Positions 1 through 64,000 of a stretch of DNA of 64,000 bases are shown here, one piece after another. Below the pieces are notes generated by a model, which searched no databases, was not told where the DNA came from, and saw only the letters and a program-made list of their open reading frames with translations. Every line of letters begins with the position of its first letter. The first letter of the stretch is position 1. This DNA is from an uncultured bacterium (GTDB lineage: Bacteria > Patescibacteriota > Minisyncoccia > Phycocordibacterales > UBA2100). The position numbers were made by a program, and so were the translations under genes. The stretch spans positions 5,184 through 69,183 of the forward strand of contig CAIJXH010000007.1 in assembly GCA_903824595.1 (NCBI GenBank). Reading direction: 5' to 3'.

Positions 1-65
1 GTGTCGAGTGTCGCGCCGCTTTTGTCCAAGATGTAGACGTCGGCCTTGGGGATGAGATGCGCCAT
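1..65 (-). CDS. Partial CDS, N-terminal fragment only (MAHLIPKADVYILDKSGATLDT...); the gene continues beyond the window edge
   Basis: Reverse-strand ATG at 63-65 with an open frame to position 1; function not recognisable from 21 aa. Confidence 0.3.
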   Translation of the reverse strand, partial: MAHLIPKADVYILDKSGATLD

Positions 66-124
66 GAATACCCCGAAAATAGGGGACCCCGCGACAATAT
101 ATGAAACTGATTATATGTCAACAT

Positions 125-465
125 GTCAAGCATTTGCCAATCCATAGGAATCGTGCGATTATGATTGTCTGTGTTGGGTGGTCGCGCCATGAGTAATCGT
201 GGTGAGGAAAGTCCGGACACTGGCTCAGCAATGAGCAGCAGGGTAGAGGGTAACGCCCTCACGTCGCGAGACGAGAGATGCGAACAGTGACGCCACATCC
301 GAAAGGAAACGGGTCCCCGTGAGTGAGATTGTATTTCACGCATGGGGATAATCGCGCCGAAAAGCGCGGGTGCAACGGCAAAATTCTTACCTCTGTGCAA
401 GACCGTGCTTTTTGTGGGGTGCACCAATTGGACATCTCACAAAATGAGAGTTGCTTGACCTCGAG
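125..465 (+). ncRNA. rnpB: RNase P RNA (bacterial type)
   Basis: Universal P4 motif GAGGAAAGTCCGG at 204-216 and GGGTAACGCC at 248-257. A 5' segment GTCAAGCA (125-132) is complementary to TGCTTGAC (452-459), as expected for helix P1. A 3' region ATCTCACAAAATGAGAG resembles the P4 3' strand. No credible protein-coding frame; the track ORFs 259..474(-) and 479..880(-) are spurious. A possible hairpin at 459-478 follows. Exact ends are uncertain by about 10 nt. Confidence 0.75.
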
Positions 466-609
466 AGTAATCACGAGGCTAGATAAATGACCATCGTATC
501 CGTCTTTGTGTCACAGCTTTGACGTGATGATACAGAATCCGGCTTATAGACACAGTCATTATGCCCGCCTCACGGCGGGTGTTTTGATGCGTAAAAGTTA
601 TCCCGTCTG

Positions 610-2367
610 TTGTTCTGCCGAGCGATTCATATACTGTGGCACAATGGTGACATGCCTCGCGTGTATGCAGGACTCCGTTTGCTATCAACCGAAATACGCG
701 GTCTGCAAGCTGCGGTCTATGTTCTTGCAGGATGTGCGCTTGCGTCATCGCTTCTTGCGCTTGTTCGTGATCGTTTATTCGCGCACACGTTTGGAGCGGG
801 TGTAGAACTCGATCTCTATTATGCCGCATTTCGCATTCCAGATTTGCTTTTCGTGGCGACCAGCGCGCTGGTGTCGGCATACGTCCTCATTCCAGAATTG
901 ACGCGACGTTCTCATCTTGATCGCGTTGCGTACATCGACACCATTGTTACTGGATTTTCTTTTCTTTCGATAGTGGTAGCTTCAGTGCTCGCGTGGTGTG
1001 CTCCCACTATGCTATCTTTTTTGTTTCCGAGTTTCTCGAAAGCTGGGTTGCTTCCAGTGGTAACAAGCCTCACGCGCATTATGCTTATGCAACCAGTGCT
1101 GCTTGGGTGTTCGAATATTTTTGCTTCAATAACCCAATCGAGACGTCGCTATGCGCTATACGCGATATCGCCACTTCTCTACAATGTCGGAATCATCGTT
1201 GGCTTGTTGTATATATATCCGCTGTGTGGCATTACAGGACTGGCATGGGGCGTCGTGCTAGGAGCGCTGCTTCATGCGGGTATTCAGATTCCCTCAATCA
1301 TCAGCGATGGTTTTTTTCATCGAATACCTCGCATGCATGACGCGCGTACATTTTTCACAACTATCGCCACGTCTGTACCTCGTGCACTTACACTTTCCAT
1401 GAGTCAGCTTGCGTTTATAGGTCTCACCGCACTCGCCGCCACTCTCGCCCCAGGGTCAATAGCAATATTTATGTTTGCGTTCAATTTGCAAGCTGTGCCA
1501 CTCGCCATTATCGGAGCGTCGTATTCAGTCGCGGCATTTCCCGTACTTTCAAAATCAATCGCCTCTGGAAACCATGAAGTATTCATAGATCATATCGCTC
1601 GTGCTGCTCGATATATTTTGTTTTGGTCTCTCCCTGCATCGGCGCTTATCATGGTGTTACGAGCGCATATCGTACGGACAATTCTCGGATCAGGATCGTT
1701 TGATTGGACCGATACGCGTCTCACCGCGGCTTGTCTTGGTATTCTCTCGTTGTCGTTGGCGGCGCAAAGCATTCTCTTGCTCCTCGTGAGAGGGTATTAT
1801 GCTGCGGGACGCACTCTCGCCCCGTTGATTATCGCCAGTATCACTACCATCGCAACGCTTATTCTTGCGTCGGTATCTATTGCTCTGTTGCATAACGAAC
1901 ATGTGCTCGGCGCACTCGAACGCATGGTGCGTGCGGACGAAGGTCAAAATGGCATGATTATTGGACTCGCAATTGCATATGCAATAGGCTCGATAGGTGG
2001 AACATGCATACTTGTGATTCATTTCACACAAACATTCGGCGATTTCTTTTCCAAAATCACCCAAACACTGCGTCACGCATGTATTGCGGCGTGTACTGCG
2101 GGAGCTGCGGCATATACAATGCTCTGGCTGCTCGGACCTCTTACCACCTCGTCAACTTTGCTTGGTGTGGTAATTCGTGCAGGAATCGGTGGTGTTGCAG
2201 GCATTGGAATTGCAGGAGTAGTGTATGCAATTCTCGGCACCAATGAATATAGTGAGACGGTGCACTCTGCGAGCTCGTGTGTTACGCGTGCCGCTCCCGC
2301 TGGAGAGCCCTATCGTTTCTTCCGAAGATGTGGCACAGTAGAGCCTCATGGAACCAAAAATACGTAA
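610..2367 (+). CDS. murJ: Lipid II flippase MurJ/MviN family, polytopic membrane protein
   Basis: About 14 predicted TM helices. N-terminal region ...RDRLFAHTFGAGVELDLYYAAFRIPDLLF matches the MurJ signature (R-D-x-x-A-x-x-FG...D-A-F-x-x-AF-x-IP). The true start may be the internal Met at 652. Confidence 0.8.
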   Translation: MFCRAIHILWHNGDMPRVYAGLRLLSTEIRGLQAAVYVLAGCALASSLLALVRDRLFAHTFGAGVELDLYYAAFRIPDLLFVATSALVSAYVLIPELTRRSHLDRVAYIDTIVTGFSFLSIVVASVLAWCAPTMLSFLFPSFSKAGLLPVVTSLTRIMLMQPVLLGCSNIFASITQSRRRYALYAISPLLYNVGIIVGLLYIYPLCGITGLAWGVVLGALLHAGIQIPSIISDGFFHRIPRMHDARTFFTTIATSVPRALTLSMSQLAFIGLTALAATLAPGSIAIFMFAFNLQAVPLAIIGASYSVAAFPVLSKSIASGNHEVFIDHIARAARYILFWSLPASALIMVLRAHIVRTILGSGSFDWTDTRLTAACLGILSLSLAAQSILLLLVRGYYAAGRTLAPLIIASITTIATLILASVSIALLHNEHVLGALERMVRADEGQNGMIIGLAIAYAIGSIGGTCILVIHFTQTFGDFFSKITQTLRHACIAACTAGAAAYTMLWLLGPLTTSSTLLGVVIRAGIGGVAGIGIAGVVYAILGTNEYSETVHSASSCVTRAAPAGEPYRFFRRCGTVEPHGTKNT

Positions 2368-4129
2368 TTTCAGCATCATCGCTCATATTGATCACGGCAA
2401 ATCGACACTTGCTGATCGTATGCTTGAGATAACGCACACGATTGAACCGCGTCGAATGCAAGAACAGGTTCTCGATCGGATGGATTTGGAGCGCGAGCGT
2501 GGTATCACGATCAAAATGCAGCCCGTGCGTATGCATTGGACGCATCACGGAGAGGACTACGTGATCAATCTCATCGACACGCCCGGACATGTCGATTTTG
2601 CCTACGAAGTATCACGTGCACTCTCTGCCGTAGAGGGAGTGGTGTTGCTCGTGGACGCAACACAGGGAGTGGAGGCGCAGACACTCTCTGTTTTGTCGGT
2701 GGCAAAAGATCTCAATCTCACCATCATACCTGTCGTGTCGAAAATCGATGCCCCACATGCTCGCACGGAGGAAATCGTGATCGAACTAGCGGCGCTTTTG
2801 GGCTGTGCAGATTCGACTGTATTGCGCGCGTCGGGGAAGACAGGCGAAGGTGTCGCACGTGTACTCGATACGGTGATAGAGAGAATTCCCGCACCGAAAG
2901 CGACGGGCGATAAGGTGCAAGCGCTTGTGTTCGACTTTGGCTATTCCGATCATCGCGGCGTCATTATCTATACGCGCATATGCGGAGGACGTGTCGCCAA
3001 GGGCGATGCGCTCACGTTGGTTGCGGCACACGCGTCATTCACCGCGCTTGAAGTCGGAGTGCTTACGCCCGAAGAAAAGCAATGCAGCGAGCTTTCCGCG
3101 GGTGATATAGGCTACATCGTGACAGGTATCAAGAAGCCTGGCGTGGCGTCTGTAGGCGACACCGTAACGTCGACGAAAAACGCAGCTTTGGGATTTCCCG
3201 GATATCGAACACCTACTCCTGTCATTTGGGCTAGCGTGTATCCTGAGTCACAAGATGACTTGCTTCTTTTACGTCAATCGCTTGAGCGACTTCGTCTTTC
3301 AGATTCTTCACTTTCGTATGAAGAAGAATCCTCTGGTGTCATGGGTAGAGGATTTCGATGTGGCTTTCTCGGCATGTTACATCTTGAAATAATCATCGAG
3401 CGTCTTCGGCGTGAATTTGGGCTCAATCTTGTCGTCACACAGCCGACTACCGTATATGAGATAACGCGCTCCGATGGACGCGTCGAGGAAATCTATGCAC
3501 CTGCACGTTTCCCAGACGATGGCACCGCGACTCTCGTGCGCGAACTCTGGGCAGCGATTACCGTTATTACTCCACCAGAATATCTCGGCAACATTACGCA
3601 GCTGCTCTATGAACACGAAGCCATCCAAGGTGAGACAGAGTCATTGCCAGACAAAGTACAGATACACGCACGTATTCCGCTACGTGAACTCATGCGAGGT
3701 TTTTTTGATCGTCTCAAAAGTGTTTCTTCTGGGTTTGCGTCATTATCATACGTGCTCGACGGTATGCATCCTGCCGATGTCATCCGTCTCGATATATTGG
3801 TCGCCGAAGAACCCGTGCCCGCATTTGCTCGCATTGTCTCACGTCGTCGCGTGCAACATGAAGCAGAAGCGATGGTGGAGAAGCTCGAAAAACTTCTGCC
3901 GCGTCAGCTTTTCGAATTGAAAATCCAGGCGAAAACACAGGGTCGTATTATTGCATCTCGACGCAAATCAGCGATGCGTAAAGACGTGACGGGATATCTC
4001 TATGGCGGCGACATAACCCGCAAAATGAAATTGCTCGAGAAACAGAAAAAAGGGAAGAAGAAAATGCTTGCGCGCGGGACGGTCGACATCCCACACGACG
4101 TGTTTCTGAAAGTGGTGAAAGAAGGGTAG
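2348..4129 (+). CDS. lepA: Elongation factor 4 (LepA), translational GTPase
   Basis: N-terminus IRNFSIIAHIDHGKSTLADRMLE, DTPGHVDF G-motifs, and the LepA-specific C-terminal domain; 593 aa. Confidence 0.95.
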   Translation: MEPKIRNFSIIAHIDHGKSTLADRMLEITHTIEPRRMQEQVLDRMDLERERGITIKMQPVRMHWTHHGEDYVINLIDTPGHVDFAYEVSRALSAVEGVVLLVDATQGVEAQTLSVLSVAKDLNLTIIPVVSKIDAPHARTEEIVIELAALLGCADSTVLRASGKTGEGVARVLDTVIERIPAPKATGDKVQALVFDFGYSDHRGVIIYTRICGGRVAKGDALTLVAAHASFTALEVGVLTPEEKQCSELSAGDIGYIVTGIKKPGVASVGDTVTSTKNAALGFPGYRTPTPVIWASVYPESQDDLLLLRQSLERLRLSDSSLSYEEESSGVMGRGFRCGFLGMLHLEIIIERLRREFGLNLVVTQPTTVYEITRSDGRVEEIYAPARFPDDGTATLVRELWAAITVITPPEYLGNITQLLYEHEAIQGETESLPDKVQIHARIPLRELMRGFFDRLKSVSSGFASLSYVLDGMHPADVIRLDILVAEEPVPAFARIVSRRRVQHEAEAMVEKLEKLLPRQLFELKIQAKTQGRIIASRRKSAMRKDVTGYLYGGDITRKMKLLEKQKKGKKKMLARGTVDIPHDVFLKVVKEG

Positions 4130-4299
4130 TGTGCCACGCTCTACATTCACACTCCGAGAAGTGACAAAAGACCGGGGGCGAAAAAGAGAACCATTCCCAC
4201 GATAACAAGCACGGCAACAACCGTCCACACCGCGTTGATCATTCTTTTTGTTTTGTGGTGGAAAAGAAAATTCATACGAAGTGATAGAATTATACCCAT

Positions 4300-4701
4300 A
4301 TGCAAAGATATGGTCAACGAGACGTGCGTAAACCTGTGCGGCTCTTGCTGCGGCGGATTGGATTGTTAGCGCTCGCACTGACAGTCGTATTGGCAAGTAT
4401 TGCTGTGTGGAATGTATTTCAAAAGGAGCGTGATTCCGCAATGATGCGCTCTCAAAATGAGCATGAGCTCGCAAATCTCACCGCACGCAAAAAGGCGCTT
4501 GAACAGCGTCTTTCCGAACTTGGTACCGAGCGAGGTAAAGAAGCAATTCTGCGCGAACAATACTCGCTCGCAAGCGTGGGAGAGGGCATGATCACTATTG
4601 TCGATCCGTCGGAGCCTGCAAGCAATACATCGTTTGCCACGTCATCACCAAGTACGTCATGGCTCCACAATCTCTTTCTCTGGTGGTACAGTGTGTGGTG
4701 A
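4300..4701 (+). CDS. Septum formation initiator family protein (FtsB/DivIC-like)
   Basis: A single N-terminal TM helix, then a coiled-coil (KKALEQRLSELGTERGKEAILREQYSLASVGEGMITIV), resembling the FtsB/DivIC C-terminal region. Confidence 0.5.
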   Translation: MQRYGQRDVRKPVRLLLRRIGLLALALTVVLASIAVWNVFQKERDSAMMRSQNEHELANLTARKKALEQRLSELGTERGKEAILREQYSLASVGEGMITIVDPSEPASNTSFATSSPSTSWLHNLFLWWYSVW

Positions 4702-4703
4702 GG

Positions 4704-4774
4704 GCGGGTATAGTTTAGTGGCAGAACGAGTGCTTCCCAAGCATTAGATCGGGGTTCGATTCCCCGTACCCGCA
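4704..4774 (+). tRNA. tRNA-Gly (anticodon CCC)
   Basis: Cloverleaf: acceptor GCGGGTA/TACCCGC, D-arm, anticodon stem AGTGC/GCATT with loop TTCCCAA, T-arm GGGGTTCGATTCCCC, discriminator A. Confidence 0.85.
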
Positions 4775-4837
4775 CAGACGAACAACGTGAGTAGTGTGGG
4801 TAAGCGCAATGCTTGTGCATTGCGCGTCGGGGAATCG

Positions 4838-4905
4838 AACAGCGGAGCGATGCGAGGCGAGTACGCCGAGCCGCGAGCTGGTGTCCAGACCGAAACGAGC
4901 GACGG
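4838..4905. repeat. GC-rich ~70 nt module; copy A of a dispersed repeat (see 30856-30925 and 12100-12180)
   Basis: GAACAGCGGAGCGATG...CCGCGAGCTGGTG is shared almost exactly with 30856-30925, about 80% identity over about 65 nt. It lies between tRNA-Gly and the duplicated tRNA 3' end. Confidence 0.5.
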
Positions 4906-4923
4906 CGAGTTTCGAGTCGCGGA

Positions 4924-4951
4924 CGATTCCCCGTACCCGCACAGACGAACA
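4924..4951 (+). repeat. Direct repeat (28 bp) of the tRNA-Gly 3' end plus 11 nt of flank
   Basis: CGATTCCCCGTACCCGCACAGACGAACA is identical at 4757-4784 (the T-loop to 3' end of tRNA-Gly plus flank) and at 4924-4951; an att-core-like duplication. Confidence 0.8.
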
Positions 4952-4967
4952 CGGCGCGTGTGGTACC

Positions 4968-6149
4968 ATGAAAGATATGTTCGCGCGTTTGTTTATGATC
5001 ACACTGTTTCTTGTGTATGCGGGGACGTGTTTTCCTGTATATGCGGTGATACGCCCTCCTGTCACGCCACTTGTATCAAATGGCATGGTGATTACCTTCT
5101 ATGTTCCGTATCATGGCGAGGGATGTGAGAATTCAATGGAGGGATGCGACCTCACGTCTCGTAGAGGACTTGATAATCGCGCGGTACCGCAAAGTCTCGA
5201 TCAAGTCAGGTTTGGACAGGCGACATACGTTACGCTTGCGTCGTGTCCAAACAATTACGGAAAATATTATGCAATCGGATCTATTACATACAAAAGTGCG
5301 CTTGACGATAAGATGTACACGGTAAAAGATGTTGTTGGCTATGTGCATGATACGGGTGGTGCGTTTAGAAATGGAGTCATGTACCATGGAACAGATGGAT
5401 GCAACAAAATAGATGTTGCTACTACCATTTGCACGAAATGCAAAACAAATGCTCAAGCGAGCGCGTATGCCACAGGCAACAATGTCCGATACAAGCCGTT
5501 CGGTCTTGGTGTGCCGCCCGCGGAAACTGAAGAAGAAGCTTCCTCTGATGATGAAACAGGACGCGCAGAAGAAAAAACTGCCGATAAAAATCAGCTCACT
5601 ACCATTGTAACGACGGCATCGCGCACGCAGCAATCAGCCGATCCAATGAATCTATCGTCACTTATTCAGACACTGGTATCGTCGGGTAATCAAGCGTCTC
5701 GCTCCGCGAGTACTATCAACACGCCTCAAGCGCGATCTCCGCTCGATGTGTTTTCAAACGCCGACCAGTCGCTTTTTATGAATACAGGAACTACAAATCA
5801 AAACGTACGCGACGGTAATGCGACGCAAGCGCTTACTGAATTGGCAAATAAGGATAGCCAAGCGACAGTAGACAATCAAACGTCCCGTGACCTTATGCCA
5901 ACCCGCACCACATCAGCGCAAGCGTTGCACGTCACGAATCAACCAACGGACACCGTTAGTCCACAGCTAAGCCAATCAGGAGCTCATGCATCACTTTCCA
6001 CCATACGTGATGGCGCGTATTTTACGGATCCACAGACAGCTGTTTCCGCACAGCCTCCTTTCACATCTTCTGATGCAGCAGGCACGCACGGTATACAAAC
6101 CATCCGTTGGGGACAATTGCAAGTTTCCCCGATTCCTGTTACAAGCTAA
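4968..6149 (+). CDS. Secreted 3D-domain protein (MltA/RlpA-like double-psi beta-barrel) with a Ser/Thr/Gln-rich C-terminal tail
   Basis: Signal-peptide-like N-terminus MKDMFARLFMITLFLVYAGTC. 3D-domain signature ...VGYVHDTGGAFRNGVMYHGTDGCNKIDV with three conserved Asp. Start chosen at the ATG at 4968; the track ORF begins upstream inside the tRNA-linked repeat region. Confidence 0.7.
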   Translation: MKDMFARLFMITLFLVYAGTCFPVYAVIRPPVTPLVSNGMVITFYVPYHGEGCENSMEGCDLTSRRGLDNRAVPQSLDQVRFGQATYVTLASCPNNYGKYYAIGSITYKSALDDKMYTVKDVVGYVHDTGGAFRNGVMYHGTDGCNKIDVATTICTKCKTNAQASAYATGNNVRYKPFGLGVPPAETEEEASSDDETGRAEEKTADKNQLTTIVTTASRTQQSADPMNLSSLIQTLVSSGNQASRSASTINTPQARSPLDVFSNADQSLFMNTGTTNQNVRDGNATQALTELANKDSQATVDNQTSRDLMPTRTTSAQALHVTNQPTDTVSPQLSQSGAHASLSTIRDGAYFTDPQTAVSAQPPFTSSDAAGTHGIQTIRWGQLQVSPIPVTS

Positions 6150-6153
6150 TCCC

Positions 6154-6465
6154 ATGACATTTATTCGTCGAGTCGAAGATTTTATGTGCGAGCACTGTGG
6201 CGCATGGGTGAAAGGTACGGGATATACCAACCATTGTCCGCGCTGTCTCTGGAGCAAGCATGTCGATGTTGATCCTGGTGATCGCCGTGCGCCGTGCAAT
6301 GCCATGATGGAGCCAATACGTATTGAGGGTACAACGCCGCACTATGTTGTCGTACATCACTGTGTTGCGTGTGGTTTTGAGCGTCGCAACAGAATAGACA
6401 CAGACGATAATCCAGACGCGATCATTTCTATCATCAACGCACACGTTCGTAAGAATGTCATATAA
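6154..6465 (+). CDS. RNHCP-domain small zinc-ribbon protein
   Basis: The sequence CEHCGAWVKGTGYTNHCPRCLWSKHVD...HHCVACGFE contains the literal RNHCP-type motif and paired CxxC pairs; 103 aa. Confidence 0.6.
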   Translation: MTFIRRVEDFMCEHCGAWVKGTGYTNHCPRCLWSKHVDVDPGDRRAPCNAMMEPIRIEGTTPHYVVVHHCVACGFERRNRIDTDDNPDAIISIINAHVRKNVI

Positions 6466-6505
6466 GCAGCTCGCGTTTCGTGTATTTTTCGTATAGGATA
6501 GCGCG

Positions 6506-7606
6506 ATGGCTTTGAGTATTGGCATCGTCGGGCTACCCAACGTGGGAAAATCCACGCTCTTCAACGCGCTCACGAAAAAAGGCGTACCGGCAGAGAATTA
6601 TCCGTTCTGCACGATCGATCCGTCGGTAGGCGTGGTGGCGGTGCCTGATCACAGAATTGATGCGCTATCAGACATGTCGCACACGCAAAAAAAAGTTCCC
6701 GCAATAGTGGAATTTGTCGATATCGCTGGACTGGTAAAAGGCGCTTCGGAGGGAGAGGGACTGGGCAACCAATTTCTCTCGCACATCCGTGAAGTGGATG
6801 CAATTGCCGAAGTGGTGCGCATGTTTGACGACGAAGACGTGCATCATGTGCATGGCGACGTCGATCCGCGCCGAGACATTGAGGTGATTGATCTTGAGCT
6901 GGTGCTTGCCGATATGCAGACCGTCGAGAAGCGGTTTGATCGCGTCTCGCGTGACGCAAAAGGAGGTGACAAGGATCTCATTGCCGAGCGCGATGTGCTT
7001 GCCAAGATTCTTCCTGTACTTCAGCAAGGCAAGCCTGCGCGCATTGTGGAGCTCACCGAGGAAGAGAAAAAAGTCGCAAAAGGTCTACATTTGCTCACCA
7101 TGAAGCCGATTTTGTACGTGCTCAACAGAAAAGCGGGCATGATCAATGTGGATGCTGAGGGCGGCGACCGCTGGCAAGCGTTCAAAGATTTTATCGCCAC
7201 GCAGGGTGCGCAGTATGTGATTGTGGACGCGGGTGTGGAGCGCGACTTATCCGATGTACACGACGAAGAGCGTGCCGATTTCCGCCGCGAGCTCGGCGTA
7301 GCCGACGACGGACTCGACGCGCTCATAAAAGCAAGTTACTCGCTACTCGGTCTCATTTCATTTCTCACCACTGGGGAAGCGGAGACGCGCGCGTGGACAA
7401 TCTCACGCGGCGCTACTGCACCCGAAGCCGGTGCCGCTATCCACACCGATTTTCGCGACAAATTCATCCGCGCTACGGTCATTCGTTGGGATGTATTACT
7501 TCAAGAGGGTTCGATGGCAAAAGCGCGTGAAAAAGGGCTTGTACGCACGGAAGGGAAGGAATATGTGGTGCAGGATGGCGACGTGATGGAGTTTATGCAC
7601 AGCTAA
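6506..7606 (+). CDS. ychF: Ribosome-binding ATPase YchF (Obg-family GTPase/ATPase)
   Basis: [23 protein letters not shown], a TGS-like C-terminal domain; 366 aa, typical YchF length. Confidence 0.92.
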
Positions 7607-7634
7607 AGCATGGCATCCTGGGTGGTGTGATAGG

Positions 7635-8132
7635 ATGGAGCCTATGCGCAAAATCTTGCCGGCGAAAAAGGTGAAATCGACGAAAACGGATCATCACGCT
7701 GTGTTGCGTGCCGTCACGTATATTATGGAACATATGGCGACGCAGGAGGATGTGCGGGCGATCCGTCTGGAGATGGCGACCAAGCTCGCTACACGCAAAC
7801 ACATCGACGCACTACACAACGACTTCGAAATCATGGCGGAGGATATTGATTCGCTCAAAGCGGATGTGGATGTCTTGAAAACCGACGTTGCCGAAATCAA
7901 AAAAGAATTATCGGCAACAAAAACAGATGTGCTCACGTTCAAATATGAAACCGCCGAGAATTTCGTCGCGATCCGCGCGGAAATGGCGACGAAAGATCAT
8001 CTTTCGATGATGAAAGAAGAAATCATCGAGCGTCTGATGCCGACCGAACAAGCCGTCGACACCGACGCGACGACGATCGTCGGGCACGAACGACGCATCA
8101 CGCACCTTGAAAGACAAGTAGCAGTAGCCTAA
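7635..8132 (+). CDS. Hypothetical coiled-coil protein
   Basis: 165 aa with heptad-like repeats (DIDSLKADVDVLKTDVAEIKKELSATKTDV); no recognisable enzymatic motif. Confidence 0.45.
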   Translation: MEPMRKILPAKKVKSTKTDHHAVLRAVTYIMEHMATQEDVRAIRLEMATKLATRKHIDALHNDFEIMAEDIDSLKADVDVLKTDVAEIKKELSATKTDVLTFKYETAENFVAIRAEMATKDHLSMMKEEIIERLMPTEQAVDTDATTIVGHERRITHLERQVAVA

Positions 8133-8142
8133 CGCACCATAT

Positions 8143-9141
8143 ATGCAACCAATAAAAGTAACTCCTAAAGATTTCTTCCTCTGGGCAGGGGCAATGATAG
8201 CGCTGTATGCGAGCGTCTTTGCACTTATTTCGCTCTTTTTTGAGTATATCGATTACGTGTATCCCGATGCGTTGAATAGCTACGTCGATCCGTACTCTGG
8301 CTCCATGCGTAGCGCGATTGCCACGCTGCTCGTGCTCTTCCCGCTCTTTCTCGTACTCATGCGCCTCATTCGCAACGACATCGTCCGCGAGCCGGCGAAG
8401 AAGGATCTGTGGGTGCGGCGGTGGGCGCTCTTTCTCACGGTGTTTGTTGCCGGTGCAACGATTGCGATCGATCTCATCACGCTCGTCAATTATTTCCTCG
8501 GCGGCGATGTGACGATGCGTTTTGCGCTCAAGGTGGCGATCGTGCTTTTGGTGGCGGGAGGAGGCTTCATGCATTTCCTTGCCGACATTTGGGGGTACTG
8601 GATCGAATTTCCCAAACGAGCGCAGTGGGTTGGGTGGGGAGCGGGCGCGGTGATACTTCTCTCCGTTGCGGCGAGTTTCCTTATCATGGGCACGCCCGCA
8701 CAGATACGCCTGTATCGATTTGATGACCAAAAGGTGAGCGATCTCACCAGTATCCAGTGGCAGATCGTCAACTATTTCCAGCAGAAAGAAAAACTCCCTG
8801 AGACGCTTTTCGACCTCGTCGATCCCATTAGCGGATTCGTGGTACCGATTGATCCAGAGACCAACATGCCGTACCGATACGAGCGTATCAATCAGTATTC
8901 CTTCAAGCTTTGCGCCACGTTCAATCAGGCGACGCGCTCCAATACTTCTCAATCTCCGTACACCAAGCCGGCGCTCGCGGGCGGCCCCATCGGAGGCACT
9001 AGCGACCTTGAAAATCAGACATGGTACCACGGCACCGGCGACACCTGCTTCGCCCGCACCATCGACCCCGAGCGCTACCCGCCGTTCAAAAAATCGGATC
9101 AAACAGTGTCTAGCCAGCCAGCCCCGACAGTGGTACGCTAG
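8143..9141 (+). CDS. Hypothetical integral membrane protein (DUF5671-like, common in Patescibacteria)
   Basis: Several TM helices in the N-terminal half and a soluble C-terminal domain. The antisense 348 aa ORF 8098..9144 is Arg-rich and judged spurious. Confidence 0.55.
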   Translation: MQPIKVTPKDFFLWAGAMIALYASVFALISLFFEYIDYVYPDALNSYVDPYSGSMRSAIATLLVLFPLFLVLMRLIRNDIVREPAKKDLWVRRWALFLTVFVAGATIAIDLITLVNYFLGGDVTMRFALKVAIVLLVAGGGFMHFLADIWGYWIEFPKRAQWVGWGAGAVILLSVAASFLIMGTPAQIRLYRFDDQKVSDLTSIQWQIVNYFQQKEKLPETLFDLVDPISGFVVPIDPETNMPYRYERINQYSFKLCATFNQATRSNTSQSPYTKPALAGGPIGGTSDLENQTWYHGTGDTCFARTIDPERYPPFKKSDQTVSSQPAPTVVR

Positions 9142-9146
9142 CACTC

Positions 9147-11999
9147 ATGAAGCAGTACGATCACACAAAGATAGAGAAGAAATGGCAAAAAGAGTGGACG
9201 AAAAAAAAGCTGTATAAAACCGCCGACACGGTGAAAGGTAAAAAGAATTTCCACCTGCTCCTCGAGTTCCCCTATCCGTCCGGCAATTTGCACATCGGGC
9301 ACTGGTACGCCTTTGCGGTGCCCGACATTCTGGCGCGCACACTGCGAATGCAGGGAAAGAATGTGCTGTTCCCGTTTGGCTTCGACGCCTTTGGTTTGCC
9401 CGCCGAAAATGCCGCGATCAAGCGCGGACTCAATCCGCGCATTTGGACGTATCAAAACATGGCACACATGAAAAAGCAGATCGAAAGCTGTGGCGCGTCG
9501 CTCGATTGGTCGCGCGAGGTAGTTACCTGTGATCCATCCTACTATCGTTGGACGCAATGGATGTTTACGCAATTTTTCAAAAAAGGACTTGCGTACCAGA
9601 AAGAGACACCTGCCAACTGGTGCCCTTCGTGCAAGACCGTGCTCGCCAACGAGCAGCTCGTGGCAGGGAAGTGCGAGAGATGCGGCACCGAGGTGGAACA
9701 GCGCCAGATGCTTCAGTGGAATCTTGGTATTACGAAATATGCCGACCGCCTTACCGACGACCTCGCTGCCATCGACTGGCCCGAGCAGATCAAAGAAGCG
9801 CAACGCAATTGGATCGGGCGAAGCGAAGGAGCGGAGATTGATTTCAAGCTAACAATGGGCGAGAACATAACCGTCTTCACCACCCGTCCCGACACGCTTT
9901 TTGGTGCGACGTATCTCGTGCTTGCACCAGAACACCCTCTCGTAGCTCAATTCTACACAAGTCAGACTTGTGTAAATAGAGATGAAGTAGAAATGTATGT
10001 CAGACAAGCGAAGAAGAAGACCGATCTGGAACGACAGACGGAGCAAAAAGACAAAACGGGCGTCGAGCTCAAGGGTGTGAAGGCCATCAATCCTGCGACG
10101 GGAAAAGAAATCCCTGTGTGGATTGCCGATTATGTGCTTGGTCACTACGGCACCGGTGCCATTATGGCGGTGCCCGCACATGACGAGCGTGATTTTGCAT
10201 TTGCAAAAAAGTTCGGGTTGCCGATCGTGAATGTAATCGAGCCTCTTTCTGTTGATCTTGAAGGAGTGAGTCGCGCTCGACTCGACATGCCGTTTGTGGA
10301 GCGTCAGACCATTATCGCGTTTGTAAAACATTGGTCAGAAGACTCGTATCTTATTTTGGACTGGAAGCAGGTGGGGTGGCATTCGGGTGTTACGGGGGGA
10401 GTTGAAGATGGTCAAACACCGGAAGAGGCGGCGCGTGCGGAAATACACGAAGAAACAGGGTATCGCAACCTCAAGCTCCTACGAGTGTGCGGAAAAGGGC
10501 ATGAGAAATTTTTCCATGTTCCCAAAAATGTCAATCGATTGACCCACTATCAATGCTTTTTGTTTCAGCTTGAAAACGATGAGCGTGATGTGATTTCCGA
10601 CGATGAAGCACAAAAACATTCAATGCGATGGGTTCCTGCGCATCTTATCGAACATACTCTTACTGCCGCTGCGCAACGTTTTGAGTGGCGCATGCTTCAA
10701 TGTGAAGGTGCATACTGCGGTGATGGCGTACTACATAACTCCGGAGTATTCTCCGGACTCAATACAGAAGAAGCTGGAAAAAAAATGACAATGGCGTTTG
10801 GTCGCCCGAAGAAAACCTACCGCCTGCGCGACTGGGGTGTGTCGCGGCAGCGGTATTGGGGTGTGCCGATTCCGATTATCCATTGCGAAAAGTGCGGTGC
10901 GGTGCCGGTGCCCGACAAGGACTTGCCGGTGAAATTGCCGGAGGTGAAAGATTATTTGCCCACCGGTGATGGCAAATCGCCACTCGCAAAGGTGGAGAAA
11001 TGGGTCAGCGTGAAGTGTCCGCAGTGCAAAGGAAAAGCCAAACGTGAGACAGACACACTCGACACGTTCGTGGATTCTTCGTGGTACTTCTTGCGCTACG
11101 CCGATCCGAAGAACAAAACGAAATTCGCCGATCCAAAAAAGCTTAGTGCATGGATGCCGGTCGATCTCTACTCGGGTGGCGCGGAACACACTACCATGCA
11201 CCTCCTGTATTCGCGCTTCTGGCAAAAGGCGCTCTATGATTTGAAATTGGTCAAAGACAGCGAGCCATACACGCGCCGTATGAACCGCTCCCTCATCCTC
11301 GGACCCGACGGGCAGAAGATGAGCAAATCAAAAGGCAACGTGATCGATCCCGACGATGTGGTGAAGCGTCTCGGAGTCGACACAGTGCGCATGTATCTCG
11401 CCTTCGTGGGTCCGTACAACGAAGTGGCGAGCTATCCGTGGAATCCAGACGGCGTGGTGGGCGTGCGGCGATTTTTGGAGCGCGTGTGGCGTGCCGGGGA
11501 ATTGGTGGGGAAGAAGGAGGTCGCGACACTTGATGGCATCTTGCACAAGACGATCAAGAAAGTGGGCGACGACAACGCCGCGCTCAAATTCAACACCGCC
11601 ATCAGCGCACTCATGATTCTCCTGAATGCGATCGAAAAAGAGAAGGCGATAGGCACGAAACAGTGGGCGATCGTGCTGCGGCTGCTCGCGCCGTTTGCGC
11701 CGCACGTGGCGGAAGAATTGTGGCGCGCGGCAGGCAACAAAAAATCCATCCATCTCGAAACGTGGCCGAAATTTGATCCACAGAAACTCATCGACGAATC
11801 CGTGGTGATCGGCATACAGATCAACGGCAAAACGCGCGGCGAGGTTGCCATTGCCGCTGGCACCAGCAAGGAGGAAACAGAGAAAGCGGCGCGCGCGGCT
11901 ATCGCCGCGCGCCTTGAAGGCAAGCACATTCTCCGCACCATCGTCGTCCACAATCGTCTCGTGAATTTTGTTGTGAAGGAGGAATCGTCCCGCGACTAA
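9147..11999 (+). CDS. leuS: Leucyl-tRNA synthetase with an embedded Nudix-like domain (aa ~366-526)
   Basis: HIGH motif (PYPSGNLHIGHWY), KMSKS (KMSKSKGN), and the LeuRS-specific blocks YRLRDWGVSRQRYWG and DTFVDSSWYFLRY. The protein is 950 aa against about 800-860 for canonical LeuRS; the extra segment carries GGVEDGQTPEEAARAEIHEETGY, a Nudix-box-like motif. Confidence 0.95.
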   Translation: MKQYDHTKIEKKWQKEWTKKKLYKTADTVKGKKNFHLLLEFPYPSGNLHIGHWYAFAVPDILARTLRMQGKNVLFPFGFDAFGLPAENAAIKRGLNPRIWTYQNMAHMKKQIESCGASLDWSREVVTCDPSYYRWTQWMFTQFFKKGLAYQKETPANWCPSCKTVLANEQLVAGKCERCGTEVEQRQMLQWNLGITKYADRLTDDLAAIDWPEQIKEAQRNWIGRSEGAEIDFKLTMGENITVFTTRPDTLFGATYLVLAPEHPLVAQFYTSQTCVNRDEVEMYVRQAKKKTDLERQTEQKDKTGVELKGVKAINPATGKEIPVWIADYVLGHYGTGAIMAVPAHDERDFAFAKKFGLPIVNVIEPLSVDLEGVSRARLDMPFVERQTIIAFVKHWSEDSYLILDWKQVGWHSGVTGGVEDGQTPEEAARAEIHEETGYRNLKLLRVCGKGHEKFFHVPKNVNRLTHYQCFLFQLENDERDVISDDEAQKHSMRWVPAHLIEHTLTAAAQRFEWRMLQCEGAYCGDGVLHNSGVFSGLNTEEAGKKMTMAFGRPKKTYRLRDWGVSRQRYWGVPIPIIHCEKCGAVPVPDKDLPVKLPEVKDYLPTGDGKSPLAKVEKWVSVKCPQCKGKAKRETDTLDTFVDSSWYFLRYADPKNKTKFADPKKLSAWMPVDLYSGGAEHTTMHLLYSRFWQKALYDLKLVKDSEPYTRRMNRSLILGPDGQKMSKSKGNVIDPDDVVKRLGVDTVRMYLAFVGPYNEVASYPWNPDGVVGVRRFLERVWRAGELVGKKEVATLDGILHKTIKKVGDDNAALKFNTAISALMILLNAIEKEKAIGTKQWAIVLRLLAPFAPHVAEELWRAAGNKKSIHLETWPKFDPQKLIDESVVIGIQINGKTRGEVAIAAGTSKEETEKAARAAIAARLEGKHILRTIVVHNRLVNFVVKEESSRD

Positions 12000-12021
12000 A
12001 ACTTTTTCGTCAAAAAGTTTT
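11998..12021 (+). terminator. AT-rich perfect hairpin immediately after leuS (AAAACTTTTT-cgtc-AAAAAGTTTT)
   Basis: A 10 bp perfect inverted repeat overlapping the leuS stop codon. The stem is AT-only, so it is weak as an intrinsic terminator and may be a protein-binding site. Confidence 0.25.
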
Positions 12022-12099
12022 GCCTGGGCACCGCCTCGCAGTTTTGCCTACTGACAAAACAGGACTCCGTCGATTCGATTGAAAATGGAATCGAGTCAA

Positions 12100-12180
12100 G
12101 CGCTCGAAATCGTGCCGCCGCACGATGTCTCCGCCTGACCACGCTCGCGCGACCCGCCGTACTCGACGAGTCCCCGCGCT
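12100..12180. repeat. GC-rich module; copy C, a diverged relative of the 4838-4905 and 30856-30925 modules
   Basis: CGAGTCAAGCGCTCGAAATCG... is partly similar to GTCGAGCAAGCTTGCGAGACC in copy B. As in A and B, it lies directly upstream of a partial tRNA 3' end copy. Confidence 0.35.
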
Positions 12181-12184
12181 CGCC

Positions 12185-12275
12185 GTTCGATTCCCCGTAG
12201 GGACCCGACAACGCCTAAAAGCCCGACACAATGTGTCGGGCTCCAAGGCGTTGTGACCCTACGGGGAATCGAACC
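12185..12275. repeat. Long inverted repeat: the tRNA-Glu 3' end and an inverted partial copy, flanking a perfect 9 bp-stem hairpin (12221-12241)
   Basis: GTTCGATTCCCCGTAGGG occurs on the + strand at 12185-12202 and as its reverse complement inside tRNA-Glu at 12258-12275. The arms extend to about 30 bp (…GACAACGCC / GGCGTTGTG…) around GCCCGACACAATGTGTCGGGC. Confidence 0.65.
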
Positions 12276-12325
12276 CCGATTTAAGCCTTGAGAAGGCTCC
12301 GTCCTAACCGTTAGACGATAGGGCC
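12254..12325 (-). tRNA. tRNA-Glu (anticodon CTC)
   Basis: The reverse complement gives GGCCCTA...TAGGGTC acceptor, anticodon stem GAGCC/GGCTT with loop TTCTCAA, T-arm GGGGTTCGATTCCCC, discriminator A. Confidence 0.8.
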
Positions 12326-12358
12326 ATTCAAGCAAAATACATCAAAAACATCTTTTGC

Positions 12359-12673
12359 TCAACGTGCCGGCGTGCTTTGCAATTCTTTGAGCTTATCTTG
12401 TGCTTGTTTGATGATGTCTTGAATGTTGCCGAGCGATTCTTGTGCCGCGCCTTTTGTACCCTGTACCTTTGTCACGGTTGCGTGCAAAGTTCCGACTATG
12501 GGTGACAGATAGGTCTGATATGCCCACCACGGCAAGACAACCATACACGCAACGTAGATCAAGAATTTGAATATACCGCCCCAAAACGCATTTCTTCGCA
12601 TCGCGTGGAGCATGCGATTGTTGTCTCTTGCTAAGCGTTCGATTTCGCTGATACGATCAACCCCGTTTTCCAT
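12359..12673 (-). CDS. Hypothetical small membrane protein with a coiled-coil tail
   Basis: 104 aa; one or two TM segments (FWGGIFKFLIYVACMVVLPWWAY) and a C-terminal charged helix. Confidence 0.4.
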   Translation of the reverse strand: MENGVDRISEIERLARDNNRMLHAMRRNAFWGGIFKFLIYVACMVVLPWWAYQTYLSPIVGTLHATVTKVQGTKGAAQESLGNIQDIIKQAQDKLKELQSTPAR

Positions 12674-12705
12674 GGCGAGATTATAGCATGCTATAGTTTC
12701 ATCGC

Positions 12706-12777
12706 GCCCTCGTAGCTCAATGGATAGAGCAGTCCCGTCCTAAGGGAACGATGTGGGTTCGATTCCTGCCGAGGGCA
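12706..12777 (+). tRNA. tRNA-Arg (anticodon CCT)
   Basis: Acceptor GCCCTCG/CGAGGGC, D-arm GTAGCTCAATGGATAGAGC typical of tRNA-Arg, anticodon loop GTCCTAA, T-loop TTCGATT, discriminator A. There is one mismatch at the base of the anticodon stem. Confidence 0.72.
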
Positions 12778-12778
12778 C

Positions 12779-14308
12779 CTATAATTCGAACTGGTTCATT
12801 GATGTGTCGCTAGATAATGCATTCTTGAGTCTCTTTTCTGGTATTCTTGACATAAGTGCGAAAAAGGCACCAACGAGCATTACGCAAGAGGCGAGCATGA
12901 AGATCGTGTGGTATGCGGTAATCTGGGCCTTGAGTTCGATAAGCGCGATGAATTGTTGGGTGGCGTTTTGTGTATGTGTGTATAGTTCGCTGTTGTTTAC
13001 TATGGATAATACGTTGGATTCTGTGGTGTTTTTGAGTACGGTGCCAAAAATTGCTATACCGAATGCTCCCGCGATGTTGCGTACGAGCGCCAAGACTGAA
13101 GACGCTACGCCCATCTCGCTTTCTGGGACGAGTGAGGCGATCGCGTTCGTGCGTTGTGCCATGCCGAAACCAAGTCCAAACGACATGATAAAAAGCGGGA
13201 TCATAAGATCGAGAATGCTTGAGCGTACGTCGAGCCACGTGAAGAGCGACATGCCTATCGCGGCAACAATCGTCGAGAAAGCAATCACGTATTGTGTTTC
13301 CACTTTGCCGGTGAGCGCTCCGCCAATTGGTGAAGAAAGCATAAAGCCTGCTGCCATGGGAATGAAGATGAGTCCTGATTGCGTCGCACTGTAGCCAAGA
13401 AAGGTTTGTGCAAAAATAGGCAGGAGAAAAACACTTCCCATCATCCCCATGAATACAATAAAGTTATTCCCCAGTGTGTTGACGAATGGTCCGTGTGTAA
13501 AAAATTTGAGATCAATGATCGGCTCGGGGTGATGTTTCTCGATGCGATAGAACACATAACCAAAACCAAAAATACCGAGATAGCACAATGCGCTCTCGTA
13601 CGAAATCCAACCCCATTCTGTTCCTTTGTCGAGTACCAATACGAGCGATGAGAGTGCGATACCAAGCATGCTCGCACCCCACCAATCGAAGGCATGGGAA
13701 CTTCGTTCGACTTTCGATTCTGGAATGTAGGCGAGCGCCATGAGAAGTCCGATGATGCCGACGGGAAGGTTGACGAGGAATACTGATCTCCAGCCAAATG
13801 TATCGATCAAAGGACCTCCTATCAAAGGACCAAGAACTGCCGAAGCGGCAAAGGCGGATGACCATATTCCAAGTGCTTGCGCGCGCTCTTTGCCCTCGGA
13901 AAATGTGAATGCGATGATCGCCATTGCGGTGGGATAATCGGCAGAACTCGCAATTGCTTGAATGACACGAAATACAATCATGCTTCCAAGATTCCACGCA
14001 AACCCTGCCAAGACAGATCCGAAAATGAAGAGTCCAAACCCTGCAATATAGACGCGCTTTCTGCCTGTTGTGTCGCCAAGCTTTCCCCAGATAGGGACGA
14101 AGACAGCATTTGCGAGAATGTAGGCTGTCGCAATCCATCCAGCGGCGCTTACGGTGATCGAAAAGTCCTCAATGATTTTCGGCAGTGCAAGATTGACGAT
14201 CGTTTGATCGAGACGACCGAGAAACGTTCCGACGATGACGGTAATAAGAATGAGCCAGCGCGAGCTGTCTTTGGGTGCAAGCGAAGCCCCTACTGTTTGA
14301 ATACCCAT
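12779..14308 (-). CDS. MFS transporter, DHA2 (EmrB/QacA) family, 14 TMS
   Basis: N-terminal LALPKIIEDF...GRLGD-like motifs (GKLGDTTGRKR), 509 aa, 14 hydrophobic segments. It is the last gene of the MarR-HlyD-HlyD-MFS operon. The track ORF 12753..13394(+) overlapping it and tRNA-Arg is spurious. Confidence 0.85.
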   Translation of the reverse strand: MGIQTVGASLAPKDSSRWLILITVIVGTFLGRLDQTIVNLALPKIIEDFSITVSAAGWIATAYILANAVFVPIWGKLGDTTGRKRVYIAGFGLFIFGSVLAGFAWNLGSMIVFRVIQAIASSADYPTAMAIIAFTFSEGKERAQALGIWSSAFAASAVLGPLIGGPLIDTFGWRSVFLVNLPVGIIGLLMALAYIPESKVERSSHAFDWWGASMLGIALSSLVLVLDKGTEWGWISYESALCYLGIFGFGYVFYRIEKHHPEPIIDLKFFTHGPFVNTLGNNFIVFMGMMGSVFLLPIFAQTFLGYSATQSGLIFIPMAAGFMLSSPIGGALTGKVETQYVIAFSTIVAAIGMSLFTWLDVRSSILDLMIPLFIMSFGLGFGMAQRTNAIASLVPESEMGVASSVLALVRNIAGAFGIAIFGTVLKNTTESNVLSIVNNSELYTHTQNATQQFIALIELKAQITAYHTIFMLASCVMLVGAFFALMSRIPEKRLKNALSSDTSMNQFEL

Positions 14309-14919
14309 AGTTTCGCCGACATGCCGTTTTCAAGGTCAGGATGCGCGCGCGTGTCGAATGCGATTTTCACGTCAAAACTTTGTGTCGGGCGTTTGTCGGA
14401 AATCGAAAACACAACATCGCCTGAATGCGACGTGGGCGATATCTCATCAACAACGCCACCGAAAACTTTGCTTCCAAACGCATCAACAGTGAATTTTGCT
14501 TTCTGTCCGATTCGGATTGAAGTGAATCCCTTATCTTCCTCCACTTTTCCAACAACGCGTAATTGAGAAGGGTCGATCGTGGTGACAACGGGTGTGCCAG
14601 GGGCGATAGATGCGCCTGTATCGGTGCGCGCACTAATGACAAGTCCTCCCGTTGTTGACTTGACGAGTTCGACACCAACCTGTGCGACAATCGTATTCGG
14701 TGCGATCATGTCGCCAACGGAAACGTAGGTGTTGCGTAGCACGCCGCCCGCGCTAGAAGCAAGCTCCACCGACGGTGCGGTAATTTGTGCTTTATCGATA
14801 TAGACGGTGCGCGCTGATGCGGCGATGTATGCGGTAGCCGCGATGCCGCCTCCGCATACCATCACGATCGCGCAAGCAATCATAACAAGAGAACGACGTG
14901 TTGGTTGTGCATGAATCAT
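14290..14919 (-). CDS. HlyD-family periplasmic adaptor, short form (TM + lipoyl + beta-barrel, no coiled-coil hairpin)
   Basis: TM anchor, YIDKAQITAP...VSVGDMIAPNTIVAQV (biotin-lipoyl-like half), and a C-terminal barrel; 209 aa. Confidence 0.6.
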   Translation of the reverse strand: MIHAQPTRRSLVMIACAIVMVCGGGIAATAYIAASARTVYIDKAQITAPSVELASSAGGVLRNTYVSVGDMIAPNTIVAQVGVELVKSTTGGLVISARTDTGASIAPGTPVVTTIDPSQLRVVGKVEEDKGFTSIRIGQKAKFTVDAFGSKVFGGVVDEISPTSHSGDVVFSISDKRPTQSFDVKIAFDTRAHPDLENGMSAKLWVFKQ

Positions 14920-14921
14920 AT

Positions 14922-16310
14922 TTAGTGTGTGATGGGAATGGTAACGTTGGCGTTCATGCCGATGCCGATTGCGGGATCGTCCTGATCGAATTGTAGTGTT
15001 ATTTTGTATGCAGGAACGCCATTTTGCATCGTTGGTGCATGATCAACAATCGTTACGGTGGCAGGGAATACGCGATGTGTTCCGTACGCATCGAGCGTAA
15101 TCATTGAACGTGCTCCAACGGATATTGAGACTGCGTCTTTCGCCGACACGTACGCGTGTACTTGAAGCGCGCTTTTTGGTGATAATGATATTGCCGATGT
15201 ATTTGCCGCGACTATATCACCCACGTTGGCGTGTATGCTGGCGACCGTCCCATCGAATGGTGCGACAATAATCGCCTTTGCGATTTGTGCATTCGCAGCC
15301 GCGACCTGTGCTGCCGCCGCTTCCACGCGTGCCTCTTGCGCCGCGATATCCTGCGTCGTGGCAGGTGCGGTGATTTGATGAAGCGCGGCGGTAGCTGACT
15401 GCACGGCGAGTGTGTCGTTTTTGATGCGCTGCGATTGGTTTTGCGTGACAGAGATGAGTGCTCCAACGAGATCGCGTAGAGCGTTTGCTGATGTGTATGC
15501 GCCCGCGATGGAAACGCTGTTGAAGTTTGTGCTCGGGACTGCGTTGGTGAGTGTCTCCAGTAATTGATTACCGTATGCTCGCAACACGTCGAGGTGTGCG
15601 TTGGCTCGAGTGAGTGCCTCTACACGATCGCTGGATGATGAATCATCGGAGAGTGTTGAGATTTCTTGTTTCCATGTGGCGAGTTCGTTGCCGACAACAA
15701 CACGATTACTCACGAGATCGTTTACGTTTTGTGAATTGCTCGATTGAAATACGAGCGAGGGCGATGCCGAATCTGGATTGGAAAAGAGAGAATCTGAATA
15801 CGTATGTATGGCTCCATATGCTTTGCCGTAACTGTCGCGTGTCACGTCGAGCGCGTTGACGTAGTCATTAGCAAGTGTTTGCGATGCAATGTCACGCGCA
15901 GTCTGTTTTGCATCCACATCCACTTGTCGTGCACCGACGTTCATTGCGTCGAGCGTTGCTTGCTCTGCTTTTTGCGACGCAGCGGCTTGTGCGCGCGATG
16001 CAACAAGCGCGCTTGTGTCTACTGAAGCGAGTAGTTGTCCTTGGGAGATTGGTTGTCCGACAACAACATCGATATGTGTAACGCGACCACTCGTTTCAAA
16101 TGCGAGATCTGGATTTTGCGCTGGCTCTACGATGCCTGTACTCGTTATGTTTTGAAGTATCGTTGTGTCATCGATGTGCGGCGTGTCGCGCGGCGCGCTG
16201 GTTGCCTGATAGTAGTATGCGCCGCTTCCCAGAGCTGTGAAGATGACGAAAGCAAACGATCCGAGGATGATTGGATGCCTAAAGACGTTTTTTTCAAAGA
16301 GAGAGATCAT
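14922..16310 (-). CDS. HlyD/EmrA-family membrane fusion protein
   Basis: N-terminal TM, a lipoyl half (GIVEPAQNPDLAFETSGRVTHIDVVVGQPISQGQLLASVD), a long Ala/Gln-rich coiled coil, and a second lipoyl half plus beta-barrel (IIVAPFDGTVASIHANVGDIV). Confidence 0.75.
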   Translation of the reverse strand: MISLFEKNVFRHPIILGSFAFVIFTALGSGAYYYQATSAPRDTPHIDDTTILQNITSTGIVEPAQNPDLAFETSGRVTHIDVVVGQPISQGQLLASVDTSALVASRAQAAASQKAEQATLDAMNVGARQVDVDAKQTARDIASQTLANDYVNALDVTRDSYGKAYGAIHTYSDSLFSNPDSASPSLVFQSSNSQNVNDLVSNRVVVGNELATWKQEISTLSDDSSSSDRVEALTRANAHLDVLRAYGNQLLETLTNAVPSTNFNSVSIAGAYTSANALRDLVGALISVTQNQSQRIKNDTLAVQSATAALHQITAPATTQDIAAQEARVEAAAAQVAAANAQIAKAIIVAPFDGTVASIHANVGDIVAANTSAISLSPKSALQVHAYVSAKDAVSISVGARSMITLDAYGTHRVFPATVTIVDHAPTMQNGVPAYKITLQFDQDDPAIGIGMNANVTIPITH

Positions 16311-16316
16311 ACTGTG

Positions 16317-16730
16317 TTAGCGATTATTGGAAACAATACTGTGTAATATGCGCGTGAATTCGCGACGATCACGTTCGCTCAAATGCGTAAGCATGTCGGT
16401 AAGGATGCGTGAGCGTCGTATGACACTCTTCTCAAACATCTTTGTGCCACGCGCCGTGAGTGCGAGATGTATTTTTCGTCGATCGTGTGCGTGGGATATG
16501 CGCGCGAGAAGGTGTAATGATACCATCTCTGCGATAAGTGCGGTGACCGTGGGGGCCTTCACCTTCAAGTGATGAGCGATATCTTGCATGGCAGGAGAGC
16601 CTGTGTCGTGCACAAAATGTAATACTTCGAGTTGCGGTAGAGTGAGCTTTGTTTCAGTACGCATGCGCGAACGTGCCATGCGTCCAAACTCAAACATAAG
16701 AGACAATATGCTGGGTGTTTGTTTTGTCAT
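16317..16730 (-). CDS. MarR-family transcriptional regulator (likely repressor of the efflux operon)
   Basis: Winged-helix block LTLPQLEVLHFVHDTGSPAMQDIAHHLKVKAPTVTALIAEMVSLHLLARISHAHDRRKIHLALTARG. Start taken at the internal Met (MTKQTP...). Confidence 0.8.
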   Translation of the reverse strand: MTKQTPSILSLMFEFGRMARSRMRTETKLTLPQLEVLHFVHDTGSPAMQDIAHHLKVKAPTVTALIAEMVSLHLLARISHAHDRRKIHLALTARGTKMFEKSVIRRSRILTDMLTHLSERDRREFTRILHSIVSNNR

Positions 16731-16830
16731 ACGAATAGTTAGATAACCTAATTGTATACATACCAAACTACCGTGTCAATGATGGTCGCGCACGTATACT
16801 TGCATTGCTTTGCAAGGTGTGGTATAAAGA

Positions 16831-17961
16831 TTGCCTATGACACACGCACGTTTCCTTGCTTTTTTTGTCACGTTATCATTTGTGTTGACGGGATCTGTAT
16901 CGGCGCAAACGTATACCGCGCTCGGTGGCGGCACTGTTACTCCTTCGTATTGTTCTACGCTAAGCGATCTGTCGTTTGGATCTTCGGACAGTACGTCGGG
17001 AGGTGAAGTGTCGCGCGTGCAGTCTGTTTTGGTTGCGCAACAGTATCCGGGCGGTGGCGCATGGATGATCACGGGTCATTTTGGAGCTGCGACGCGACAA
17101 GCAGTGCTTCTGTATCAAAGACAGCATAATTTGTATGTCACGGGTAGTGTTGATGAAAAAACACGCGCCACGATGGGTTTGTGCACTTCTTCTTTGCAGT
17201 ATGCTCCTGTTTCTCTTCCTACCGCGTATATGTCTACGGTGACGTCGCCTGTGTTTGGTAGTCCTTATGCAAACATTGTTTCGTCAACATGCGGTTTCGG
17301 GAGTTCGTTGTGTGCGACAAACGCTCGTCCAGCTATCACCTATGTAACGCCTCAAATCGGTTCGGTCGGTACAAGTGTTACCATATACGGTTCAGGCTTC
17401 AGTCGCTCAAATAATGCGATCCATTTTGGTCCGGGAGTTATTGCAAGCCTCATGTCTCTGGACGGCACATCGTTGTCGTTCACTGTGCCTGCATCTTTGG
17501 TTGGATATGGGTCTGGGGCGACGGTGCTCGGCACGTATCAAGTATCGGTAAGTGATGCGTCTGGAACGATCAGTAATCAGGTACCGTTCACCGTCGTTGC
17601 GTCTAATAGTACTCCTGTAGCGACAAGTTCGACGCGTGACGAGTCGGATACGTATACCAGCGCACCCGTGATTTCAAGTATTGTTCCTGCTGTGGGACGA
17701 CCTGGCGCGCTCGTGATCATTCAAGGAGCTAACTTCGCTCCATCAGGTAACATTATTCATTTTGGGACGGGTGGCTCGCTCAATGTATCTTCTTCCAACG
17801 ATGGAACTATTATCTATTTCACCATTCCCTATACGACGAGCTCATGCGATGTAGGTGGATCTTCGTGCAATCCTGTATCTGTGTCTGCTGGAGTGTATCC
17901 GGTGTCTGTTGAAACAGGCTCTGGTACGAGCGGTGTTCTCACGCTAACGGTTTCTCGCTAA
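16831..17961 (+). CDS. Secreted protein with a peptidoglycan-binding domain (PG_binding_1-like) and IPT/TIG-like repeats
   Basis: A signal peptide; a PG-binding helix bundle (VSRVQSVLVAQQYPG...AATRQAVLLYQRQHNLYVTGSVDEKTRATMGL); two copies of a VTIYGSGFS...IHFG / LVIIQGANFAPSGNIIHFG repeat. Confidence 0.6.
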   Translation: MPMTHARFLAFFVTLSFVLTGSVSAQTYTALGGGTVTPSYCSTLSDLSFGSSDSTSGGEVSRVQSVLVAQQYPGGGAWMITGHFGAATRQAVLLYQRQHNLYVTGSVDEKTRATMGLCTSSLQYAPVSLPTAYMSTVTSPVFGSPYANIVSSTCGFGSSLCATNARPAITYVTPQIGSVGTSVTIYGSGFSRSNNAIHFGPGVIASLMSLDGTSLSFTVPASLVGYGSGATVLGTYQVSVSDASGTISNQVPFTVVASNSTPVATSSTRDESDTYTSAPVISSIVPAVGRPGALVIIQGANFAPSGNIIHFGTGGSLNVSSSNDGTIIYFTIPYTTSSCDVGGSSCNPVSVSAGVYPVSVETGSGTSGVLTLTVSR

Positions 17962-17995
17962 AAGACGAGGCTTGCGGGGATGGTATACTTCCGTC

Positions 17996-18355
17996 ATGGA
18001 AGCGCGCGTACCGCCAATGTATCAACACGAGGATCGTCCGTGGGGGAGTTTTGAAAGATTTACGCTCAATGAGCCAACAACAGTCAAGATAATTACTGTT
18101 CGCGCAGGGGAAGCGACAAGTCTTCAAAAGCACGCGCATCGTCGTGAATTTTGGAGAATCATTGCGGGTGATGGTTTTGTTTTGATAAATGGCGTGCGCG
18201 ATCATGCGCGCGAGGGTGATGAGTTTACGGTGCCACAGGGTACAACACATCGTTTGGAGGGAGGCGTCTCCAACATGGTGTTATTGGAGATCGCGTTCGG
18301 TTATTTTGATGAAAATGATATTGAAAGAATAGAAGATCGTTATCATCGTGTATGA
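17996..18355 (+). CDS. Cupin-domain protein resembling the C-terminal cupin of type II phosphomannose isomerase / ManC
   Basis: EDRPWGSFERF...AGEATSLQKHAHRREFWRIIAGDG...GDEFTVPQGTTHRLEG, the cupin_2 pattern with a conserved His/Glu cluster. Confidence 0.65.
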   Translation: MEARVPPMYQHEDRPWGSFERFTLNEPTTVKIITVRAGEATSLQKHAHRREFWRIIAGDGFVLINGVRDHAREGDEFTVPQGTTHRLEGGVSNMVLLEIAFGYFDENDIERIEDRYHRV

Positions 18356-19530
18356 TGCTGACCGCGATAGAGCGTTTGACCACAGTGATTACCCGTCCCG
18401 ATTTTGCACTACTTGATGCGAGTGTCTTTTTGTGTGGTGTATTGTTTTTGTTTTGGCTTGGAAGTGTGCGGAGGGATACGCGGCGACCACCTTCGGTGGT
18501 CGCCGCGTGCACACTTGCGCGTTTTACGCACAATCCGATTCTTACTCCCCATCCAGGACATGAGTGGGAAAACGAAGCAGTGTTCAATCCTGCAGCAATA
18601 GTCGATCGTGGACGCGTACACCTTTTTTATCGTGCTCTCGGATTTGACGGAATATCCCGTATCGGGTATGCGTGGAGTGATGACGGTTTCAATTTCACGC
18701 GTGTACCAGATCCTGTGTTTGCCCCAGACTCATGCGTTCCCGTGCGCGATGTGCAGACTATTGCTTCGGCACGCTATGATCGCGATATGTATGCGTCGGG
18801 AGGAGGATGGGGTGGTGTTGAAGATCCGCGTGCAGTGCGTATTGGTGATCGCGTATACATGTCTTTCAGTCTATTTGAACACTGGGGTTCTATTCGTATG
18901 GGAGTGACGTCGATTGAAATATCCGATCTTATATCGCATACGTGGACATGGGCATCGCATCGCGTGATATCGCCTCAAAATGAGACACATAAAAACTGGG
19001 TGCTGTTTCCAGAAAAAATACATGGGAAATTTGCTATCATACATGCACTCACGCCGCATAGTATGATTGAATACGCGGACTCTCTCGATCAATGGCATGA
19101 GCAGCCCATCAAAAGCAACAATCGTCGAGGGGGGAGAGTGGGTAAGTGGGATTCTTTTGTGCGTGGCGCCGCGGCACCACCTATACGCACAGAGAAAGGG
19201 TGGTTACTTTTTTATCATGGCATGGATCTTACAAAACCACGTATTGGATATCACGTAGGTGCCATGTTGCTTGATCTTGAAGATCCGACGATTGTTCGAT
19301 GTCGTTCTGATGAGCCGATTTTGTCGCCGATGATGCCGTATGAAAATGATTGGAAACCCGGAGTGGTGTATGCAAGCGGAGCCGTCATAAAAGACAATAC
19401 GCTTTTTGTATACTATGGCGGTGGTGACAAAACCGTAAACGTAGCAACGGCGCCGCTCGATCAATTTCTCTCGCAACTCACAGGTAATGTGCATATCGAA
19501 CTCGATTGCACCAACACTGTAGTATCATAA
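18352..19530 (+). CDS. Glycoside hydrolase family 130-like protein (DUF377; mannoside phosphorylase fold) with an N-terminal TM anchor
   Basis: NPILTPHPGHEWENEAVFNPAAIVDRGRVHLFYRA...DPRAVRIGDRVYM...GKWDSFVRGAAAPPIRTEKGWLLFYHG, the GH130 signature blocks. Confidence 0.75.
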   Translation: MMLTAIERLTTVITRPDFALLDASVFLCGVLFLFWLGSVRRDTRRPPSVVAACTLARFTHNPILTPHPGHEWENEAVFNPAAIVDRGRVHLFYRALGFDGISRIGYAWSDDGFNFTRVPDPVFAPDSCVPVRDVQTIASARYDRDMYASGGGWGGVEDPRAVRIGDRVYMSFSLFEHWGSIRMGVTSIEISDLISHTWTWASHRVISPQNETHKNWVLFPEKIHGKFAIIHALTPHSMIEYADSLDQWHEQPIKSNNRRGGRVGKWDSFVRGAAAPPIRTEKGWLLFYHGMDLTKPRIGYHVGAMLLDLEDPTIVRCRSDEPILSPMMPYENDWKPGVVYASGAVIKDNTLFVYYGGGDKTVNVATAPLDQFLSQLTGNVHIELDCTNTVVS

Positions 19531-19534
19531 GTGG

Positions 19535-21457
19535 ATGTATATCGTACATCGTGATCCGCGCAACCCAATCGTCGGACCAAACGCAGAGCGTGCGTTTGAT
19601 GCGCGTGCGTCGTTCAATGGCTGTCCGATAAAAAAAAGAGGCGTGACGCATATTTTGTATCGAGCGCTCGGCGTACCCGATCCTCTTGGTGCGCGCGATG
19701 GGGCGTCTGTGGTGGCGATAGCTTCGGCAAAAAGCGGAGCCTCGTTTGTCGACAATCGTGTTTTCATTGCTCCACAAGAATCGTGGGATAGGTATGGATG
19801 CGAGGATCCGCGCGTTACTTTTTTTGAGGGGACACATGTTATTTTCTATACAGCACTCAACGGAGTGCCATTCAATGCACAAACCATAAAAGTGGGGGTT
19901 GCGCTTTCTCGTGATTTGAAAACGATCGATGAACGACATCTCGTGACACCGTTCAATGCTAAGGCGATGGCGCTTTTTCCCGAACGGATAGGTGGCAAAA
20001 TCACCGCCATTCTCACGGCTCATACTGATGAGCCGCCCACCAGAATCGCCATAGCGCAAGTGGATACGCTTGCACAGCTTTGGGATGAGTCGCGTTGGAA
20101 GGAGTGGCACGCATCACTCGCAGATCACTGCATAGGGGCTGCTCGTTTCGATACGGAACAAGTAGAAGTCGGGGCGCCACCCATAGCAACGAAAGAAGGC
20201 TGGCTCGTTATCTACTCGCGCATTCAGAGATATTTTGGGGGTGGTCAACCCATATTCGGCATCGAAGCACTTCTGCTCGACCGCAACGATCCCAGGCGCA
20301 TCATTGGACGTACCAAAGGGCCTATTCTCGCGCCTGAAGAATCATATGAGCGTTATGGAATGGTGCCTAATATCGTGTTCCCGTCAGGTGCTCTCGTGGA
20401 AGGTGATCGTCTCACGATATATTATGGAGCGGCGGATACGGTGTGTGCACGCGCATCGCTCTCGCTGAACGATCTTCTGGCGGCTATGGTTTTGGAGCGG
20501 CGAGCGGCAATTGCGATACGCGATACACACAATCCTATTATCACGCCTCAATCGGGTCATACATGGGAAAAAAAAGCAGTATTCAACACAGCCGCGATTG
20601 ATATCGGTGGAAGCATACATCTTTTGTATCGAGCAATGTCCGACATAAACACATCAACGTTTGGATATGCGCGTCTACGCGATGGGTTGTCGGTGGATGA
20701 GAGAAGTGACAATCCTGTGTATGTGCCGCGCGCCGATTTTGAAATGAAGCATGGTTCTTCAGACGGAAATTCCGGGTGCGAAGATCCGAGGCTTTCGATC
20801 ATTGATGACAGAATATATATGTGCTACACCGCTTTTGACGGCACTCACGCTTGGAGTGGTGCGCTATCTTCGATTTCGAAAACTGATTTTCTCGCGAAAA
20901 AATGGGAATCATGGTCATCTCCTCGCATCATCACGCCGGACGGAGTTGCCGACAAAGACGTGTGTCTTTTGCCCGAAAAAATAGAAGGGAAGTACATGGT
21001 GTTTCATCGCGTTGACTCCAGTCTCTCTATCGGAGCAGATTTTATAAGTGACATTGAGCGCGATCGCGTCCAGCACAGCGTAAGTATTATGAGTCCTCGT
21101 CCGGGACTGTGGGATAGCGAAAAAATAGGCGTAGCTGGCCCACCCATCAAGACATCGGCTGGCTGGCTTCTCATATATCATGGCGTATCACGTAATGCGA
21201 CATATCGTCTCGGAGCGGCGTTACTCGATTTGAAAGATCCGACGGTTGTTATTGCGCGCACCACCGATACTATTTTCGAACCAGAAATGCCTTATGAACG
21301 CGAAGGACAAGTCAAAAATGTTGTATTCTCGTGCGGAGCAGTCGCGCGCAAAGACACGCTCTTTCTCTATTATGGTGGCGCAGACACCGTGATTGGTGTG
21401 GCGACATTTTCGATCAAGAAACTTCTCTCCATTCTCCAACCTAACGTGCTTCTGTAA
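19535..21457 (+). CDS. Tandem double GH130-like domain protein
   Basis: Two full GH130 units: the first begins RNPIVGP...HILYRALG, and the second HNPIITPQSGHTWEKKAVFNTAAIDIGGSIHLLYRA; 640 aa. Confidence 0.75.
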   Translation: MYIVHRDPRNPIVGPNAERAFDARASFNGCPIKKRGVTHILYRALGVPDPLGARDGASVVAIASAKSGASFVDNRVFIAPQESWDRYGCEDPRVTFFEGTHVIFYTALNGVPFNAQTIKVGVALSRDLKTIDERHLVTPFNAKAMALFPERIGGKITAILTAHTDEPPTRIAIAQVDTLAQLWDESRWKEWHASLADHCIGAARFDTEQVEVGAPPIATKEGWLVIYSRIQRYFGGGQPIFGIEALLLDRNDPRRIIGRTKGPILAPEESYERYGMVPNIVFPSGALVEGDRLTIYYGAADTVCARASLSLNDLLAAMVLERRAAIAIRDTHNPIITPQSGHTWEKKAVFNTAAIDIGGSIHLLYRAMSDINTSTFGYARLRDGLSVDERSDNPVYVPRADFEMKHGSSDGNSGCEDPRLSIIDDRIYMCYTAFDGTHAWSGALSSISKTDFLAKKWESWSSPRIITPDGVADKDVCLLPEKIEGKYMVFHRVDSSLSIGADFISDIERDRVQHSVSIMSPRPGLWDSEKIGVAGPPIKTSAGWLLIYHGVSRNATYRLGAALLDLKDPTVVIARTTDTIFEPEMPYEREGQVKNVVFSCGAVARKDTLFLYYGGADTVIGVATFSIKKLLSILQPNVLL

Positions 21458-21468
21458 CGTCTCTCGCC

Positions 21469-22791
21469 TCAAAAGAATGGTATTGAGATATTGAAAAATT
21501 GGGTGAGAAGTATGATGTTGAGGCACAATACCAATACCGCTCCTGCTGATGCGAAAATTTTGGTCAAGCGTCCGTTTGCGAATGTTCCCATAATATCGTG
21601 ACGCGACGTGAGCATGATGAGTGCTATCACGGGAACTGGGAGCGTGAGACTGAGGACTACCTGACTCAATACGAGTGCATGAGTCGCTTCTACCCCCAGT
21701 AATACAACGACGAACGACGGCATCATGGTTATCAATCGTCGTAACCATAGCGGAATCGATATCGTGGTGAAATCTTGCATGATGGTTTGTCCTGCCATAG
21801 TGCCAACCACGGAGCTTGAAATACCTGAAGCAAGGAGTGAAAGGAGAAACACTCCTGCGGCGGTAATACCCATGAGTGGTGTGAGTGTAAGGTAGGCGGT
21901 TTGAATGCTCGCTGCTTGAGAGTGACCTGTTGCATAGAATACAGAACTTGCCATCGCAACCATTGCCATGTTGACTATTCCAGCTGCTCCAAGTGCGGCG
22001 AGAACTTCCCAATTGGAATACCACAACACCGTACGACGATCTTCATCGTTGCGTACGCGCATACGATTTTGTGTGAGACTAGAGTGCAGATAAATCGCGT
22101 GAGGCATGACGGTCGCCCCCACGATACCTACGGCGAGTGTAAGTGCGTCGGCGTTTGAGATGTGTGGTACCACTGAATGATACGCAAAATCTATTATATT
22201 GGGACGTGTAATGAGAAATTCGACGAGGTAGCTCAAACTTATGAGAGATACAAATGCACCGATGACGATTTCCATCGGTCGAAATCCATAATTTTGCAGG
22301 AGCAATATGCCATACGTTACAAAACCGACAACAACGAGACTCGCGAGTATAGGCAATCCAAAAAGAATACTCAAACCGATTGCTCCACCCAAAAATTCTG
22401 CCAAATCGGTTGCCATGGCCGACACCTCGCTCGTAGCCCACATGCAATACACCACGGGAGCAGGGAAGTGTTCGCGCGAAAGTGACGCGAGACTCTTTCC
22501 CGTGATGATGCCTAATTTTGCTGAAAGCGATTGGAAGAGCATTGCGATACAATTGGAAACGACGACGACCCACAAAAGCTCATAGCCGAACTGCGCTCCT
22601 GCTTGAATGTTTGTAGCAAAATTACCGGGATCCATGTAGGCGATTGAAGCGATGATCGCGGGACCAAGAAATGGAAGGAGGCGTTTGATCCCGGAAGATT
22701 CTCCAGAAAGCGCTCGTTCTCCTGCCGATATGGTCCTATTCGACCATTCGGAGACATGTAGCAATTCACTAATCATATGAGATAGTGTCAA
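21469..22791 (-). CDS. mntH: Nramp-family divalent metal (Mn2+/Fe2+) transporter
   Basis: LGPAIIASIAYMDPGNFATNIQAGAQFGYELLWVVV, which contains the Nramp DPGN motif; about 11 TM helices; 440 aa. Confidence 0.9.
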   Translation of the reverse strand: MTLSHMISELLHVSEWSNRTISAGERALSGESSGIKRLLPFLGPAIIASIAYMDPGNFATNIQAGAQFGYELLWVVVVSNCIAMLFQSLSAKLGIITGKSLASLSREHFPAPVVYCMWATSEVSAMATDLAEFLGGAIGLSILFGLPILASLVVVGFVTYGILLLQNYGFRPMEIVIGAFVSLISLSYLVEFLITRPNIIDFAYHSVVPHISNADALTLAVGIVGATVMPHAIYLHSSLTQNRMRVRNDEDRRTVLWYSNWEVLAALGAAGIVNMAMVAMASSVFYATGHSQAASIQTAYLTLTPLMGITAAGVFLLSLLASGISSSVVGTMAGQTIMQDFTTISIPLWLRRLITMMPSFVVVLLGVEATHALVLSQVVLSLTLPVPVIALIMLTSRHDIMGTFANGRLTKIFASAGAVLVLCLNIILLTQFFNISIPFF

Positions 22792-22936
22792 GTATACGCT
22801 ATATGTTGAATTCTATCCAGTATCAAAAGGTAGCATTATCCGCTCAATCACCCACTCACCCTGCTCTTTCCAAGACCTATTTCGTTCGCTATACTCTCAA
22901 ACAACACTGACGTGCGTATCAGTGTGTGACGATCAT

Positions 22937-23008
22937 TCCGGGGTAACTCAATGGTAGAGTGGCTCCCTGTTAAGGAGTAAGTTGTGGGTTCGAGTCCCAC
23001 CCCCGGAG
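22937..23008 (+). tRNA. tRNA-Asn (anticodon GTT)
   Basis: Acceptor TCCGGGG/CCCCGGA, anticodon stem GCTCC/GGAGT with loop CTGTTAA, T-arm GTGGGTTCGAGTCCCAC, discriminator G. Confidence 0.85.
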
Positions 23009-24566
23009 CCGAAGGTCGGATAATATACCACCCTGAAAAAACCCATTGTTTTGGGCTTTTTCAGTTTTTGGTGTTTTGTAGAAGGCTTCCTCTGCTTGCA
23101 AAAGTTCTGCAAACAAGGGGGAGGGAACGGAGGTTACTATAACCCCATCGGCAACCTCGAAGTGTTCCCAGAAAAACGCAAGGTATTGCCGCTTGAGATC
23201 AAATGATGCTTTCGTGTATGCGTGATAGATGTCGCGTGCCAGCAGCAGTACCTCCTGCGCGACATCTACATTCATGTCTCGCTGATCTTCCAGTCCAAGT
23301 AGGTCGTCGTCAATGTCTGTCATTTGAGTCGTGATCTCTTTTCGTATTCGAGTGAAATCTGCGTCTTGAATGACACCATCGAAGAGTTTATCCTCTGCGG
23401 TCTTTCGTTTGCCTTCAAGGGCGGTTCTCTTGTTCACGAGTGCTTGTCGCCGACCATCGTACCTCTTCCGCCTATCAAGAAAGATGTGTTTCGTCTTGTT
23501 TATGACGATATTGATGAACTCGTCCGAGAATTGCAGGTCTTTGAACTTTTCGGCAATCTTGCTTTCAAGATCGACTTGCTCGCAATACCGCCCGCACCCC
23601 ATCCTGTTGGAGCAATGGTAGTAAGCGATACCTTTTCTAATGCCACTCTGCGACATAGCGTTTTCCATGATTGGCACAGCGCACGAAACCAGAGAGGAGC
23701 CATTTATGCTTTCGCCTGCGGCACGCCTTGTGATTGTTGTGTTCAAGTATCGTCTGTACCTGATTGAATGTCGCCTCGTCGATGAGCGGCTCATGCTTGC
23801 CGTTCTTGTTGTGTACCTTTCCCCACTTCACTTCACCGAGGTAGATGCGATTACGCAACAAATCATAGATGCGGCTCGGTGATAAGGGGTTCCCTTTGTG
23901 GCTTCGCAGTCCGCGACGACTCATCGCGTCGGCAAGGTCGTATACGCTGTATACACCAGTTGCATAGAGACGGAAGAGTTCGGTAATGAGTGGAGCGGCT
24001 ATCGGGTCTGGGACGATTATCTTGCGCCCAACACGACTCACGTTTGGGTCAGGATTATCGGTGTTGACATATCCTGCGGGAGGAATGGTGGGGAAGTAGC
24101 CCGCCTCGGTTTTTGCGTAGAGTGTACTTTTCACCTTGTCCGATATTTGGTCGCGGTAATACTGATTGATGTTCGCGTGCATTCGATCCGACATTTTTGA
24201 GTGAGCATTGTTTTCGGGGCTTGCCTGTTGAATGTAGATGAGTCGGATGTCGTTTTCGAAGATAAGATCCATGAATTCGATATGCGCTCGTTCGTTGCGA
24301 AACATACGATCCGACGCAAGGGTAATAACTGCCTCGATTTTCTTTGTTGTGATGAGGTTTCTGATGTGATTCAGCCCAGGTCGTTCGGCTTTATGACCGC
24401 TAATGCCGCCATCATCGAGAATCTCTAGCAGATCGTACCCGTCGCGCTCTGCACGTTCACGACAGAGCTTTTCCTGTACCTCCAAGGATAGTCCATCATC
24501 TTTTTGATCTTTTGAACTTACCCTTACGTAACCGACTGCCAATGGTTTTTCTTTTTTATGATTCAT
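22970..24566 (-). pseudogene. Large serine recombinase, split by a frameshift into two overlapping ORFs (23637..24566 N-terminal part; 22970..23794 C-terminal part)
   Basis: The N-terminal ORF carries the resolvase catalytic domain (AVGYVRVSSKDQ...) and the recombinase domain, ending ...GFVRCANHGKRYVAEWH. The second frame continues with the zinc-ribbon part (YYHCSNRMGCGRYCEQVDLESKI) and a coiled coil; together about 535 aa. The last ~12 codons run through the tRNA-Asn gene. Confidence 0.7.
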
Positions 24567-24653
24567 AGTGCGTATAATAAGTACTAATGTTTAGAAGTAA
24601 TGTGTACGCGAGTGTGGATACATGAGTTGTCTGAATCATCCACACTCAATCCG

Positions 24654-25664
24654 CTACTCATCGGAGGAAACACTAGATGGGTTTTCGTCCGATCCGACAG
24701 TTATCGAGTAATGTGCTTTGTTGTGTTTACTGGTTGTCCGTGCCAAACGCCCCTCGTCCACAAGTTGTGTGAGAGCCGAAGTGAGCACTGATCGGCTGAA
24801 GGCTTTTTCCACCGATTCGTCAATCTCTGTCAGGGAGAGTTCTGTAGCGTCTGTTTTTGCGAATGCTCCCATCACAGCGTTTTTTGCTTCATCCCGCTTC
24901 TCTCTTTGTTTGTCATATTCACCGATATATTCAAGACACACAGTGCCTAATGCAGTGTCCGCCATCACCTTTGCGGCAAACTCATCTTGCACGGGTGCCT
25001 GTCGAAGTTTATGTTGAGCAAATATGACGACACGCTCTTTCTTCTGGTACGAGAGCGCTATGTGGGAATCCACTGCCGCGAAGATGTCGGATGAGCCACG
25101 CAAGCTATTCGGCGACGTTGCACCCTGAAACAATTCTTTGCGATGATGGTGAGTACATATTACGCTCACGCCCTTGGCAGTGATTCTTTTCAGGTTGCCG
25201 AACACTACAGCAATCTGTCTCGAGTCGTTTTCATCTCCTTTGTGGAATCGAATAAGCGAATCTAAAACAATGAGTCCAATGCTCTCCTGTTCAACGTATC
25301 TAAGGAGTGCTGCGACATGCTCCTCCTTGTCTAACTGGAAGCCCTCGTCAAAGTTGAACCACACAAATGCATCCATCGATGCGCCAAGTGATATGAGTCG
25401 CTCTTTGATGTGCTTCGCATGGTTTTCTTTGTCGAGAATGAGTACATTGCGTTGGTGGGGGATTGTGAATTGTCCGAGGAATGGTTTGCGTCCAGCCACG
25501 CACAACGCGAGATGCAAGCACGCCCACGTCTTGTAACTTGCAGGCATTCCCGAGATGACCGTGATGGTCTGTGTCGGGATCAGTCTCTCGACGAGCCAAT
25601 TATCGGTGCCATATTCTGTACCGAGAATGTCGCGTACTGTCGTCGCTTCGAATTTCTTTTCCAT
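24654..25664 (-). CDS. RecA-like P-loop ATPase (AAA_25 / RepA-like helicase-loader family), typical of plasmid and integrative-element replication modules
   Basis: A Walker A-like ISGMPASYKTW, a Walker B LIVLDSLIRFH, and a C-terminal acidic tail. Confidence 0.65.
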   Translation of the reverse strand: MEKKFEATTVRDILGTEYGTDNWLVERLIPTQTITVISGMPASYKTWACLHLALCVAGRKPFLGQFTIPHQRNVLILDKENHAKHIKERLISLGASMDAFVWFNFDEGFQLDKEEHVAALLRYVEQESIGLIVLDSLIRFHKGDENDSRQIAVVFGNLKRITAKGVSVICTHHHRKELFQGATSPNSLRGSSDIFAAVDSHIALSYQKKERVVIFAQHKLRQAPVQDEFAAKVMADTALGTVCLEYIGEYDKQREKRDEAKNAVMGAFAKTDATELSLTEIDESVEKAFSRSVLTSALTQLVDEGRLARTTSKHNKAHYSITVGSDENPSSVSSDE

Positions 25665-25684
25665 ATCAGTGAATATGTTACTTG

Positions 25685-25912
25685 CTAATGGTTTCTAGGA
25701 GATTGCTCCTCCTCCAATCTTTCCTGTGCTTTTCGCTCGGCACCCTGTTCAAGGATTTGCGCCGCCAGAAGCTCGGCAAAAAGCAGTGCTGCCTGTGTTA
25801 TCCGCTCATGGTTCTTGTATGCGTTATTGTTGATAATGTCTCCCATGCGCGGGTAGTTTCCCAAAAGAAAACTGCCCAAACTATTGGGCAAGATAGAGCG
25901 ACGATAGGGCAT
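25685..25912 (-). CDS. Hypothetical small protein (75 aa)
   Basis: An ORF in the intergenic space of the element's minus-strand operon; no recognisable motif. Confidence 0.3.
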   Translation of the reverse strand: MPYRRSILPNSLGSFLLGNYPRMGDIINNNAYKNHERITQAALLFAELLAAQILEQGAERKAQERLEEEQSPRNH

Positions 25913-25923
25913 CAGATTTTGCC

Positions 25924-26778
25924 CTATTCAGGGTACTCAACGATCATTAGATATTTACCTGCGCCCCTATCAGGATTCAGAACATCCACATGAATATCTT
26001 GTGATGACGCCTTTCTCAACTTACTTCGGATACGCCTCACATCATCGCGGAATTGATCTTTTTTGCGATTTGCAATTTTCAGCATTGCTTGGACGGAGGT
26101 AAGTGTTCCATCTCTGATCGACACATTACCGCGCTTCTCCATGCGATTCTCGAACAAGATCTCCACAATTTTGCCCTGAGAACGATAGAAAGGGACTTTG
26201 AATTTTCCATAGTCCAAATACCCATTCGCAAACTTCAAATGACATGCCTCGCGATTTCGGACGGATTTTTTCAAGTCATGTTCTATTTTTTTCAGCTTCT
26301 GTGGCAAGGTAGCTCCATCGAAAGAGAAATTGGCAACAATTGCGTCGATGGTGAACGGACCATCCACGTCGGGAACCTCAACGACTTGTGATTTGAGATT
26401 CTTGATGACATCCATTTTCTCAAGTTCAATCAGGAATCTCTCTTTGATCATCGAAACCACTCGCATCGTTGGATTTACGGCAACTGCTGAAAACAGTCCG
26501 ACAACGAGTGTGTAATCATTCGGTGCGGGTTTTTTGGCACGAACAATGGACAGAAGTTTTTCAACCATCTCGAGTTGGTACTCACTCTGACGAGAATATA
26601 TGCCGCGTAAAAATTCCTCATCCATCCTATCCGTGATCAAACGGACTGGTGTCTTGGAAATGCGTCGCGCTGTCTCTAAATGCTGAATCTCGTGAATGAT
26701 CTCTGGCGCAAGATTATCAAATGGCGGATGATTCATAGTCATCAGTAGTTTCCAGTTTTTATGCCCTATATAGTACAT
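25924..26778 (-). CDS. Hypothetical protein (possible replication/initiator protein of the element)
   Basis: 284 aa, basic C-terminus; first gene of the minus-strand operon, beside a divergent intergenic region that holds hairpins. The start may be the internal Met at 26742. Confidence 0.45.
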   Translation of the reverse strand: MYYIGHKNWKLLMTMNHPPFDNLAPEIIHEIQHLETARRISKTPVRLITDRMDEEFLRGIYSRQSEYQLEMVEKLLSIVRAKKPAPNDYTLVVGLFSAVAVNPTMRVVSMIKERFLIELEKMDVIKNLKSQVVEVPDVDGPFTIDAIVANFSFDGATLPQKLKKIEHDLKKSVRNREACHLKFANGYLDYGKFKVPFYRSQGKIVEILFENRMEKRGNVSIRDGTLTSVQAMLKIANRKKDQFRDDVRRIRSKLRKASSQDIHVDVLNPDRGAGKYLMIVEYPE

Positions 26779-27022
26779 AAAAAACTAAAAACTACGAAAA
26801 GAATAGCGATAATGTCGCAATCGCTCTGCATCGGACAAAGACAGCCGCGCATAAACACGAGACGATAATCGAACCATTTGAACACTTTGATCATCCGCTT
26901 TTCGCAAGGGTGTGCGAACAGTGGTATAGTGGCGGGGTACGTTTCGGCGTACTCACACAACCAATATCGAGCCGCAAGGCTAGTGCCTAAACCATCGAGT
27001 CATCGGTGGCATGGTGCGAAAA

Positions 27023-27063
27023 CGTAAGTCACAGAAAACCCGTCATTCAGGGCGTGACTTACG
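27023..27063. promoter_or_regulatory. Perfect 10 bp inverted repeat (CGTAAGTCAC...GTGACTTACG) with a 21 nt spacer in the divergent intergenic region of the element
   Basis: It lies between divergently transcribed genes 25924..26778(-) and 27103..27720(+); a candidate operator or origin. Confidence 0.3.
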
Positions 27064-27102
27064 TTATAGGGGGAAACTCCTATATGACCGCAAGGTCTCC
27101 TG

Positions 27103-27720
27103 GTGGCGGGCTTTATGTTGGAACAAAAAACACAATTTATTCAGAATGAAGTACTTGGCTTGGTTATTCGAGGTGCATTTCCGCCGTACACTAAAATCTA
27201 TGCCAAGATTGCCACGGAAAAAAACAGGGCACGAATGCGACACATAATCCGTGAGAAGATTGTTGAAATGGCGGAATTGTATCGGCAAAAGCATGTTTCT
27301 CCCGAGGCACATGTTGATAACATCGAGACATTGCAAAAATATATCAATACGCAATGTTGTAATTTTTTGACGAAAGAAATCTCTTTCGGTATCGCTCAAA
27401 AACTATTGAATCTCTATCTAAAATATGAATGGTGCCTGAATAGATTCAATCACGATGTACATCCGCCACATTGTCCTGTGGACTCCATTGTAATCAAGCA
27501 AGCGAACAAGGAGGGTGCGAAAATACCACCAAAGCCGCCATGGTCTCAAATGGCAGCGAATGATTACCTGTACGCGATAGAAGAAATTGGCAGGGTGGCT
27601 AGTAAGTGCCAAAAGAATATGCCCGCATGGGAATTGGATATCTTCAATGCGAATAATCCTGCCTACGGATTTGATGTCAGTGTGGATAAATCGGTTGGAT
27701 TTTTATCGGATGGAAACTAA
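27103..27720 (+). CDS. Hypothetical protein
   Basis: 205 aa, several Cys (CCNF, HCPVD); no recognisable domain. The start could be the Met at 27115. Confidence 0.45.
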   Translation: MAGFMLEQKTQFIQNEVLGLVIRGAFPPYTKIYAKIATEKNRARMRHIIREKIVEMAELYRQKHVSPEAHVDNIETLQKYINTQCCNFLTKEISFGIAQKLLNLYLKYEWCLNRFNHDVHPPHCPVDSIVIKQANKEGAKIPPKPPWSQMAANDYLYAIEEIGRVASKCQKNMPAWELDIFNANNPAYGFDVSVDKSVGFLSDGN

Positions 27721-27742
27721 TATCGTATCGTACTAAAAAATC

Positions 27743-28837
27743 ATGAGAAACACATCATTCAAAATCTTTTTCGCGCTCGGCTTGTTTATTCTCATGCTTC
27801 CGCAATTTTCGTTTGCCGAGTTCACTTCAGATTTGCATTACGGTTCCACTGGTGCCGATGTTTCCGCGCTTCAAGAATTTCTTACCCAACAGAAAGTGTA
27901 TTCCGGTCCGACAAGTGGCAGTTTCTATTCACTCACCCTAGCGGGTGTAAAAAAGTTCCAATCTGCTGAAGGAATAACACCGGTGAGCGGCTATGTCGGA
28001 CGCGTAACGCGAGGAGTAATAAATCAAATTCTTGCAGGACAGGTTTCAACATCGGAAGAAAATGCCACTACGACGCGACCACCTGTGGATTTATCGCAAC
28101 AAAAAGATCAATCCTCCTCTATATCAAGTGTCTCACCAACTATTACACTTCCCAATGGTGCAATAGTGCGACTGAATACGGACGGTGCTGTTACTTCATA
28201 CACACCACCAACAACTCTTCGATCGTCAGTGGCAGAGCAAAATCAGAAATCTTCACGAGACATCACAACTCAAACACCGACACTGACCCCTCTTCCAACA
28301 CCATCAATAGCCATACCCACATCTTCGCCCATAATAGATTCATCTACCACATCGACTGTTGCTGTTGCGCGCGCTCTTACCATAGCAAATAGTCCGCACA
28401 CTGTTTCGAAAACGGTCGTTGTTGGTAGCCAAAGAGTATCCTTCGCGACAATCCAACTTGTTGCATCCGACTCGCCTTACGATATTTATGTAGGTGCACT
28501 GCCACTTATTCTCAATGTAGGAAATTCCGCAAAAGCAACTGACATTAGTGATTGTATGATATGGCTTAGTGGTAACCTGATCAATGCTGGCGCTAATATC
28601 GTGAGTTTTCCGAAGGTTGGCACAAAGACAATTTTTAGTTTTGACCCAACTGTAATGGTGCCAAAATACGGCGCACTCTCACTCCCTCTCACCTGCAATA
28701 TCGCAACCTCTTCTACACCTGGCGGAACATATTCATGGTCTGTCGACACGAATACAACAGACTATATTGGTCTTTCTTCCGCAACCATAATCAACGTAGC
28801 AGATGGTCCATCGCCAACAATTACTATCTCAAACTGA
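27743..28837 (+). CDS. Secreted protein with an N-terminal peptidoglycan-binding domain, a Ser/Thr/Pro linker and a C-terminal beta-rich domain
   Basis: A signal peptide (MRNTSFKIFFALGLFILMLPQFSFA), a PG_binding_1-like block (GSTGADVSALQEFLTQQKVYSGPTSGSFYSLTLAGVKKFQSAEGI), and a T/S/P-rich linker. Confidence 0.6.
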   Translation: MRNTSFKIFFALGLFILMLPQFSFAEFTSDLHYGSTGADVSALQEFLTQQKVYSGPTSGSFYSLTLAGVKKFQSAEGITPVSGYVGRVTRGVINQILAGQVSTSEENATTTRPPVDLSQQKDQSSSISSVSPTITLPNGAIVRLNTDGAVTSYTPPTTLRSSVAEQNQKSSRDITTQTPTLTPLPTPSIAIPTSSPIIDSSTTSTVAVARALTIANSPHTVSKTVVVGSQRVSFATIQLVASDSPYDIYVGALPLILNVGNSAKATDISDCMIWLSGNLINAGANIVSFPKVGTKTIFSFDPTVMVPKYGALSLPLTCNIATSSTPGGTYSWSVDTNTTDYIGLSSATIINVADGPSPTITISN

Positions 28838-28854
28838 GAGACATCCTTCAAACC

Positions 28855-29691
28855 ATGCAGGACTTGCTGTCATTTATAGTGAGACGTTTGGGTTGGAGGG
28901 CGTTGCATCTGATACTACCATTGAGCATCATTGCTCTCTCGGTGGCGGGCTGTGTGGCGATTGTGTACTACACGAGTAGACCTGCCGACAGTCTCTTGTG
29001 TCCAAGCGCATACACCACCACCGAAGAGGCGACGGCATCCTTCCAAGCATTCACGAATAACTTTTACGACGCACATCCAGATGCCTCACTGAGTGATCTT
29101 GCTGCCGCACGCCACGACTTCTATGTATCGCATCACTGCACGCAAGAACTTGCGGCATACCAACAAGCAGTAGATGGTAACGCTGATCCTGCGACAATGA
29201 AGATGATAGACCAAGCGATTGGAAAGGTTTTGACAGCAATAAAGGACGCCGAATCAAAACGCCCGCCCGGCATTGGAGCGTCACCCAGCGAAAAAGAAAT
29301 CTACGAAAATCCCTATATCAAGCACATCCGTACAGCCTTACACGGGTACTTGGACGGGACGAATGATGGGGTTGAAGTGGATAGTCTTGCTCTCGGCACA
29401 CAGAATGAGCGTTGCGGTCTTGAACACTTTGACAAATCGTATTACAGGAGCAAATTTGTCATTTACAGTGCCGAAAACAATGAGTACGGAGGAGTCGAAG
29501 CCAACATAATTTTTATTGATAAGCCCAACGCTGTATTCTGGGCTTGGGTCTATCAATATGGTGGTGATGAGAATGGCGATAAGAAATATGCCTTGAGAGG
29601 CTTTTGCGAGCAGAAATTACCTGCGGAACATAAAGCCGAATTGCTCAAGACAATGTCGGAGTTTGCACACGAATCCAAATACTCCATTTGA
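28855..29691 (+). CDS. Hypothetical membrane-anchored protein
   Basis: An N-terminal TM (LHLILPLSIIALSVAGCVAIVYY) followed by a soluble domain. Start at the ATG at 28855; the track ORF starts upstream inside the previous gene. Confidence 0.5.
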   Translation: MQDLLSFIVRRLGWRALHLILPLSIIALSVAGCVAIVYYTSRPADSLLCPSAYTTTEEATASFQAFTNNFYDAHPDASLSDLAAARHDFYVSHHCTQELAAYQQAVDGNADPATMKMIDQAIGKVLTAIKDAESKRPPGIGASPSEKEIYENPYIKHIRTALHGYLDGTNDGVEVDSLALGTQNERCGLEHFDKSYYRSKFVIYSAENNEYGGVEANIIFIDKPNAVFWAWVYQYGGDENGDKKYALRGFCEQKLPAEHKAELLKTMSEFAHESKYSI

Positions 29692-29912
29692 TCGGTGTTG
29701 AAGACGATGCTTCAAAGTGCGCACATCAGTCTAATGTTGGAACCTGCCACAAACAATATACGGTTCCACCTTTTCTTTTTGCTGCGAAGCGTTTAGGTGG
29801 GAATGATAAGGTGAGAGCGGGCGGAGTCATGTTATGTGAATCCGTGCGCAATCAAATACAACTGTGCGGGCGGCTCGCATTCTGTCTCCACACATGCCAT
29901 AATTTCAACGGC

Positions 29913-30067
29913 AAGAACATTGCTTCAATCCCTGCACTACCGCTGGCTATTTATATGTCCGTAAGCCACGCGGGTTGGTACTTGAAAAGTGCCTTCATCG
30001 TCCTCAGATCTACGTAGAGCGGAGAATCGATACAGTAATGCAGGGATTGAAAGAATGTCGTTGCTTG
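29913..30067. repeat. Imperfect ~30 bp inverted repeats (29913-29940 and 30035-30067) separated by ~95 bp in a non-coding stretch
   Basis: CAAGAACATTGCTTCAATCCCTGCACTAC pairs with GTAATGCAGGGATTGAAAGAATGTCGTTGCTTG; the arms are about 85% complementary. Confidence 0.4.
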
Positions 30068-30225
30068 TCGCCAACCCTATGACAGAGTATCACAAAAACG
30101 AACAATGGGAAGTAAAATGCATACAAACAAGAGAACATAGCATGTATTTACAGAGATTTTTATGACATTTAGAGATACTGGTAAGGGTTGTTGACAGGAT
30201 AAATGGGAGGAGTAAAATCAGCTGT

Positions 30226-30600
30226 ATGGAAGAATATAACTTTGATGAGTTCAATTCGGTTGGGACAAGATTCAATCCAACAATTAGTCTTGGCGATTCG
30301 GAAAGGTTTTATTTGGGCGGTTCCTTCTGTAGGAAATACAACATATCCGATATGGTTGGGGTAAAACTTATGTACGATAAAGCAAAAAATGCTGTGGGTT
30401 TTAGGTTCTTGAAGCAGAAAGAAGACGGTATGATTGGCCTAAAGAGACTTGGTAAAGATTCCGCGTACATCAATGCAAAAGCATTTCTTGGCATGTATGA
30501 TATAGAGTATAAGAAGTTCTCGAATCGTTACTTACCAAAAGAGGTCAATAGTGGAGATAAGAAGATTCTGGTCATTGAACTCAAAGAGACAATGAAGTAG
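30226..30600 (+). CDS. Hypothetical protein (124 aa)
   Basis: A complete ORF preceded by a GGGAGGAG RBS-like purine run; no recognisable domain. Confidence 0.45.
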   Translation: MEEYNFDEFNSVGTRFNPTISLGDSERFYLGGSFCRKYNISDMVGVKLMYDKAKNAVGFRFLKQKEDGMIGLKRLGKDSAYINAKAFLGMYDIEYKKFSNRYLPKEVNSGDKKILVIELKETMK

Positions 30601-30855
30601 ATTCGCTAAAGTTGTCGAAAATATCGTTTCGTAAAACGGACTACTATCAATGTTGATCAACAGATGTTTCCATTCGTTGCATCAATCTGATCATTATCAG
30701 CCGATGTTCCATCTGCAACATGAATTCTCTGTTGAAAAATAGGGGTATATTTATGTCATGTTCCGGGAGCCGCTGACATACATCGCCTACAGGGCGATTC
30801 TGTCATATGCGGCTCCGAGGGAGACAAGCGCCTGGACGCTTGTCGAGTGGGACGA

Positions 30856-30925
30856 GAACAGCGGAGCGATGTCGAGCAAGCTTGCGAGACCGCGAGCTGG
30901 TGCCTAACCCGAGCCGAGTGTCGAT
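30856..30925. repeat. GC-rich module; copy B, closely related to 4838-4905
   Basis: GAACAGCGGAGCGATGTCGAGCAAGCTTGCGAGACCGCGAGCTGGTG lies in a 450 bp non-coding stretch, about 20 nt before the imperfect tRNA-Asn 3' end copy. Confidence 0.5.
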
Positions 30926-31052
30926 GAGGTGAGAGGTGAAGGAGAGTCTACCCCGGAGCAAAGAAGTTTTAGTTCCCTTTTCAATTTTTCAACCCCGATT
31001 TTTCTTTTTAGGCAGGGGCGGCGCAGAAATGCCAAAATACGGAGAGTGAATC

Positions 31053-31508
31053 TCAGCTCGATCGTACAATGTATTTTTTGCTCGCTATGTAAAATACAGG
31101 AATGTTGATTAAGTAAGTCATGAGCCGTAGTACAAGAACCGGAATCAGGTCAACGGTGGTGCCTTTCAAGATCATAAAAACGATTGGATCAGCGAAAAAT
31201 TCAAGCGAAAGAACCGCGACAAATACAAGCGAAAGAACCGCCAGATAGATTGTCGAAAGTCTCACAATTTTCATCGGATCGTTAACGATGTACATTCGAT
31301 TTACATAGCGCGCCGAATATATAACAGCGAGATATACGATGAGCGGCGACACGACGAGAGTAATAAGACCTTGCAGTAAGCCTTCAATATTCAATGAGCG
31401 AAATACAAAAGACAGAATAATGTCTCCCACAAACGGAACGACAAGCCCTGCTGTAAGATAGTGCGTCGTCGCAATATACCAATTCGCCGATGTCTTTTTT
31501 GCGGGCAT
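31053..31508 (-). CDS. Hypothetical integral membrane protein (4 TM)
   Basis: 151 aa, hydrophobic throughout. Confidence 0.5.
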   Translation of the reverse strand: MPAKKTSANWYIATTHYLTAGLVVPFVGDIILSFVFRSLNIEGLLQGLITLVVSPLIVYLAVIYSARYVNRMYIVNDPMKIVRLSTIYLAVLSLVFVAVLSLEFFADPIVFMILKGTTVDLIPVLVLRLMTYLINIPVFYIASKKYIVRSS

Positions 31509-31563
31509 AATCTTATTATTATACCCCTTTCGTTAGCATGGCTGGCCACAAGTCCATGTCGGT

Positions 31564-32112
31564 GTGGGGAAAACTTGTCAGCTGGTCAAAAGACGCTATT
31601 TCCTCGATCCCGCCGACTTTCGAGGTGCTATAATCAGCATGATGATTTTTTTGATGGTTGGATCTGCCGCGATTTTTATTGTGAGTGTCAGTTTTCTTTT
31701 TCTGTTCCGCGATACCATTGACGATTCGATATGGTTTATCCCACTACTCTCCGGCGTGATCGTCGGTTTCCTGTTCTTGCTCGCCGCCGTGAGCAAATTC
31801 ATACCGCAACATCCTCAAGCAGAAGAATTCCGCAGAGCGCGGAGAAAATCCAAGTTCATCAGAAATGCCATCGTATTCGCACTCTGTATACCTTTCATTG
31901 TCGCGGCAACACTAACTCCACGATACGTTCAACTCATAGTAACAGAAGAGGAATGGTCCCGCGTTTTCGTCGAAGAACAGTATCAGGGTAAATGTTATAC
32001 GAAGGAATGGAACCTCTCGCGAATAAAGTGTATCGGGACAGGTTTCGACTGGCCGCTTGAGAAACTGCTCTGGTTGATGAGCAAACCAGGTCTATTGAAC
32101 ATTCTAAGGTAG
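31564..32112 (+). CDS. Hypothetical membrane protein
   Basis: 182 aa, three N-terminal TM helices and a soluble C-terminus. Confidence 0.5.
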   Translation: MGKTCQLVKRRYFLDPADFRGAIISMMIFLMVGSAAIFIVSVSFLFLFRDTIDDSIWFIPLLSGVIVGFLFLLAAVSKFIPQHPQAEEFRRARRKSKFIRNAIVFALCIPFIVAATLTPRYVQLIVTEEEWSRVFVEEQYQGKCYTKEWNLSRIKCIGTGFDWPLEKLLWLMSKPGLLNILR

Positions 32113-32401
32113 GCTGGTTTGGATGGGACGACGCTCCAGTAGTGCGCAACATAATAGTCGCTATATGATTATTGCGACACAATAGTACCGATTGCCACAT
32201 CTGCGGGACGAGCGTTTATGGATAATGGTGTCCCAATTTCTGACCCCAATTTTTGAGTAGTGTACAGCCAAAGCAAAAGACTGGACGAGCGGAATCAAAA
32301 GTGTCGCTCGCGTGAAGCTATCTATTTCTGCAAATAGGTACATACTCATGGTATTAGCTGAGGCATCAGCATGAGTGCTCTGATGCATAATCGACACTTG
32401 T

Positions 32402-32539
32402 ATGCTTACAACAATTGCAATCGTTCTTTTGGTTCTATGGGTTTTCGGTTTTATAGGATTTCATGTGCTAGGAGGGTTTATTCACATTCTTTTAGTCGTT
32501 GCCGTCATTATGTTGTTGTTGAGAATTATTCAAGGATAA
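32402..32539 (+). CDS. Small membrane protein of the lmo0937-like family (45 aa; below the track cutoff)
   Basis: MLTTIAIVLLVLWVFGFIGFHVLGGFIHILLVVAVIMLLLRIIQG; the G-x-IHILLVVA block is characteristic of this widespread small-protein family. It is in a different frame from the track ORF 32371..32823, which is spurious. Confidence 0.45.
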   Translation: MLTTIAIVLLVLWVFGFIGFHVLGGFIHILLVVAVIMLLLRIIQG

Positions 32540-32554
32540 GATTCATAACCACAT

Positions 32555-33490
32555 ATGACATACATGGCACACATATCAAAACTACGGAGACGTGGCGTAT
32601 TCATGACCCTCTTGTTATGTGTGCTTTGTGTCGTGTCATTCGGGATATTCTATTTCAAGAACGCGGCGTCCATTGTACATATCGCGAAGGTTATGGGCAT
32701 CACATCAATTTTAGAAATTGCGTCAAATGGGAGTACAACATTGATTGCGGGTATACAGCCAGGTGGAGGCAAAACCACTACAACCACATCCATGTTTGGT
32801 GTCGTACAACCGCCGCTTTCTGAATATATGGAGGTTATGGATGGATGTGGTCCATACTACGATACGGGGACATGCGTAAATATGCGTTCTGGTCCGGGTA
32901 TCACGTACTCCGTGGTTGCGCGTTTGCGCACTGGCGTAGTTTTGCGAGTAAAAAAAGAGGTCACAATTGATGGTGTGATATGGGATAACATCGGATTTGA
33001 TAATGAGGTGCGCTACAAAGATCGTCTTCCAGAAGATCTATATGTTGCGGCTGCGTTTGTTCGAAATTTCTATCATGACGGAAACTATGTGTGGATGAAA
33101 AGTGCCGCGACCACTACAAAGCGAATCGTGGTTGATGTATCGGAACAAATGTTATACGCCTATGATGGTGCCACTCTTTTTATGAAAGAGCCTGTGTCAA
33201 CAGGTCTTGAGCTAACTCCAACCGCACGTGGTACTTTTACCGTATTCAAAATGACACCAGCCCGATACATGCAAGGACCATTGCCCGGAGTGAGTGAGCA
33301 AATATATGACTTGCCGGGAGTTCCGTGGAATCTGTATTTTACAGAAGGAGGTGCCGTCATTCACGGTGCGTATTGGCACGATCATTTTGGTGAACCGTGG
33401 TCTCATGGGTGTGTGAATTTGCCACCCCAGAAGGCAAAGCAACTCTACGAGTGGGCGGTCATTGGCACAAAAGTAACCATTCAGAATTGA
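32555..33490 (+). CDS. L,D-transpeptidase (YkuD domain) with an N-terminal TM anchor
   Basis: C-terminal catalytic block ...IHGAYWHDHFGEPWSHGCVNLPPQKAKQLYEW (the His...SHGC motif). Confidence 0.8.
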   Translation: MTYMAHISKLRRRGVFMTLLLCVLCVVSFGIFYFKNAASIVHIAKVMGITSILEIASNGSTTLIAGIQPGGGKTTTTTSMFGVVQPPLSEYMEVMDGCGPYYDTGTCVNMRSGPGITYSVVARLRTGVVLRVKKEVTIDGVIWDNIGFDNEVRYKDRLPEDLYVAAAFVRNFYHDGNYVWMKSAATTTKRIVVDVSEQMLYAYDGATLFMKEPVSTGLELTPTARGTFTVFKMTPARYMQGPLPGVSEQIYDLPGVPWNLYFTEGGAVIHGAYWHDHFGEPWSHGCVNLPPQKAKQLYEWAVIGTKVTIQN

Positions 33491-33538
33491 TACGTGGTGT
33501 TTCCTTGTGTATCCGTGCAATCTATGTAGTATGGCGTA

Positions 33539-34174
33539 ATGATATTTCCATTCATCGTTATCAACACGCAATCATCCGTATTCACAACCACGCCTCACTC
33601 TCAACAAATTATTCTCGCGTCATCACGCACGCAAAGCGTAGAAGCTGCTCACACGGCTTCCGATGTCCCGTTTTATTCTCAATTTGTCGACATATCGGCA
33701 CCTGCGTGGAAGAAAGTCGGATGCGGGATTGCGAGTCTTGCCATGATTATCGATTTTTATAAACCTGCCGTACCAGTAAACACATTGTTGACGCGGGGCA
33801 TTGCGGCTGGCGCATACACACAAAATGCAGGCTGGTCGTACAAAGGACTCATTGCGCTCGCCCAAAAATATGGACTCGAAGGAGCTAGTTATGATCTCTC
33901 GAAACTCGGTACGAATGTCGCTCTCAAAAAATTCAAAACCCTACTCAATGATGGTCCTGTTATAGCATCGGTGCACTACAAATTTGACCCGCACAGTTCA
34001 ATACCGCATCTTGTGGTAATAAACAGAATAGAGGACGACACCCTGTATTACAACGATCCCGCTGCAAAGAGCGGAGACAAGCAAATCTCTGTCACTGATT
34101 TTGAAAGAGGGTGGAAAATGAGATTCATCGTTTTTAGGCCTGTTGTTGAAAAAGAAAGTGGCGCATCTGTCTGA
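33539..34174 (+). CDS. C39-like papain-fold peptidase domain protein (Peptidase_C39_2 / YvpB-like)
   Basis: PFYSQF...WKKVGCGIASLAMIIDFY (a catalytic Cys context), with His/Asp later (HLVVINRIEDD). Confidence 0.6.
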   Translation: MIFPFIVINTQSSVFTTTPHSQQIILASSRTQSVEAAHTASDVPFYSQFVDISAPAWKKVGCGIASLAMIIDFYKPAVPVNTLLTRGIAAGAYTQNAGWSYKGLIALAQKYGLEGASYDLSKLGTNVALKKFKTLLNDGPVIASVHYKFDPHSSIPHLVVINRIEDDTLYYNDPAAKSGDKQISVTDFERGWKMRFIVFRPVVEKESGASV

Positions 34175-34211
34175 TACGGGATGGTGGTCAACAAAATCAG
34201 TGTATACTGTT

Positions 34212-34757
34212 ATGATGCATACCATGCGAGCGGAAGGAGAAAAAGTACCAGATGTTGTATTCAAGACGCGCGTGCGCGATGAGTCGATTGGAGGAGAAAA
34301 TCCGTATCGTTGGCAAGACAGATCGTCACACGACATATTCGACGGTAAACGAGTCGTTGTGTTTGGATTGCCGGGAGCGTTTACTCCCACATGCTCATCG
34401 ACACATGCTCCTGGGTTTGAATCGGTATATGACGATCTTGTGTCGTGTGGTGTTGACGACGTGTACTGTTTGTCTGTGAATGATGCGTTTGTGATGAAGC
34501 AGTGGGCAGACAAACTCGGTATCAAGAACATCAAAATGCTTCCCGATGGCAACGCAGAATTTACGCGTGGCATGGGAATGTTGGTAAAAAAAGAAAATCT
34601 AGGGTTTGGAGAACGAAGCTGGCGCTACTCGATGCTTGTTGAGAACGGTGTAATCAAGAAATTATTTGTAGAGCCAGGGCACGCCGACAATCACGAAGAA
34701 GATCCATTTGAAGTTTCCGACGCGCTCACGATGCGTGCGTATCTCAAGAATACATAA
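34212..34757 (+). CDS. Peroxiredoxin, Prx5-like subfamily (AhpC/TSA fold)
   Basis: VVVFGLPGAFTPTCSSTHAPGF, the peroxidatic Cys motif of Prx5-type enzymes. Start at the internal ATG. Confidence 0.8.
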   Translation: MMHTMRAEGEKVPDVVFKTRVRDESIGGENPYRWQDRSSHDIFDGKRVVVFGLPGAFTPTCSSTHAPGFESVYDDLVSCGVDDVYCLSVNDAFVMKQWADKLGIKNIKMLPDGNAEFTRGMGMLVKKENLGFGERSWRYSMLVENGVIKKLFVEPGHADNHEEDPFEVSDALTMRAYLKNT

Positions 34758-34826
34758 CGCCTGCGTTTTGGCGCATTGGACAGCGCGCTTTCGTTTGTCG
34801 CACAATACCTATATAATGGGCGCTCT

Positions 34827-35897
34827 ATGAAGAATTACTACGATATTCTTGGGGTAGGAAAAACCGCCAGCGAGGAAGAGATAAAGAGCGCGTTTCGTAA
34901 GCTTGCGCATAAATACCATCCCGATAAGAAAGGTGGCGATGAAGCTAAATTCAAAGAAGCCAGCGAGGCGTATGCAGTGCTGTCTGATAAAAAGAAACGC
35001 GCCGAGTATGATACCTATGGTAAAACGTTTGCTGGTGGAGCAGGGTCTGGCGCTGGAGGATTTGGTGGATTTGATTTTTCAGGATTCCAAAATGGATTCG
35101 GCGGGCAAGGAGTCGAGTTCGATCTTGGTGATATTTTTGGCGACGTATTTGGGGGCGGATCCGCGCGATCATCTTCGCGGGGTCGTGACATATCAATAGA
35201 CATAGAGCTGTCGTTCCGTGAGTCGATTTTTGGTACCGAACGACGCGTGCTGCTCTCAAAGATGTCGACGTGCGAAGAATGCGCTGGTTCTGGCGCCAAG
35301 AAAGGAAGTAAGATTGTTTCCTGCAATCACTGCAATGGAAAAGGGGCCATCAAAGAAACCCGCAATACTTTTTTTGGTCAGTTCGTGTCGTCACGACCGT
35401 GCGCGACATGCCGCGGATCGGGTACTGTTCCTGAGACACCGTGCGCGCGTTGTCGCGGCGAAGGTGTATCGAAACGAGAAGAAGAAATTCATGCGGTGAT
35501 TCCTTCGGGTATTCAAGATGGGGAAATGATTCGTATGCCAGGCAAAGGAGAGGTGGCACGCGGTTCTTCGCCAGGAGATTTGTATATCAAAATACACGTA
35601 AAACAAGAGCGTGATTTTACTCGCGATGGTGTCAACATACTCACAACGCTCCCCATCAAGTTGTCCGATGCGCTCCTGGGTGGCGAGTACCGCATTCGCA
35701 CGCTTGACGGAGAAGAAACTATCACCATTACACCGGGCATACTTCATGGCGATATGTTGCGAGTCAAAGGTAAGGGAGTGCCACACGGAAGAGGCAGCAG
35801 GGGCGATCTTTTGGTGCGTATTGCTATCGATATCCCAAAGAAACTTTCTAAAGAGGCACGGGCTCTTGTGGAAAAGCTTCGTGCAGAGGGTATTTAG
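34827..35897 (+). CDS. dnaJ: Chaperone DnaJ (Hsp40)
   Basis: J-domain with HPD (YHPDKK), a Gly/Phe-rich region, four CxxCxGxG zinc-finger repeats, and a C-terminal substrate-binding domain. Confidence 0.92.
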
Positions 35898-35914
35898 TTT
35901 GTTAGAATCATTCA

Positions 35915-36400
35915 ATGAATCACAGCATGGCTGCTTTTATACATCTATCTCCCGATTGGATCGTGATCGGTGTGTGTGTCGTTGTTCTTTCGTTTGATGC
36001 GTTTCGTTCTGGTGTGGGTAGGGTAGTCGCGTGCGCACTAGCGTTTCCTATAACCTCTGTTTTTTTGGATGACGTCTCTCGCGCGTGGTTTGTCGAAACA
36101 TTCGTCGCGCGACTCTCGACACCTCTTCTGAATGCGGCAGAATACGGTGTCGTGTTTGCCGTCGTCTACGTACTCGTGTATCGCATGAGCATGTGTTATT
36201 TCGGAGAAAGCGGTCATGTGTTGCTCGCGCTTTTGTCTGGTATGGCTGGAACGGTGATCATTGTTACGTTCTTTGTGCACACGCCAGCTCTTGCGGTGTT
36301 GTGGAATATCGGACAGCCGATTCGCGCGCTATTTGCCGCGCACTATGTATTCTGGTGGCTTCTTGGTTCGTACGGTGCTCTCGCGTGGGCGCGAGGGTGA
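35915..36400 (+). CDS. Hypothetical membrane protein (CvpA-like topology)
   Basis: 161 aa, four hydrophobic helices. Confidence 0.4.
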   Translation: MNHSMAAFIHLSPDWIVIGVCVVVLSFDAFRSGVGRVVACALAFPITSVFLDDVSRAWFVETFVARLSTPLLNAAEYGVVFAVVYVLVYRMSMCYFGESGHVLLALLSGMAGTVIIVTFFVHTPALAVLWNIGQPIRALFAAHYVFWWLLGSYGALAWARG

Positions 36401-36413
36401 CGTCGTATTGGTT

Positions 36414-37841
36414 TTATATTTTGTTTATTGCATTGACGATCGCGCCACTGATTGTTACAGGCGATCCGACAAAGAATGGTTTGATGGAATCCGTGTCGGT
36501 CGTCCCATCTTCGGTGAGAAATGCCGATGTGTCGCCTACGATACCCGTGTTTCCTGCGGGAATTGGATAAATACCATACCCATACGTATCACCCAGAAGA
36601 TAAATGCTCGCACCATCGTCTATAGTGAACTGAACGGTGCGATTTGATCCTGTTGTCCCTATATCGCCTTGGATATACACATCGAGCGTATTTCCTTTCT
36701 TGATGCGAATGCCATCGGGAAAGTTGGCGGTGTAATCGCGTCCGTCAACATCTGTTGCTGCCGACGTGTCACCCGCGATCACGCGCACATTTTGTATGTC
36801 AGAAGGATTTATCGTACCGATTTGGCGCCATGTTATCGCGTAAAGTATCTGATCTTCTTGGGATCCTGCGGTGATGCGAATGCCGGAAAAGCGCACGGAA
36901 GTATCATTGATCGTGTGGGTGGTTGCGACGCTTGGGCCGTACGAGGAGAGTGTTACCGACGCGGTACCTATTTGGAGACTTGCGTTGATTTTCTGGAACG
37001 TTCCTCGAACGGGTAGCGGACCGACGACAGGCGCGGATGCGTCGATTGCGTCGAGGGCAAACGTTGCCGTCTCATCATCATATTCTGAAAGATCGGCCGC
37101 CATGGCTCCCGCAATGGTAAGTGTTTTTGTTTCTCCTGCATGCACGATAAAGGGTTTGCTAAAGACAGCCTTCTGATCTGTGTGGAGATATGTGTAGCTC
37201 AATTCATTACCCGCTTCATCGAGTAATGAAAGATAGCTAAACGCGCCTATGTGCGACGGGCCGACACGCTCCACGGTGACGCTTCGCACGGTTATATCGC
37301 CGTGTTGTGCCGTCATGGTGAATGTGGTGAATGGCACGTAGAGTGCGTCGTGTGGCGCAATTGATGCGGCAGGTTGTGTGGTTGTGCCGATGCGCAACAT
37401 AACTGTTTCGACAGCCGCGACGGCAGCTGTTTGCGTGTTGGTGCTCATGTCCGTATTGGAAACAGTAGAGCATATGGCGTGCAATTTCTGTCGTGTCGCA
37501 ATACCGAATATGCCGCTACCTTTAGTAATTCCAGATGGGATGAGTATGTCTGATGCGTACTTTTCTTGAAATATCGAGAGTGCTCTTTTGGTTGCAAGCC
37601 CAAAATAGGAACTCTCTGCGCCGGGAGATCCCGCGCCATGTGCCGCGATGCGCGTATGGTTGTCTGCATTGAGAAAACGCTGCAGTGCGCGCACGTCATC
37701 ACCGTGCATTCCGATAGTAAGATTACGTTCCCAAGTAAAAGGACACACACTGGATGCGTGCGCGATCACAGGGAGACACGCGAACACAGTCAACATATAT
37801 GCAAACTTGATGGAAGTGGTGAACGTGAGCGCATTGCGCAT
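36414..37841 (-). CDS. Secreted protein with a peptidoglycan-binding domain and a large beta-rich C-terminal region
   Basis: A signal peptide (MRNALTFTTSIKFAYMLTVFACLPVIAHA) and a PG_binding_1-like block (MHGDDVRALQRFLN...YFGLATKRALSIFQEKY). Start chosen at the internal Met; the track start at 38060 would overlap the divergent gene. Confidence 0.55.
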   Translation of the reverse strand: MRNALTFTTSIKFAYMLTVFACLPVIAHASSVCPFTWERNLTIGMHGDDVRALQRFLNADNHTRIAAHGAGSPGAESSYFGLATKRALSIFQEKYASDILIPSGITKGSGIFGIATRQKLHAICSTVSNTDMSTNTQTAAVAAVETVMLRIGTTTQPAASIAPHDALYVPFTTFTMTAQHGDITVRSVTVERVGPSHIGAFSYLSLLDEAGNELSYTYLHTDQKAVFSKPFIVHAGETKTLTIAGAMAADLSEYDDETATFALDAIDASAPVVGPLPVRGTFQKINASLQIGTASVTLSSYGPSVATTHTINDTSVRFSGIRITAGSQEDQILYAITWRQIGTINPSDIQNVRVIAGDTSAATDVDGRDYTANFPDGIRIKKGNTLDVYIQGDIGTTGSNRTVQFTIDDGASIYLLGDTYGYGIYPIPAGNTGIVGDTSAFLTEDGTTDTDSIKPFFVGSPVTISGAIVNAINKI

Positions 37842-37955
37842 GTATGCAAGTGTATCATGCGCAACGGGCGCGTGAGCTGGATTTTGTATACAATTTGTGT
37901 AAAGTGTCGCTCGGGAATGATGTTCTTTGGCAAATACGTAAGAGGGAGGGTATCG

Positions 37956-39008
37956 ATGCAAAACATAGCTGACTTTCTGATCGGGCGAAATCGCGAGCAA
38001 AGTGAGATTTTCTCCAGCCCTAATCAGCGACTTGTTAGGCAACAGTATCGGGCAAAACATCCGACAAAAGTGGTGGTAATAAAGTGTATGGATGGACGAC
38101 TCAATTTTCCTGTCATCACACGCACGCCACCGGGGATCATGTATCCGTTTCGGATGATGGGAGGGCTTTTTGACATGGGCTTCCCCTGGTTTGGAGACTT
38201 GGCTGGTGATCTGATCGTGAAGGCTATCTCAAAAGGTGCAGACTGTCTTTTTCTTTGCACCTATCACTTTTCAGAAGGTGACAATCCGCGTCGTGGGTGT
38301 AAAGGTTCCGGGTGCGACATTGGCAGAAGTCGTTCGGCGGCGTTTGCACTCAAGCACTCCATAGAAGAAATCTACGGACGCGGGCCCGTCTACCCGATCG
38401 TTGTGGGAGTCGAGACCGATTCCGACGCTCTCATCTTCCACGATGGTTCTGGTGGGGACGAGATCGATATCCGAGCGCATGTTACCTGTGGGGAGGATGA
38501 ATTACGCAGCGCCATAGATACGCTGTATTACGACATGAAGCAGGAGATAAGGAGAGATCTCCTTCCGATCGTGGTGGGTAATGTTGAGCACGTACGTTGT
38601 GTGCGTGCATCGAGGCGTACTCCTCTTGAGATGAATCACCTTGAACAAGCGGTTTGTGTGGGGCGAGGATTTGATTGGCTCCACCTTCCAAACAAAGCGC
38701 TTATCATTGGGCCTTTTAGCTCTAATTGGGAACATGAGATATATATCGCTGGAACTATCGTAGACATGAATCTTCGTCTTGCAGAAGCGGGGACACTGAC
38801 GTTGGATTACGAGGGAGCGGCGCTGGTGTGCGCGTCTTCGCATAGGGAAGGCGGCATAGAGAAAGATCGCGCATTGATGCGCGCACGCTATTTTGAGCGT
38901 GTTGCGACACATGTCCTGCGCACGCACGTGCCGAGTCTGAAGTTTCGTACCATCACCGGAACGGTGGACATGCAAACACGTTTTTTGAATGTCGCGAACA
39001 TATCGTAA
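37956..39008 (+). CDS. Hypothetical protein (350 aa) with a CxDGR motif and a Cys-rich block
   Basis: AGAGGGAGGG RBS 8 nt upstream; KCMDGRLNFP and HFSEGDNPRRGCKGSGC; no family confidently recognised. Confidence 0.5.
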   Translation: MQNIADFLIGRNREQSEIFSSPNQRLVRQQYRAKHPTKVVVIKCMDGRLNFPVITRTPPGIMYPFRMMGGLFDMGFPWFGDLAGDLIVKAISKGADCLFLCTYHFSEGDNPRRGCKGSGCDIGRSRSAAFALKHSIEEIYGRGPVYPIVVGVETDSDALIFHDGSGGDEIDIRAHVTCGEDELRSAIDTLYYDMKQEIRRDLLPIVVGNVEHVRCVRASRRTPLEMNHLEQAVCVGRGFDWLHLPNKALIIGPFSSNWEHEIYIAGTIVDMNLRLAEAGTLTLDYEGAALVCASSHREGGIEKDRALMRARYFERVATHVLRTHVPSLKFRTITGTVDMQTRFLNVANIS

Positions 39009-39075
39009 GTCACGATCAACGCCGACGAGCAGCAGCTCGTCGGCGTCTTCATGTGCGGTATGGTATGATTGGCGT

Positions 39076-39687
39076 ATGGACGTTCATGCGATGTTTGGCG
39101 CTGTTGCGGGAGTTCTCGTGTTTGTCGAATTTGGTCTGTACATTCTTGCAATATATGGACGCGACTATCGTCTATGCGCGCTTCGTGTACCCACAACCCC
39201 CAATCGAGCGACGTGGTTTATTTGGGCGCTGCTTGGTATTATCACTGCGGCAAGTTATTGGGCGATCGGTGCTACCGATACGGTGTGGTATGCGTGTGCG
39301 TACGCCATTGGTTTTATTTCCGTGGCGATCATGTCGATATGGTACGGAGAAGGGGGCGTGGACACGCTCGACATATTTTGTCTCTTGGGTGCAATGGTGA
39401 GCGCGTTGTTTTGGTGGAAGTTCAATTCGCCGACGGTTGCCCTTGTCATGACCATGACGATCGACGCATGTGGTATGGTCCCAACGCTTCGGAAAATATG
39501 GACAAAACCAGAAAGCGAGAACGCACTCGCGTGGAGTGTGTCTGCTGTCGCTAGCGCATCCAATATCTTGGCAATTTCATGGGTGAGCGCATCGCTGCCG
39601 ATCGTGGCGTACCCCGTGTACATGGCTGTTGCCAACATGAGCGCGGCGCTGCTTCTGCGTGTGCCGCGACCGCAGCGTTCTTCATGA
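39076..39687 (+). CDS. Hypothetical integral membrane protein (6 TM)
   Basis: Hydrophobic throughout; start taken at the internal Met. Confidence 0.5.
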   Translation: MDVHAMFGAVAGVLVFVEFGLYILAIYGRDYRLCALRVPTTPNRATWFIWALLGIITAASYWAIGATDTVWYACAYAIGFISVAIMSIWYGEGGVDTLDIFCLLGAMVSALFWWKFNSPTVALVMTMTIDACGMVPTLRKIWTKPESENALAWSVSAVASASNILAISWVSASLPIVAYPVYMAVANMSAALLLRVPRPQRSS

Positions 39688-39870
39688 TCGAAATATAGTG
39701 TATACTTTTTGGTATGGACAAGAATTCAAAATTGCTCATGATCGTATTTTTCTCGCTTTTGATCGCTTCGGCACTTTTGATATTTTATCGCACCATGATA
39801 CTTCGCGATTACGACGTCATAACCTCGAGCACACACGAGTATCCGCCCGTCTCCCCATAACAGGTCGTGT

Positions 39871-40902
39871 ATGACACTTTCATCGCAAACGCAAGAGACT
39901 GGCGCAGGCACAAAAGAAGGCGTGTCGTTTTCTGCGCACGATTACGCACACATGTACTATCCGCCTATCCGTAACGCGAAAGCATTTCTGCCGCTGGCGC
40001 GCTTTGTTCGGAAACAGTATGAGCAATCTCCGATACTCGATCTGCGTGCCGTCATGCAAGAGATGCCCGGCGTGGAATACATAGCGGCGGAAAATATAGT
40101 GATTCTTGATTTTCAGAGATTTGTGGTACGCGAGCTGCTTCCTTCTTTTGAAGATGGGGAAGCCGTTATTCTCGATATCGGAGGAGGTCCGACCATCTAC
40201 CAACATATTGCACTGTCACTCATCGCCAAACGAATCGTCCATTCTGAATATTCGGAAGAAAATCGTAATGAGGTATGGCAGTGGATCAATAAAGAAGAAA
40301 AATCATTTAGATGGGAAGGGTATTTTGATCTCGTGCGATACATGCTCCAAGAAGACGAGGTCGTCGTCAAAGAGGTGTTGCGACAAAAACAGATGTATCC
40401 ACTCTATGCGCGCGGTACCATATTGAGTTACCTCTTGACCACTGAAATACAGATCAGCGTATTGCAGCAGTACGTGCGCGACCTTATTACCGACGTGGCA
40501 CATGGCGACGTGTTCAAAAAAGATCTCGATCTGCCTGTTGAAGTGCCCGCAAAGTTTGATGTGGTGACGTGTAATTTCGTCATAGAAAGCGCAACAGGGG
40601 ATTGTGCTCAATGGGAGATTGGTATGAAAAATAGTATTGCCCACATACAGCAAGGCGGATATTTTGTACTTACGTCGATAAAAGATTGCGATTGGTACTC
40701 GGTGGGAGACAAGAAAGTTCCCGCGTGCAATGTCGACGAACACGACATCAAGGAAATATGTGAGCGCAATGGTATTCGCGTTATTGCGCAGCGCGTGTTG
40801 AATGGATGCGATAAAGCGACGTTTGGGTATGAGGGTATGGTGTTTACTCTTGGGCAGTTTGGTAAACCCGAGCCGAAGCCCGATTATAAATTCAAATGGT
40901 AA
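39871..40902 (+). CDS. Class I SAM-dependent methyltransferase (NNMT/PNMT/TEMT-like fold)
   Basis: Motif I VILDIGGGPT, post-I acidic residue, and the FDVVTCNFVIESAT motif IV region. Confidence 0.6.
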   Translation: MTLSSQTQETGAGTKEGVSFSAHDYAHMYYPPIRNAKAFLPLARFVRKQYEQSPILDLRAVMQEMPGVEYIAAENIVILDFQRFVVRELLPSFEDGEAVILDIGGGPTIYQHIALSLIAKRIVHSEYSEENRNEVWQWINKEEKSFRWEGYFDLVRYMLQEDEVVVKEVLRQKQMYPLYARGTILSYLLTTEIQISVLQQYVRDLITDVAHGDVFKKDLDLPVEVPAKFDVVTCNFVIESATGDCAQWEIGMKNSIAHIQQGGYFVLTSIKDCDWYSVGDKKVPACNVDEHDIKEICERNGIRVIAQRVLNGCDKATFGYEGMVFTLGQFGKPEPKPDYKFKW

Positions 40903-40936
40903 GTGACGTGTATCTGGTGTAGATTTCTTTAGATAT

Positions 40937-41869
40937 ATGGAGCACTTTGGTATGCATGTAGTACGACGAGACGACCCGCGCTACATGGAAGCAGTGGTCA
41001 AAAAGAAGTCACAAGAAGATCCGCGAGAGATTGTGATCCGCGAAAAAACTGCCGCGCAGATGCTCAAGGAGGAGTGGGCGCGCGATGCGTTTGCGAGAAT
41101 TAGAGACATTCAGATCGAGTACCTAAAAGACGCCGTGGCACACGCGGATGACCAGGAACACGTGCACGCGCGCACACAAAACACGGTTCGTGAATTGTCG
41201 TCATTGCTACGCTCGAGTATCGTGAGCGGTTCTGAATTTCTCAAAGAAATACCGCGAGGCTCTCCTGTTCTTGTTGCCACCAATCATCTCGGCGCATACA
41301 AGCTCGTCGGAATAAAACCAAAAGAAGACATTGGTGTCGATATTCCCGGCTATGACGCCATGTACCCGTATCTCATGTATTTTTCGGCACTCGCACCTGT
41401 GGCTGATGCGCTTGGCGATACGATATACTACGTATCTGAAGATTTTCCCGGTGTATTCGGTGATGTTCACTCGGCGGCAGGTTTTGTACATGTTCCGCCT
41501 GCGTCTATTCCCATCGAAGGCGGTCGTACGGCGGTGCTCACTGAACAAACAAGAGCGACCATAATCAGGCACAAAAATGCCGCGATTGTGAATTTTCCAG
41601 AAGGTGGTACGAGTGGAAAATATACCGATCTTGATATTTATGATCTCGATCCATTCAAAACGGGCGGCTATGTAGTTGCTTCCGAACTCGGTATTCGTAT
41701 TGTACCTGTCGCGCAATACTTCGACAAAGATAAAGGAATGCAATTGTGTGTGTTCGATCCGGTTGTCCCTCCACAAGGAGCTTCAAAAGACGTGTACGAG
41801 CATCTTGCAAAAAACGATCAGGAGAAAATGCAGGCGTGGCTCGATGTGTGTCGCAATCGGATGAAATAA
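40937..41869 (+). CDS. Lysophospholipid acyltransferase (PlsC-like) superfamily protein with a degenerate HX4D motif
   Basis: Block I LVATNHLGAYK (His present, Asp replaced) and block III FPEGGTSGK. Confidence 0.5.
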   Translation: MEHFGMHVVRRDDPRYMEAVVKKKSQEDPREIVIREKTAAQMLKEEWARDAFARIRDIQIEYLKDAVAHADDQEHVHARTQNTVRELSSLLRSSIVSGSEFLKEIPRGSPVLVATNHLGAYKLVGIKPKEDIGVDIPGYDAMYPYLMYFSALAPVADALGDTIYYVSEDFPGVFGDVHSAAGFVHVPPASIPIEGGRTAVLTEQTRATIIRHKNAAIVNFPEGGTSGKYTDLDIYDLDPFKTGGYVVASELGIRIVPVAQYFDKDKGMQLCVFDPVVPPQGASKDVYEHLAKNDQEKMQAWLDVCRNRMK

Positions 41870-41905
41870 AATCAATCATGCCTGTTCCTGTGGTCAAGGC
41901 GACGT

Positions 41906-44900
41906 GTGTCTGGTACTATTTTTACATATCATAATCCTCTAATCTTACCTATGCCCACGCCCCCACGCACTTTTCCAGTAACACAAACATACACCACCTC
42001 AACATGCGCGCTTGTAGCACTTTCCGTACTTTTTGGTGCATGGTATGCACACGCAGATACGATATCAGTGAATACCGACGACCGTGTTGCCACATCATCT
42101 GTACCAGCACTCGTGTCAGATGCAACCTCCACACCCGACACGGTCGCCACGTCCACCGATCCATCATCCGACGACGCGAGCACTACCGACGACGTATCTT
42201 CCGATGAAGAAGATGTAGCACTCGACCTCGGCGACGATCATACCGAGCTCGATGCCGCCAAAGACATGACCGGCGTCGTGCGCCAGAGCAAGCCATACAC
42301 CTGCGGACCAGCCTCGCTTGCCACCTTGCGCACACAAATGGGAGAGACCACGAGCGAGGAAGACGTGTTGCGCTACTTCACGGGCGACAACCTCACCGAA
42401 GACCGCGGCACCAACCTCCTTGCGCTCAAAAACGCCGCGCAGGAGCTCGGCAGCACCGTCTACCTCAAGAAACTCTCCGCCGAGCAGGTGCTCACGTACA
42501 TCCAAGACACCGGTGATCCCGTGCTCATTCACGACGAAAAGCCGGGAGTCGGCGGACACTTTTCCGTCATACGCTCATACGATGCCGACAGCGCGATGGT
42601 GGAACTTTCCGACACGGAAGCGGGCAACATCAAGTACTCGGTGGAGAGTTTCAAACACATCTACACAGGCGACACGCTCATCATTTCCGACGACACGAGC
42701 AACGATCTCCTCAACGCCACCTCCACCGATCTTTCCAACGACTATGCTGCGGAGGTGTGGGGCAAGTATGTGCCGGTGGCTGTGGCTGCCAACGGAAAGA
42801 GCGCGGCTGCCACGGCGGCGGTTACCGCATTCAACATCTGCATCACCAACGCGATGAAGACCGTCAACTACACCCAGCGCAACAATGCTCGTGCCGTCTG
42901 CTATACCACGCTCGGTACCGACCTGAAAGGCACGTCGTCCACCGATCCGCTCTCCAATTTCCAGGAGCTCCAGGTCGCCGCAACCGTCGAGGGGACGATG
43001 CTTCTCGGCAACCTCGACAAAACCAATGAAACCGCCATCGGCACGTCCGACCTTCTCGCCGCACTCCGCTCCGTCCTCGCCGCCCAACAGACATACATCT
43101 CCGTATTCCCCACACTCACCAGCTACCTCTCGCAAGCCAGTGCAACACTCGCCACGCTTGCAAGCACGATCACGACACTCCAAAACCAAATCACTCCGCT
43201 TCAGTCCAAGCTCTCACAAGCACAGACCGACAAGGGAATACTCGATATCGCTATCACACAAAAACAATCCGCCATCACTCCGCTGCAGAACGAAGTCAAC
43301 GGCGGTACCTTCGTCCAAAACGGCACCACCTTCTCGCTCGGCGCAGTCGGCAGTCAGCTCTCCGCACAGTCCACAACCCTGAAAACACTCTCGGCAAATC
43401 TCGCCAGCAAACTCTCTTCGCTCGACGGTCAAATAGCCAACAAGCGAAGCTCGATCAATTCATACACCAGTAGCCGTACCTATTGGCAAAATCAAATCAA
43501 CATATACCAATCCGATGTAAACAACTGGCAATCTCAATACAACAACGCCGTCGCCTCCGTGAGCTACTTCTGGAATCAGTACCAGGCAGACATCAGAGCG
43601 CGCCGCAGTACCTCATACGACTACACCAACTACGCCGCATGGCTCACCAAGCAAAACACCTACTCCTCCTACCTCAACACCGCCCGCTCCAACCTCTCCT
43701 CGGCACAAAACAATTACAGCTACTACAATTCTCAAATCAACCAGCTCACGAGCGACATCGCTTCGCTCCAGGCACAGAAAGATTCTGCCAATAGCGCCGT
43801 CTCCGCCGCTTCCGCCGAAGCCGCTCGCCTCCAACGACTCAAGGACTTTGGCGATCAGGAAATGAATCGCAAGAAAGGTCTGCTCGCAACACTCCAGAGC
43901 GAGCTCGCCAATCTCCAAAATCAGCTTTCTGCCAAAGTCGCTTCCATCACCAGCTACACCGCCCAGCTCACGCCACTCAAAGCAAAGCTCGCCACACTCC
44001 AATCCGCCCAATCCCTCGCCACCCAGATCACCGCGCAGACACAGATCATTGATGGTGTGAAGGCGAAGTATGGCTTCACAACATTGACGTACACAAATCA
44101 AGACGAAACAAATCGTCTCATCACCGAGGAGCTGACGAATGAGAAGGGGTGGGATCGTTCAGTGGAAGTCGGCGCTACCGCCAGTATCCAACAAGCAGCG
44201 GTGACCACTGCTCCAACAGGCGTGTGGCTCGTGGGTGCGATATCGGGCGTCGTGCAAGGATTGTATTCTGTCGCCGAAGGATTCGAGACACTCGTATTCT
44301 CTCCACTCACTACTGCTCAAAACATCGGAAGTGCCGTATCTAACTACGACAAAACCGCAACTGCCATCTACGATGGTCTCAAAGGTCGCGCCGTTGCCAT
44401 TGTATATGTCGACAACACCAACTTCTTCAGTATCTACAATGCGGGCGTAGCTGTTGGATCGACTGCGTTTGATGTATGTACGGTCGCTTGTACACTCGGT
44501 GGAGGCATTGCGGTCAAGGGTGTACAAGTATCGAAAACCGCGATAAATGTCTCCGGCACAGCTGATCGTACGGCGGAGATCACCAAAGTCGCGCAAACAC
44601 TCCGCGCCACACTGGCAGCAAAGATCACTACCATGGTTGCTGATCTGAAATCAGCATCGTCAATTTCCGCTCTGCTCACCAAGGTAGACGCTTACAATAT
44701 CCCCAATGTCGGCGTGGGCTCAACGAAAGTACTTCTCGGGAGTGCGAGTGATGCGAGGGTGGTGTTTGATGCAATGACGAAAGGGTGGAAAATTGAGAAA
44801 GATGTGGTCGCATCGGATGGATCTGCTATTTATGTGCGAACATCCACAGACGGCAAATACTCCCTTGATTACCGAACGAAGTCCACATCTTCAATCTCAG

Positions 44901-45001
44901 ATCCGACCTTAACGCATCAGGCGACGATTGATGTGGTGCCAAGAGATGCTGCTGGCAAACCAATCAGTGGCGCACAGGTTGAGATTAAATTTGCACAATA
45001 A
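41906..45001 (+). CDS. Giant (1031 aa) secreted or surface protein: an N-terminal C39-like peptidase domain, a ~450 aa Gln/Asn/Ser-rich coiled coil, and a C-terminal globular domain
   Basis: A TM/signal at aa ~30-50, an acidic T/S/D linker, then KPYTCGPASLATL...GVGGHFSVIRSYD (Cys/His of a C39 papain-like fold), and heptad-rich sequence from aa ~370-760. Confidence 0.7.
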   Translation: MSGTIFTYHNPLILPMPTPPRTFPVTQTYTTSTCALVALSVLFGAWYAHADTISVNTDDRVATSSVPALVSDATSTPDTVATSTDPSSDDASTTDDVSSDEEDVALDLGDDHTELDAAKDMTGVVRQSKPYTCGPASLATLRTQMGETTSEEDVLRYFTGDNLTEDRGTNLLALKNAAQELGSTVYLKKLSAEQVLTYIQDTGDPVLIHDEKPGVGGHFSVIRSYDADSAMVELSDTEAGNIKYSVESFKHIYTGDTLIISDDTSNDLLNATSTDLSNDYAAEVWGKYVPVAVAANGKSAAATAAVTAFNICITNAMKTVNYTQRNNARAVCYTTLGTDLKGTSSTDPLSNFQELQVAATVEGTMLLGNLDKTNETAIGTSDLLAALRSVLAAQQTYISVFPTLTSYLSQASATLATLASTITTLQNQITPLQSKLSQAQTDKGILDIAITQKQSAITPLQNEVNGGTFVQNGTTFSLGAVGSQLSAQSTTLKTLSANLASKLSSLDGQIANKRSSINSYTSSRTYWQNQINIYQSDVNNWQSQYNNAVASVSYFWNQYQADIRARRSTSYDYTNYAAWLTKQNTYSSYLNTARSNLSSAQNNYSYYNSQINQLTSDIASLQAQKDSANSAVSAASAEAARLQRLKDFGDQEMNRKKGLLATLQSELANLQNQLSAKVASITSYTAQLTPLKAKLATLQSAQSLATQITAQTQIIDGVKAKYGFTTLTYTNQDETNRLITEELTNEKGWDRSVEVGATASIQQAAVTTAPTGVWLVGAISGVVQGLYSVAEGFETLVFSPLTTAQNIGSAVSNYDKTATAIYDGLKGRAVAIVYVDNTNFFSIYNAGVAVGSTAFDVCTVACTLGGGIAVKGVQVSKTAINVSGTADRTAEITKVAQTLRATLAAKITTMVADLKSASSISALLTKVDAYNIPNVGVGSTKVLLGSASDARVVFDAMTKGWKIEKDVVASDGSAIYVRTSTDGKYSLDYRTKSTSSISDPTLTHQATIDVVPRDAAGKPISGAQVEIKFAQ

Positions 45002-45008
45002 ATTAAGT

Positions 45009-45461
45009 ATGAAACCATCGTATTCCATTGAAAATGAAGTGCTTGAGGAGGTACTCACATACATTAAGAATAATCCGGACCACTCCTCGTTGGCGTATGT
45101 CATTGGCATTCTTGGCTATACTTCTGAACAAAAAAAGAAATACGGACTGCGGGAATATCCGCAGCCAGAATACACAACCACAGAATTAGAAGAGATTAGA
45201 AGCTTGGCATCAGTCGAGGTTAAAGAGCGGACTCTCTCCTACCTCAAAAAGCTTTTGAAGGATGGGCAGATAAAAGTAAGACTGATACATATTGACACAA
45301 AAGAAATGACTGACTTCAATACGTCCGATGATGCGGAAAGAATGGTCGGGACGCTTCGCAAGATGTGGAGTGAATGCCCACAGGAAGATCTCACAAGTTT
45401 TGAACTATCTCAATACATCACGCTCTTCGGAAACCCATGGCCCATTTATAAAAACCATTAA
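45009..45461 (+). CDS. Hypothetical protein (150 aa)
   Basis: A complete ORF with its ATG 8 nt after the giant gene's stop; no recognisable domain. Confidence 0.45.
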   Translation: MKPSYSIENEVLEEVLTYIKNNPDHSSLAYVIGILGYTSEQKKKYGLREYPQPEYTTTELEEIRSLASVEVKERTLSYLKKLLKDGQIKVRLIHIDTKEMTDFNTSDDAERMVGTLRKMWSECPQEDLTSFELSQYITLFGNPWPIYKNH

Positions 45462-45475
45462 GATAAATAAAAACT

Positions 45476-46213
45476 ATGAAAATAAAATATACGACATTGG
45501 CGATAATCGGATTTATGGTCGTTTGTGCATTTTGTTTTGCAGCATACATGAATATAGTATTTCGCGCTTCTCATGTGCAAGATCGAGATGCAGAACCAAT
45601 TCTTGACGCGACTTTTCCGCCCACTGCTGGTCGTGTACCCACGCATCAATCAGATGATATATCGCTATTAGAATACTTGCGTCGAGAAATCTACGAGGCG
45701 TCGCCTCCGAAATATACTCACATCAAGCTGGATCCTAGTGTTGAAAGCGCGACATGGTACTCACTCTCATATATTCCATACAACATCTCCATTGACCTGC
45801 CTTTCCCGGAACTTGATATAGCGACTGGTTATCCCAGAGACGGTCATACAATGAAGCTACCTGACGCAAATAGTATTGAGGTTTTCACTCTCGATTTCAA
45901 GCAAGCTTTTATCGACAGTGATAACATGAAAAATATCGTGACACATCTATGTGATCGGATATTAAAACAAGCAACAAGTGATCCTGTGTCACCCCTTGTG
46001 ATCACTTCATCAAAATCCGGCGTGAATAGAAACGGTATTGGATATGTGATCATTGATGCAAAAGGCTCACCTGCTTCTTCGCTCAGTGCTGTAACTTTAG
46101 TCACACTGCTTGCTCCAGAAGCGGTGGTAACGATGACCGTGGCCAATATTCCCAATCAATCAAGCGTTGTTGAATCGATCGTGTCATCGGCACATAGCCC
46201 AACGAAACCGTAA
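45476..46213 (+). CDS. Hypothetical membrane-anchored protein (245 aa)
   Basis: A single N-terminal TM (LAIIGFMVVCAFCFAAYMNIVF), then a soluble domain. Confidence 0.45.
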   Translation: MKIKYTTLAIIGFMVVCAFCFAAYMNIVFRASHVQDRDAEPILDATFPPTAGRVPTHQSDDISLLEYLRREIYEASPPKYTHIKLDPSVESATWYSLSYIPYNISIDLPFPELDIATGYPRDGHTMKLPDANSIEVFTLDFKQAFIDSDNMKNIVTHLCDRILKQATSDPVSPLVITSSKSGVNRNGIGYVIIDAKGSPASSLSAVTLVTLLAPEAVVTMTVANIPNQSSVVESIVSSAHSPTKP

Positions 46214-46321
46214 GGTATCCGAGACAGCTGTCCACGCAGTCTCCTTACGTTCCTGTTTCCTCATGCACACTTTTCGACAGAGTGATATTCACAGGCTCCG
46301 TCGAGGTGGTAGAATTTCAGC

Positions 46322-47167
46322 ATGAGTCCAGCTCTGTGTAATTTTGGAGAGTCTCAATATCTATTGTTCGGACCAAACGTGGCACCTCTTGTGTATTATT
46401 CGCATATCCCCATAATGTTGGCGTCTTTGATGTTGGCGCTGCTTATTATCAGGCAGAACATGAATGGTCTGGCAAACCGTGTACTATTTTTCACCGTCAT
46501 AGTTTTTGCCACGTGGTTGTTTCTCGATTCTGTGTATTGGGCAAGCAACAGAAGTGACGTTGCTATGTTTATGTGGTCGGTTACTATCTTGATCGAACCA
46601 CTCGTGTACATAGGAAGCCTATATTTTCTCTATGTCCTCATTGATAAACAGGATGTGGCATTTCGTATCAAGCTGAAATGGTTCTTACTATGGGTACCAT
46701 TAGCCGTGATTGCTCCTACTCAATATCTTTTGTCAGGCGTTGAGGTGTCGTCTTGTTTAGTAAAAGAAAATTCGCTGTCATTTTATTCATATTTTATTGA
46801 GGTAGTGTGCATCATGTGGATAACAGCTCTCGCGTGCCAACGCTATCGTGCATCGACAATAAAAGAACAGAAGGACAAAATAATATTTTTGACCACGGGG
46901 GTGCTCTTGTTATGCTTGGCGTTCACGTGGGGTAATTTGTTCGGCAGTTTTACTGAAAATTGGCAGATCGCTCAATATGGATTATTCGGAATGCCTATTT
47001 TTATCGCATTTCTACTGTACGCAATAGAAAAATATAAAATATTCAATATCCACCTCATTGGATCCTTGCTGTTCCTTATCGTTATGGCATTTTCTATTAC
47101 GGCAACGTACTATCGCGCCATGGTATTGCACGATTACGATATCGTCGACTCAAGATCGCAGCAGTAG
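46322..47167 (+). CDS. Stand-alone membrane sensor domain (7-8 TM), a paralog of the N-terminal half of the histidine kinase at 47685..49328, lacking HisKA/HATPase
   Basis: Collinear similarity to the kinase N-terminus (LFGPNVAPLVYYSHIP vs IFGPNVPALVYYAHLP; YSYFIEVV; GLFGMPIFIAFLLYAIEKYKIFNI vs GLFGMPVFIAFLAYTIVKYRTFNI), but ending before the kinase core. Confidence 0.65.
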   Translation: MSPALCNFGESQYLLFGPNVAPLVYYSHIPIMLASLMLALLIIRQNMNGLANRVLFFTVIVFATWLFLDSVYWASNRSDVAMFMWSVTILIEPLVYIGSLYFLYVLIDKQDVAFRIKLKWFLLWVPLAVIAPTQYLLSGVEVSSCLVKENSLSFYSYFIEVVCIMWITALACQRYRASTIKEQKDKIIFLTTGVLLLCLAFTWGNLFGSFTENWQIAQYGLFGMPIFIAFLLYAIEKYKIFNIHLIGSLLFLIVMAFSITATYYRAMVLHDYDIVDSRSQQ

Positions 47168-47188
47168 ACTCATTGAGTCTCGCGTCTC

Positions 47189-47587
47189 CTATTCCTTGAT
47201 GTCCTCAAGCGACAGCCCGTTACGTTCGAAATACTTATTATCAAACTGGCGATAATCGCAGAGAAGCTCTTCTCCCGGGAGAATATCGCGCGCCGCGATG
47301 TCTCTCGTTGGCGTTGACTCGATATTCAATCGTTTTTGAGAATGATTGATGTATCGCTGACCATCGGCGCACAGGACGTATTTTTGCAATTGCTTGTCAA
47401 AATAGCAATAGTAGTACATATATGCCCGAGCCACAGGCGGCAGACATTCTATCTTTTCAGAAGGAAACGACACATCGTACTCAGGATCGTATTCCCACGT
47501 AATGGTGCCTTTTGGAATCATCTGATCCGCAAAAAGACCAAATCCGTGAACATCACTATCGCGCACTACCGTTTTTACTTTTATCAT
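47189..47587 (-). CDS. SET-domain protein (putative protein-lysine methyltransferase), 132 aa
   Basis: GFGLFADQMIPKGTITWEY...RYINHS...LPGEELLCDY, matching SET motifs GxG, (R)FINHS and ELxxDY. Confidence 0.72.
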   Translation of the reverse strand: MIKVKTVVRDSDVHGFGLFADQMIPKGTITWEYDPEYDVSFPSEKIECLPPVARAYMYYYCYFDKQLQKYVLCADGQRYINHSQKRLNIESTPTRDIAARDILPGEELLCDYRQFDNKYFERNGLSLEDIKE

Positions 47588-47684
47588 CCGCTGATGATAC
47601 CATAGGAAATACGTTTGTACATTGCGTTGTATGTATAGTGTGTATAACGTGGTACATGCATTGTTCGGATGTTACAATCCGAAA

Positions 47685-49328
47685 ATGGATCCATCAGTGA
47701 CGTTTTGTAGTTTTGAGGGAGCAAAATTCCTCATTTTTGGTCCAAACGTACCTGCTCTTGTCTACTATGCTCACTTACCGAATATCATAATATCTCTGTG
47801 TCTGGCTTTTTTTATTTTATTTCAAAATAGAAAAATGCTAGCAAATCAGGTTTTGTTTGGCACAATACTTTCATTTGTGATCTGGGCGTTCTTTGCTCTC
47901 GTATTCTGGGCAACCAATAACCCAGGTGTCGTGATATTCAGCTGGTCGATGGATGTGTTATTTGAACCATTAGTATACGTAGGATGTTTATATTTGCTCT
48001 ATGTTTTGTTCGAAAAACGCGATCTTCCACTTACGTGGAAAAGCATGTTCACCATACTGTACGTACCCTTCGCGCTTCTTGTACCAACGCGACTCACCCT
48101 TTCAGGTGTAGATTTGTCAACGTGTCTTGCGGTCGAGGGTCCTGTTGCACTGTATTACTCCTATTTCATAGAAATCGTGATATCGATCTGGGCGTTCGTG
48201 TATGCGACTGGGCGGATTTTATATACAGCAAACCCAGAAACTAAAAAGGAGCGCCTCTTTCTATCTATGGGCGTTTTGTTCCTACTTTTCTCGTTTGGGT
48301 GGGGTAATATTATTGGCAGTTTTACAGAGGACTGGAAACTGGGTCTGTATGGCCTTTTTGGCATGCCTGTGTTTATTGCGTTTCTTGCCTACACAATCGT
48401 AAAATATCGAACGTTTAATATTCGTGTGGTTGGATCGGTGGCACTGGTTTTGGCGCTCTGCGCCCTCAATTTCTCGTTGCTGTTCGTGCAGCATGTCGAG
48501 GTATTCCGTGGTGTTGCGGCACTTACGTTTACTATTTCGAGCGTGTTCGGGTATCTGCTCATCAGGAATGTGCGCAATGCCATGCGTCAGCGTGCTTTGA
48601 TCGAGCAACAAGAACGCGCTCTTGAAGTTACCAACAATGAGCAGGAGGCGCTACTTCGTTTTGTGAGTCATGAAATAAAAGGATATCTCACCAAAAGTGA
48701 GGCGGTGTTTGCTGAAATTGGTGAAGGGACGTATGGCGAGCCGACGCCTCGTATCAAACAGATGGCGGAGGGAGCACTTGCCGAGATGCGCAAAGGCGTG
48801 GATATGGTCATGTATATTCTCAAGGCAGCTAATTTCAAGAAGGGTACGGTGGGATACGAAAAACATCCTTTTGACTTGAAGGCAGTCGTGCGCGCCTCTA
48901 TTGTCGCGCTTCAGCCATTGGCAGACGAACGACACATTACCGTTACGTCGTCCGTGAGCGATGAAGAGTTCACTATGACAGGCGATGAGTCGAAAATAAG
49001 CGAGCACGTCACACGCAATTTGATAGACAATGCTCTTCGGTACACTCTTGCGGGAGGGAAGGTGCACGTATCACTTTCACATTGTGTAAATGGCGACGTA
49101 TGTTTTGCGGTCACAGATACGGGGATTGGTATCACCAAAGAAGATATGCGCAACTTATTCACTGAAGGTGGACATGGCAAAGATTCTATTACCACCAACG
49201 TGCACTCGACTGGTTATGGACTTTTCATCGCGAAACAAGTCGTTGGCGCGCACAACGGAAGGGTATGGGCAGAATCGGATGGGGAGGGAAAGGGGTCGAA
49301 GTTTGTCGTCGAGTTTCCGCGGGAGTGA
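47685..49328 (+). CDS. Sensor histidine kinase (multi-TM sensor + HisKA + HATPase_c)
   Basis: H-box FVSHEIKGYL; N, G1 and G2 boxes (DNALRYT, VTDTGIGI, GYGLFIAKQVVGAHNGRVW). No response regulator is adjacent. Confidence 0.85.
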   Translation: MDPSVTFCSFEGAKFLIFGPNVPALVYYAHLPNIIISLCLAFFILFQNRKMLANQVLFGTILSFVIWAFFALVFWATNNPGVVIFSWSMDVLFEPLVYVGCLYLLYVLFEKRDLPLTWKSMFTILYVPFALLVPTRLTLSGVDLSTCLAVEGPVALYYSYFIEIVISIWAFVYATGRILYTANPETKKERLFLSMGVLFLLFSFGWGNIIGSFTEDWKLGLYGLFGMPVFIAFLAYTIVKYRTFNIRVVGSVALVLALCALNFSLLFVQHVEVFRGVAALTFTISSVFGYLLIRNVRNAMRQRALIEQQERALEVTNNEQEALLRFVSHEIKGYLTKSEAVFAEIGEGTYGEPTPRIKQMAEGALAEMRKGVDMVMYILKAANFKKGTVGYEKHPFDLKAVVRASIVALQPLADERHITVTSSVSDEEFTMTGDESKISEHVTRNLIDNALRYTLAGGKVHVSLSHCVNGDVCFAVTDTGIGITKEDMRNLFTEGGHGKDSITTNVHSTGYGLFIAKQVVGAHNGRVWAESDGEGKGSKFVVEFPRE

Positions 49329-49605
49329 GCAATATGCAGTTCCTATGATGAACAAAAAAGACTGGGATTTTGATTCCGTTGAGTGTTGGAGGAGACTCAT
49401 CTTGCGCAATTTGAAAGATGTGGAATCATTCTATGTATGAAGCGCGCAGAATCGTATGACTTTGCAGCACGGATTGTGATCTCGCTGATTGCAATTGGTT
49501 TGGTAGGAGGTGCGGTTGTGTGGGCGGTGTCGCCTGTATCGTCTATGACGATTGCAATGCCATGGTCGGCATCGCACGCCGATACGGTGCAACCCTAACG
49601 TACGT

Positions 49606-50055
49606 ATGAAATCTACCGTCTCATTTGCAGAATTGAAGAGAAAGCGCACACCGCTTCGCAACATCAACATTGAGCATCGTGAACGTCTCACGCGCGTGGA
49701 GCTATTTGCGGTGTGGATCACGGAGCACGTGGGCACCATGGGTTTTTTCGCTCTTATTTTATTGTGGACTCTTGCATGGCTAAGCTGGAATATCTTTGCT
49801 CCAAGATCGTTACAGTTCGATCCGTTCCCTGCTTTTGTGTTTTGGTTGTTCATTTCCAATATGATCCAGATTCTCCTCATGCCACTCATCATGGTAGGAC
49901 AAAATTTACAAGGAAAACATTCAGAGGCGCGAGCTGAGGCTGATTTTGAAGTAAACAAACAAGCAGAACAGGAAATCGAAATGATTATCACTCATCTCGA
50001 AAACCAGGAAGAGCTCCTGCATCGTCTTCTTGCGCGCATTGAAAATGACCGATGA
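49606..50055 (+). CDS. DUF1003-family membrane protein
   Basis: MKSTVSFAELKRKRTPLRNINIEHRERLTRVELFAVWITEHVGTMGFFALI..., the pattern typical of DUF1003; two TM helices. Confidence 0.55.
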   Translation: MKSTVSFAELKRKRTPLRNINIEHRERLTRVELFAVWITEHVGTMGFFALILLWTLAWLSWNIFAPRSLQFDPFPAFVFWLFISNMIQILLMPLIMVGQNLQGKHSEARAEADFEVNKQAEQEIEMIITHLENQEELLHRLLARIENDR

Positions 50056-50605
50056 CGAGCTCATAGCGCAGTATTTGAACGGTGATACATGCGCGCTCGA
50101 GACGCTCGTCGATCGATATATGGGGCGCGTATACAATCTCACGCTTCATATAACGAACGATCAGTCGGCGGCAGACGATGCGACACAGGAAGCGTTTGTG
50201 CGAGCATGGCGTGCGATACGCGGATATCGTACGGGAATGAGCTTCAAGGCGTGGCTGTTTCGTATCGCGCGTAACGCGGCACTTGATTGGGTGCGCAAAA
50301 AGAAAGACGTGGCATTTTCGGTGCTCGATCATGATACAGATGCGTCATTGCAATTTGTCGACACCATTGTCGATGAACACCCTCTTCCCGATGCGTATGC
50401 CATAACGCAAGAGAGTATTCGCCATACCACGGCACTCCTTGCGCGCCTGCGTCCAGACCATCGTGAGATTGTGGTATTGAGACACACCAGCAATCTCACC
50501 TTTGAAGAGATTGGCGCTCTCGTTCGGCGTCCGTTACATACCGTAAAGAGTCAATATCGTCGCGCGATTGCCGCGCTTCGTGAATGTGTGCACCAAAACC
50601 AGTAA
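50045..50605 (+). CDS. RNA polymerase sigma-70 factor, ECF subfamily
   Basis: Region 2 (AQYLNGDTCALETLVDRY...DATQEAFVRAWR) and region 4 (EIVVLRHTSNLTFEEIGALVRRPLHTVKSQYRRA). Confidence 0.85.
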   Translation: MTDDELIAQYLNGDTCALETLVDRYMGRVYNLTLHITNDQSAADDATQEAFVRAWRAIRGYRTGMSFKAWLFRIARNAALDWVRKKKDVAFSVLDHDTDASLQFVDTIVDEHPLPDAYAITQESIRHTTALLARLRPDHREIVVLRHTSNLTFEEIGALVRRPLHTVKSQYRRAIAALRECVHQNQ

Positions 50606-50623
50606 CGAGCTCGTATAGGTAGT

Positions 50624-51019
50624 ATGCACATGCCGATGATCAATCCGCCCGCATATGTACGGAGACGCGTCATTTCACGCATCGCGCGCATGGAATATCG
50701 ACGGTCGGCGGTCCGTTTTTCCGTACTGCTTACCGCGTGTTCTGTATCGACGAGTGTGACCGCTGTTGCTATAGTGTCGGTCTCGCAAGAACTCGCGCGC
50801 TCTGGTTTTTACTCGTATCTTGCACTGCTTGGTTCTGATTCAAATGTTATACTTGCCTCGTGGCACGATTTCGCACTATCTCTGATTGAAGCACTTCCTG
50901 TTGCAAACATAGCGTTTGCACTCGCCGCGGCGACAGCATTGTTCTTTTCGTTACCGCATCTTGTACGCGCTATGCGTGAATTACGCAGATCGCGCGAGTA
51001 TCATGTAGTACTGTCATAG
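50624..51019 (+). CDS. Putative anti-sigma factor / membrane protein downstream of the ECF sigma
   Basis: 131 aa, two or three TM segments; anti-sigma function assigned by position only. Confidence 0.35.
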   Translation: MHMPMINPPAYVRRRVISRIARMEYRRSAVRFSVLLTACSVSTSVTAVAIVSVSQELARSGFYSYLALLGSDSNVILASWHDFALSLIEALPVANIAFALAAATALFFSLPHLVRAMRELRRSREYHVVLS

Positions 51020-51030
51020 CAAAGTATTGT

Positions 51031-51528
51031 ATGCAATCATCAATACCAGCGTTATTTGAATCCAAAATGTTTCGAATGATATCGATTGGTATCGCGCTAC
51101 TGCTTGTCGCGGTATGTATATTCCGAGCAGGTATGAGTATTGGATATAGAAAAGCAGCTTTTACATACCAGCAAGGCGATAATTACTATCGTGCGTTTGG
51201 CAGACACGTTCCGCGCCCGTACGGGATACCTATGCATGATGAATTCATGGATACGCATGGTGCTGTGGGGAAAATAATCAGTGTTGATGCGGCGTCTATC
51301 GTCGTATCCAGTCCTGATGGTATCGAAAGAGTAATCAGTATGTCCACGACCACGCGCATAAAATATCTCGACGATACCGTCCCTGCGACGAGTCTTCATG
51401 TAGATGATTTTGTCGTAATATTTGGCGTTCCAGACAAATCATCGCGCGTGGACGCAAAACTCATCCGTATCTTACCCCCTCCGCCCGAGACATCCACCAC
51501 AAGCACGTCTCATCGTTCATCGCTATGA
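51031..51528 (+). CDS. Hypothetical membrane-anchored periplasmic protein
   Basis: An N-terminal TM and a soluble domain; distantly similar in architecture to 55285..55707. Confidence 0.45.
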   Translation: MQSSIPALFESKMFRMISIGIALLLVAVCIFRAGMSIGYRKAAFTYQQGDNYYRAFGRHVPRPYGIPMHDEFMDTHGAVGKIISVDAASIVVSSPDGIERVISMSTTTRIKYLDDTVPATSLHVDDFVVIFGVPDKSSRVDAKLIRILPPPPETSTTSTSHRSSL

Positions 51529-53300
51529 TGTCTCTTTTCTCGCGCGCTTCGTATAGTTCGGTGATTGCGACAATCAAAGCACATCGGTTGTTGGGTGCTG
51601 GCATTGTGGTGGTGTGCGTGATCGCGAGCTACTGGTTCTACGGCACGTATCTGTCTGCAAGCGCAACAACCACGTATGTACTGGGCACGGTTGAAAAGGG
51701 AACTATCGTCGCGTCGGTGTCGGCGAGCGGTCAGGTGTCGGCCTCCAATCAGCTCGATATCAAGCCGCGCGTGTCGGGCGAGCTTCTTTCTGTGTTGGTT
51801 GTCGCGGGTCAAAAAGTATCGGCAGGACAATTGATTGCGGTTATCGATCCATCCAGCGCGCAAAAAACAGTACGCGACGCAGAGGTCAATGTGCAGAGCG
51901 CGCAGCTGTCTCTCGACAAAATTCAACAGCCAGCCGATGCTCTTTCTCTTATTCAAGCACAAGATGCGCTTGCGCAAGCGTCGACCACGTTGGCAAAAGC
52001 ATACGACGACGGATTCAATGACGTATCGAATGCATTCTTGTCGCTTCCTGGTGACATGGATGGACTCAAAAATATTCTGTATGGATATGATGCAACGCCA
52101 TCAAAATCACAGAGCAATATCTCGGCGTACGCGGATATGGTCGATTCGAGCGATCCTGCCGTCATCGCCTTCAAACAGGACGCGGCAACGAAATATCAAA
52201 GCGCACTCGATGCCTACAACGCAGCTTTTCTCGCGTATCGCGCACTATCTCGTGCTTCTGATGTTGCAGCTATAGAGCACAGCATCTCGCAGACGTATGA
52301 CACGATCAAGCGCATTGCCGACGCAACCAAAAGCGCCAACGATTTTTTGGGACTGGTAAAAGGTAAATTGACCGACAAAAATCAACCCATCCCCACCACA
52401 TTGACGACACACATGTCTGCGCTCGGTACGTACATTTCCGACACGGGTTCGCATCTCGACGAGCTTCTAAATATCAAAAACACTATCACATCGTCGGAAT
52501 ATTCTATTGCGGAAAGAACACAGTCACTTTCCGATCTCCATGCGGGCGCAACTCCACTCGATATTCAATCGGCAAAACTCACGCTTCAACAACGACAAAA
52601 CGCGCTCGCAGATGCACAAAGCGCGCTGGCGGATTATTACGTACGTGCACCGTTTTCTGGCATTATCGCATCGGTGAATGCAAAAAAATACGATACTGCA
52701 GGATCGGGTTCCGTCATAGCTACACTCATCACCGATCAGCAGATGGCAGAACTTTCACTCAACGAAGTGGATGCCGCAAAAGTGACGGTAGGCAATAAAG
52801 CAACCGTCACGTTTGACGCGATCGACACGTTGACCATGACGGGCAAGGTGGCGGAAATCAACACCATTGGAACAGTATCGCAAGGAGTGGTTTCGTACGC
52901 GGTGCGCATAGGCTTTGATGCACAAGACGCACGTATCAAACCGGGCATGACGGCAAACGCCGCGATTCAAACCGAAGTGCATCAAGATGTGCTCATGGTG
53001 CCCTCGAGCGCTGTCAAGACAAAAAACGACGCAAACTATGTGCTCGTGTTTGATCCTGCGCTCTCGGCAGCAGAGGTGGCTAAAGCAGGTTCAACGGGCA
53101 TCGCCTCGAGTGTCGCGCCAAAACAAGTTCCAGTGCAAACGGGAATCGCGGATGATACAAACATAGAAATTGTCTCTGGGTTGTCCGAAGGACAACAAAT
53201 TATCATCCGATCGACGAGTGCTTCCGCAAAAACAACCACCACCTCGTCGACATCTTCGACGCGCAACGCACTGGGAGGCGGTCCGGGTATTCGTCTTTGA
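51525..53300 (+). CDS. Efflux periplasmic adaptor subunit (HlyD/MacA-like) of the downstream ABC exporter
   Basis: TM anchor; lipoyl half QVSASNQLDIKPRVSGELLSVLVVAGQKVSAGQLIAVID; a long coiled coil; VRAPFSGIIASVNAKKYD; a beta-barrel and MP domain. Confidence 0.75.
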   Translation: MMSLFSRASYSSVIATIKAHRLLGAGIVVVCVIASYWFYGTYLSASATTTYVLGTVEKGTIVASVSASGQVSASNQLDIKPRVSGELLSVLVVAGQKVSAGQLIAVIDPSSAQKTVRDAEVNVQSAQLSLDKIQQPADALSLIQAQDALAQASTTLAKAYDDGFNDVSNAFLSLPGDMDGLKNILYGYDATPSKSQSNISAYADMVDSSDPAVIAFKQDAATKYQSALDAYNAAFLAYRALSRASDVAAIEHSISQTYDTIKRIADATKSANDFLGLVKGKLTDKNQPIPTTLTTHMSALGTYISDTGSHLDELLNIKNTITSSEYSIAERTQSLSDLHAGATPLDIQSAKLTLQQRQNALADAQSALADYYVRAPFSGIIASVNAKKYDTAGSGSVIATLITDQQMAELSLNEVDAAKVTVGNKATVTFDAIDTLTMTGKVAEINTIGTVSQGVVSYAVRIGFDAQDARIKPGMTANAAIQTEVHQDVLMVPSSAVKTKNDANYVLVFDPALSAAEVAKAGSTGIASSVAPKQVPVQTGIADDTNIEIVSGLSEGQQIIIRSTSASAKTTTTSSTSSTRNALGGGPGIRL

Positions 53301-53313
53301 CACACATCATCGC

Positions 53314-54027
53314 ATGATCGAAGTTACTTCTATAGTGAAAACGTACGGATCTGGCGAAGCGGCATTTCAGGCGCTCAATGGAGTTTCTTTTACCATCAAT
53401 GACGGGGAATTTGTCGCCATTATGGGACCGTCTGGATCGGGAAAGTCGACGCTCATGCATATCCTTGGATGTCTCGATACCCCCACGTCGGGATCATATT
53501 TTCTTGATGGCAAAGACGTGTCTACGCGCACCGATGATGAGCTTGCCGATATTCGTCGCTTGCATATAGGATTTGTATTTCAGGCGTTCAATCTCCTTCC
53601 TCGCACGACGGTCTTACGCAATGTCATGTTGCCCCTTGTATATGCAGGTGTAGAAGAAAGTGAGCGCGATAAGCGTTCCAAAAAGGCACTCCTTGCGGCA
53701 GGACTGGCAGAATCTCATTTCGGACACATGAGCAATCAGCTCTCGGGCGGACAAATTCAGCGCGTTGCCATCGCTCGAGCGCTCGTCAACGATCCCACGC
53801 TCATACTTGCTGACGAACCGACAGGTAATCTCGATACAAAAACGGGAGAGGTAGTACTGGGCACGTTTCAACGACTCAATAGGGAACATGGGCGCACTGT
53901 CATACTGATTACTCATGAACAAGATGTCGCCGAGCACGCAGAACGCATCATCACCTTGCGCGATGGAATAATTATCACTGATTCGCGATCGCATACGCGC
54001 CGACAAGCACATCACCATGAAAACTAA
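53314..54027 (+). CDS. ABC transporter ATP-binding protein (MacB/LolD-type)
   Basis: Walker A GPSGSGKSTL, Q-loop, signature LSGGQIQRVAIARAL, Walker B ILADEPTGNLD, H-loop. Confidence 0.9.
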   Translation: MIEVTSIVKTYGSGEAAFQALNGVSFTINDGEFVAIMGPSGSGKSTLMHILGCLDTPTSGSYFLDGKDVSTRTDDELADIRRLHIGFVFQAFNLLPRTTVLRNVMLPLVYAGVEESERDKRSKKALLAAGLAESHFGHMSNQLSGGQIQRVAIARALVNDPTLILADEPTGNLDTKTGEVVLGTFQRLNREHGRTVILITHEQDVAEHAERIITLRDGIIITDSRSHTRRQAHHHEN

Positions 54028-55243
54028 CGATATCATACACGAAACATACACCGCACTATCTGCCAACAAAGTGCGTTCTGGGTTGACGATTCTCGGCATC
54101 GTCATTGGTATAGCATCAGTTATCGCGATGGTATCTATAGGCGCAGGCGCTTCGCAGTCGATCTCGTCATCCATAAAATCACTCGGATCGAATCTCATTC
54201 AAGTGACTCCCGGGGCGCAGCGAACGCAGGGTTTTGGAGCAAGTGGAGGTCGCGGAAATGCAAAAACACTCACCAACGCAGATGCGGCGGCAATAGCATC
54301 ACAGGTCACCAACATAGAAGCTGTCGATTCCGAGGTGTCTGGACGCTATCAAGTGACTGCAAAAGGCACCAACACCAATACGACGGTTATGGGGGTCACC
54401 TCGAAATATCCGCAAATACGCAACGTCGAAATAGCGGAGGGATCGTTCATTACCGATGCACAAAATGATACAGGCGCAAAGGTTGCGGTGCTCGGACCAA
54501 CGGTGCGTGATGATCTTTTTGGAGCTGATGCAGAGGGAATTGTCGGGCAACGTATCAGAATCAGCGGCGCAGAATTCAAAGTGATCGGCATTACGGTTGC
54601 AAAAGGGGGCACGGGATTCCAAAATCAGGATGACATGCTCTTCATACCCGTCACCACATCGCAACGATACCTATCGGGCAATCAGTATCTTTCAACCATC
54701 GCGATACAAGCCTCAAATCAGGACGTCATGACGCACGTGCAAAATGACGTAACGGCTCTGCTGCTGTCGCGACACAACATCTCTGATGCAACGCAAGCGG
54801 ATTTTAGCGTACTCAACCAAAACGACATCCTCTCAACTGCATCGAGCATAACATCGACGCTCACCTACCTGCTTGCCGCGATTGGATGTATTTCGCTTGT
54901 GGTTGGGGGAATTGGCATCATGAACATGATGCTCACCGCGGTCACGGAGCGCACGAGAGAAATAGGACTACGTAAGGCGATAGGAGCAAAGCGCGCGGAT
55001 ATCTCGGCGCAGTTTCTTGCAGAAGCTGTTGCACTCACTTTGGTGGGCGGCGTTATCGGGATTACGCTCGGGTGGGGAATAGCCTATCTCGTCAACATGA
55101 CAGGTGCGGTAAAAACGAGTGTCTCGCTCGCCTCGGTGCTGCTTGCTTTTGGTGTATCAGCATTGACGGGAATCATATTTGGATACTACCCAGCTCGTCG
55201 TGCCGCCTCGCTCAATCCGATCGAGGCGCTGCGATACGAGTAG
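54017..55243 (+). CDS. ABC transporter permease, FtsX/MacB family (4 TM with a large periplasmic domain)
   Basis: An N-terminal TM, about 220 aa of periplasmic domain, and three C-terminal TMs with the FtsX-type block IGIMNMMLTAVTERTREIGLRKAIGA. Confidence 0.85.
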   Translation: MKTNDIIHETYTALSANKVRSGLTILGIVIGIASVIAMVSIGAGASQSISSSIKSLGSNLIQVTPGAQRTQGFGASGGRGNAKTLTNADAAAIASQVTNIEAVDSEVSGRYQVTAKGTNTNTTVMGVTSKYPQIRNVEIAEGSFITDAQNDTGAKVAVLGPTVRDDLFGADAEGIVGQRIRISGAEFKVIGITVAKGGTGFQNQDDMLFIPVTTSQRYLSGNQYLSTIAIQASNQDVMTHVQNDVTALLLSRHNISDATQADFSVLNQNDILSTASSITSTLTYLLAAIGCISLVVGGIGIMNMMLTAVTERTREIGLRKAIGAKRADISAQFLAEAVALTLVGGVIGITLGWGIAYLVNMTGAVKTSVSLASVLLAFGVSALTGIIFGYYPARRAASLNPIEALRYE

Positions 55244-55284
55244 CGTAGTACTATTAGAATGCGTTTACATAATACACATACCAT

Positions 55285-55707
55285 ATGAATCGTACACATG
55301 TAGTAACGGGAGTAGTGGGCATAGTCGTCATAGCATCGGGAGCGTTTTATGGAGGAATGACGTATGGAAAGAGCGTTGTTCCTTCGCGAGGTCAGGGCGG
55401 CAACGGGCAGTTTGGTGTTGGTTCAATGCGTCGAACTGCAAACGGCGGTTTTGTATCGGGCGCAGTTCTCACAAAAGATGCGACCAGCATAACCATAAAA
55501 ACACGAGACGGGAGCACAAAAATCGTACTCGTGAGCCCTTCAACACAGGTGATGAAAAGTGCATCGGGCTCATTTGATGATGTGGCGGTTGGCGCCGATG
55601 TCATTGCCACGGGTGCCGCTAATGCCGACGGAAGCGTTTCCGCGCAGTCGCTGCAAATCAGACCCGTCAATGACTCAGGACGTATGCAGACTCCTGGAGA
55701 CCGCTAA
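55285..55707 (+). CDS. Hypothetical secreted / membrane-anchored protein
   Basis: 140 aa; an N-terminal TM and a Gly/Ser-rich beta domain. Confidence 0.45.
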   Translation: MNRTHVVTGVVGIVVIASGAFYGGMTYGKSVVPSRGQGGNGQFGVGSMRRTANGGFVSGAVLTKDATSITIKTRDGSTKIVLVSPSTQVMKSASGSFDDVAVGADVIATGAANADGSVSAQSLQIRPVNDSGRMQTPGDR

Positions 55708-55718
55708 TACGTGGTAGC

Positions 55719-56702
55719 ATGGTGACCATGCTTGTCGATGACATAACACTAGAGCTTAGAGCTGGAGATGGCGGAAGAGGTGCCGTTGCTTTCAACAAAG
55801 TGAAGCTTTCTCGTGGTCCAACGGGTGGTGATGGTGGAAGAGGTGGCTCACTATATTTCGAAGGGGTCGCCGATTTGAATGGTCTTGCTTCCTATGCGCA
55901 TCGCAAAGAGATCCGCGCCGAATCAGGTAAAAATGGAAGGGGACAATTTCTCGATGGTAGGGCAGGCGAAGATCTCGTACTGCCTATTCCAATCGGAACA
56001 TCTATCATCAACTCACAATCAGGATATGTGAGAGAGATGGAACGCGTGGGGCAGAGAATACTTGCAGCGGCAGGAGGCATGGGAGGAAAAGGTAATTTCA
56101 AATTCCGCTCCGCCATCAATACCAGCCCGCAAGAATACCAAGAAGGACTTGCTGGTGATCATCTTACGTTCAATCTCAAACTCAAACTGATTGCAGACAT
56201 AGGACTGATCGGTCTTCCAAACGCAGGAAAGTCGAGTTTGATCAATGAGCTCACGTCGGCGAAGAGCAGGGTTGGCGCGTATGCGTTTACAACACTCGAA
56301 CCGCACCTTGGTTCATACTACGGACTTATTATTGCCGATATACCGGGTCTCATTGAGGGTGCCTCCGCAGGCAAGGGGCTTGGGGTAAAATTTTTACAAC
56401 ACATTGAGCGTACGCATACATTGTTCCATCTCGTGTCTGCCGAGTCGGATGATCCTGTGCGCGACTATCGCATCATTCGCAAAGAACTCAAGGCGTATGA
56501 CGAATCTCTCATGGGGAAAACAGAGTATGTGTTGCTCACCAAAATAGACATGATATCCCCGGAAGAGCTCAAGAAGAAGCTAGCGGCTTTGAAGCGATCG
56601 CGCATACAGGTAATGCCAATTTCTGTTTTGGATGACAACACGCTTGCGCCACTCAAACAGCTGCTCAACGCGCTCAAGAAAGAAAAAATGCCGTCTCAAT
56701 AA
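55719..56702 (+). CDS. obg: GTPase Obg/CgtA
   Basis: Gly-rich Obg fold N-terminus (AGDGGRGAVAFNKVKLSRGPTGGDGGRGGS) and G-domain (IADIGLIGLPNAGKSSL, DIPGLIEGA). Confidence 0.92.
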   Translation: MVTMLVDDITLELRAGDGGRGAVAFNKVKLSRGPTGGDGGRGGSLYFEGVADLNGLASYAHRKEIRAESGKNGRGQFLDGRAGEDLVLPIPIGTSIINSQSGYVREMERVGQRILAAAGGMGGKGNFKFRSAINTSPQEYQEGLAGDHLTFNLKLKLIADIGLIGLPNAGKSSLINELTSAKSRVGAYAFTTLEPHLGSYYGLIIADIPGLIEGASAGKGLGVKFLQHIERTHTLFHLVSAESDDPVRDYRIIRKELKAYDESLMGKTEYVLLTKIDMISPEELKKKLAALKRSRIQVMPISVLDDNTLAPLKQLLNALKKEKMPSQ

Positions 56703-56715
56703 TCAAACAGTACGT

Positions 56716-57753
56716 ATGTCAACATTCAGCAGTGGCGCCGCGCTAGATACACGAACTGACGTACAGAAACAAAAAGATTGGCAGCAGCGGGAGGTGCTTG
56801 CTTCTGCCGCTTCGGTGCAGTGGGCGGAGAAACCGCAAAGCGCATGGCGCACGTTCCCCATTTTCAATCAGGACGGTAGCGGGAGCTGTGTGATGCAATC
56901 ACAATGCAAAGAAATGGGTATTATGCGCTATCTCACCGACGGGAGATATGTACATTTTTCCGTCGCCGATGGCTATCAGCGTCGAGCCAACAAGCCTGCT
57001 CCAGGCATGGGCTCCGACGACGCGCGCCGCATCGCCGCGTCGGGAATCACGCTCGAGCTGCTCGCGCCGTCGCAAAACATGAGCGACGCGGATCTTGATG
57101 CAGAGACCGTCGAACCGTACAAGAGGGAAGTGGGGTCTGTGTTTGCGGTGCCCAATCATCTCGCGCTTCCGATAAAAAACATAGACGCGGTCGCTTCCAC
57201 CATACAGGCGACGCGCAAGGGTGTGATGGTATGGTTCTATTTTCTCATTGACGAGTGGACCGCAGTGCCTACGGTGAAATATCCGGCGCTCGATCTCGAT
57301 GCTCCGTCAGTCGCGCGGCACAGCGTGACCGCAGTCGATTTCACCATCCAAAACGGCGAGAAGTGTCTCATTATCGAAGACAGCTGGGGCACGTCGGCGG
57401 GCATCGCTGGGCAGCGCGTCATCACCGAGCGTTTTTTCAATGCGCGCAATTGGTTTGCCGATTACCTCGTCAATTTTGCATTCAAGGGCACACCCGCCAA
57501 GCCGCAGTATTTTTTTGGCACGAGCCTCGAGCTCAACGACCAAAACGGCGACGTAAAAGCACTCCAAGACTGTCTTCGCTACGACGGAGAATTTCCGAGC
57601 AACGCTGACAGCACGGGCTTTTTTGGCTCCATTACCAAAAAAGCAGTGGGCGACTACCAGCTCAAGCATGGCGTGATTTTCTCATCCGCCGACCCTGGAT
57701 ACGGCAGGGTCGGCCCCAAAACCCGCGCTGCTCTCAATACTCAATTCGCGTAA
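56716..57753 (+). CDS. Protein with a C-terminal peptidoglycan-binding domain and an N-terminal Cys-containing putative peptidase domain
   Basis: C-terminus GDVKALQDCLRYDGEF...GFFGSITKKAVGDYQLKHGV...GRVGPKTRAALN (PG_binding_1). N-terminal domain has QDGSGSCVMQSQCKEMG. Confidence 0.5.
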   Translation: MSTFSSGAALDTRTDVQKQKDWQQREVLASAASVQWAEKPQSAWRTFPIFNQDGSGSCVMQSQCKEMGIMRYLTDGRYVHFSVADGYQRRANKPAPGMGSDDARRIAASGITLELLAPSQNMSDADLDAETVEPYKREVGSVFAVPNHLALPIKNIDAVASTIQATRKGVMVWFYFLIDEWTAVPTVKYPALDLDAPSVARHSVTAVDFTIQNGEKCLIIEDSWGTSAGIAGQRVITERFFNARNWFADYLVNFAFKGTPAKPQYFFGTSLELNDQNGDVKALQDCLRYDGEFPSNADSTGFFGSITKKAVGDYQLKHGVIFSSADPGYGRVGPKTRAALNTQFA

Positions 57754-57780
57754 TAGTCAGAAAAGGTATAAAATCGCCGT

Positions 57781-58572
57781 ATGAATCAGAATTGGTCGCT
57801 GCTCAAATCGCGCACGTTCTGGACCCTGTGTTCTACGTTTATTATCAACGGGGTCAATGCTATGGCACCATTTATTCCCGCACAATATCAAGTGGGTGTG
57901 AATGCACTTTTGGCGATGTTGACCATGTATTTCCACGTCAATCCGAGCCAACAGTACGATTCAGTGCCAACTCCTGCGCCTACTCCGTATCCAGCCCCGG
58001 CTCCGACACCAGTGCCATTTCCCACTCCTGCCCCCATTCCTACACCAACTCCAAGCCCGACTCCCGTCCCTACGCCTACCCCCGCACCCATCGCAAATTG
58101 GACTATTCCCGTGCCGTCGCAATACTTCACACTCTCGCAAACGTACCTCAACGAAGACTGGACGCTCTATCCGAAATTCGGTCATCACACAGGCGTCGAC
58201 TACGGCGGACATGGACAAAGTGACATTCCACTCTTTGCGTGCGCCGACGGCGAAATCGTGTATCGCGATGGTGCGGAATCCGCGTGGGGTGCGTCGCTTG
58301 GCAACCATTTCGCGCTGTACGTCCCCTCAACAAATCAGTCATTCCTCTATTGCCACATGAGCTCGCTTCCCCCTGCGCTCGGCGCGGTGAAGGCGGGGCA
58401 ACAGATCGGCATTATGGGCAACACGGGGAAAAGTGCGGGCGGTGCGATCCACCTGCATCTCGAAGGATTCCACGGGCGATTCCAGATCGCTTGGCGCTCA
58501 TTTACCTCGCTCGACGATATCAAATCCAAGACCTTCGACGCCGATGCATGTATCCGTGCACAATTAGGATAA
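57781..58572 (+). CDS. M23-family metallopeptidase (LytM-like) with a Pro/Thr/Ala-rich linker
   Basis: HHTGVDYG...(D)...HxH block IHLHLEGF; linker PTPAPTPYPAPAPTPVPFPTPAPIPTPTPSPTPVPTPTPAP. Confidence 0.8.
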   Translation: MNQNWSLLKSRTFWTLCSTFIINGVNAMAPFIPAQYQVGVNALLAMLTMYFHVNPSQQYDSVPTPAPTPYPAPAPTPVPFPTPAPIPTPTPSPTPVPTPTPAPIANWTIPVPSQYFTLSQTYLNEDWTLYPKFGHHTGVDYGGHGQSDIPLFACADGEIVYRDGAESAWGASLGNHFALYVPSTNQSFLYCHMSSLPPALGAVKAGQQIGIMGNTGKSAGGAIHLHLEGFHGRFQIAWRSFTSLDDIKSKTFDADACIRAQLG

Positions 58573-58602
58573 CGAAGCGCACAAAAGACAGTTTTCGTGG
58601 GG

Positions 58603-59881
58603 GTAACTCCTCACACCCCACTATCCCCACCTCGCGAATAGACGACCGTCAATACTCATGCCACCGTTGAGCGATGAGACTCACTCCGCAGACTATCCGC
58701 TCTCGCATGCAGGAGTGGCGCAACCTCAAGAAGCTTCACACGGCAAGGAACAGAGAACATCACGCACGAATGCTTCGTATCGTCGTGTGCTCCCACATCC
58801 CGACGACGTCACGAGACGTGAGCGTCATGCCATCGCGGATTGTCCACACGGACACGCACTCACCAAGAAACGAGATCGTATCTTCTTACACGCACGACAT
58901 TCCCGCGATTGTGTTGCCGGAAGTCGTCGAGCACACCATCGAAACGGGATACTGCGCGACGTGCAAGAAACGATTCAACGCCATGCCGATTCCTCCCGCG
59001 CCCGTCATGTTCGGTCCGTACATCAAACGTCTCGTCGCAACCCTCTCCGCCGTCCACCGCCTCTCGCATACGCAAATACAATCGCTCCTCTTCCTTCACT
59101 ACCATACGAGCGTGAGCGACGGAGAAATTGCCAAGATGCTCGCGGGGGAGGCGGAGAAGCTCCGACCAGAAAAAGAGCGCCTCAAGAGCGCCATTCAACT
59201 ATCGAGCATCCGGCATATCGACGAGACCAGCTGGCAGGTGTGCCTCGACGATGGGCAGGGGAAGTTCTGCTGGGTCATGTCCGACGCACTTTCCGCCAAG
59301 CGCGTGTACGAACTTGGCAATAGCAGAGGCAAGGGTAACGCGGATCGGCTTCTCGGTACGCATGAGAGCGTCACGGTCTCCGATGACTACGGCGCGTATC
59401 GAATGCTCACCAATCACCAGCTCTGTTGGGCGCACCTCGTGCGCGGCTTTCGCGACCTCGCGCAGTCAACACACCTTCCAGAGAGGATCAAGAAACACTG
59501 CCGCGATCTCTCGCAGAGATTGTCCGTCCTCTACCGCGCTATTGATGCACATCGCGATCCGTCCCGCGCAGAAGAGTTTGCCGCTTGTCTCCGCGATCTC
59601 GCGACTCCCTTTCAGGAAGAGCCGAAGAAACTCAGGACGCTCAAGACCACGTTGTTGAAAAACATTCCTCGCTATCTCACTGCGCTTTCGAATCCCCGCA
59701 TCCCGCTCACCAACAACCGCGCCGAACGCGACCTGCGTCACGTCGTCCTGAAGCGCAACGTTTCCTTCGGCTCGCGCAACGCAAAAGGTGCGGAGCACAC
59801 CGGCATCCTCCTCTCCTGTCTCATGACCAGAAAAGCCGAGGGGACGCTGGGGGAGTATTTGGCGTGGGTGTGAGGAGTTAC
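58603..59881. mobile_element. IS66-family insertion sequence, single-ORF (ISBst12-like) type, 1279 bp
   Basis: Perfect 15 bp terminal inverted repeats GTAACTCCTCACACC (58603-58617 / 59867-59881 inverted), starting with the IS66-typical GTAA. Flanked by an 8 bp direct repeat, tCGTGGGG / cCGTGGGG (7/8). The internal ORF has the IS66 TnpC signature. Confidence 0.75.
58674..59873 (+). CDS. IS66-family transposase
   Basis: An N-terminal zinc finger (CATCKKRF), DETSWQV, SDDYGAYRML, and QLCWAHLVRGFRDL, matching the DE...DxY...CWAHxRR blocks of IS66 TnpC. Confidence 0.8.
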   Translation: MRLTPQTIRSRMQEWRNLKKLHTARNREHHARMLRIVVCSHIPTTSRDVSVMPSRIVHTDTHSPRNEIVSSYTHDIPAIVLPEVVEHTIETGYCATCKKRFNAMPIPPAPVMFGPYIKRLVATLSAVHRLSHTQIQSLLFLHYHTSVSDGEIAKMLAGEAEKLRPEKERLKSAIQLSSIRHIDETSWQVCLDDGQGKFCWVMSDALSAKRVYELGNSRGKGNADRLLGTHESVTVSDDYGAYRMLTNHQLCWAHLVRGFRDLAQSTHLPERIKKHCRDLSQRLSVLYRAIDAHRDPSRAEEFAACLRDLATPFQEEPKKLRTLKTTLLKNIPRYLTALSNPRIPLTNNRAERDLRHVVLKRNVSFGSRNAKGAEHTGILLSCLMTRKAEGTLGEYLAWV

Positions 59882-59929
59882 CCGTGGGGGGATTTACAAG
59901 ATGAATACGGTGTGTTATTGTTGTCGCAC

Positions 59930-61195
59930 ATGGAAGTTTCAGGATCGGATGCACGACAAGCACCCTCATTCAATGGACTCGGCATCGCGCCAGCGATTTT
60001 GGAATTGTTGAACACGCGCAATCTCACGTCCCCGACCCCCATACAACACAAAGCAATACCCATAGGCATCGCGGGTCAAGACGTTATTGGCGTTGCACAA
60101 ACGGGTACGGGCAAGACGCTCGCCTTTGGGATACCTCTCATCCAGCGTATCGCCGCATCAAAAGGTCGTGCGCTCATTTTGCTTCCCACGCGCGAGCTAG
60201 CACTGCAGGTAGACGAAACGCTCGGACAATTCGGTGCGCGATTTGGTTTGCGTGGCGCCGTACTTATCGGCGGCGCATCAATGGGTATGCAAATTGCGGA
60301 TTTGCGTCGCAGTCCGCACGTCATTATTGCTACACCGGGTCGCCTGCTCGATCACATGCAAAACGGCACCATCCGCCTCGACGACATTTCAATACTCGTA
60401 CTCGACGAAGCCGACCGCATGCTCGACATGGGATTCTGGCCGCAGATTCGCGAGATTATCGCGGCGGTGCCCCGTGAGCGCCAGACCATGCTTTTTTCCG
60501 CCACACTCTCGCGCGAGATCACCGACTTGGCGACCAAACACATGAAGACGCCCACCTCGATCGAAGTAGCGCCGCCGGGCACAACCGCCGACAAAATCAG
60601 TCAGGAATTTTTCATCGTGCGCAAAGATCAAAAAATGCAGCTGCTCGAGAGCGTGCTTTCTAAATATCTTGGGAGCACGATCGTCTTCTCGCGCACCAAG
60701 CATGGCGCCAAACGCATTGCGCGCGCCGTGCGCGACATGGGTCATACATCGGCTGAAATCCATGCAAACCGCTCACTCGCGCAGCGTCGTGAAGCACTCG
60801 AAGGATTCAAAAGAGGGAAGTACCGCGTCTTGGTGGCGACCGATATAGCCGCTCGCGGCATCGACGTGCAGGATATTGAGCTCGTAGTGAATTATGACGT
60901 CCCATCCAAGACAGAAGATTACGTGCATCGCATCGGACGCACTGCGCGCGCAGGTAAGGATGGCCACGCGATTTCTTTTGCCATGCCCGATGAGAAGCGA
61001 GACATTCGCGACATCGAGCGCCTTATCCGCAAGCCGCTCCCTATTTCAGTGACGCCTGTCTTGCCGCCTGCACGCATCATGGCGCACGTGCCCGAATTTG
61101 ACGATCGTCCTCGTCACTTCTCACCGCGCCCGCGCAGCTTCGCTCCCCGCGGTCGCTCGTTCTCTCCTCGCAATCCGCATCGCAGTGCACGCTGA
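59930..61195 (+). CDS. DEAD-box ATP-dependent RNA helicase with an Arg/Ser-rich C-terminal tail
   Basis: Q-motif (TPIQHKAIP), motif I AQTGTGKT, DEAD (VLDEADRMLDMGF), SAT, ARGID, HRIGRTARAG. The tail is RPRHFSPRPRSFAPRGRSFSPR. Confidence 0.9.
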   Translation: MEVSGSDARQAPSFNGLGIAPAILELLNTRNLTSPTPIQHKAIPIGIAGQDVIGVAQTGTGKTLAFGIPLIQRIAASKGRALILLPTRELALQVDETLGQFGARFGLRGAVLIGGASMGMQIADLRRSPHVIIATPGRLLDHMQNGTIRLDDISILVLDEADRMLDMGFWPQIREIIAAVPRERQTMLFSATLSREITDLATKHMKTPTSIEVAPPGTTADKISQEFFIVRKDQKMQLLESVLSKYLGSTIVFSRTKHGAKRIARAVRDMGHTSAEIHANRSLAQRREALEGFKRGKYRVLVATDIAARGIDVQDIELVVNYDVPSKTEDYVHRIGRTARAGKDGHAISFAMPDEKRDIRDIERLIRKPLPISVTPVLPPARIMAHVPEFDDRPRHFSPRPRSFAPRGRSFSPRNPHRSAR

Positions 61196-61376
61196 TAAGC
61201 TGTCGGTACGTATCCCCTCACGACACGATTCTCCGAGGTCGGGATTTTTCTGCTGAAAAATCCCTCTGTCTCGCGCCGACGCGCTGCAAAGACCTCGTCG
61301 AACATGTCGTGAGGATATGCGCGTGAAGCTGTCCACAGGAGTAACGTCTCTTTCGTGTCCTCGTGCGGTACAATGA

Positions 61377-61829
61377 ATGCATATGCGCTCTCTCATCGCG
61401 GCTTGTGTTACTGGCGTGGTCTGTGGAGTACTATGCTTCGTGCCTGTCACAACCTATGCCGACGATCTTGTGGCGACCATTCGACAGGAAATTATGAAAG
61501 ACCCACGCACAGCCCAGATGTCGCCTGCACAGATTGATCAGATGGTGCACGTACTCACCGTCACTGCACAAAAAGAGGGTATAACGGCACATGATATGAC
61601 GTGGCGACCTCCTGTTGTTGCCGCGCCAAAGCTGTCGTTTGCAGAGCAGCTCACTCATTCGCCATGCTCCGTCATCCCATTTGCATGTGCCATAAATATG
61701 GCGTTCGGATTTGATGATTCATATCCACAAATACCTCTCACGCTCGCTCTATCAGCAATGGCGCTCATAGCAATCACAGGACTTATACATCATCATCACC
61801 ATACGAAACACGACACAATCACAGAGTGA
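61377..61829 (+). CDS. Hypothetical secreted/membrane protein with a His-rich C-terminus
   Basis: Signal peptide; a C-terminal TM; the tail HHHHHTKHDTITE. Confidence 0.4.
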   Translation: MHMRSLIAACVTGVVCGVLCFVPVTTYADDLVATIRQEIMKDPRTAQMSPAQIDQMVHVLTVTAQKEGITAHDMTWRPPVVAAPKLSFAEQLTHSPCSVIPFACAINMAFGFDDSYPQIPLTLALSAMALIAITGLIHHHHHTKHDTITE

Positions 61830-61896
61830 CAGTTGACCGCGAGTATGTTTGCGAGTACTATCATGAGGCAAGAGACCCGTGCGGTCTTTTCTTTTT

Positions 61897-63681
61897 ATGG
61901 AAATTAGAAACATAGCTATTATCGCCCACGTTGACCATGGGAAGACGACGCTTACCGACGCGCTATTGCGTCAGACAGGTGTTGCCGAAGAGGGGGTGTC
62001 GATGGACTCTAATGCGCTCGAACGCGAACGCGGGATCACTATTTACGCGAAAAACGCCGCCGTGTTTTATAAAGACACCAAAATCAACATTGTTGATACG
62101 CCTGGACATGCCGATTTCGGGAGCGAGGTTGAACGTGTATTGCGCTCAATTGATTCCGTGCTCCTTGTGGTAGACGCGCAAGAAGGGCCGATGCCGCAAA
62201 CACGTTTCGTCTTGAAAAAATCGCTTGAGCTTGGTTTGAAACCCATCGTCATCATCAACAAGATCGACAAGCCTGCAGCCGATCCTGCGCGCTGCGAAGA
62301 CGATGTGCTCGAGCTTTTCATGGAGCTTGGCGCTAGCGACGAACAGTGTAATTTCACTGTCGTGTATGCGATTGGTAAACAGGGCATCGCCAAAATGAAA
62401 CTCACTGACGAGTCGAAGGATCTCACGCCGCTTCTGGAAACCATTCTTGAAAAGGTCCCATCCTCCGCCGCGATGTTTACAGAGGGTAATGCCGCGCTGG
62501 CACAACCATTCAATCTGGGCTACGACAACTTTCTCGGACGTCTCGCGATCGTGCGTGTGTACGAAGGATTGCTCAAAACGGGCGACACGGTTTTCGTAAA
62601 GAAGCCAACAGGCGAAACACGCAGCGGTAAAATCACCAAAATGTTTACATTCAAAGGCCTGCAGAAAATAGAAGCAGCAGAGGTGAGCGCTGGAGATATC
62701 GCGATGATCGCAGGACTTCCCGATATATTCATAGGAGAAACCATTACGACCGACGAGAATGCAAACCCACTTCCCGCAATCGCGATCGACGAACCAACCA
62801 TTACCCTCAATTTCCTCGTCAACAATTCTCCCTTCGCAGGACGTGAGGGCAAGTTTGTCACGTCGCGCCAGATCCGCGATCGTCTCGAGCGGGAACTTGA
62901 AATCAATGTCGGACTCCGCATCAATTTCGATTCGGCGGATTCGTTCAAAGTTTCTGGTCGCGGCGAGCTGCATATTGCGATTCTTCTTGAGAATATGCGT
63001 CGCGAAGGATATGAAATGCAGGTGTCGCAGCCGCAAGTTATTGTCCGCGAAGAAGAAGGCAAAAAGCTTGAGCCGTATGAGGAAGTGATAGTTGACACGC
63101 CGCAGGAATATCAGGGCGCGATCATTGAGCGTCTCGGCACGCGCAAATTTGTCATGAAAGATTTGAAGGTTCACGAAAATCAAGTGCGCCTCATTTTTGA
63201 GGGTCCGACACGCGGACTTCTCGGCTATCGCAATCAGTTTGTGCTCGACACAAAAGGCGAGGGAATTCTTTCGTCACGCGTGCTTGGTTTTCGCGAATAT
63301 GCGGGCGAGATCAAGAAGCGCGCGGTTGGATCTATGATTTCGATGGCAAGCGGTAAAGCGCTTGGCTTTTCGCTCTGGAATCTTCAGGAGCGCGGCGTCC
63401 TCTACATTCATCCCGCGACAGAGGTGTATGAGGGACAGGTAATCGGCAATACGTCAAAGGGCGAGGAAATGACCGTCAATCCGACAAAAGGAAAGAATCT
63501 CACCAACGTCCGCGCTTCTTCTTCCGACGAAGCAATCAATCTTATTCCTCCGTATGAAATCACTATCGAGCGCGGCTTGGAAGTGATGGCGGAAGATGAA
63601 TACCTCGAAATCACACCACTTTCAGTACGCTTGCGCAAACAACAGCTTACCGAAAACGATCGAACGAAGGCGAGACGGTAG
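61897..63681 (+). CDS. typA: Translational GTPase TypA/BipA
   Basis: IRNIAIIAHVDHGKTTLTDALLRQTG, DTPGHADF, and C-terminal BipA-specific domains; 595 aa from the ATG at 61897. Confidence 0.92.
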   Translation: MEIRNIAIIAHVDHGKTTLTDALLRQTGVAEEGVSMDSNALERERGITIYAKNAAVFYKDTKINIVDTPGHADFGSEVERVLRSIDSVLLVVDAQEGPMPQTRFVLKKSLELGLKPIVIINKIDKPAADPARCEDDVLELFMELGASDEQCNFTVVYAIGKQGIAKMKLTDESKDLTPLLETILEKVPSSAAMFTEGNAALAQPFNLGYDNFLGRLAIVRVYEGLLKTGDTVFVKKPTGETRSGKITKMFTFKGLQKIEAAEVSAGDIAMIAGLPDIFIGETITTDENANPLPAIAIDEPTITLNFLVNNSPFAGREGKFVTSRQIRDRLERELEINVGLRINFDSADSFKVSGRGELHIAILLENMRREGYEMQVSQPQVIVREEEGKKLEPYEEVIVDTPQEYQGAIIERLGTRKFVMKDLKVHENQVRLIFEGPTRGLLGYRNQFVLDTKGEGILSSRVLGFREYAGEIKKRAVGSMISMASGKALGFSLWNLQERGVLYIHPATEVYEGQVIGNTSKGEEMTVNPTKGKNLTNVRASSSDEAINLIPPYEITIERGLEVMAEDEYLEITPLSVRLRKQQLTENDRTKARR

Positions 63682-63727
63682 GGGGGTTGCGATAGTGTCG
63701 TGATTTTGTTAGTATCCCGTGATCAGT

Positions 63728-64000
63728 ATGTCAGCAACCGATATAAAAACATTGTTTGAAGCCGGAATGCACTCGGGTCTTGCTCGCGCGCGCCGTCACC
63801 CAAGCGCCGCACGTTTTATCTGCACTGCGAAAGATAGGGCGGATATATTTGATTTGGAAGAAACGGAACGGCGGCTTGCGACAGCCGCGGCGTTCGCTGC
63901 AGCATGTGCAGGATCAGGCAAACAAATCGTGTTTGTGTCGGGCAAACATGAAGCGATAGAGATCGTAAAACAGGCAGCTCTTAGAGCAGGCATGCCCTAC
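63728..64000 (+). CDS. rpsB: 30S ribosomal protein S2, N-terminal part (runs off the window end)
   Basis: An open frame from the ATG at 63728 to the window end (MSATDIKTLFEAGMHSGLARARRHPSAARFI...IVFVSGKHEAIEIVKQAALRAGMPY) matches the S2 N-terminal pattern (G-x-HFGH-x-x-rrWnP...ilFVgtK...A...g.pY). It is in a different frame from the track ORF 63756..63959. Confidence 0.55.
   Translation, partial: MSATDIKTLFEAGMHSGLARARRHPSAARFICTAKDRADIFDLEETERRLATAAAFAAACAGSGKQIVFVSGKHEAIEIVKQAALRAGMPY

Follow-up and report, generated by a model that had tools for sequence, protein, structure and literature searches.

The second copy of the tRNA-Gly 3′ end that lies shortly downstream of the tRNA-Gly(CCC) gene in the 64,000-nt stretch of DNA analyzed here (the window) is, on the basis of covariance modeling and structure prediction, the 3′ arm of a folded non-coding module of ~150 nt (4791–4942, forward strand). 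Related modules are situated behind tRNA and tmRNA genes in genomes of the candidate phyla radiation (CPR) and constitute a family of a kind without known description that has no match in Rfam 15. Literature searches, whose coverage was partial, returned no account of such an element, which is weak evidence of novelty. With confidence and doubt in about equal measure, we favor a protein-less, insertion-derived module that is aimed at tRNA tails and would act as a folded single strand, preferably of RNA and possibly of DNA. The view that the repeat is the scar or remnant of a lost island is not supported.

The repeated tRNA-Gly tail and its predicted fold

An intact tRNA-Gly(CCC) gene was located on the forward strand by ARAGORN (4704–4775) and by Rfam (4704–4774; tRNA model, 69.7 bits). 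Two exact copies of the 28-nt sequence CGATTCCCCGTACCCGCACAGACGAACA are present in the window, at 4757–4784 and 4924–4951 on the forward strand, as the preliminary description of this DNA had it. There was no third match in the window when up to three mismatches were allowed, and no match in 100 dinucleotide-preserving shuffles. The repeat is real and not a product of chance. Copy 1 comprises the 18 tRNA nucleotides from C56 of the T-loop through the discriminator A73 followed by 10 nt of 3′ flank (CAGACGAACA); the extent from T-loop to tRNA end agrees with the preliminary description, but the flank measures 10 nt and not 11 nt. In copy 2 the T-loop/T-stem part (4924–4933) and the acceptor part (4934–4942) form the 3′ arm of the module and are followed by the copy of the flank. 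The copies are spaced 167 nt start-to-start and separated by a gap of 139 nt, close to the ~140 bp given earlier, with no gene inside. As the repeat reaches beyond the tRNA end, it fits an origin by insertion or duplication and not by selection on the tRNA part alone. An open reading frame of 393 aa (4968–6149, forward strand) begins with the ATG at 4968, which is indeed 17 nt past the second repeat, but its earlier designation as a 3D-domain protein was not confirmed, and no Pfam domain was detected even at E ≤ 10. Comparison with public gene calls revealed that these wrongly place the start of the frame at 4809, within the module. The downstream protein was rejected as a synteny marker because its homologues occupy other contexts without tRNA-Gly.

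The covariance model R1 set the boundaries of the module at 4791–4939 on the forward strand (150 bits, E = 4e-38), with the acceptor-like helix extending to 4942. The predicted fold is very strong (−90 kcal/mol, z −6.53). In both the minimum free energy and centroid structures, the first part of the 5′ arm, GTGTGGGTA (4794–4802), pairs with 4934–4942 through a helix that includes one G-U pair, and the equivalent feature also is present in other family members; 4767–4775 of the tRNA itself is a possible alternative partner for this segment. The 9-bp hairpin H0 (4804–4825; loop TTGT) is predicted to separate the first part of the arm from the second, CGGGGAATCGAAC (4828–4840), which is the exact reverse complement of tRNA positions 53–65 (4754–4766) and of which 4828–4836 is predicted to pair with 4925–4933. 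A conserved core at 4837–4881, defined by the core-pattern search and by covariation in helix 5, consists of GAACAGCGGAGCG, the variable but covarying hairpin Ha (4852–4871) and CGCGAGCTGG, and has a GGA/GA internal loop between CAGC/GCTG and GCG/CGC helices. The predicted hairpin Hb follows (4883–4924), with a semi-conserved base GTCCAGAC...GAGTCGCGGAC and apex GACGGCGA; all of these elements lie on the forward strand. The stem incorporates T-loop bases 56–60 as paired nucleotides, which is a duplex-like and not a tRNA-like arrangement, and the discriminator base also is paired in this copy. The 10-nt flank of the repeat plays no part in the fold. In the window, no terminator-like site separates the tRNA-Gly gene, the module and the open reading frame.

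Neither the spacer nor the module core at the window locus matched Rfam 15 at E ≤ 10, and seven other loci produced no module match at E ≤ 0.5. Weak matches to the tmRNA_permuted and Guanidine-III families fell far below threshold and were confined to the T-arm of the tRNA and to copy 2 of the repeat. The completeness of the upstream tRNA and the lack of an anticodon arm in the module led us to discount a split, permuted or intron-containing tRNA. Inspection by eye of the GGA/GA loop and a 1-nt bulge in the core did not reveal the consensus of a hammerhead or kink-turn.

A family of modules behind tRNA and tmRNA genes

The core pattern identified 48 loci in genome contigs, ~42 of which are in CPR genomes, with several genomes possessing more than one. 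The hosts include Kaiser-, Sacchari-, Uhr-, Magasanik- and Paceibacteria along with other Patescibacteria. The covariance model recovered 46 true copies within the core-pattern loci. Six of the 48 matches (L004, L007, L009, L031, L043 and L046), which are in GC-rich non-CPR DNA, arose by chance: flanking similarity was absent, and they scored ≤27 bits or had no model match. In the alignments, GAACAGCGGAGCG and CGCGAGCTGG are invariant because the search pattern imposes it. Thirty-two of 49 modules start 13–61 nt after a tRNA gene on the same strand, with 11 isotypes represented; one follows tmRNA and copies the tmRNA acceptor strand, some lie within tRNA clusters, and tandem copies are found at L035, at L033 and behind tRNA-Glu in the window.

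The modules share a three-part plan in which a 5′ antisense arm and a 3′ tRNA-copy arm enclose a conserved GC-rich three-way junction with two hairpins that differ in sequence between copies yet remain paired. The 5′ arm is the reverse complement of the last ~18 nt of the adjacent tRNA (acceptor 3′ strand, T-stem and 3′ half of the T-loop) and is usually interrupted by a 9-bp hairpin, whereas the 3′ arm duplicates the tRNA sequence between T-loop position 56 and the tRNA end. When the tRNA-sense strand folds, the arms pair together in a stem that rebuilds the duplex of the tRNA gene 3′ end around the junction. The direct repeat is 17–26 nt long in most members compared with 28 nt at tRNA-Gly in the window. 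It begins at C56 in nearly all loci, so that tRNA identity stops sharply at T55/C56, and its length varies only at the right end; the repeat at L074 includes 5–6 nt of non-tRNA flank versus 10 nt at tRNA-Gly. The arms are perfect over 17–18 nt in L093, L083 and the window module at 12085–12215. In L013, L019, L025 and again the module at 12085–12215, the 3′ arm lacks the acceptor part although the 5′ arm still matches the tRNA, which a simple picture of arm-to-arm pairing leaves unexplained.

Inverted duplication of a tRNA tail is the outcome expected of snap-back synthesis on a tRNA template. DGR and other reverse transcriptases are present in CPR genomes, and m1A58 is the position at which reverse transcriptases stop on tRNA primers; the tRNA-specific part of the module starts after A58. 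A SINE-like element can be envisaged, the transcript of which would be copied by a reverse transcriptase supplied from elsewhere, with snap-back synthesis generating both arms and target-primed insertion leaving a long and variable target duplication. The perfect arms noted above, the confinement of length variation to the right end of the repeat and a reverse transcriptase near the homologous locus L001 all suit this scheme. We nonetheless judge it very improbable, as no reverse transcriptase is linked to the modules, poly-A and other marks of retro-insertion are lacking, and the mechanism would be hypothetical in bacteria.

The fold is conserved throughout the family. RNAalifold identified compensatory changes in 28 of 36 pairs. 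In a 53-pair structure, 83.7% of cells are paired in contrast to 34–40% when the partners are slid, and the covariation score of 0.506 compares with ≤0.156 in the slid controls and was reached by none of 500 shuffles. Compensatory changes affect every helix that is free to vary: helix 2, which corresponds to H0, is 90.8% paired and covaries at all nine pairs, and helix 6, which corresponds to Hb, is 88.5% paired with 14 of 15 pairs covarying. Compensatory differences also distinguish the positional counterparts L119/L108 and L019/L028, as well as L013, L019 and L025, which are paralogues in one genome. Structural constraint of this type on 139 nt is not expected of a decaying scar. The strand signal comprises a modest excess of G-U and U-G pairs (75) over A-C and C-A pairs (43), along with 143 G-A and A-G versus 34 U-C and C-U combinations. 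The modules have a conserved secondary structure on one strand with covariation, which is the generic mark of a structured non-coding RNA and which a folded single strand of DNA would fit equally.

Arms and junction do not vary together. L015 behind a Met tRNA and L049 behind a Tyr tRNA are 100% identical from GAAC to GGCCGA, yet both arms are wholly different, and L019 at a Leu tRNA shares its terminator and H0 with L015 and L028 at Met tRNAs, yet has Leu-matched arms. Gene conversion between resident copies, and not movement, could be an alternative source of identical cores with different arms.

Related loci and the other modules of the window

Comparison of the locus in related genomes, which had been proposed at the outset, was clear in its result, the site at this tRNA being empty in most of them. 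Among 71 evaluable contigs with the same tRNA-Gly(CCC) 3′ half, including 48 with LepA-DivIC synteny, ~85% are empty and ~9 carry a module or a second tail copy, with differing core variants. Filled contigs possess a module of ~115–190 nt only, and no larger element is present between the repeats at any of the 71 loci. In four other assemblies of the same strain that encode an identical DivIC-like protein, the locus is identical and no excised or empty allele was observed; a search of metagenomes with the pattern of the empty-site junction yielded no matches. All-against-all clustering of 408 open reading frames from 8-kb loci detected no recombinase or other protein that recurs near 42 family members, and neither a recurrent integron integrase nor cassette reading frames were found at these 42 loci. 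Searches by tblastn with proteins of the insert beside tRNA-Asn revealed nothing recurrent near the modules, and the serine recombinase of the window had one distant match, upstream of the tRNA at L017. The strict core pattern had no matches in viral contigs. Nine matches to a relaxed pattern in viral contigs were discarded as chance events, with no nearby tRNA and with model matches in only two of the nine (≤23 bits), and BLAST against phage and plasmid collections disclosed no module copy.

The window harbors four modules. Three homologous copies can be aligned, and R1 detects three copies of type 1. The second type-1 module (30810–30958, forward strand; 113 bits) has arms that match tRNA-Asn(GTT), located 7.8 kb upstream at 22937–23010 on the same strand (ARAGORN, Rfam), with a serine-recombinase insert between the two. 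The third, a partial match (11983–12080, reverse strand; 62.6 bits), is the second of two tandem modules that follow tRNA-Glu(CTC) (12253–12325, reverse strand; ARAGORN, Rfam), the partner of both. Directly after this tRNA, sequence comparison and alignment placed a diverged ‘type-2’ module (12085–12215, reverse strand). In this module the 5′ arm, CCCTACGGGGAATCGAAC, is perfectly antisense to the tRNA-Glu tail over 18 nt, and the 3′ arm has shrunk to CGATTCC.

Taken at face value, a direct repeat of a tRNA 3′ end with flank suggests attL and attR of a larger tRNA-integrating island from which the interior was deleted, leaving 139 bp of the right arm, and the repeat does extend past the tRNA end as the preliminary description had emphasized in proposing a remnant bounded by att sites. 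A partial tRNA gene at attR is a well-known pattern of 9–23-kb tRNA-integrating elements (PMC9897764). A repeat that begins in the T-loop, an intact tRNA at the left, use of tmRNA and empty sites in relatives all are shared with such islands and prophages. By contrast, the module spans only ~140 nt between the repeats, without integrase or cargo, and its interior is structured and contains an antisense copy of the target; cargo-bearing relatives and a decaying interior were not found. Approximately 50 copies of the ~150-nt unit recur with the same boundaries and no cargo, the structural constraint is incompatible with decay, and tRNA-Gly in relatives is nowhere occupied by a full element, so this explanation is largely refuted and retains very little probability. 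The preliminary description held that attachment sites would be contradicted by a conserved structure in relatives with no element ever present. This is nearly the situation encountered, although the structure is patchily distributed and insertion-like. The related module near the far end of the tRNA-Asn insert might still be taken to favor an island. The GC-rich stretch shared with that locus does correspond to the module at 30810–30958, but from the sequence arrangement the earlier assumption that this is the right end of the serine-recombinase element is probably wrong: its arms match tRNA-Asn, and a second att-like core and a hairpin lie ahead of it. It seems that the insert entered between tRNA-Asn and the module that belongs to this tRNA; the candidate crossover cores are CCCGGAGCCG and CCGGGAGCCG. 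Contigs that possess the protein to the right of the tRNA-Asn module have the same arrangement as the window.

RNA, single-stranded DNA and comparison with known systems

Under the reading that we prefer, a non-autonomous element derived by insertion would target tRNA and tmRNA genes in the segment that runs from the T-loop to the 3′ end, leaving an intact tRNA at the left and a displaced or duplicated tail at the right. The arms would provide target recognition and the junction may offer a handle to a factor supplied by another locus. The folded single strand would be the active form, preferably an RNA produced by read-through from the tRNA, or alternatively folded single-stranded DNA. The RNA could arise by transcription running on from tRNA-Gly because no terminator lies between the two in the window. 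Elsewhere in the family, a hairpin with a T-run that resembles an intrinsic terminator is situated between tRNA and module in 21 of 31 tRNA-adjacent cases, without room for a promoter, which argues against efficient RNA expression; 11 of 30 modules are followed by their own terminator.

The same properties can be viewed from the DNA level. In CTX attP, as in the module, about 90 nt separate the antisense copy from the sense copy. A miniature integrative element could use its folded tRNA-sense strand as an attachment site that a recombinase from elsewhere joins to the T-loop of the tRNA gene, with single-stranded DNA possibly entering by natural transformation. The stem reproduces base for base the duplex of the gene 3′ end, T-loop bases included, and the pairs 4828–4836/4925–4933 and 4794–4802/4934–4942 surround a junction of ~88 nt, an arrangement that is the same family-wide. 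As in attP of the CTX type (IMEX, host XerCD) and in attC, inverted target copies with a spacing of ~90 nt form a stem that mimics the target, structure is conserved over sequence and one strand would be active, and IMEX likewise carry no recombinase. The sharp end of tRNA identity at T55/C56, tmRNA among the targets, tandem copies and patchy distribution also accord with this proposal, as do terminators on both sides of modules, L015 and L028 among them, as if a replacement tail and terminator had displaced the original. Nevertheless it appears rather unlikely: no recombinase is linked in 42 loci and viral contigs, phage and plasmid collections have no true copy; next to the second copy, the T-stem-like inverted partner that would make up the left half of an ordinary recombinase core is missing, and a conserved GAGTCGNGGN precedes this copy; a double-stranded circle of 167 bp is physically unlikely; and a long junction sequence conserved across phyla is more typical of RNA. 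Unlike CTX and IMEX attP, the module has a tRNA or tmRNA tail and not dif as its target, and there is no phage genome or cargo. Unlike attC, the target is not attI, a cassette reading frame is absent and the junction is conserved across phyla. The left box ATCGAAC is near the inverse core RYYYAAC, and the right copy starts with CGA, without the GTT of the core GTTRRRY.

Alternatively, the module may be a resident, non-mobile gene for a tRNA-shaped RNA that is cut out of the transcripts of tRNA operons, with tRNA-processing enzymes trimming the product. Such an RNA would have acceptor-like and T-like helices, but the T-loop would be replaced by a three-way junction and the D and anticodon arms by a single hairpin. 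Gene conversion would keep its arms matched to the neighboring tRNA, and the host might employ it, for example, as an acceptor-end mimic or decoy or in pairing with tRNA 3′ halves. The strong covariation, tandem G-A and G-U pairs, positions within tRNA clusters, terminators of some modules and compensatory differences among L013, L019 and L025 and between L119 and L108 and L019 and L028 favor a resident RNA, as does complementarity of the 5′ arm to the tRNA that was retained despite a truncated 3′ arm. However, the absence of a module from ~85% of related tRNA-Gly loci and its variation at the others are unlike a host function, the fold makes no use of the 10-nt repeat flank, a terminator precedes two-thirds of modules and T-loop bases 56–60 are paired in a duplex-like stem. 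We therefore consider it an unlikely explanation. The stacking of acceptor-like and T-stem-like helices beside tRNA genes recalls the tRNA-like domain of tmRNA, YrlA (Y-RNA-like) and mascRNA, and by analogy the module may be processed by tRNA enzymes. It differs in that a three-way junction replaces the T-loop, D and anticodon arms are absent and the helices copy the upstream tRNA.

Group II intron EBS/IBS pairings, IS110 bridge RNA, IS1111 seekRNA and TnpB reRNA similarly place target-matched segments in a structured scaffold, and the segments differ between identical scaffolds as in L015 and L049. Unlike these guide-bearing RNAs, the module has no adjacent recombinase, reverse transcriptase or nuclease, its guide-like arm forms pairs in cis with a target copy and is not exposed in a loop, and its size and fold match none of the corresponding Rfam families. 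RNAs of IS110 and IS1111 are encoded beside a DEDD-type recombinase and expose target and donor guides in internal loops; the comparison fails on both the missing recombinase frame and the mutual pairing of the arms. A more specific form of the insertion-derived module, which we regard as doubtful, would be a reprogrammable one in which a conserved junction of ~125 nt accepts exchangeable guide cassettes, each an antisense arm with its target copy, and so addresses any tRNA or tmRNA 3′ end when mobilized by a CPR-wide factor encoded elsewhere. If correct, it would be a nucleic-acid-guided mobile element of unseen design and possibly a tool-like targeting system. More generally, if the insertion-derived module is accepted, the streamlined CPR genomes of many lineages would hold an unnoticed class of structured elements tailored to each tRNA or tmRNA neighbor, catalogues of RNA and mobile elements would gain a new family, and gene calls that overrun modules, such as that for the open reading frame after the tRNA-Gly module, would need correction. 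How two short arms are rewritten for a new tRNA while the scaffold is unchanged is a question that then arises, the answer to which could expose a new mechanism of targeting or templating or a new tRNA mimic in organisms that are hard to study.

Classification as a MITE also was considered and rejected: the unit does not end in inverted repeats (ACGTGAGTAG... and ...GAGTCGCGGA), its inverted segments are internal and derived from the target, and the duplication is 17–28 nt long compared to the 2–10 bp of a MITE target duplication.

A folded module behind tRNA-Gly(CCC)

The 28-mer CGATTCCCCGTACCCGCACAGACGAACA was located by exact search at two sites in the window (4757–4784 and 4924–4951). A third copy was not found in the window with up to three mismatches allowed, and none of 100 shuffled sequences matched the repeat, which bears out the duplicated tRNA-Gly tail noted in the preliminary description. 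As tRNA-Gly(CCC) spans 4704–4774 (Rfam) or 4704–4775 (ARAGORN), the repeat comprises 18 nt of tRNA, from T-loop residue C56 to the discriminator, plus adjoining flank; it does pass the tRNA end, but by 10 nt instead of the 11 nt initially assigned. The copies are separated by 139 nt. This spacer contains CGGGGAATCGAAC (4828–4840), whose reverse complement is identical to tRNA positions 53–65, and GTGTGGGTA (4794–4802), complementary in turn to TACCCGCAC, the acceptor-strand copy. Single-strand folding of 4785–4951 yielded −90 kcal/mol compared to a shuffle mean of −61 (z −6.53), with agreement between the MFE and centroid structures. In the predicted fold, both antisense segments (the 5′ arm) pair with the second repeat copy (the 3′ arm) and close the structure, a 9-bp hairpin (H0) lies between the two segments, and the interior is modeled as a three-way junction bearing hairpins Ha and Hb. 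The 10-nt flank takes no part in the fold. No match to this module was found in Rfam 15.

RNAalifold predicted 36 pairs with compensatory changes in 28. Covariation was tested on a 53-pair structure in 34 sequences: standard pairs filled 83.7% of cells versus 34–40% when the 3′ partners were slid by 1–3 columns, the covariation score was 0.506 versus ≤0.156, and none of 500 shuffles reached any observed measure. H0, Ha and Hb were 89–91% paired with covariation at nearly every pair. The acceptor-like helix scored only 53% because its sequence is tRNA-specific and could not be aligned by MAFFT; inspection of individual sequences shows the helix in most copies. The invariance of two core blocks was imposed by the search pattern. 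The module structure is under selection. Among mismatches, G-U plus U-G outnumbered A-C plus C-A (75 versus 43) and G-A plus A-G outnumbered U-C plus C-U (143 versus 34), a bias that suggests folding of the tRNA-sense strand.

The ORF downstream of the repeat starts at 4968, and its proposed identity as a 3D-domain protein found no Pfam support. In public gene calls (window 4794–4967; L052–L055) the start lies within the module, at 4809, for a product of 446 aa rather than the 393 aa from the ATG at 4968; modules probably are mis-annotated as coding sequence in other genomes too.

Distribution of the module family

The spacer could be aligned to a stretch near 30820–30960 and to the minus strand 3′ of tRNA-Glu. 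A covariance model built later in the analysis detected the type-1 module at 4791–4939 (plus strand, 150 bits), a module near tRNA-Asn at 30810–30958 (plus strand, 113 bits) and a distal module after tRNA-Glu at 12080–11983 (minus strand, 62.6 bits). A more diverged module (about 12215–12085, minus strand) lies between tRNA-Glu and the distal copy; over 18 nt its 5′ arm is perfectly antisense to the tRNA-Glu tail. Therefore, three of the four tRNAs in the window have a module. The tRNA-Glu modules (11983–12215, minus strand) are in tandem with two different core subtypes, and the distal one overlaps the final 17 nt of the convergent ORF 9147–11999.

A search of species-representative genomes with the pattern GAACAGCGGAGCG-N10-40-CGCGAGCTGG produced 48 loci, in which the covariance model identified 46 true copies; several genomes matched two or three times. 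Approximately 42 of the 48 loci belong to Kaiser-, Sacchari-, Uhr-, Paceibacteria, Magasanik-, Kerfeld-, Vogel-, Nomurabacteria or unnamed Patescibacteria. Six matches in GC-rich non-CPR genomes were rejected as chance, their flanks being without similarity. The module also occurs in four contigs with Gammaproteobacteria labels, taken as given, one of which (L035) has genes in common with Magasanikbacteria loci.

The recurrent order is a same-strand tRNA, often a terminator hairpin, the complement of the acceptor 3′ strand, H0, the T-stem/T-loop antisense, the core, and a tRNA copy that runs from C56 to the tRNA 3′ end. The repeat ends 0–5 nt past the tRNA in most other members. Modules start 13–61 nt past a tRNA in 32 of 49 cases (window included), following Ser, Glu, Leu, Asp, Met, Ile, Tyr, Arg, Pro, Gly and Lys isotypes, and some sit within tRNA clusters; 43 of 78 nearby tRNAs have none. 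A tmRNA gene precedes one module, which carries a copy of the tmRNA acceptor strand. In this locus (L018, 977–1559, minus strand) the module is 41 nt 3′ of the gene and a 10-nt insertion separates the T-stem part of the tail from the acceptor copy, with a similar 8-nt insertion in L035 and L050. In L013, L019, L025 and the window module at 12085–12215 the tail is without the acceptor part, yet the 5′ arm is perfectly matched to the tRNA. The invariant GAAC is the antisense of G53–C56, which is present in the tRNA and absent from the tail copy. No recurrent protein family was found near modules, and no true copy was detected in IMG/VR contigs or in phage or plasmid records.

Occupancy of tRNA-Gly sites and apparent exchange of arms

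The preliminary description viewed the two tRNA-Gly tail copies as the bounds of a miniature att-bounded remnant. Metagenome contigs scanned for the 3′ half of the window tRNA-Gly gave 76 loci, 71 of which had enough downstream sequence to be judged; 48 of the 71 share the LepA-DivIC-tRNA-Gly synteny of the window (LepA identity 51–88%). None of the 71 has a larger element at tRNA-Gly and ~85% are empty. The covariance model matched only L119 and L108. By eye, a second tail copy is present in L074 and L083, and with one mismatch in L075 and L115; L093 has a type-2 (diverged) core at a contig end and L123 the 5′ arm alone. The latter (about 13871–13950, tRNA orientation) consists of acceptor complement, hairpin, antisense T-arm and GAA without core and tail, and represents an intermediate or else the result of a deletion. 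Among the ~20 closest relatives (LepA ≥75%) a module occurs only in L093, and is of another subtype. As the module is almost absent from these relatives, the window copy is a lineage-specific gain, consistent with the perfect repeat that includes the 10-nt non-tRNA flank; L074 has a comparable flank copy of 5–6 nt. Other assemblies of the same strain were identical at the locus, and a metagenome search for the junction expected of an empty site gave no match.

In DeMMO3_42, the core of L028, behind tRNA-Met, is nearly identical to that of L049, behind tRNA-Tyr. L015, after tRNA-Met in another species, is 100% identical to L049 from GAAC to GGCCGA and differs completely in both arms and the H0 base. 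Three related Uhrbacteria (L015, L019, L028) have a divergent tRNA-Leu(CAA)|tRNA-Met pair that has undergone inversion with respect to its flanks, with breakpoints at the tRNA 3′ ends. A block of terminator T_a and module is 3′ of tRNA-Met in L015 and 3′ of tRNA-Leu in L019, whereas L028 has a different terminator, T_b, ahead of the module and T_a behind it; the flanking terminators are swapped between L015 and L028. T_a (L015, L019) and H0 (all three) are homologous and the arms fit the adjacent tRNA. From these comparisons the arms behave like exchangeable cassettes; the changes may reflect movement with arm re-templating or gene conversion between resident copies.

Origin, active form and neighboring elements

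The favored reading, about as likely true as not, is that the module is a protein-less, insertion-derived unit aimed at the T-loop-to-3′-end segment of tRNA and tmRNA genes. The analysis shows the family, its fold with a closing stem of antisense arm and tail copy, the tRNA-matched arms, the patchy occurrence and the lack of linked genes. Insertion would keep the left-hand tRNA intact and put the tail copy at the right, the arms may serve in target recognition, and the conserved junction could be a handle for a factor encoded elsewhere. As to the active form, RNA is somewhat ahead of DNA. The complex conserved junction and the tandem G-A and G-U pairs argue for RNA, as do the modules within tRNA clusters, the lack of a preceding terminator in 10 of 31 cases, including the tRNA-Gly module, and the following terminator in 11 of 30. 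Folded DNA is favored by the 21 of 31 modules directly behind a terminator-like hairpin and T-run with no space for a promoter, and by terminators at both sides, the trace expected if an insertion supplies a replacement tail. Also in favor of DNA, the closing stem pairs T-loop bases, so it copies the gene duplex and not the tRNA fold. A bacterial class A RNase P RNA (166–562; 115 bits, slightly above the gathering score) is present, so the organism has a ribozyme by which tRNA-like helices could be processed.

Islands that integrate in tRNA genes are marked by a tRNA-tail repeat and by empty sites in relatives (background in PMC9897764). The module shares both, but has neither integrase nor cargo and does not decay freely. 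Its inverted target copies ~90 nt apart are reminiscent of the folded CTX-phage attP and of attC sites in integrons, but it differs in target, in the missing GTT and in the lack of phage or cassette. Guide-bearing element RNAs similarly have matched segments within a constant scaffold, whereas the module has no adjacent enzyme gene and its arm is paired in cis. Likeness to tRNA-like RNAs is limited to stacked acceptor-like and T-like helices. With partial likeness only to each, the module is assigned to none of these systems.

A low-GC insert of ~7.8 kb (22970–30780) follows tRNA-Asn, and GC stays low beyond it to about 35 kb. The insert encodes a large serine recombinase whose coding sequence is divided between two overlapping frames (23637–24566 and 22970–23794, minus strand), the latter extending into the tRNA-Asn 3′ end, an AAA_25 ATPase (24654–25664), a PG_binding_1 protein (27743–28837) and a LOOT RNA (26984–27098; Rfam RF03000, 74.9 bits), an RNA not discussed in the main text of the 2017 paper. 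The sequence CCGGGAGCCG (30763–30772), about 40 nt 5′ of the 30810–30958 module and followed by a −17 kcal/mol hairpin, is identical at 9 of 10 positions to the tRNA-Asn 3′ end CCCGGAGCCG (23002–23011), and the two are candidate crossover cores. The module was described previously as lying at the right end of this element. A related module is indeed present, but its arms fit tRNA-Asn: its GTGGGAC pairs perfectly with GTCCCAC of the tRNA and more poorly with its own degraded tail. Most simply, a serine-recombinase element would have entered at the 3′ end of tRNA-Asn, displacing the tRNA's own module by 7.8 kb; the module then would not be the right arm of the element.

Elsewhere in the window, 42000–44000 differs from the remainder in GC content (0.54–0.58) and in GC skew, which is strongly negative there (−0.38 at 43–44 kb), and a perfect 18-nt inverted repeat, GGGTAACTCCTCACACCC, occurs at 58601–58618 and 59866–59883 with arms 1247 nt apart. 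Another CPR genome (L001, 11703–13086) has a bAvd-like gene with a reverse transcriptase behind it, of the kind found in diversity-generating retroelements, at a distance of a few kb from a homologue of the protein encoded from 4968.

Follow-up and report, generated by a model that had tools for sequence, protein, structure and literature searches.

GC-rich repeats behind tRNA genes in the window

The window, that is, the whole stretch of 64,000 nucleotides analysed here, contains four copies of a short element whose GC content (0.62-0.67) clearly exceeds that of the surrounding DNA (~0.42-0.52), as had been pointed out before. Copy 1 follows tRNA-Gly(ccc), its cognate (4704-4775, plus strand; ARAGORN, and 69.7 bits with the Rfam tRNA model). 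A 28-nt direct repeat flanks the element: X1 (4757-4784, +) comprises tRNA positions ~56-73 plus 10 nt of trailer, and X2 (4924-4951, +) repeats it exactly, in agreement with the tRNA-Gly end copy that the preliminary description had placed at 4924. The 139 nt between both repeats hold no credible gene or ORF. They contain the strand acc5' (GTGGGTA, 4796-4802, +), which in the minimum free energy (MFE) fold pairs with TACCCGC at 4934-4940 in a 7-bp acceptor-like stem, followed by hairpin P1 (4804-4825, +; 9 bp and a 4-nt loop), which according to fold and covariation branches between the acceptor-like and T-like stems. Then come X' (CGGGGAATCGAAC, 4828-4840, +), the reverse complement of tRNA-Gly positions 53-65 and 5' strand of the closing stem P2, and the module M1 (4841-4923, +). 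Covariation and fold agree on its core, AGCGGAGCGATG / CCGCGAGCTGG, as helix Pc with a GGA/GA internal loop; its hairpins are P3 (4853-4870, +), P4, and P5 (4889-4917, +), the last with a bulged A and tandem G.A pairs. X2 supplies the 3' side of both P2 and the acceptor-like stem, and its A at 4941 is the discriminator. In the MFE fold 4828-4837 pairs with 4924-4933 as the T-like stem, and 4797-4942 as a whole adopts the consensus structure (-79.3 kcal/mol, z = -6.2). The family model matches 4828-4938 with 107.3 bits, and the spacer between tRNA-Gly and copy 1 shows no promoter-like or terminator-like site.

The cognate of copy 2, tRNA-Asn(gtt) (22937-23010, +), is now 7.8 kb away from it because a serine-recombinase island (~23011-30762, 7.8 kb), the sole recombinase-bearing island in the window, was inserted at the tRNA-Asn 3' end. 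A remnant of the original tRNA-Asn 3' end (CCGGGAGCCG, 30763-30772, +) marks where the island ends on the right and where the hairpin leading into copy 2 starts. As this junction repeat lies upstream of copy 2, the latter is outside the island. Copy 2 has an acc5'-like strand (CGGCTCCGAGGG, 30810-30821, +), hairpin P1 (30825-30842, +), X' (GTGGGACGAGAAC) together with M1 (30847-30943, +), X' complementing the T arm of tRNA-Asn and containing a tandem G.A, and finally X2 (GAGTCTACCCCGGAGC, 30944-30959, +). This last repeats the 3' end of tRNA-Asn directly, in degenerate form, as previously suggested for position 30944. The family model matches 30847-30957 with 87.5 bits. The similarity claimed between copies 1 and 2 holds: a gap-free alignment, offset throughout by 26019, joins 4837-4902 to 30856-30921 and contains exact blocks of 16 and 13 nt, and their Smith-Waterman score of 44 is reached by none of 1000 composition-matched dinucleotide shuffles (17.8 ± 3.0).

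The remaining two copies form an array on the minus strand behind tRNA-Glu(ctc) (12253-12325, -; ARAGORN and Rfam), from which a palindromic hairpin with 23-nt arms (12208-12254, an inverted repeat) separates the first of them. This decayed copy spans 12087-12197(-). Its X' (12185-12204, -) reads as the reverse complement of the tRNA-Glu 3' end without interruption, and its module (12087-12184, -) reaches 9 bits when 501 nt are searched with the family model (E = 0.018). The preliminary description had seen here a third copy at 12100-12180 followed by a tRNA-Glu end. The similarity exists on the minus strand (Smith-Waterman 31, reached by 2/1000 shuffles) and not in the orientation then assumed (14, reached by 889/1000); hence the sequence at 12185, which does match the tRNA-Glu 3' end, is an inverted end copy that precedes the element and not a trailing fragment. 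In addition, while the three loci named do carry copies, a fourth and better one, in tandem with the decayed copy (11974-12084, -; 57.9 bits, E = 4e-15), had been missed, and the inverted tRNA-end copies on the 5' side had gone unnoticed. The 3' end of the fourth copy overlaps the last 8 LeuRS codons on the opposite strand.

Architecture and distribution of the family

The unit is about 140-170 nt long, and the GC-rich block is a single domain within it. Reading 5' to 3', a first hairpin is followed by a stretch complementary to the upstream tRNA's acceptor 3' strand, by hairpin P1 and by a second stretch that complements this tRNA's T stem and T loop; the conserved three-way-junction module comes next, and the unit closes with the tRNA 3' end in direct repetition. 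In the module, helix Pc meets P3, and P4 with P5, around an almost invariant core. The flanks, inverted and direct, vary with the neighbouring tRNA. Every copy bears an inverted copy of its cognate tRNA end on the 5' side (4828-4840 and 30847-30859 for copies 1 and 2), the 5' strands tracking the complement of the cognate 3' strand, and the direct repeat, beginning in the T loop, may extend up to 10 nt beyond the tRNA end. Structure prediction shows the unit folding as an acceptor-plus-T-stem minihelix identical to that of the neighbouring tRNA, in which P1 occupies the exit of the D/anticodon arms and M1 replaces the T loop. In the MFE fold of copy 1 a 7-bp acceptor-like stem with a discriminator base is stacked on the T-like stem. 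The T loop (elbow) itself is absent from the unit, the module being in its place and the 3' half of the T loop pairing with X'. P1 does not derive from the cognate tRNA interior, and its pairs covary. The geometry A, then P1, then GY is found in most type A and B copies, and on the same scaffold several unrelated inserts take the position of M1. A type C subfamily, whose copies begin at the last tRNA nucleotides and which lies after the topA stop codon in 3 genomes, has no tRNA-derived stems, so tRNA mimicry is not essential to the module.

Conserved structure, which the preliminary description had suggested looking for, is evident in the alignments. With MAFFT, 81.8% of cells pair, against 65.5% in shuffles and 31-45% in slid controls, and cells changed on both sides number 222 against 72 in shuffles. 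In the 67-copy alignment pairing rises to 86.4% against 62.2%, with 577 such compensatory cells against 172 in shuffles, and the core helix itself covaries (at one pair, A-U 48 and G-C 16). In the module hairpins P3 and P5 the ratio of G-U (G-T) to A-C mismatches is 51:5, an excess that places the fold on the tRNA-sense strand. Mismatches in the closing stem P2 have no such bias (34:27); its complementarity may stem from inverted duplication at the DNA level and not from selection on RNA.

Further copies, also sought in line with the preliminary description, are numerous. The core pattern occurs in 53 genome stretches, of which 43 were judged Patescibacteria-type MAGs and 10 were excluded as other phyla; these last reach only 14-36 bits in the family model and resemble chance hits. 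At E < 1e-13 the model recovers 59 copies when the window and the 43 retained loci are searched together; 80 LepA loci taken as an unbiased sample add 9, and the covariance-model collection comprises 67 copies from the window and 50 related loci. Of the 92 tRNA or tmRNA genes present in the window and the loci selected by the pattern, 45 have a copy at most 200 nt downstream on the same strand, and at one locus (L014) all 5 tRNAs do; in the unbiased sample the proportion is ~8% of tRNAs (9 matches, 111 tRNAs). The host gene may be a tRNA of any isotype or tmRNA, the orientation of the copy always matches that of the upstream gene, the distance between tRNA and element stays uniform throughout dozens of genomes, and tRNA-end direct repeats similar to those of copy 1 are present in most related loci. 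In about half of the copies, spacers being judged by eye, a hairpin with a T-run resembling an intrinsic terminator stands between tRNA and element, which would limit read-through. We also show that copies have been gained or lost at orthologous sites and have formed tandem arrays: between tRNA-Gly(ccc) and a glutaredoxin-like gene, the site is filled in L078, with an exact 27-nt repeat, and empty in L083 and L089, and in one case a copy is joined to another copy's tRNA-end mimic.

A proposed tRNA-linked RNA element and its alternatives

The GC-rich blocks are copies of a folded RNA element, apparently undescribed, located directly behind tRNA genes in many of the ultra-small CPR/Patescibacteria. 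We give even chances to the fuller statement that they constitute the conserved domain M1 of a ~150-nt structured family in tRNA/tmRNA 3' trailers of CPR/Patescibacteria-type bacteria, which acts, or at least folds, as RNA from the tRNA-sense strand. The most likely reading of the family is a tRNA-mimicking RNA element, co-transcribed with tRNAs, that spreads via duplication of tRNA 3' ends. In this sense, the second option of the preliminary description, a small structured RNA or MITE using tRNA ends, is borne out in substance. Read-through from the tRNA promoter would transcribe the element. The tRNA-processing machinery (RNase P, RNase Z and possibly the CCA-adding enzyme) may recognise the tRNA mimicry, and processing would then cut out and stabilise an RNA of ~146 nt, whose conserved junction would be the working part, acting with a putative partner. 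A duplication at the DNA level, taking place at a tRNA-type 3' end, would create new copies and leave the arrangement X, reverse-complement X, module, X; existing copies may swap segments by recombination. However, the T loop is a feature recognised by RNase P and the CCA-adding enzyme, and its absence here counts against processing. Also, in the computed equilibrium fold of the whole tRNA-Gly-plus-element transcript X' pairs with the tRNA's own 3' half, so that the tRNA would misfold unless folding is kinetic.

A bolder version, which we consider doubtful, is that the cognate-complementary strands act as guide segments of a self-propagating tRNA mimic, in which an RNA or folded single strand would pair with a tRNA-type 3' end and direct its own insertion. 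If that were true, a single scaffold would carry different RNA cargos, and the family would be a programmable mobile RNA gene specific to tRNA ends, driven by a protein in trans or by a ribozyme.

Among the alternatives, an unlikely one is a folded single-stranded DNA recombination site belonging to a miniature non-autonomous integrative element, the ~165-nt unit being inserted at tRNA/tmRNA T loops by a recombinase in trans. By analogy with integron attC and the folded attP of the CTX phage, the X'/X2 stem would mimic the duplex of the tRNA gene 3' end and the module would be the variable terminal structure. The order X, reverse-complement X, variable region, X, the start of the repeat in the T loop, the targeting of both tRNA and tmRNA genes, the filled and empty orthologous sites, arrays growing on the mimic and the unrelated inserts replacing M1 on one scaffold are all consistent with this, as are the confinement of the structure to a single strand, the unbiased mismatches of P2, and loops such as GCGAAGC, a type that forms very stable DNA mini-hairpins. 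Nevertheless, the copies have no linked recombinase, and the window's single recombinase sits in an island that interrupts a copy. In M1 the unpaired core is almost invariant and the helices covary across distant lineages, as is usual for a functional RNA but not for a variable terminal structure. The type C copies after topA lack the tRNA-like stems, the strict core pattern has 0 matches in 2.9 million viral contigs, and an orientation that always follows the upstream gene fits dependence on transcription.

Next, and likewise unlikely, the element could be a cis-acting 3'-end device for the upstream tRNA, tmRNA or topA transcript, such as a processing stalk (e.g., X'/X2 as RNase III substrate), an exonuclease block or a new self-cleaving ribozyme. 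Its constant position directly downstream of these genes on the same strand, the start of type C at the last tRNA nucleotides, long flanking complementary strands that recall rRNA processing stems and the conserved unpaired nucleotides of the three-way junction would suit such a role. Against it, the low occupancy of tRNAs in the unbiased sample and the orthologous tRNAs that manage without a copy indicate that tRNA maturation does not require the element; it is not obvious what a device of this kind would do in tandem arrays, and no known ribozyme family matches even at permissive thresholds.

The first proposal of the preliminary description, in which the blocks would be recombinase-binding arms (attP arms), relics of larger integrative elements aimed at tRNAs, and two loci would retain the arm alone, can be dismissed as very improbable. 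Direct repeats of the tRNA 3' end do flank the element and are, in a passage of PMC9897764 citing Williams 2002, the classical footprint of integrative elements, and tRNA-Asn is indeed separated from copy 2 by a serine-recombinase island. But the tRNA-Gly repeats enclose neither recombinase nor cargo, the island has its own junction repeat upstream of copy 2, deletion remnants would vary in their spacing from the tRNA, the strand-specific covariation is not expected of double-stranded protein-binding arms, the viral contigs offer no attP with the strict core pattern, and 80 loose-pattern loci gave no family-model match.

Comparison with known classes

In Rfam 15 no family reaches its gathering threshold over the element, and in the window only tRNAs, RNase P RNA and LOOT pass. 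The single weak match that touches it is permuted tmRNA (14.9 bits vs a threshold of 47), over the tRNA end and acc5'. The L014 elements show nothing near Rfam thresholds, their few sub-threshold matches looking like chance, and the searchable literature contains no match to the element.

Repeats of tRNA fragments as attL/attR are described for prophages, ICEs and genomic islands in a passage of PMC9897764 that cites Reiter 1989 and Williams 2002. The element shares with them a direct repeat starting in the T loop, tRNA and tmRNA targets, tandem arrays and a tRNA left intact. It differs in its size (~140-170 nt), the lack of an integrase, the internal inverted copy of the tRNA end, an interior that is a conserved, covarying folded domain, and a core pattern without a match in viral contigs.

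RNAs linked to tRNAs or resembling them include the MALAT1 mascRNA, plant tRNA-snoRNA dicistrons, bacterial small RNAs from tRNA 3' external spacers, YrlA Y RNAs and the tRNA-like domain of tmRNA. Like them, the element would be a non-tRNA RNA linked to or shaped like a tRNA and lying in a tRNA transcript, with a 7-bp acceptor-like stem on a T-like stem and a discriminator base. In contrast, its T loop has become a domain of ~85 nt, a single hairpin replaces D and anticodon arms, its stems are copies of the adjacent tRNA, and its processing is putative.

Small non-autonomous bacterial repeats that fold as RNA comprise MITEs, REP/BIME, BOX, Correia and Rickettsia palindromic elements. As they do, the element appears as short, non-coding, GC-rich intergenic hairpins, modular, in many copies within and between genomes and patchy among relatives. 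Instead of fixed terminal inverted repeats common to all copies, its inverted repeats are copies of the neighbouring tRNA end, and it keeps strictly to one placement and orientation behind tRNA-type 3' ends. No autonomous transposase-bearing parent was seen in the loci examined, and we know of no parent transposon for the element.

With integron attC and the CTX attP(+), the element has in common inverted repeats around a variable structured region, one active folded strand and imitation of a target duplex, while it lacks integron integrase, Xer context, cassette ORFs and the R/L box consensus, and its enclosed domain is highly conserved. An attC identity was considered and rejected: where attC would have RYYYAAC and GTTRRRY, X' terminates in ..TCGAAC or ..GAAA and X2 begins at C56 and lacks GTT, and no integrase or cassettes lie beside the copies.

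Lastly, in the intervening sequences (IVS) of bacterial 23S rRNA a conserved hairpin loop is replaced by an extended stem with extra structure. A loop replaced by a structured stem and a sporadic distribution are shared traits, whereas the hairpin modified in the element is a duplicated tRNA end and not the functional RNA itself. Some IVS sites are linked to selfish ORFs; a LAGLIDADG gene is present in one of the related loci.

Architecture and covariation of the tRNA-linked element

The window has four tRNA genes, tRNA-Gly(ccc) (4704-4775, +), tRNA-Glu(ctc) (12253-12325, -), tRNA-Arg(cct) (12706-12779, +) and tRNA-Asn(gtt) (22937-23010, +), and copies of a folded unit of about 150 nt lie behind those for glycine (copy 1), asparagine (copy 2) and glutamate. 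The preliminary description had reported three similar blocks, each followed by a partial tRNA 3' end. We found that the two plus-strand blocks (4837-4902 and 30856-30921) can be aligned gap-free, offset by a constant distance, that they share exact cores of 16 and 13 nt, and that none of 1000 dinucleotide shuffles reached their local alignment score (44 vs 17.8 +/- 3.0). The third block (12100-12180) is similar to them on the minus strand (score 31, 2/1000 shuffles), and the plus-strand orientation first proposed was ruled out, as 889/1000 shuffles equalled its score. All three tRNA fragments were confirmed: 4924-4951 is an exact 28-nt repeat of 4757-4784, and 30944-30959 and 12185-12204 match the ends of tRNA-Asn and tRNA-Glu. 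A fourth copy, overlooked before (11974-12084, -; 57.9 bits with the family covariance model), stands in tandem with the decayed one (12087-12197, -; 9 bits). The final 8 codons of the leucyl-tRNA synthetase gene (9147-11999, +), whose product has a NUDIX domain embedded at residues 410-505 (E = 5e-13), lie opposite the 3' end of this fourth copy.

In its own orientation, every copy has the reverse complement of the cognate tRNA 3' end before the module and a direct copy of that end after it. In copy 1, a 21-nt spacer after tRNA-Gly (4775-4795) is followed by GTGGGTA (4796-4802) and a single A, the hairpin P1 (4804-4825), GT, CGGGGAATCGAAC (4828-4840), the module (4841-4923) and CGATTCCCCGTACCCGCA with 10 more nucleotides (4924-4951). 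The RNA fold predicted for 4797-4942 (-79.3 kcal/mol, z = -6.2) comprises a 7-bp acceptor-like stem, P1, a stem of 10 bp in which five extra pairs add to the T stem, and a three-way junction with helix Pc plus P3, and P4 plus P5. Copy 2 shows the same list of parts, built on tRNA-Asn sequences.

The copies form a genuine, conserved and structured family. Folding the copies together, as had been proposed, revealed hairpins that covary: in a MAFFT alignment standard pairs occupy 81.8% of cells, compared with 65.5% when shuffled and 31-45% when partners were slid, and both sides have changed in 222 cells vs 72 (0/500 shuffles). In an alignment of 67 copies, which was fitted to the covariance model and leans towards structure, pairing was 86.4% vs 62.2% and both-sides-changed cells 577 vs 172. 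The core helix also covaries among copies found without the exact core pattern (A-U 48 / G-C 16 at one pair; G-C 53 / C-G 8 / A-U 3 at another), with GCC/GGC and GUC/GAU as single cases in the related loci L014 and L017. Since G-T mismatches exceed A-C by 51 to 5 in P3 and P5, the element folds on the tRNA-sense strand. A tandem G.A motif (5'-GAG/5'-CGA) recurs in place of Watson-Crick pairs in P2, P3 and P5 (176 G.A cells).

Distribution and attachment to tRNA-type 3' ends

The pattern AGCGGAGCGATG-N16-28-CGCGAGCTGG was found in 53 stretches of a species-representative genome collection, 43 of which we judged to be Patescibacteria-type MAGs (Saccharibacteria, Kaiser-, Yanofsky-, Vogel-, Uhr-, Magasanik-, Kerfeld- and Moranbacteria, and Paceibacterota). 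The family model gave the remaining 10, from GC-rich organisms, just 14-36 bits, and they appear to be chance matches. Applied to the window and the 43 pattern loci, this model, built from 37 units, detected 59 copies (E < 1e-13). A phage origin was rejected: the strict core pattern had zero matches in 2.9 million viral contigs, and the loose pattern gave chance matches only, with no model hits. The RNase P RNA of the window (bacterial class A, 166-562, +) has a score of just 115 bits (threshold 100), which fits a divergent, CPR-type organism.

Copies are linked to tRNA-type 3' ends. Of 92 tRNA or tmRNA genes in the window and the pattern-selected loci, 45 (two of them tmRNA) have a copy within 200 nt downstream, always on the same strand and behind any isotype, as do all five of the tRNAs in L014. 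The 80 loci of an unbiased sample, whose sole selection criterion was a LepA relative, gave 9 hits for 111 tRNAs. The direct repeat begins close to C56, inside the T loop, and extends as far as the tRNA end or at most 10 nt past it. That it stops at the tip of the spacer hairpin is true for the window copy and L078 and fails, by our reading, in L018, L026 and L029. At wobble pairs of the tRNA, the element's 5' strand is usually complementary to the 3' strand by Watson-Crick pairing (L026, L042, L007, L081), which mostly rules out direct copying of tRNA 5' strands; the exception is L005, where the G3.U70 pair of tRNA-Ala is kept. P1 is not a remnant of the cognate D or anticodon arm (similarity 5.45 in cognate vs 5.62 in non-cognate pairs). 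As P1 is unrelated to the cognate tRNA interior and the 5' strands follow the tRNA, cognate and element-specific segments are interleaved.

The element has been gained or lost at orthologous sites. One conserved site separates tRNA-Gly(ccc) from a glutaredoxin-like gene: L078 has the element there, with an exact 27-nt repeat, while L083 and L089 have 67 and 127 nt there and no element; L062, whose tRNA-Gly is one base off that of the window, also lacks it. An array stands behind tRNA-Glu in the window, and L023, L036 and L017 have arrays too; in L017 the second copy is joined to the tRNA-end mimic of the first. Between the orthologous elements of L020 and L047, P5 was swapped wholesale, which suggests exchange between copies. 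The window sequence recurs with zero differences in MAG GCA_903933615.1 and four other metagenome assemblies; no strain-level variation was found near copies 1 and 2, every contig with the neighbouring proteins being identical to the window, and a homologue search with the 133-aa protein adjoining tRNA-Gly gave near-identical sequences only.

Many copies lie at contig ends in MAGs or within about 400 nt of them, as would fit assemblies breaking at copies. The copies also generate partial tRNA genes and spurious ORFs in annotation. A 446-aa ORF called in public assemblies (4794-6149, +) starts inside copy 1; its true start is likely the ATG at 4968, and copy 1 is therefore the source of an annotation artefact.

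Possible role, rival explanations and novelty

Our preferred explanation is that the element would be transcribed together with the tRNA, that enzymes of tRNA processing would use its acceptor-plus-T-stem mimic as a handle, that the conserved junction would be the functional part, and that it would multiply via a duplicative event at tRNA ends; taken jointly, we give these steps about an even chance. Against this explanation stand the terminator-like spacer between tRNA and element in many copies, the equilibrium fold of the whole transcript, which would trap the tRNA 3' half, the absence of G-U bias in stem P2 and the missing T loop. The element could instead be a folded single-stranded DNA recombination site, which we regard as rather unlikely, or a cis-acting 3'-end device or ribozyme, which is unlikely too. 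That it inserts by a new, base-pairing-guided mechanism appears quite improbable.

The preliminary description had suggested that the blocks are the recombinase-binding arm of integrative elements. An island of about 7.8 kb and lower GC content (23011-30762) does sit in the acceptor 3' end of tRNA-Asn, with a serine recombinase (23637-24566, -) overlapped by a second ORF (22970-23794; possibly due to a frameshift), an AAA_25 protein, a peptidoglycan-binding protein and others, and a LOOT RNA between divergent gene blocks (26984-27098, +; Rfam RF03000, 74.9 bits). Its right junction is a second tRNA-Asn end copy (CCGGGAGCCG, 30763-30772; junction repeat CC(C/G)GGAGCCG), which leaves the module of copy 2 outside. 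Because this junction precedes copy 2 and pairs across a hairpin with its acc5' strand (the complement of the acceptor 3' strand), the island must have entered between tRNA-Asn and an element already present there, and a recombinase arm is highly improbable.

Searches of Rfam, at gathering thresholds on the window and permissively on copy 1 and L014, gave nothing over the elements, and Rfam 15 has no matching family. By eye, the core fits no hammerhead, HDV-like, hatchet, group II domain V, box C/D or K-turn structure. A full-text literature search, with most subscription-journal papers outside it, returned no description of the family, and an earlier one is possible. We file the element as akin to two known kinds, structured RNAs linked to tRNAs and small repeats that target tRNAs. 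To our knowledge, few non-coding RNAs are known from CPR/Patescibacteria; if truly undescribed, this would be a new, widespread and strongly conserved structured RNA for a huge and poorly understood bacterial branch. Its architecture is unusual, as the acceptor and T stems are borrowed from whichever tRNA precedes and one scaffold carries several inserts. This raises the questions of how the matching strands originate at each new tRNA and whether tRNA mimicry is a natural scaffold for small-RNA expression and processing.

Other inserts and neighbours at tRNA ends

The scaffold is not confined to the module. Nine more tRNAs are followed by its framework (spacer hairpin, acc5', A, P1, GY, T5' complementary to the T arm, direct tRNA-end copy) with quite different inserts: L036 7060-7190(-), L042 3825-4050, L047 4217-4360, L068 8387-8590, L101 2634-2770, L116 6899-7100, L075 6368-6480, L016 3036-3215 and L026 3706-3815. 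Several of these inserts have in common a hairpin motif, GUAC...stem-UGUAA-stem, and they may represent further undescribed RNA classes. Conversely, the type C subfamily of the module lacks the tRNA-derived stems; it starts at the last tRNA bases or, in three genomes, directly after the stop codon of topA (topoisomerase I; L023 4319-4427(-), L024 5978-6088(-), L025 4805-4917(+)).

LAGLIDADG homing-endonuclease genes were found between tRNA and element in L040 (461-1291, -) and L046 (932-2266). In L040 the ORF starts 2 nt past tRNA-Lys; after it come a 3' fragment of a non-cognate tRNA and, next, the element. Such a placement suggests a hot spot in the T loop at which several selfish elements recombine. 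Another insertion type at the same tRNA end is seen in L093, where a mini tRNA-like fragment of T arm and acceptor strands (6662-6730) follows tRNA-Gly(ccc) and precedes a 1.6-kb ORF.

Follow-up and report, generated by a model that had tools for sequence, protein, structure and literature searches.

Does the leuS gene of this member of the Patescibacteria encode a leucyl-tRNA synthetase (LeuRS) with a whole Nudix domain nested inside it, and would that domain be an enzyme coupled to its host? Few known enzymes are as conserved as the aminoacyl-tRNA synthetases, and to our knowledge extra catalytic domains nested in the bacterial ones are rare. The gene was analysed within a stretch of 64,000 nt (the window), following an earlier note made from the sequence alone.

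Host enzyme and position of the insert

The product of leuS was matched by TIGR00396 (leuS_bact) in two stretches at 972.8 bits (cut-off 548.4). Its parts were assigned as follows:

9147..11999, + strand: leuS open reading frame, 950 aa, bacterial-type LeuRS with a nested Nudix domain; reading frame uninterrupted
9291..9302, + strand: HIGH signature of the class I catalytic core, H49-I-G-H52, from the translation
9804..10244, + strand: N-terminal 147 residues of the CP1 editing domain, aa 220-366 (PF13603 match aa 220-370, profile positions 1-146 of 185)
9879-9896, + strand: T-rich motif TTRPDT, aa 245-250, inside the N-terminal part of CP1
10176-10193, + strand: AHDERD motif, aa 344-349, inside the N-terminal part of CP1
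10245..10703, + strand: nested Nudix domain, aa 367-519, 153 aa, matching in extent a whole free-standing Nudix protein of 160 aa
10395..10463, + strand: variant Nudix box GGVEDGQTPEEAARAEIHEETGY, G417-Y439, from the sequence
10704..10790, + strand: C-terminal remainder of CP1, aa 520-548, where the chain re-enters the host
10791..11996, + strand: second half of the catalytic core, anticodon-binding domain and C-terminal domain (RLRDWGVSRQRYWG at aa 559)
11316-11330, + strand: KMSKS, aa 724-728, in the second half of the catalytic core

The window LeuRS scored 207.7 bits with PF13603. Across 120 LeuRS relatives H49 and G51 were invariant (alignment A2), as were T246, R247 and T250 of CP1, and H345, D346 and D349 were conserved in at least 90%. 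A full-length AF2 model (pLDDT 87.9) was compared with solved LeuRS structures using Foldseek, giving TM scores of 0.74-0.81; no Nudix domain was found in the solved LeuRS structures among these fold matches. The canonical bacterial enzymes (T. thermophilus 1H3N/2BYT/2BTE; E. coli 4AQ7/4ARC) belong to the same family, at about 38-40% identity, and have the same domain order, with a HIGH and KMSKS core, a CP1 domain with the T-rich motif and conserved Asp, and anticodon-binding and C-terminal domains. A leucine-specific domain lies next to KMSKS in most bacterial LeuRS, but is not universal. It is absent from the window protein, which has a short GPDG linker instead (...SLILGPDGQKMSKS), and residues ~580-636 of the T. 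thermophilus enzyme have no counterpart in the alignment. In M. mobile LeuRS, too, GKDG replaces this domain (PMC3643597), so its absence is compatible with membership of the bacterial LeuRS. Judged by its sequence, the window protein is a bona fide, otherwise intact bacterial-type LeuRS in which HIGH, KMSKS and the editing motifs are all kept.

Alignment to T. thermophilus LeuRS (1h3n) paired aa 1-366 with residues 1-364 and aa 520 onward with residues 374 onward. About 153 aa (367-519, nt 10245-10703) thus stand in for a loop of ~9 residues (365-373) in the T. thermophilus enzyme. The earlier note had described an in-frame insert of ~160 aa, foreign to canonical LeuRS, at 10242-10725; this observation is confirmed, its span being the insert plus 22 nt. 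Its placement of the insert after CP1 and before the catalytic core was incorrect. In the native protein the PF13603 match ends at profile position 146 of 185, whereas after excision of aa 367-519 in silico it became contiguous (aa 220-395 of the spliced protein, profile positions 1-181 of 185), from which it follows that the insert sits inside CP1. The Nudix domain occupies a surface loop of this editing domain, not far from where CP1 ends on its C-terminal side.

An artefact, whether through chimeric assembly of the metagenome or through a split or frameshifted gene misread as a single open reading frame, has a negligible chance of explaining this architecture. Nothing was found in its favour beyond one mild anomaly, the lower GC3 of the insert (0.43 versus 0.655), with the dip falling exactly on the insert. 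Against it, the exact window protein was found on at least four contigs of up to 71 kb, and a second assembly (L001) was 99.975% identical to the window over 8,124 nt, covering all of leuS and both junctions; on these grounds chimeric assembly, which the note had asked to see excluded, was rejected. The leuS frame has no interruption, the same junctions recur in hundreds of homologous LeuRS from unrelated studies, and host and guest were confidently folded as one chain by AF2. An intein or other mobile element was also rejected, Nudix being the only domain match and the free-standing homologues being ordinary genes. No second Nudix copy was found elsewhere in the window.

The Nudix domain, its box and its subfamily

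The insert alone was matched by Pfam NUDIX (PF00293) with E=5.6e-14 and 52.7 bits (cut-off 21.1), bearing out the proposed Nudix identity. AF2 gave the isolated insert a pLDDT of 86.3 and a pTM of 0.80, and its residues reached pLDDT 90-98 within the full-length model. It has the alpha/beta/alpha Nudix fold with the loop-helix-loop catalytic motif and is, on these models, a complete, independently folding Nudix domain.

In the window box, Q423 occupies the Glu position of GX5E and R430/A431 replace xR, while E432, E435 and E436 are intact; the reading of a Gln for the first Glu and an Arg one residue early was accurate. The full canonical box, GX5EX7REUXEEXGU, is thus missing from the window insert, and it is present in most orthologous LeuRS inserts. 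Among 220 inserts at the same site, the box residues were conserved as G1 in 219, E7 in 193 (Q in 17), R15 in 198, E16 in 219, E19 in 215, E20 in 220 and G22 in 219. Free-standing genes, Q-type included, kept E16 in 28 of 28, E19 in 25 of 28 and E20 in 28 of 28. As read from these counts, the catalytic motif is under strong purifying selection across the same-site LeuRS inserts. Positions 7 and 15 covary: R15 was present in 219 of 222 sequences with E7 and absent from 39 of 41 with Q7, and R14 was found in 28 of those 39. By its sequence the window copy belongs to a minority 'Q-type' subclade, in which the Glu7-Arg15 pair is swapped for Gln7 and a non-Arg residue 15, usually with Arg14. The Q-type box is probably a compensated structural variant that is still catalytic. 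Q7 and A15 remove two canonical box residues, and catalysis in the window protein may be reduced or altered.

Some hint of the substrate comes from the conserved residues that follow the box in this family, F/Y at +16 and +17, K/R at +21 and N-R at +24/+25, and from the signatures that it lacks. ADP-ribose pyrophosphatases have a conserved Pro 16 residues downstream of the box (PMC6856373); this subfamily was rejected because the signature is missing: of 282 family members, 272 have F or Y at +16, and Pro is not among the five commonest residues there. NADH pyrophosphatases, with SQPWPFPxS downstream of the box (PMC6856373), were rejected because that motif is missing, the post-box sequence of the insert being RNLKLLRVCGKGHEKFFHVPKNVNRLTHY. 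For the ApnA hydrolase subfamily the signature is an invariant Tyr downstream of the box (Bessman signature, summarised in PMC6856373). Among structural neighbours 2azw ranked first, followed by ApnA, Ap6A and diphosphoinositol-polyphosphate hydrolases as the nearest characterised proteins. PDB 2AZW is a stand-alone Enterococcus faecalis MutT/nudix protein of uncharacterised function with 14% identity to the insert; at that identity, and with no known substrate, it allows no functional transfer. Identities to the dinucleoside or diphosphoinositol polyphosphate hydrolases M. tuberculosis Rv2985, T. thermophilus Ndx1, human DIPP1/NUDT3 and yeast DDP1 were 15-19%. This group leads other Nudix classes by a small margin, and the insert is at most a putative member of it. 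The neighbours also included non-enzymatic Nudix folds, namely NrtR (3gz5/3gz8), AraR (5bs6) and the mitoribosomal MRP-L46 domain protein 6ywe_6. Searches of NCBIfam gave sub-threshold matches only (RppH, NudB, YtkD, NudI, MutT, NudE), and no subfamily could be assigned from them. PADLOC gave nothing specific, and PHROGs gave generic Nudix matches only, plus Nudix-containing portal and protease families. Hydrolysis in cis of Ap4A or adenylate by-products, which the earlier note had proposed, is on these analogies only weakly favoured.

Distribution and variation among relatives

Of the 120 closest relatives among LeuRS, 118 had a precomputed PF00293 match. A junction query, which included LeuRS flanks and was thereby biased toward LeuRS hosts, returned 722 representative proteins at E<=1e-3 in an exhaustive search, and 220 representative LeuRS Nudix domains were classed at the CP1 loop used in the window. 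Genomes were also scanned with Nudix-only peptide patterns derived from the Q-type alignment A1; the best matches came from 80 species genomes, one of them complete, and 67 open reading frames with LeuRS motifs together with 2 of LeuRS-like length gave ~69 embedded copies. The lineages were Nomura-, Moran-, Berkel-, Azam-, Colwell-, Sung- and Taylor-bacteria, Paceibacterota and Saccharimonadales. The survey of related leuS genes that had been suggested thus showed more than 200 representative sequences to carry this Nudix family in the loop used by the window protein, and by sequence comparison this arrangement is found in the LeuRS of many Patescibacteria (CPR) lineages. The architecture is unusual, as claimed, relative to textbook LeuRS, but within a large clade of Patescibacteria it is the rule. 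A word-index homology search with the insert only returned free-standing Nudix proteins and missed the LeuRS hosts, the window's own protein included; a singleton fusion was rejected after full-length and exhaustive searches recovered many such hosts. Full-text literature searches found no paper on a Nudix-in-LeuRS architecture, and in the Nudix-clan review PMC5389931 the terms 'tRNA synthetase' and 'tRNA ligase' are both absent. Annotation pipelines give many such genes a name other than leucine--tRNA ligase, which the nesting explains; the names include 'class I tRNA ligase family protein', 'NUDIX domain-containing protein' and 'alpha/beta fold hydrolase'.

Relatives carry Nudix copies before CP1, at its start or at the window's loop, with up to three per protein, and in many of them an alpha/beta-hydrolase unrelated to Nudix is also nested in CP1. 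One close relative (P0017), with a backbone 83% identical to the window LeuRS, has an unrelated Nudix domain with a canonical box at the same loop. A syntenic ortholog (P0020, in L005), with a backbone 81% identical, is without the insert, which is therefore dispensable for LeuRS as such. Mean pairwise identity was 41% for inserts versus 72% for backbones (r=0.40), and Q-type inserts were scattered over backbone similarity space; by this comparison the faster evolution of the insert could reflect relaxed constraint. Among other synthetases, NF040702 ('isoleucine--tRNA ligase, N-acetyltransferase domain-containing') is, going by its family name, likewise a class Ia bacterial enzyme with an added enzyme domain, but its guest is a GNAT and not a Nudix domain, and the window protein scores 89 bits against its cut-off of 1999.

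Free-standing Patescibacteria Nudix proteins of 150-170 aa (P0001-P0012; L003, L067, L072, L077, L083) belong to the same subfamily as the insert, with 45-53% identity over nearly the whole length. They share with it the Q-type box GGVExGQTxEEAARAE(I/V)xEExGY and the downstream motifs KF(Y/F)HxPKxxNR, E..KH and W, but are separate genes, unlike the nested domain of the window. Most are unlinked to leuS; in L077 and L083, two Saccharimonadales genomes, leuS is preceded by a free-standing Q-type gene at a distance of ~50 nt.

Proposed function and competing explanations

The window protein is, on the sequence evidence, somewhat more probably than otherwise a LeuRS whose editing domain carries a tethered, catalytically competent Nudix pyrophosphatase, functionally coupled to it and possibly acting on dinucleoside or other polyphosphates. 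The protein would then have two functions, its editing domain holding a Mg2+-dependent pyrophosphohydrolase that is active. The most speculative step is the substrate, which would be a nucleotide with a polyphosphate chain. Synthetases make Ap4A from the aminoacyl-adenylate. Dinucleoside polyphosphates such as Ap4A would be the most plausible candidates, and the tethered domain would remove them beside their site of synthesis. Functional coupling is favoured over accidental fusion by the recurrence of the LeuRS-Nudix association, which takes four forms: three insertion sites, all around CP1, tandem copies, the different Nudix domain that P0017 has at this loop, and, in Saccharimonadales, a free-standing paralogue whose gene comes directly before leuS. 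Counting against the proposal are the dispensability of the insert, its much faster evolution and the position of most free-standing copies away from leuS. All LeuRS-linked copies could also derive from one ancient insertion followed by local duplication, in which case the argument from recurrent recruitment would be weaker.

The domain may instead do ordinary house-cleaning as a nucleotide pyrophosphatase, mechanistically separate from leucylation, and be lodged in LeuRS only because a peripheral CP1 loop tolerates insertion. Nesting in an essential, constitutive gene would guarantee its expression in tiny, regulation-poor genomes, and duplications, losses and swaps would be neutral cassette turnover. 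This explanation fits the presence, absence or replacement of the insert among close relatives (the window, P0020 and P0017), the weak correlation of insert with backbone identity, the scatter of Q-type inserts, the GC3 dip, and the membership of the insert in the same family as free-standing genes away from leuS; the unrelated alpha/beta-hydrolase nested in CP1 of many relatives also suggests a merely permissive platform. It nevertheless appears rather unlikely. A permissive site alone fails to predict that one host should take one kind of guest, yet about 69 of the best 80 genome matches to the Nudix-only patterns fall in LeuRS, P0017 holds a second, unrelated Nudix domain at the identical loop, and a free-standing copy adjoins leuS in two Saccharimonadales genomes. 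Loss of hydrolysis through the Q-type change, leaving a nucleotide-, tRNA- or protein-binding or scaffolding element, is considerably less probable. Some Nudix-fold proteins are non-enzymatic, for example NrtR regulators and mitoribosomal mL46, and the two altered box positions and the NrtR, AraR and 6ywe_6 neighbours are in keeping with such a role. The E16, E19 and E20 core is, however, nearly invariant in all classes, free-standing Q-type genes included, each canonical residue is kept in 193-220 of the 220 same-site inserts, and the paired covariation of the two changes indicates compensation rather than decay. The degenerate binding module that the earlier note had offered is accordingly unlikely, the altered box being a conserved, co-varying variant common to free-standing genes, and a degenerate box was rejected.

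Self-protection, in which the nested hydrolases (the Nudix domain and, in relatives, the alpha/beta-hydrolase) would degrade nucleotide-mimicking LeuRS inhibitors, aminoacyl-adenylate analogues of the agrocin-84/TM84 or microcin-C kind, on the targeted enzyme itself as a built-in antibiotic immunity, is very improbable. The points in its favour are circumstantial: LeuRS is a known target of adenylate mimics, with TM84 and Leu-AMS analogue complexes among the fold matches, two hydrolase types cluster around CP1 in relatives, and NF040702 (ileS_w_GNAT) is another class Ia synthetase family with an extra catalytic domain. PADLOC gave no match to a defence or immunity family. Nudix enzymes act on pyrophosphate linkages; those of adenylate mimics are phosphoramidate or sulfamoyl, and dealing with them usually falls to HIT or peptidase enzymes. 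Being clade-wide and apparently old, the trait also differs from resistance genes, which tend to be patchy.

Broader than the tethered, coupled pyrophosphatase that is preferred here, and unlikely as a whole, is the proposal that CP1 of Patescibacteria LeuRS serves as a docking platform for extra hydrolytic sites (one to three Nudix domains, and a serine alpha/beta-hydrolase in many relatives) that act on LeuRS products or ligands. These sites might clear Ap4A or other adenylate-derived nucleotides, or process the tRNA or aminoacyl-ester end, and the swapping of cassettes between free-standing genes and three LeuRS sites would represent selection keeping the activity on the enzyme. If true, this would give the synthetase a third and even a fourth catalytic centre, and organisms with minimal genomes would have a new level at which to exert quality control or signalling.

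In much of the Patescibacteria/CPR radiation, the domain with which an essential synthetase proofreads houses a nucleotide pyrophosphatase that is predicted to be active. The natural insert-free ortholog and the obvious catalytic glutamates make coupling directly testable with recombinant enzyme. Coupling of the two activities would mean that synthetases have a new kind of clean-up or regulation in cis; without coupling, the arrangement is still a clear natural case of how domains nest and cassettes turn over in minimal genomes.

Host gene and insertion point

The gene and its nested parts are as follows.

9147-11999, + strand: leuS, ORF of 950 aa, bacterial-type leucyl-tRNA synthetase (LeuRS)
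10245-10703, + strand: nested segment, aa 367-519
G417-Y439, + strand: Nudix box, GGVEDGQTPEEAARAEIHEETGY

The window protein was matched by TIGR00396 (leuS_bact) at 972.8 bits (cut-off 548.4), with the match broken into two stretches. When aligned to T. thermophilus (Tt) LeuRS (1h3n), aa 1-366 corresponded to Tt 1-364 and aa 520 onward to Tt 374 onward, so that ~153 residues occupy the site of a ~9-residue loop in the reference. The match to the profile of the CP1 editing domain (PF13603) ended at profile position 146 of 185 in the native protein; deletion of aa 367-519 in silico restored a single contiguous match (1-181 of 185). The site is thus inside CP1, and not after it as the earlier note had it. 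HIGH, KMSKS, the T-rich motif TTRPDT (aa 245-250) and AHDERD with its conserved Asp are all present in the window LeuRS, and their residues are invariant or at least 90% conserved in 120 relatives; the nested domain is therefore no substitute for a decayed editing site. No leucine-specific domain is present: Tt ~580-636 is unmatched and a short GPDG linker stands ahead of KMSKS (11289-11330, aa 715-728). This resembles Mycoplasma mobile LeuRS, which is reported also to lack the domain and to have a GKDG tetrapeptide in its place (PMC3643597).

The insert alone was matched by Pfam NUDIX at 52.7 bits (E=5.6e-14, cut-off 21.1), which bears out the identity assigned in the earlier note; membership tests placed the host in bacterial LeuRS and the guest in the Nudix superfamily. 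Direct reading of the sequence also agreed with the altered box described there: Gln is at the GX5E position and Arg stands one position early. All three EUxEE glutamates are retained. The nearest sequence relatives of the insert were free-standing Nudix genes of 100-169 aa (45-53% identical), which have the box GGVExGQTxEEAARAE(I/V)xEExGY in common with it. These matches covered 58-99% of the insert, mostly nearly its full length, and the insert is therefore an entire small protein grafted into the loop.

The full chain was predicted with AlphaFold2 at a mean pLDDT of 87.9 (90-98 for residues 360-520). The predicted LeuRS body matched solved LeuRS structures with TM 0.74-0.81, and none of these structures contained a Nudix domain. 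An assembly artefact was rejected, because at least four contigs (up to 71 kb) encode this 950-aa protein without any change, and L001, which comes from another assembly, agrees with the window at 99.975% identity over 8,124 nt covering the whole of leuS.

In PHROGs, the insert weakly matched internal segments of phrog_15528 / phrog_3778, phage portal-protein (E=2e-7) and head-maturation-protease families. Some phage structural proteins may likewise hold nested Nudix domains.

Other features located in the window are listed below.

166-562, + strand: RNase P RNA, bacterial class A (115.4 bits against a gathering score of 100, a narrow margin)
4704-4775: tRNA-Gly(CCC)
12253-12325, - strand: tRNA-Glu(CTC), just downstream of leuS
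12359-12673, - strand: small ORF flanked by tRNA-Glu(CTC) and tRNA-Arg(CCT)
12706-12779, + strand: tRNA-Arg(CCT), just downstream of leuS
19535-21457: GH130 phosphorylase-family protein, 640 aa
22937-23010: tRNA-Asn(GTT)
26984-27098, + strand: LOOT RNA (Rfam RF03000; 74.9 bits, gathering score 46.4), directly upstream of an ORF starting at 27103
41906-45001, + strand: Peptidase C39-domain protein, 1,031 aa
51525-53300, + strand: HlyD-family protein, 591 aa

The Peptidase C39 and HlyD-family proteins together resemble a bacteriocin-type processing/export system.

Distribution across Patescibacteria

A full-length search found PF00293 in 118 of the 120 best LeuRS relatives (56-80% identical), which, where their source is named, come from Candidatus Kaiserbacteria, Patescibacteria or Parcubacteria. 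Two size classes were seen among these 120, one of ~945-975 aa with Nudix only and one of ~1,120-1,150 aa with Nudix plus an alpha/beta-hydrolase. A junction-spanning query, which includes LeuRS flanks and so favours LeuRS hosts, was run exhaustively with HMMER against 1.84 billion representatives; 722 of them matched at E<=1e-3, and 71 of these reached E<=1e-30. Domain positions were mapped with an HMM built from the free-standing Nudix family, and fragmentary proteins were classed by motif proximity. Representative LeuRS Nudix domains numbered 220 at the window's loop, 13 just ahead of CP1 (between DLDxxD and WPExxKxxQRNWIG) and 2 at the CP1 start. Some LeuRS carry two or three Nudix copies.

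One genome per GTDB species was then scanned with Nudix-only peptide patterns. The 80 best loci comprised 67 ORFs with LeuRS motifs and 2 of LeuRS-like length, giving ~69 embedded copies (in LeuRS ORFs of 530-1,560 aa) and ~11 free-standing ones, and included a complete Moraniibacteriota chromosome (n=1). Labels, taken from the deposited records, were Nomura-, Moran-, Berkel-, Azam-, Colwell-, Sung- and Taylor-bacteria, Paceibacterota and Saccharimonadales; mis-binning probably accounts for a few others, among them 'Nanoarchaeota' and 'Gammaproteobacteria'. On the counts from the relatives, the HMMER search and the genome scan, the nested Nudix domain is a clade-wide trait of Patescibacteria LeuRS and no one-off.

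The alpha/beta-hydrolase (PF12697/PF00561/PF06821) occurs in many Kaiserbacteria-like LeuRS of ~1,120-1,150 aa (P0016, P0018, P0024-P0031 and others), with an alignment consensus of a GHSxG nucleophile elbow followed by Asp and His positions. In P0016 it is nested close to the CP1 start (PF13603 profile position ~21); two additional hydrolase domains thus lie around the editing domain in such relatives. Two tandem Nudix copies ahead of CP1 were seen in a group of Patescibacteria LeuRS (P0135, P0136, P0137, P0144, P0145), with a third copy at the window's loop in P0135 and P0136 and another ~60-aa insertion in the catalytic core of P0137.

The free-standing relatives occur as ordinary genes of their own; the contexts are Patescibacteria-like, with RNase Y, FtsA/FtsZ and YbeY among the neighbours. 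In two Saccharimonadales genomes a free-standing Nudix gene with Gln at the GX5E position (Q-type) precedes leuS by ~50 nt on the same strand:

L077: Nudix 3989-4480, leuS 4532-7426
L083: Nudix 3932-4423, leuS 4470-7358

Each of these leuS genes has a Nudix domain with Glu at that position (E-type) at its own CP1 loop. Other free-standing copies are mostly remote from leuS. At a Doudnabacteria locus (L084), one lies ~2 kb downstream of a MetRS-like gene. A small DUF1653 gene directly follows the free-standing Nudix gene at two loci (L003, 6001-6725; L004, 1730-2454), and another (16515-16733) lies ~6 kb downstream of an insert-free leuS (L005); this recurrence may be coincidence.

Box conservation and variability of the insert

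Box positions were counted from the first Gly in the 220 inserts at the window's site.

Conservation of box positions in same-site inserts
G1: 219/220
E7: 193/220 (Q in 17)
R15: 198/220
E16: 219/220
E19: 215/220
E20: 220/220
G22: 219/220

The canonical box is strongly conserved in these inserts, a pattern expected of a catalytic motif under selection. The Q-type minority, which includes the window (n=41), was found free-standing (19), at the window's loop (17), ahead of CP1 (4) and in one other context. Positions 7 and 15 co-vary: R15 is present in 219 of 222 E7 sequences and missing from 39 of 41 Q7 sequences, 28 of which have R14 instead. Nudix structures have the loop-helix-loop braced by an interaction of the GX5E Glu with the box Arg; given this brace and the covariation, the paired replacement looks like compensation rather than decay. 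After the box, the 282 family sequences have an aromatic residue at +16 (272) and +17 (268), K or R at +21 (264), N at +24 (265) and R at +25 (191). The family has neither Pro+16, the signature of ADP-ribose pyrophosphatases, nor SQPWPFPxS, that of NADH pyrophosphatases (PMC6856373).

At the CP1 loop, no two of the three closest backbones are alike. The window has a Q-type Nudix domain; P0017 (83% backbone identity to the window) has one that was missed by the family HMM and carries the canonical box GGAIESGEGVRESLARELREELGY; and P0020 (81%) is insert-free, with a loop shorter than that of T. thermophilus. The P0020 locus (L005) is syntenic (YchF - DUF5671 - leuS), and its DNA is 77% identical to the window either side of the site, with ~90 nt in between as against ~570 nt in the window. 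Because nearly all relatives carry the insert, its loss is the parsimonious reading of P0020. Within the 120 relatives, mean identity was 72% for the backbone and only 41% for the insert, with a weak correlation (r=0.40), and LeuRS with a Q-type insert mostly have, as their nearest neighbours by backbone, LeuRS with E-type inserts. The window insert is most like those of P0016 (54%), the P0144 copy ahead of CP1 (52%) and free-standing genes (~50%), and only 25-37% like inserts of its nearest backbone relatives. GC3 is 0.43 in the insert and 0.655 in the rest of leuS, with the sliding-window minimum on the insert. Together, these states, identities, the mixing of Q- and E-types and the GC3 dip suggest that the guest domain either is replaced like a cassette or evolves fast. 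GC3 of the CP1 region is generally low (~0.5, against 0.65-0.77 in the catalytic core and C-terminal half).

Proposed function and significance

An intact LeuRS thus carries, within CP1, a whole Nudix domain that is predicted to fold with high confidence and keeps the conserved catalytic glutamates; a large clade shares this arrangement. The nested domain is predicted to be catalytically active as a pyrophosphohydrolase, and functional coupling would explain why its association with LeuRS recurs. Synthetases make Ap4A out of aminoacyl-adenylate. Basic and aromatic residues conserved downstream of the box mildly favour a polyphosphate-chain nucleotide, such as Ap4A, as the putative substrate, which is the most speculative part of the proposal.

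The main rival is that the domain is an unrelated house-cleaning enzyme hitch-hiking in a permissive loop of an essential gene. In its favour are the natural insert-free ortholog P0020, the insert's fast evolution in weak correlation with the backbone, and the nesting of another, unrelated hydrolase in CP1. Against this rival, the Nudix family strongly prefers a single host, LeuRS, and a second Nudix family occupies the identical loop.

In full-text searches of open-access papers and bioRxiv, no paper describing or studying a Nudix domain nested in LeuRS was found, and neither tRNA synthetases nor tRNA ligases are named in the Nudix-clan review PMC5389931. Automatic domain annotations do show the combination, and the genes go by differing names in databases: 'class I tRNA ligase family protein', 'NUDIX domain-containing protein' or 'alpha/beta fold hydrolase'. 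Host and guest both belong to known families, and together they make a synthetase with a nested, putative extra catalytic domain. Function and coupling are proposals only; the value of the finding lies in an architecture that is widespread, cleanly delimited and directly testable.
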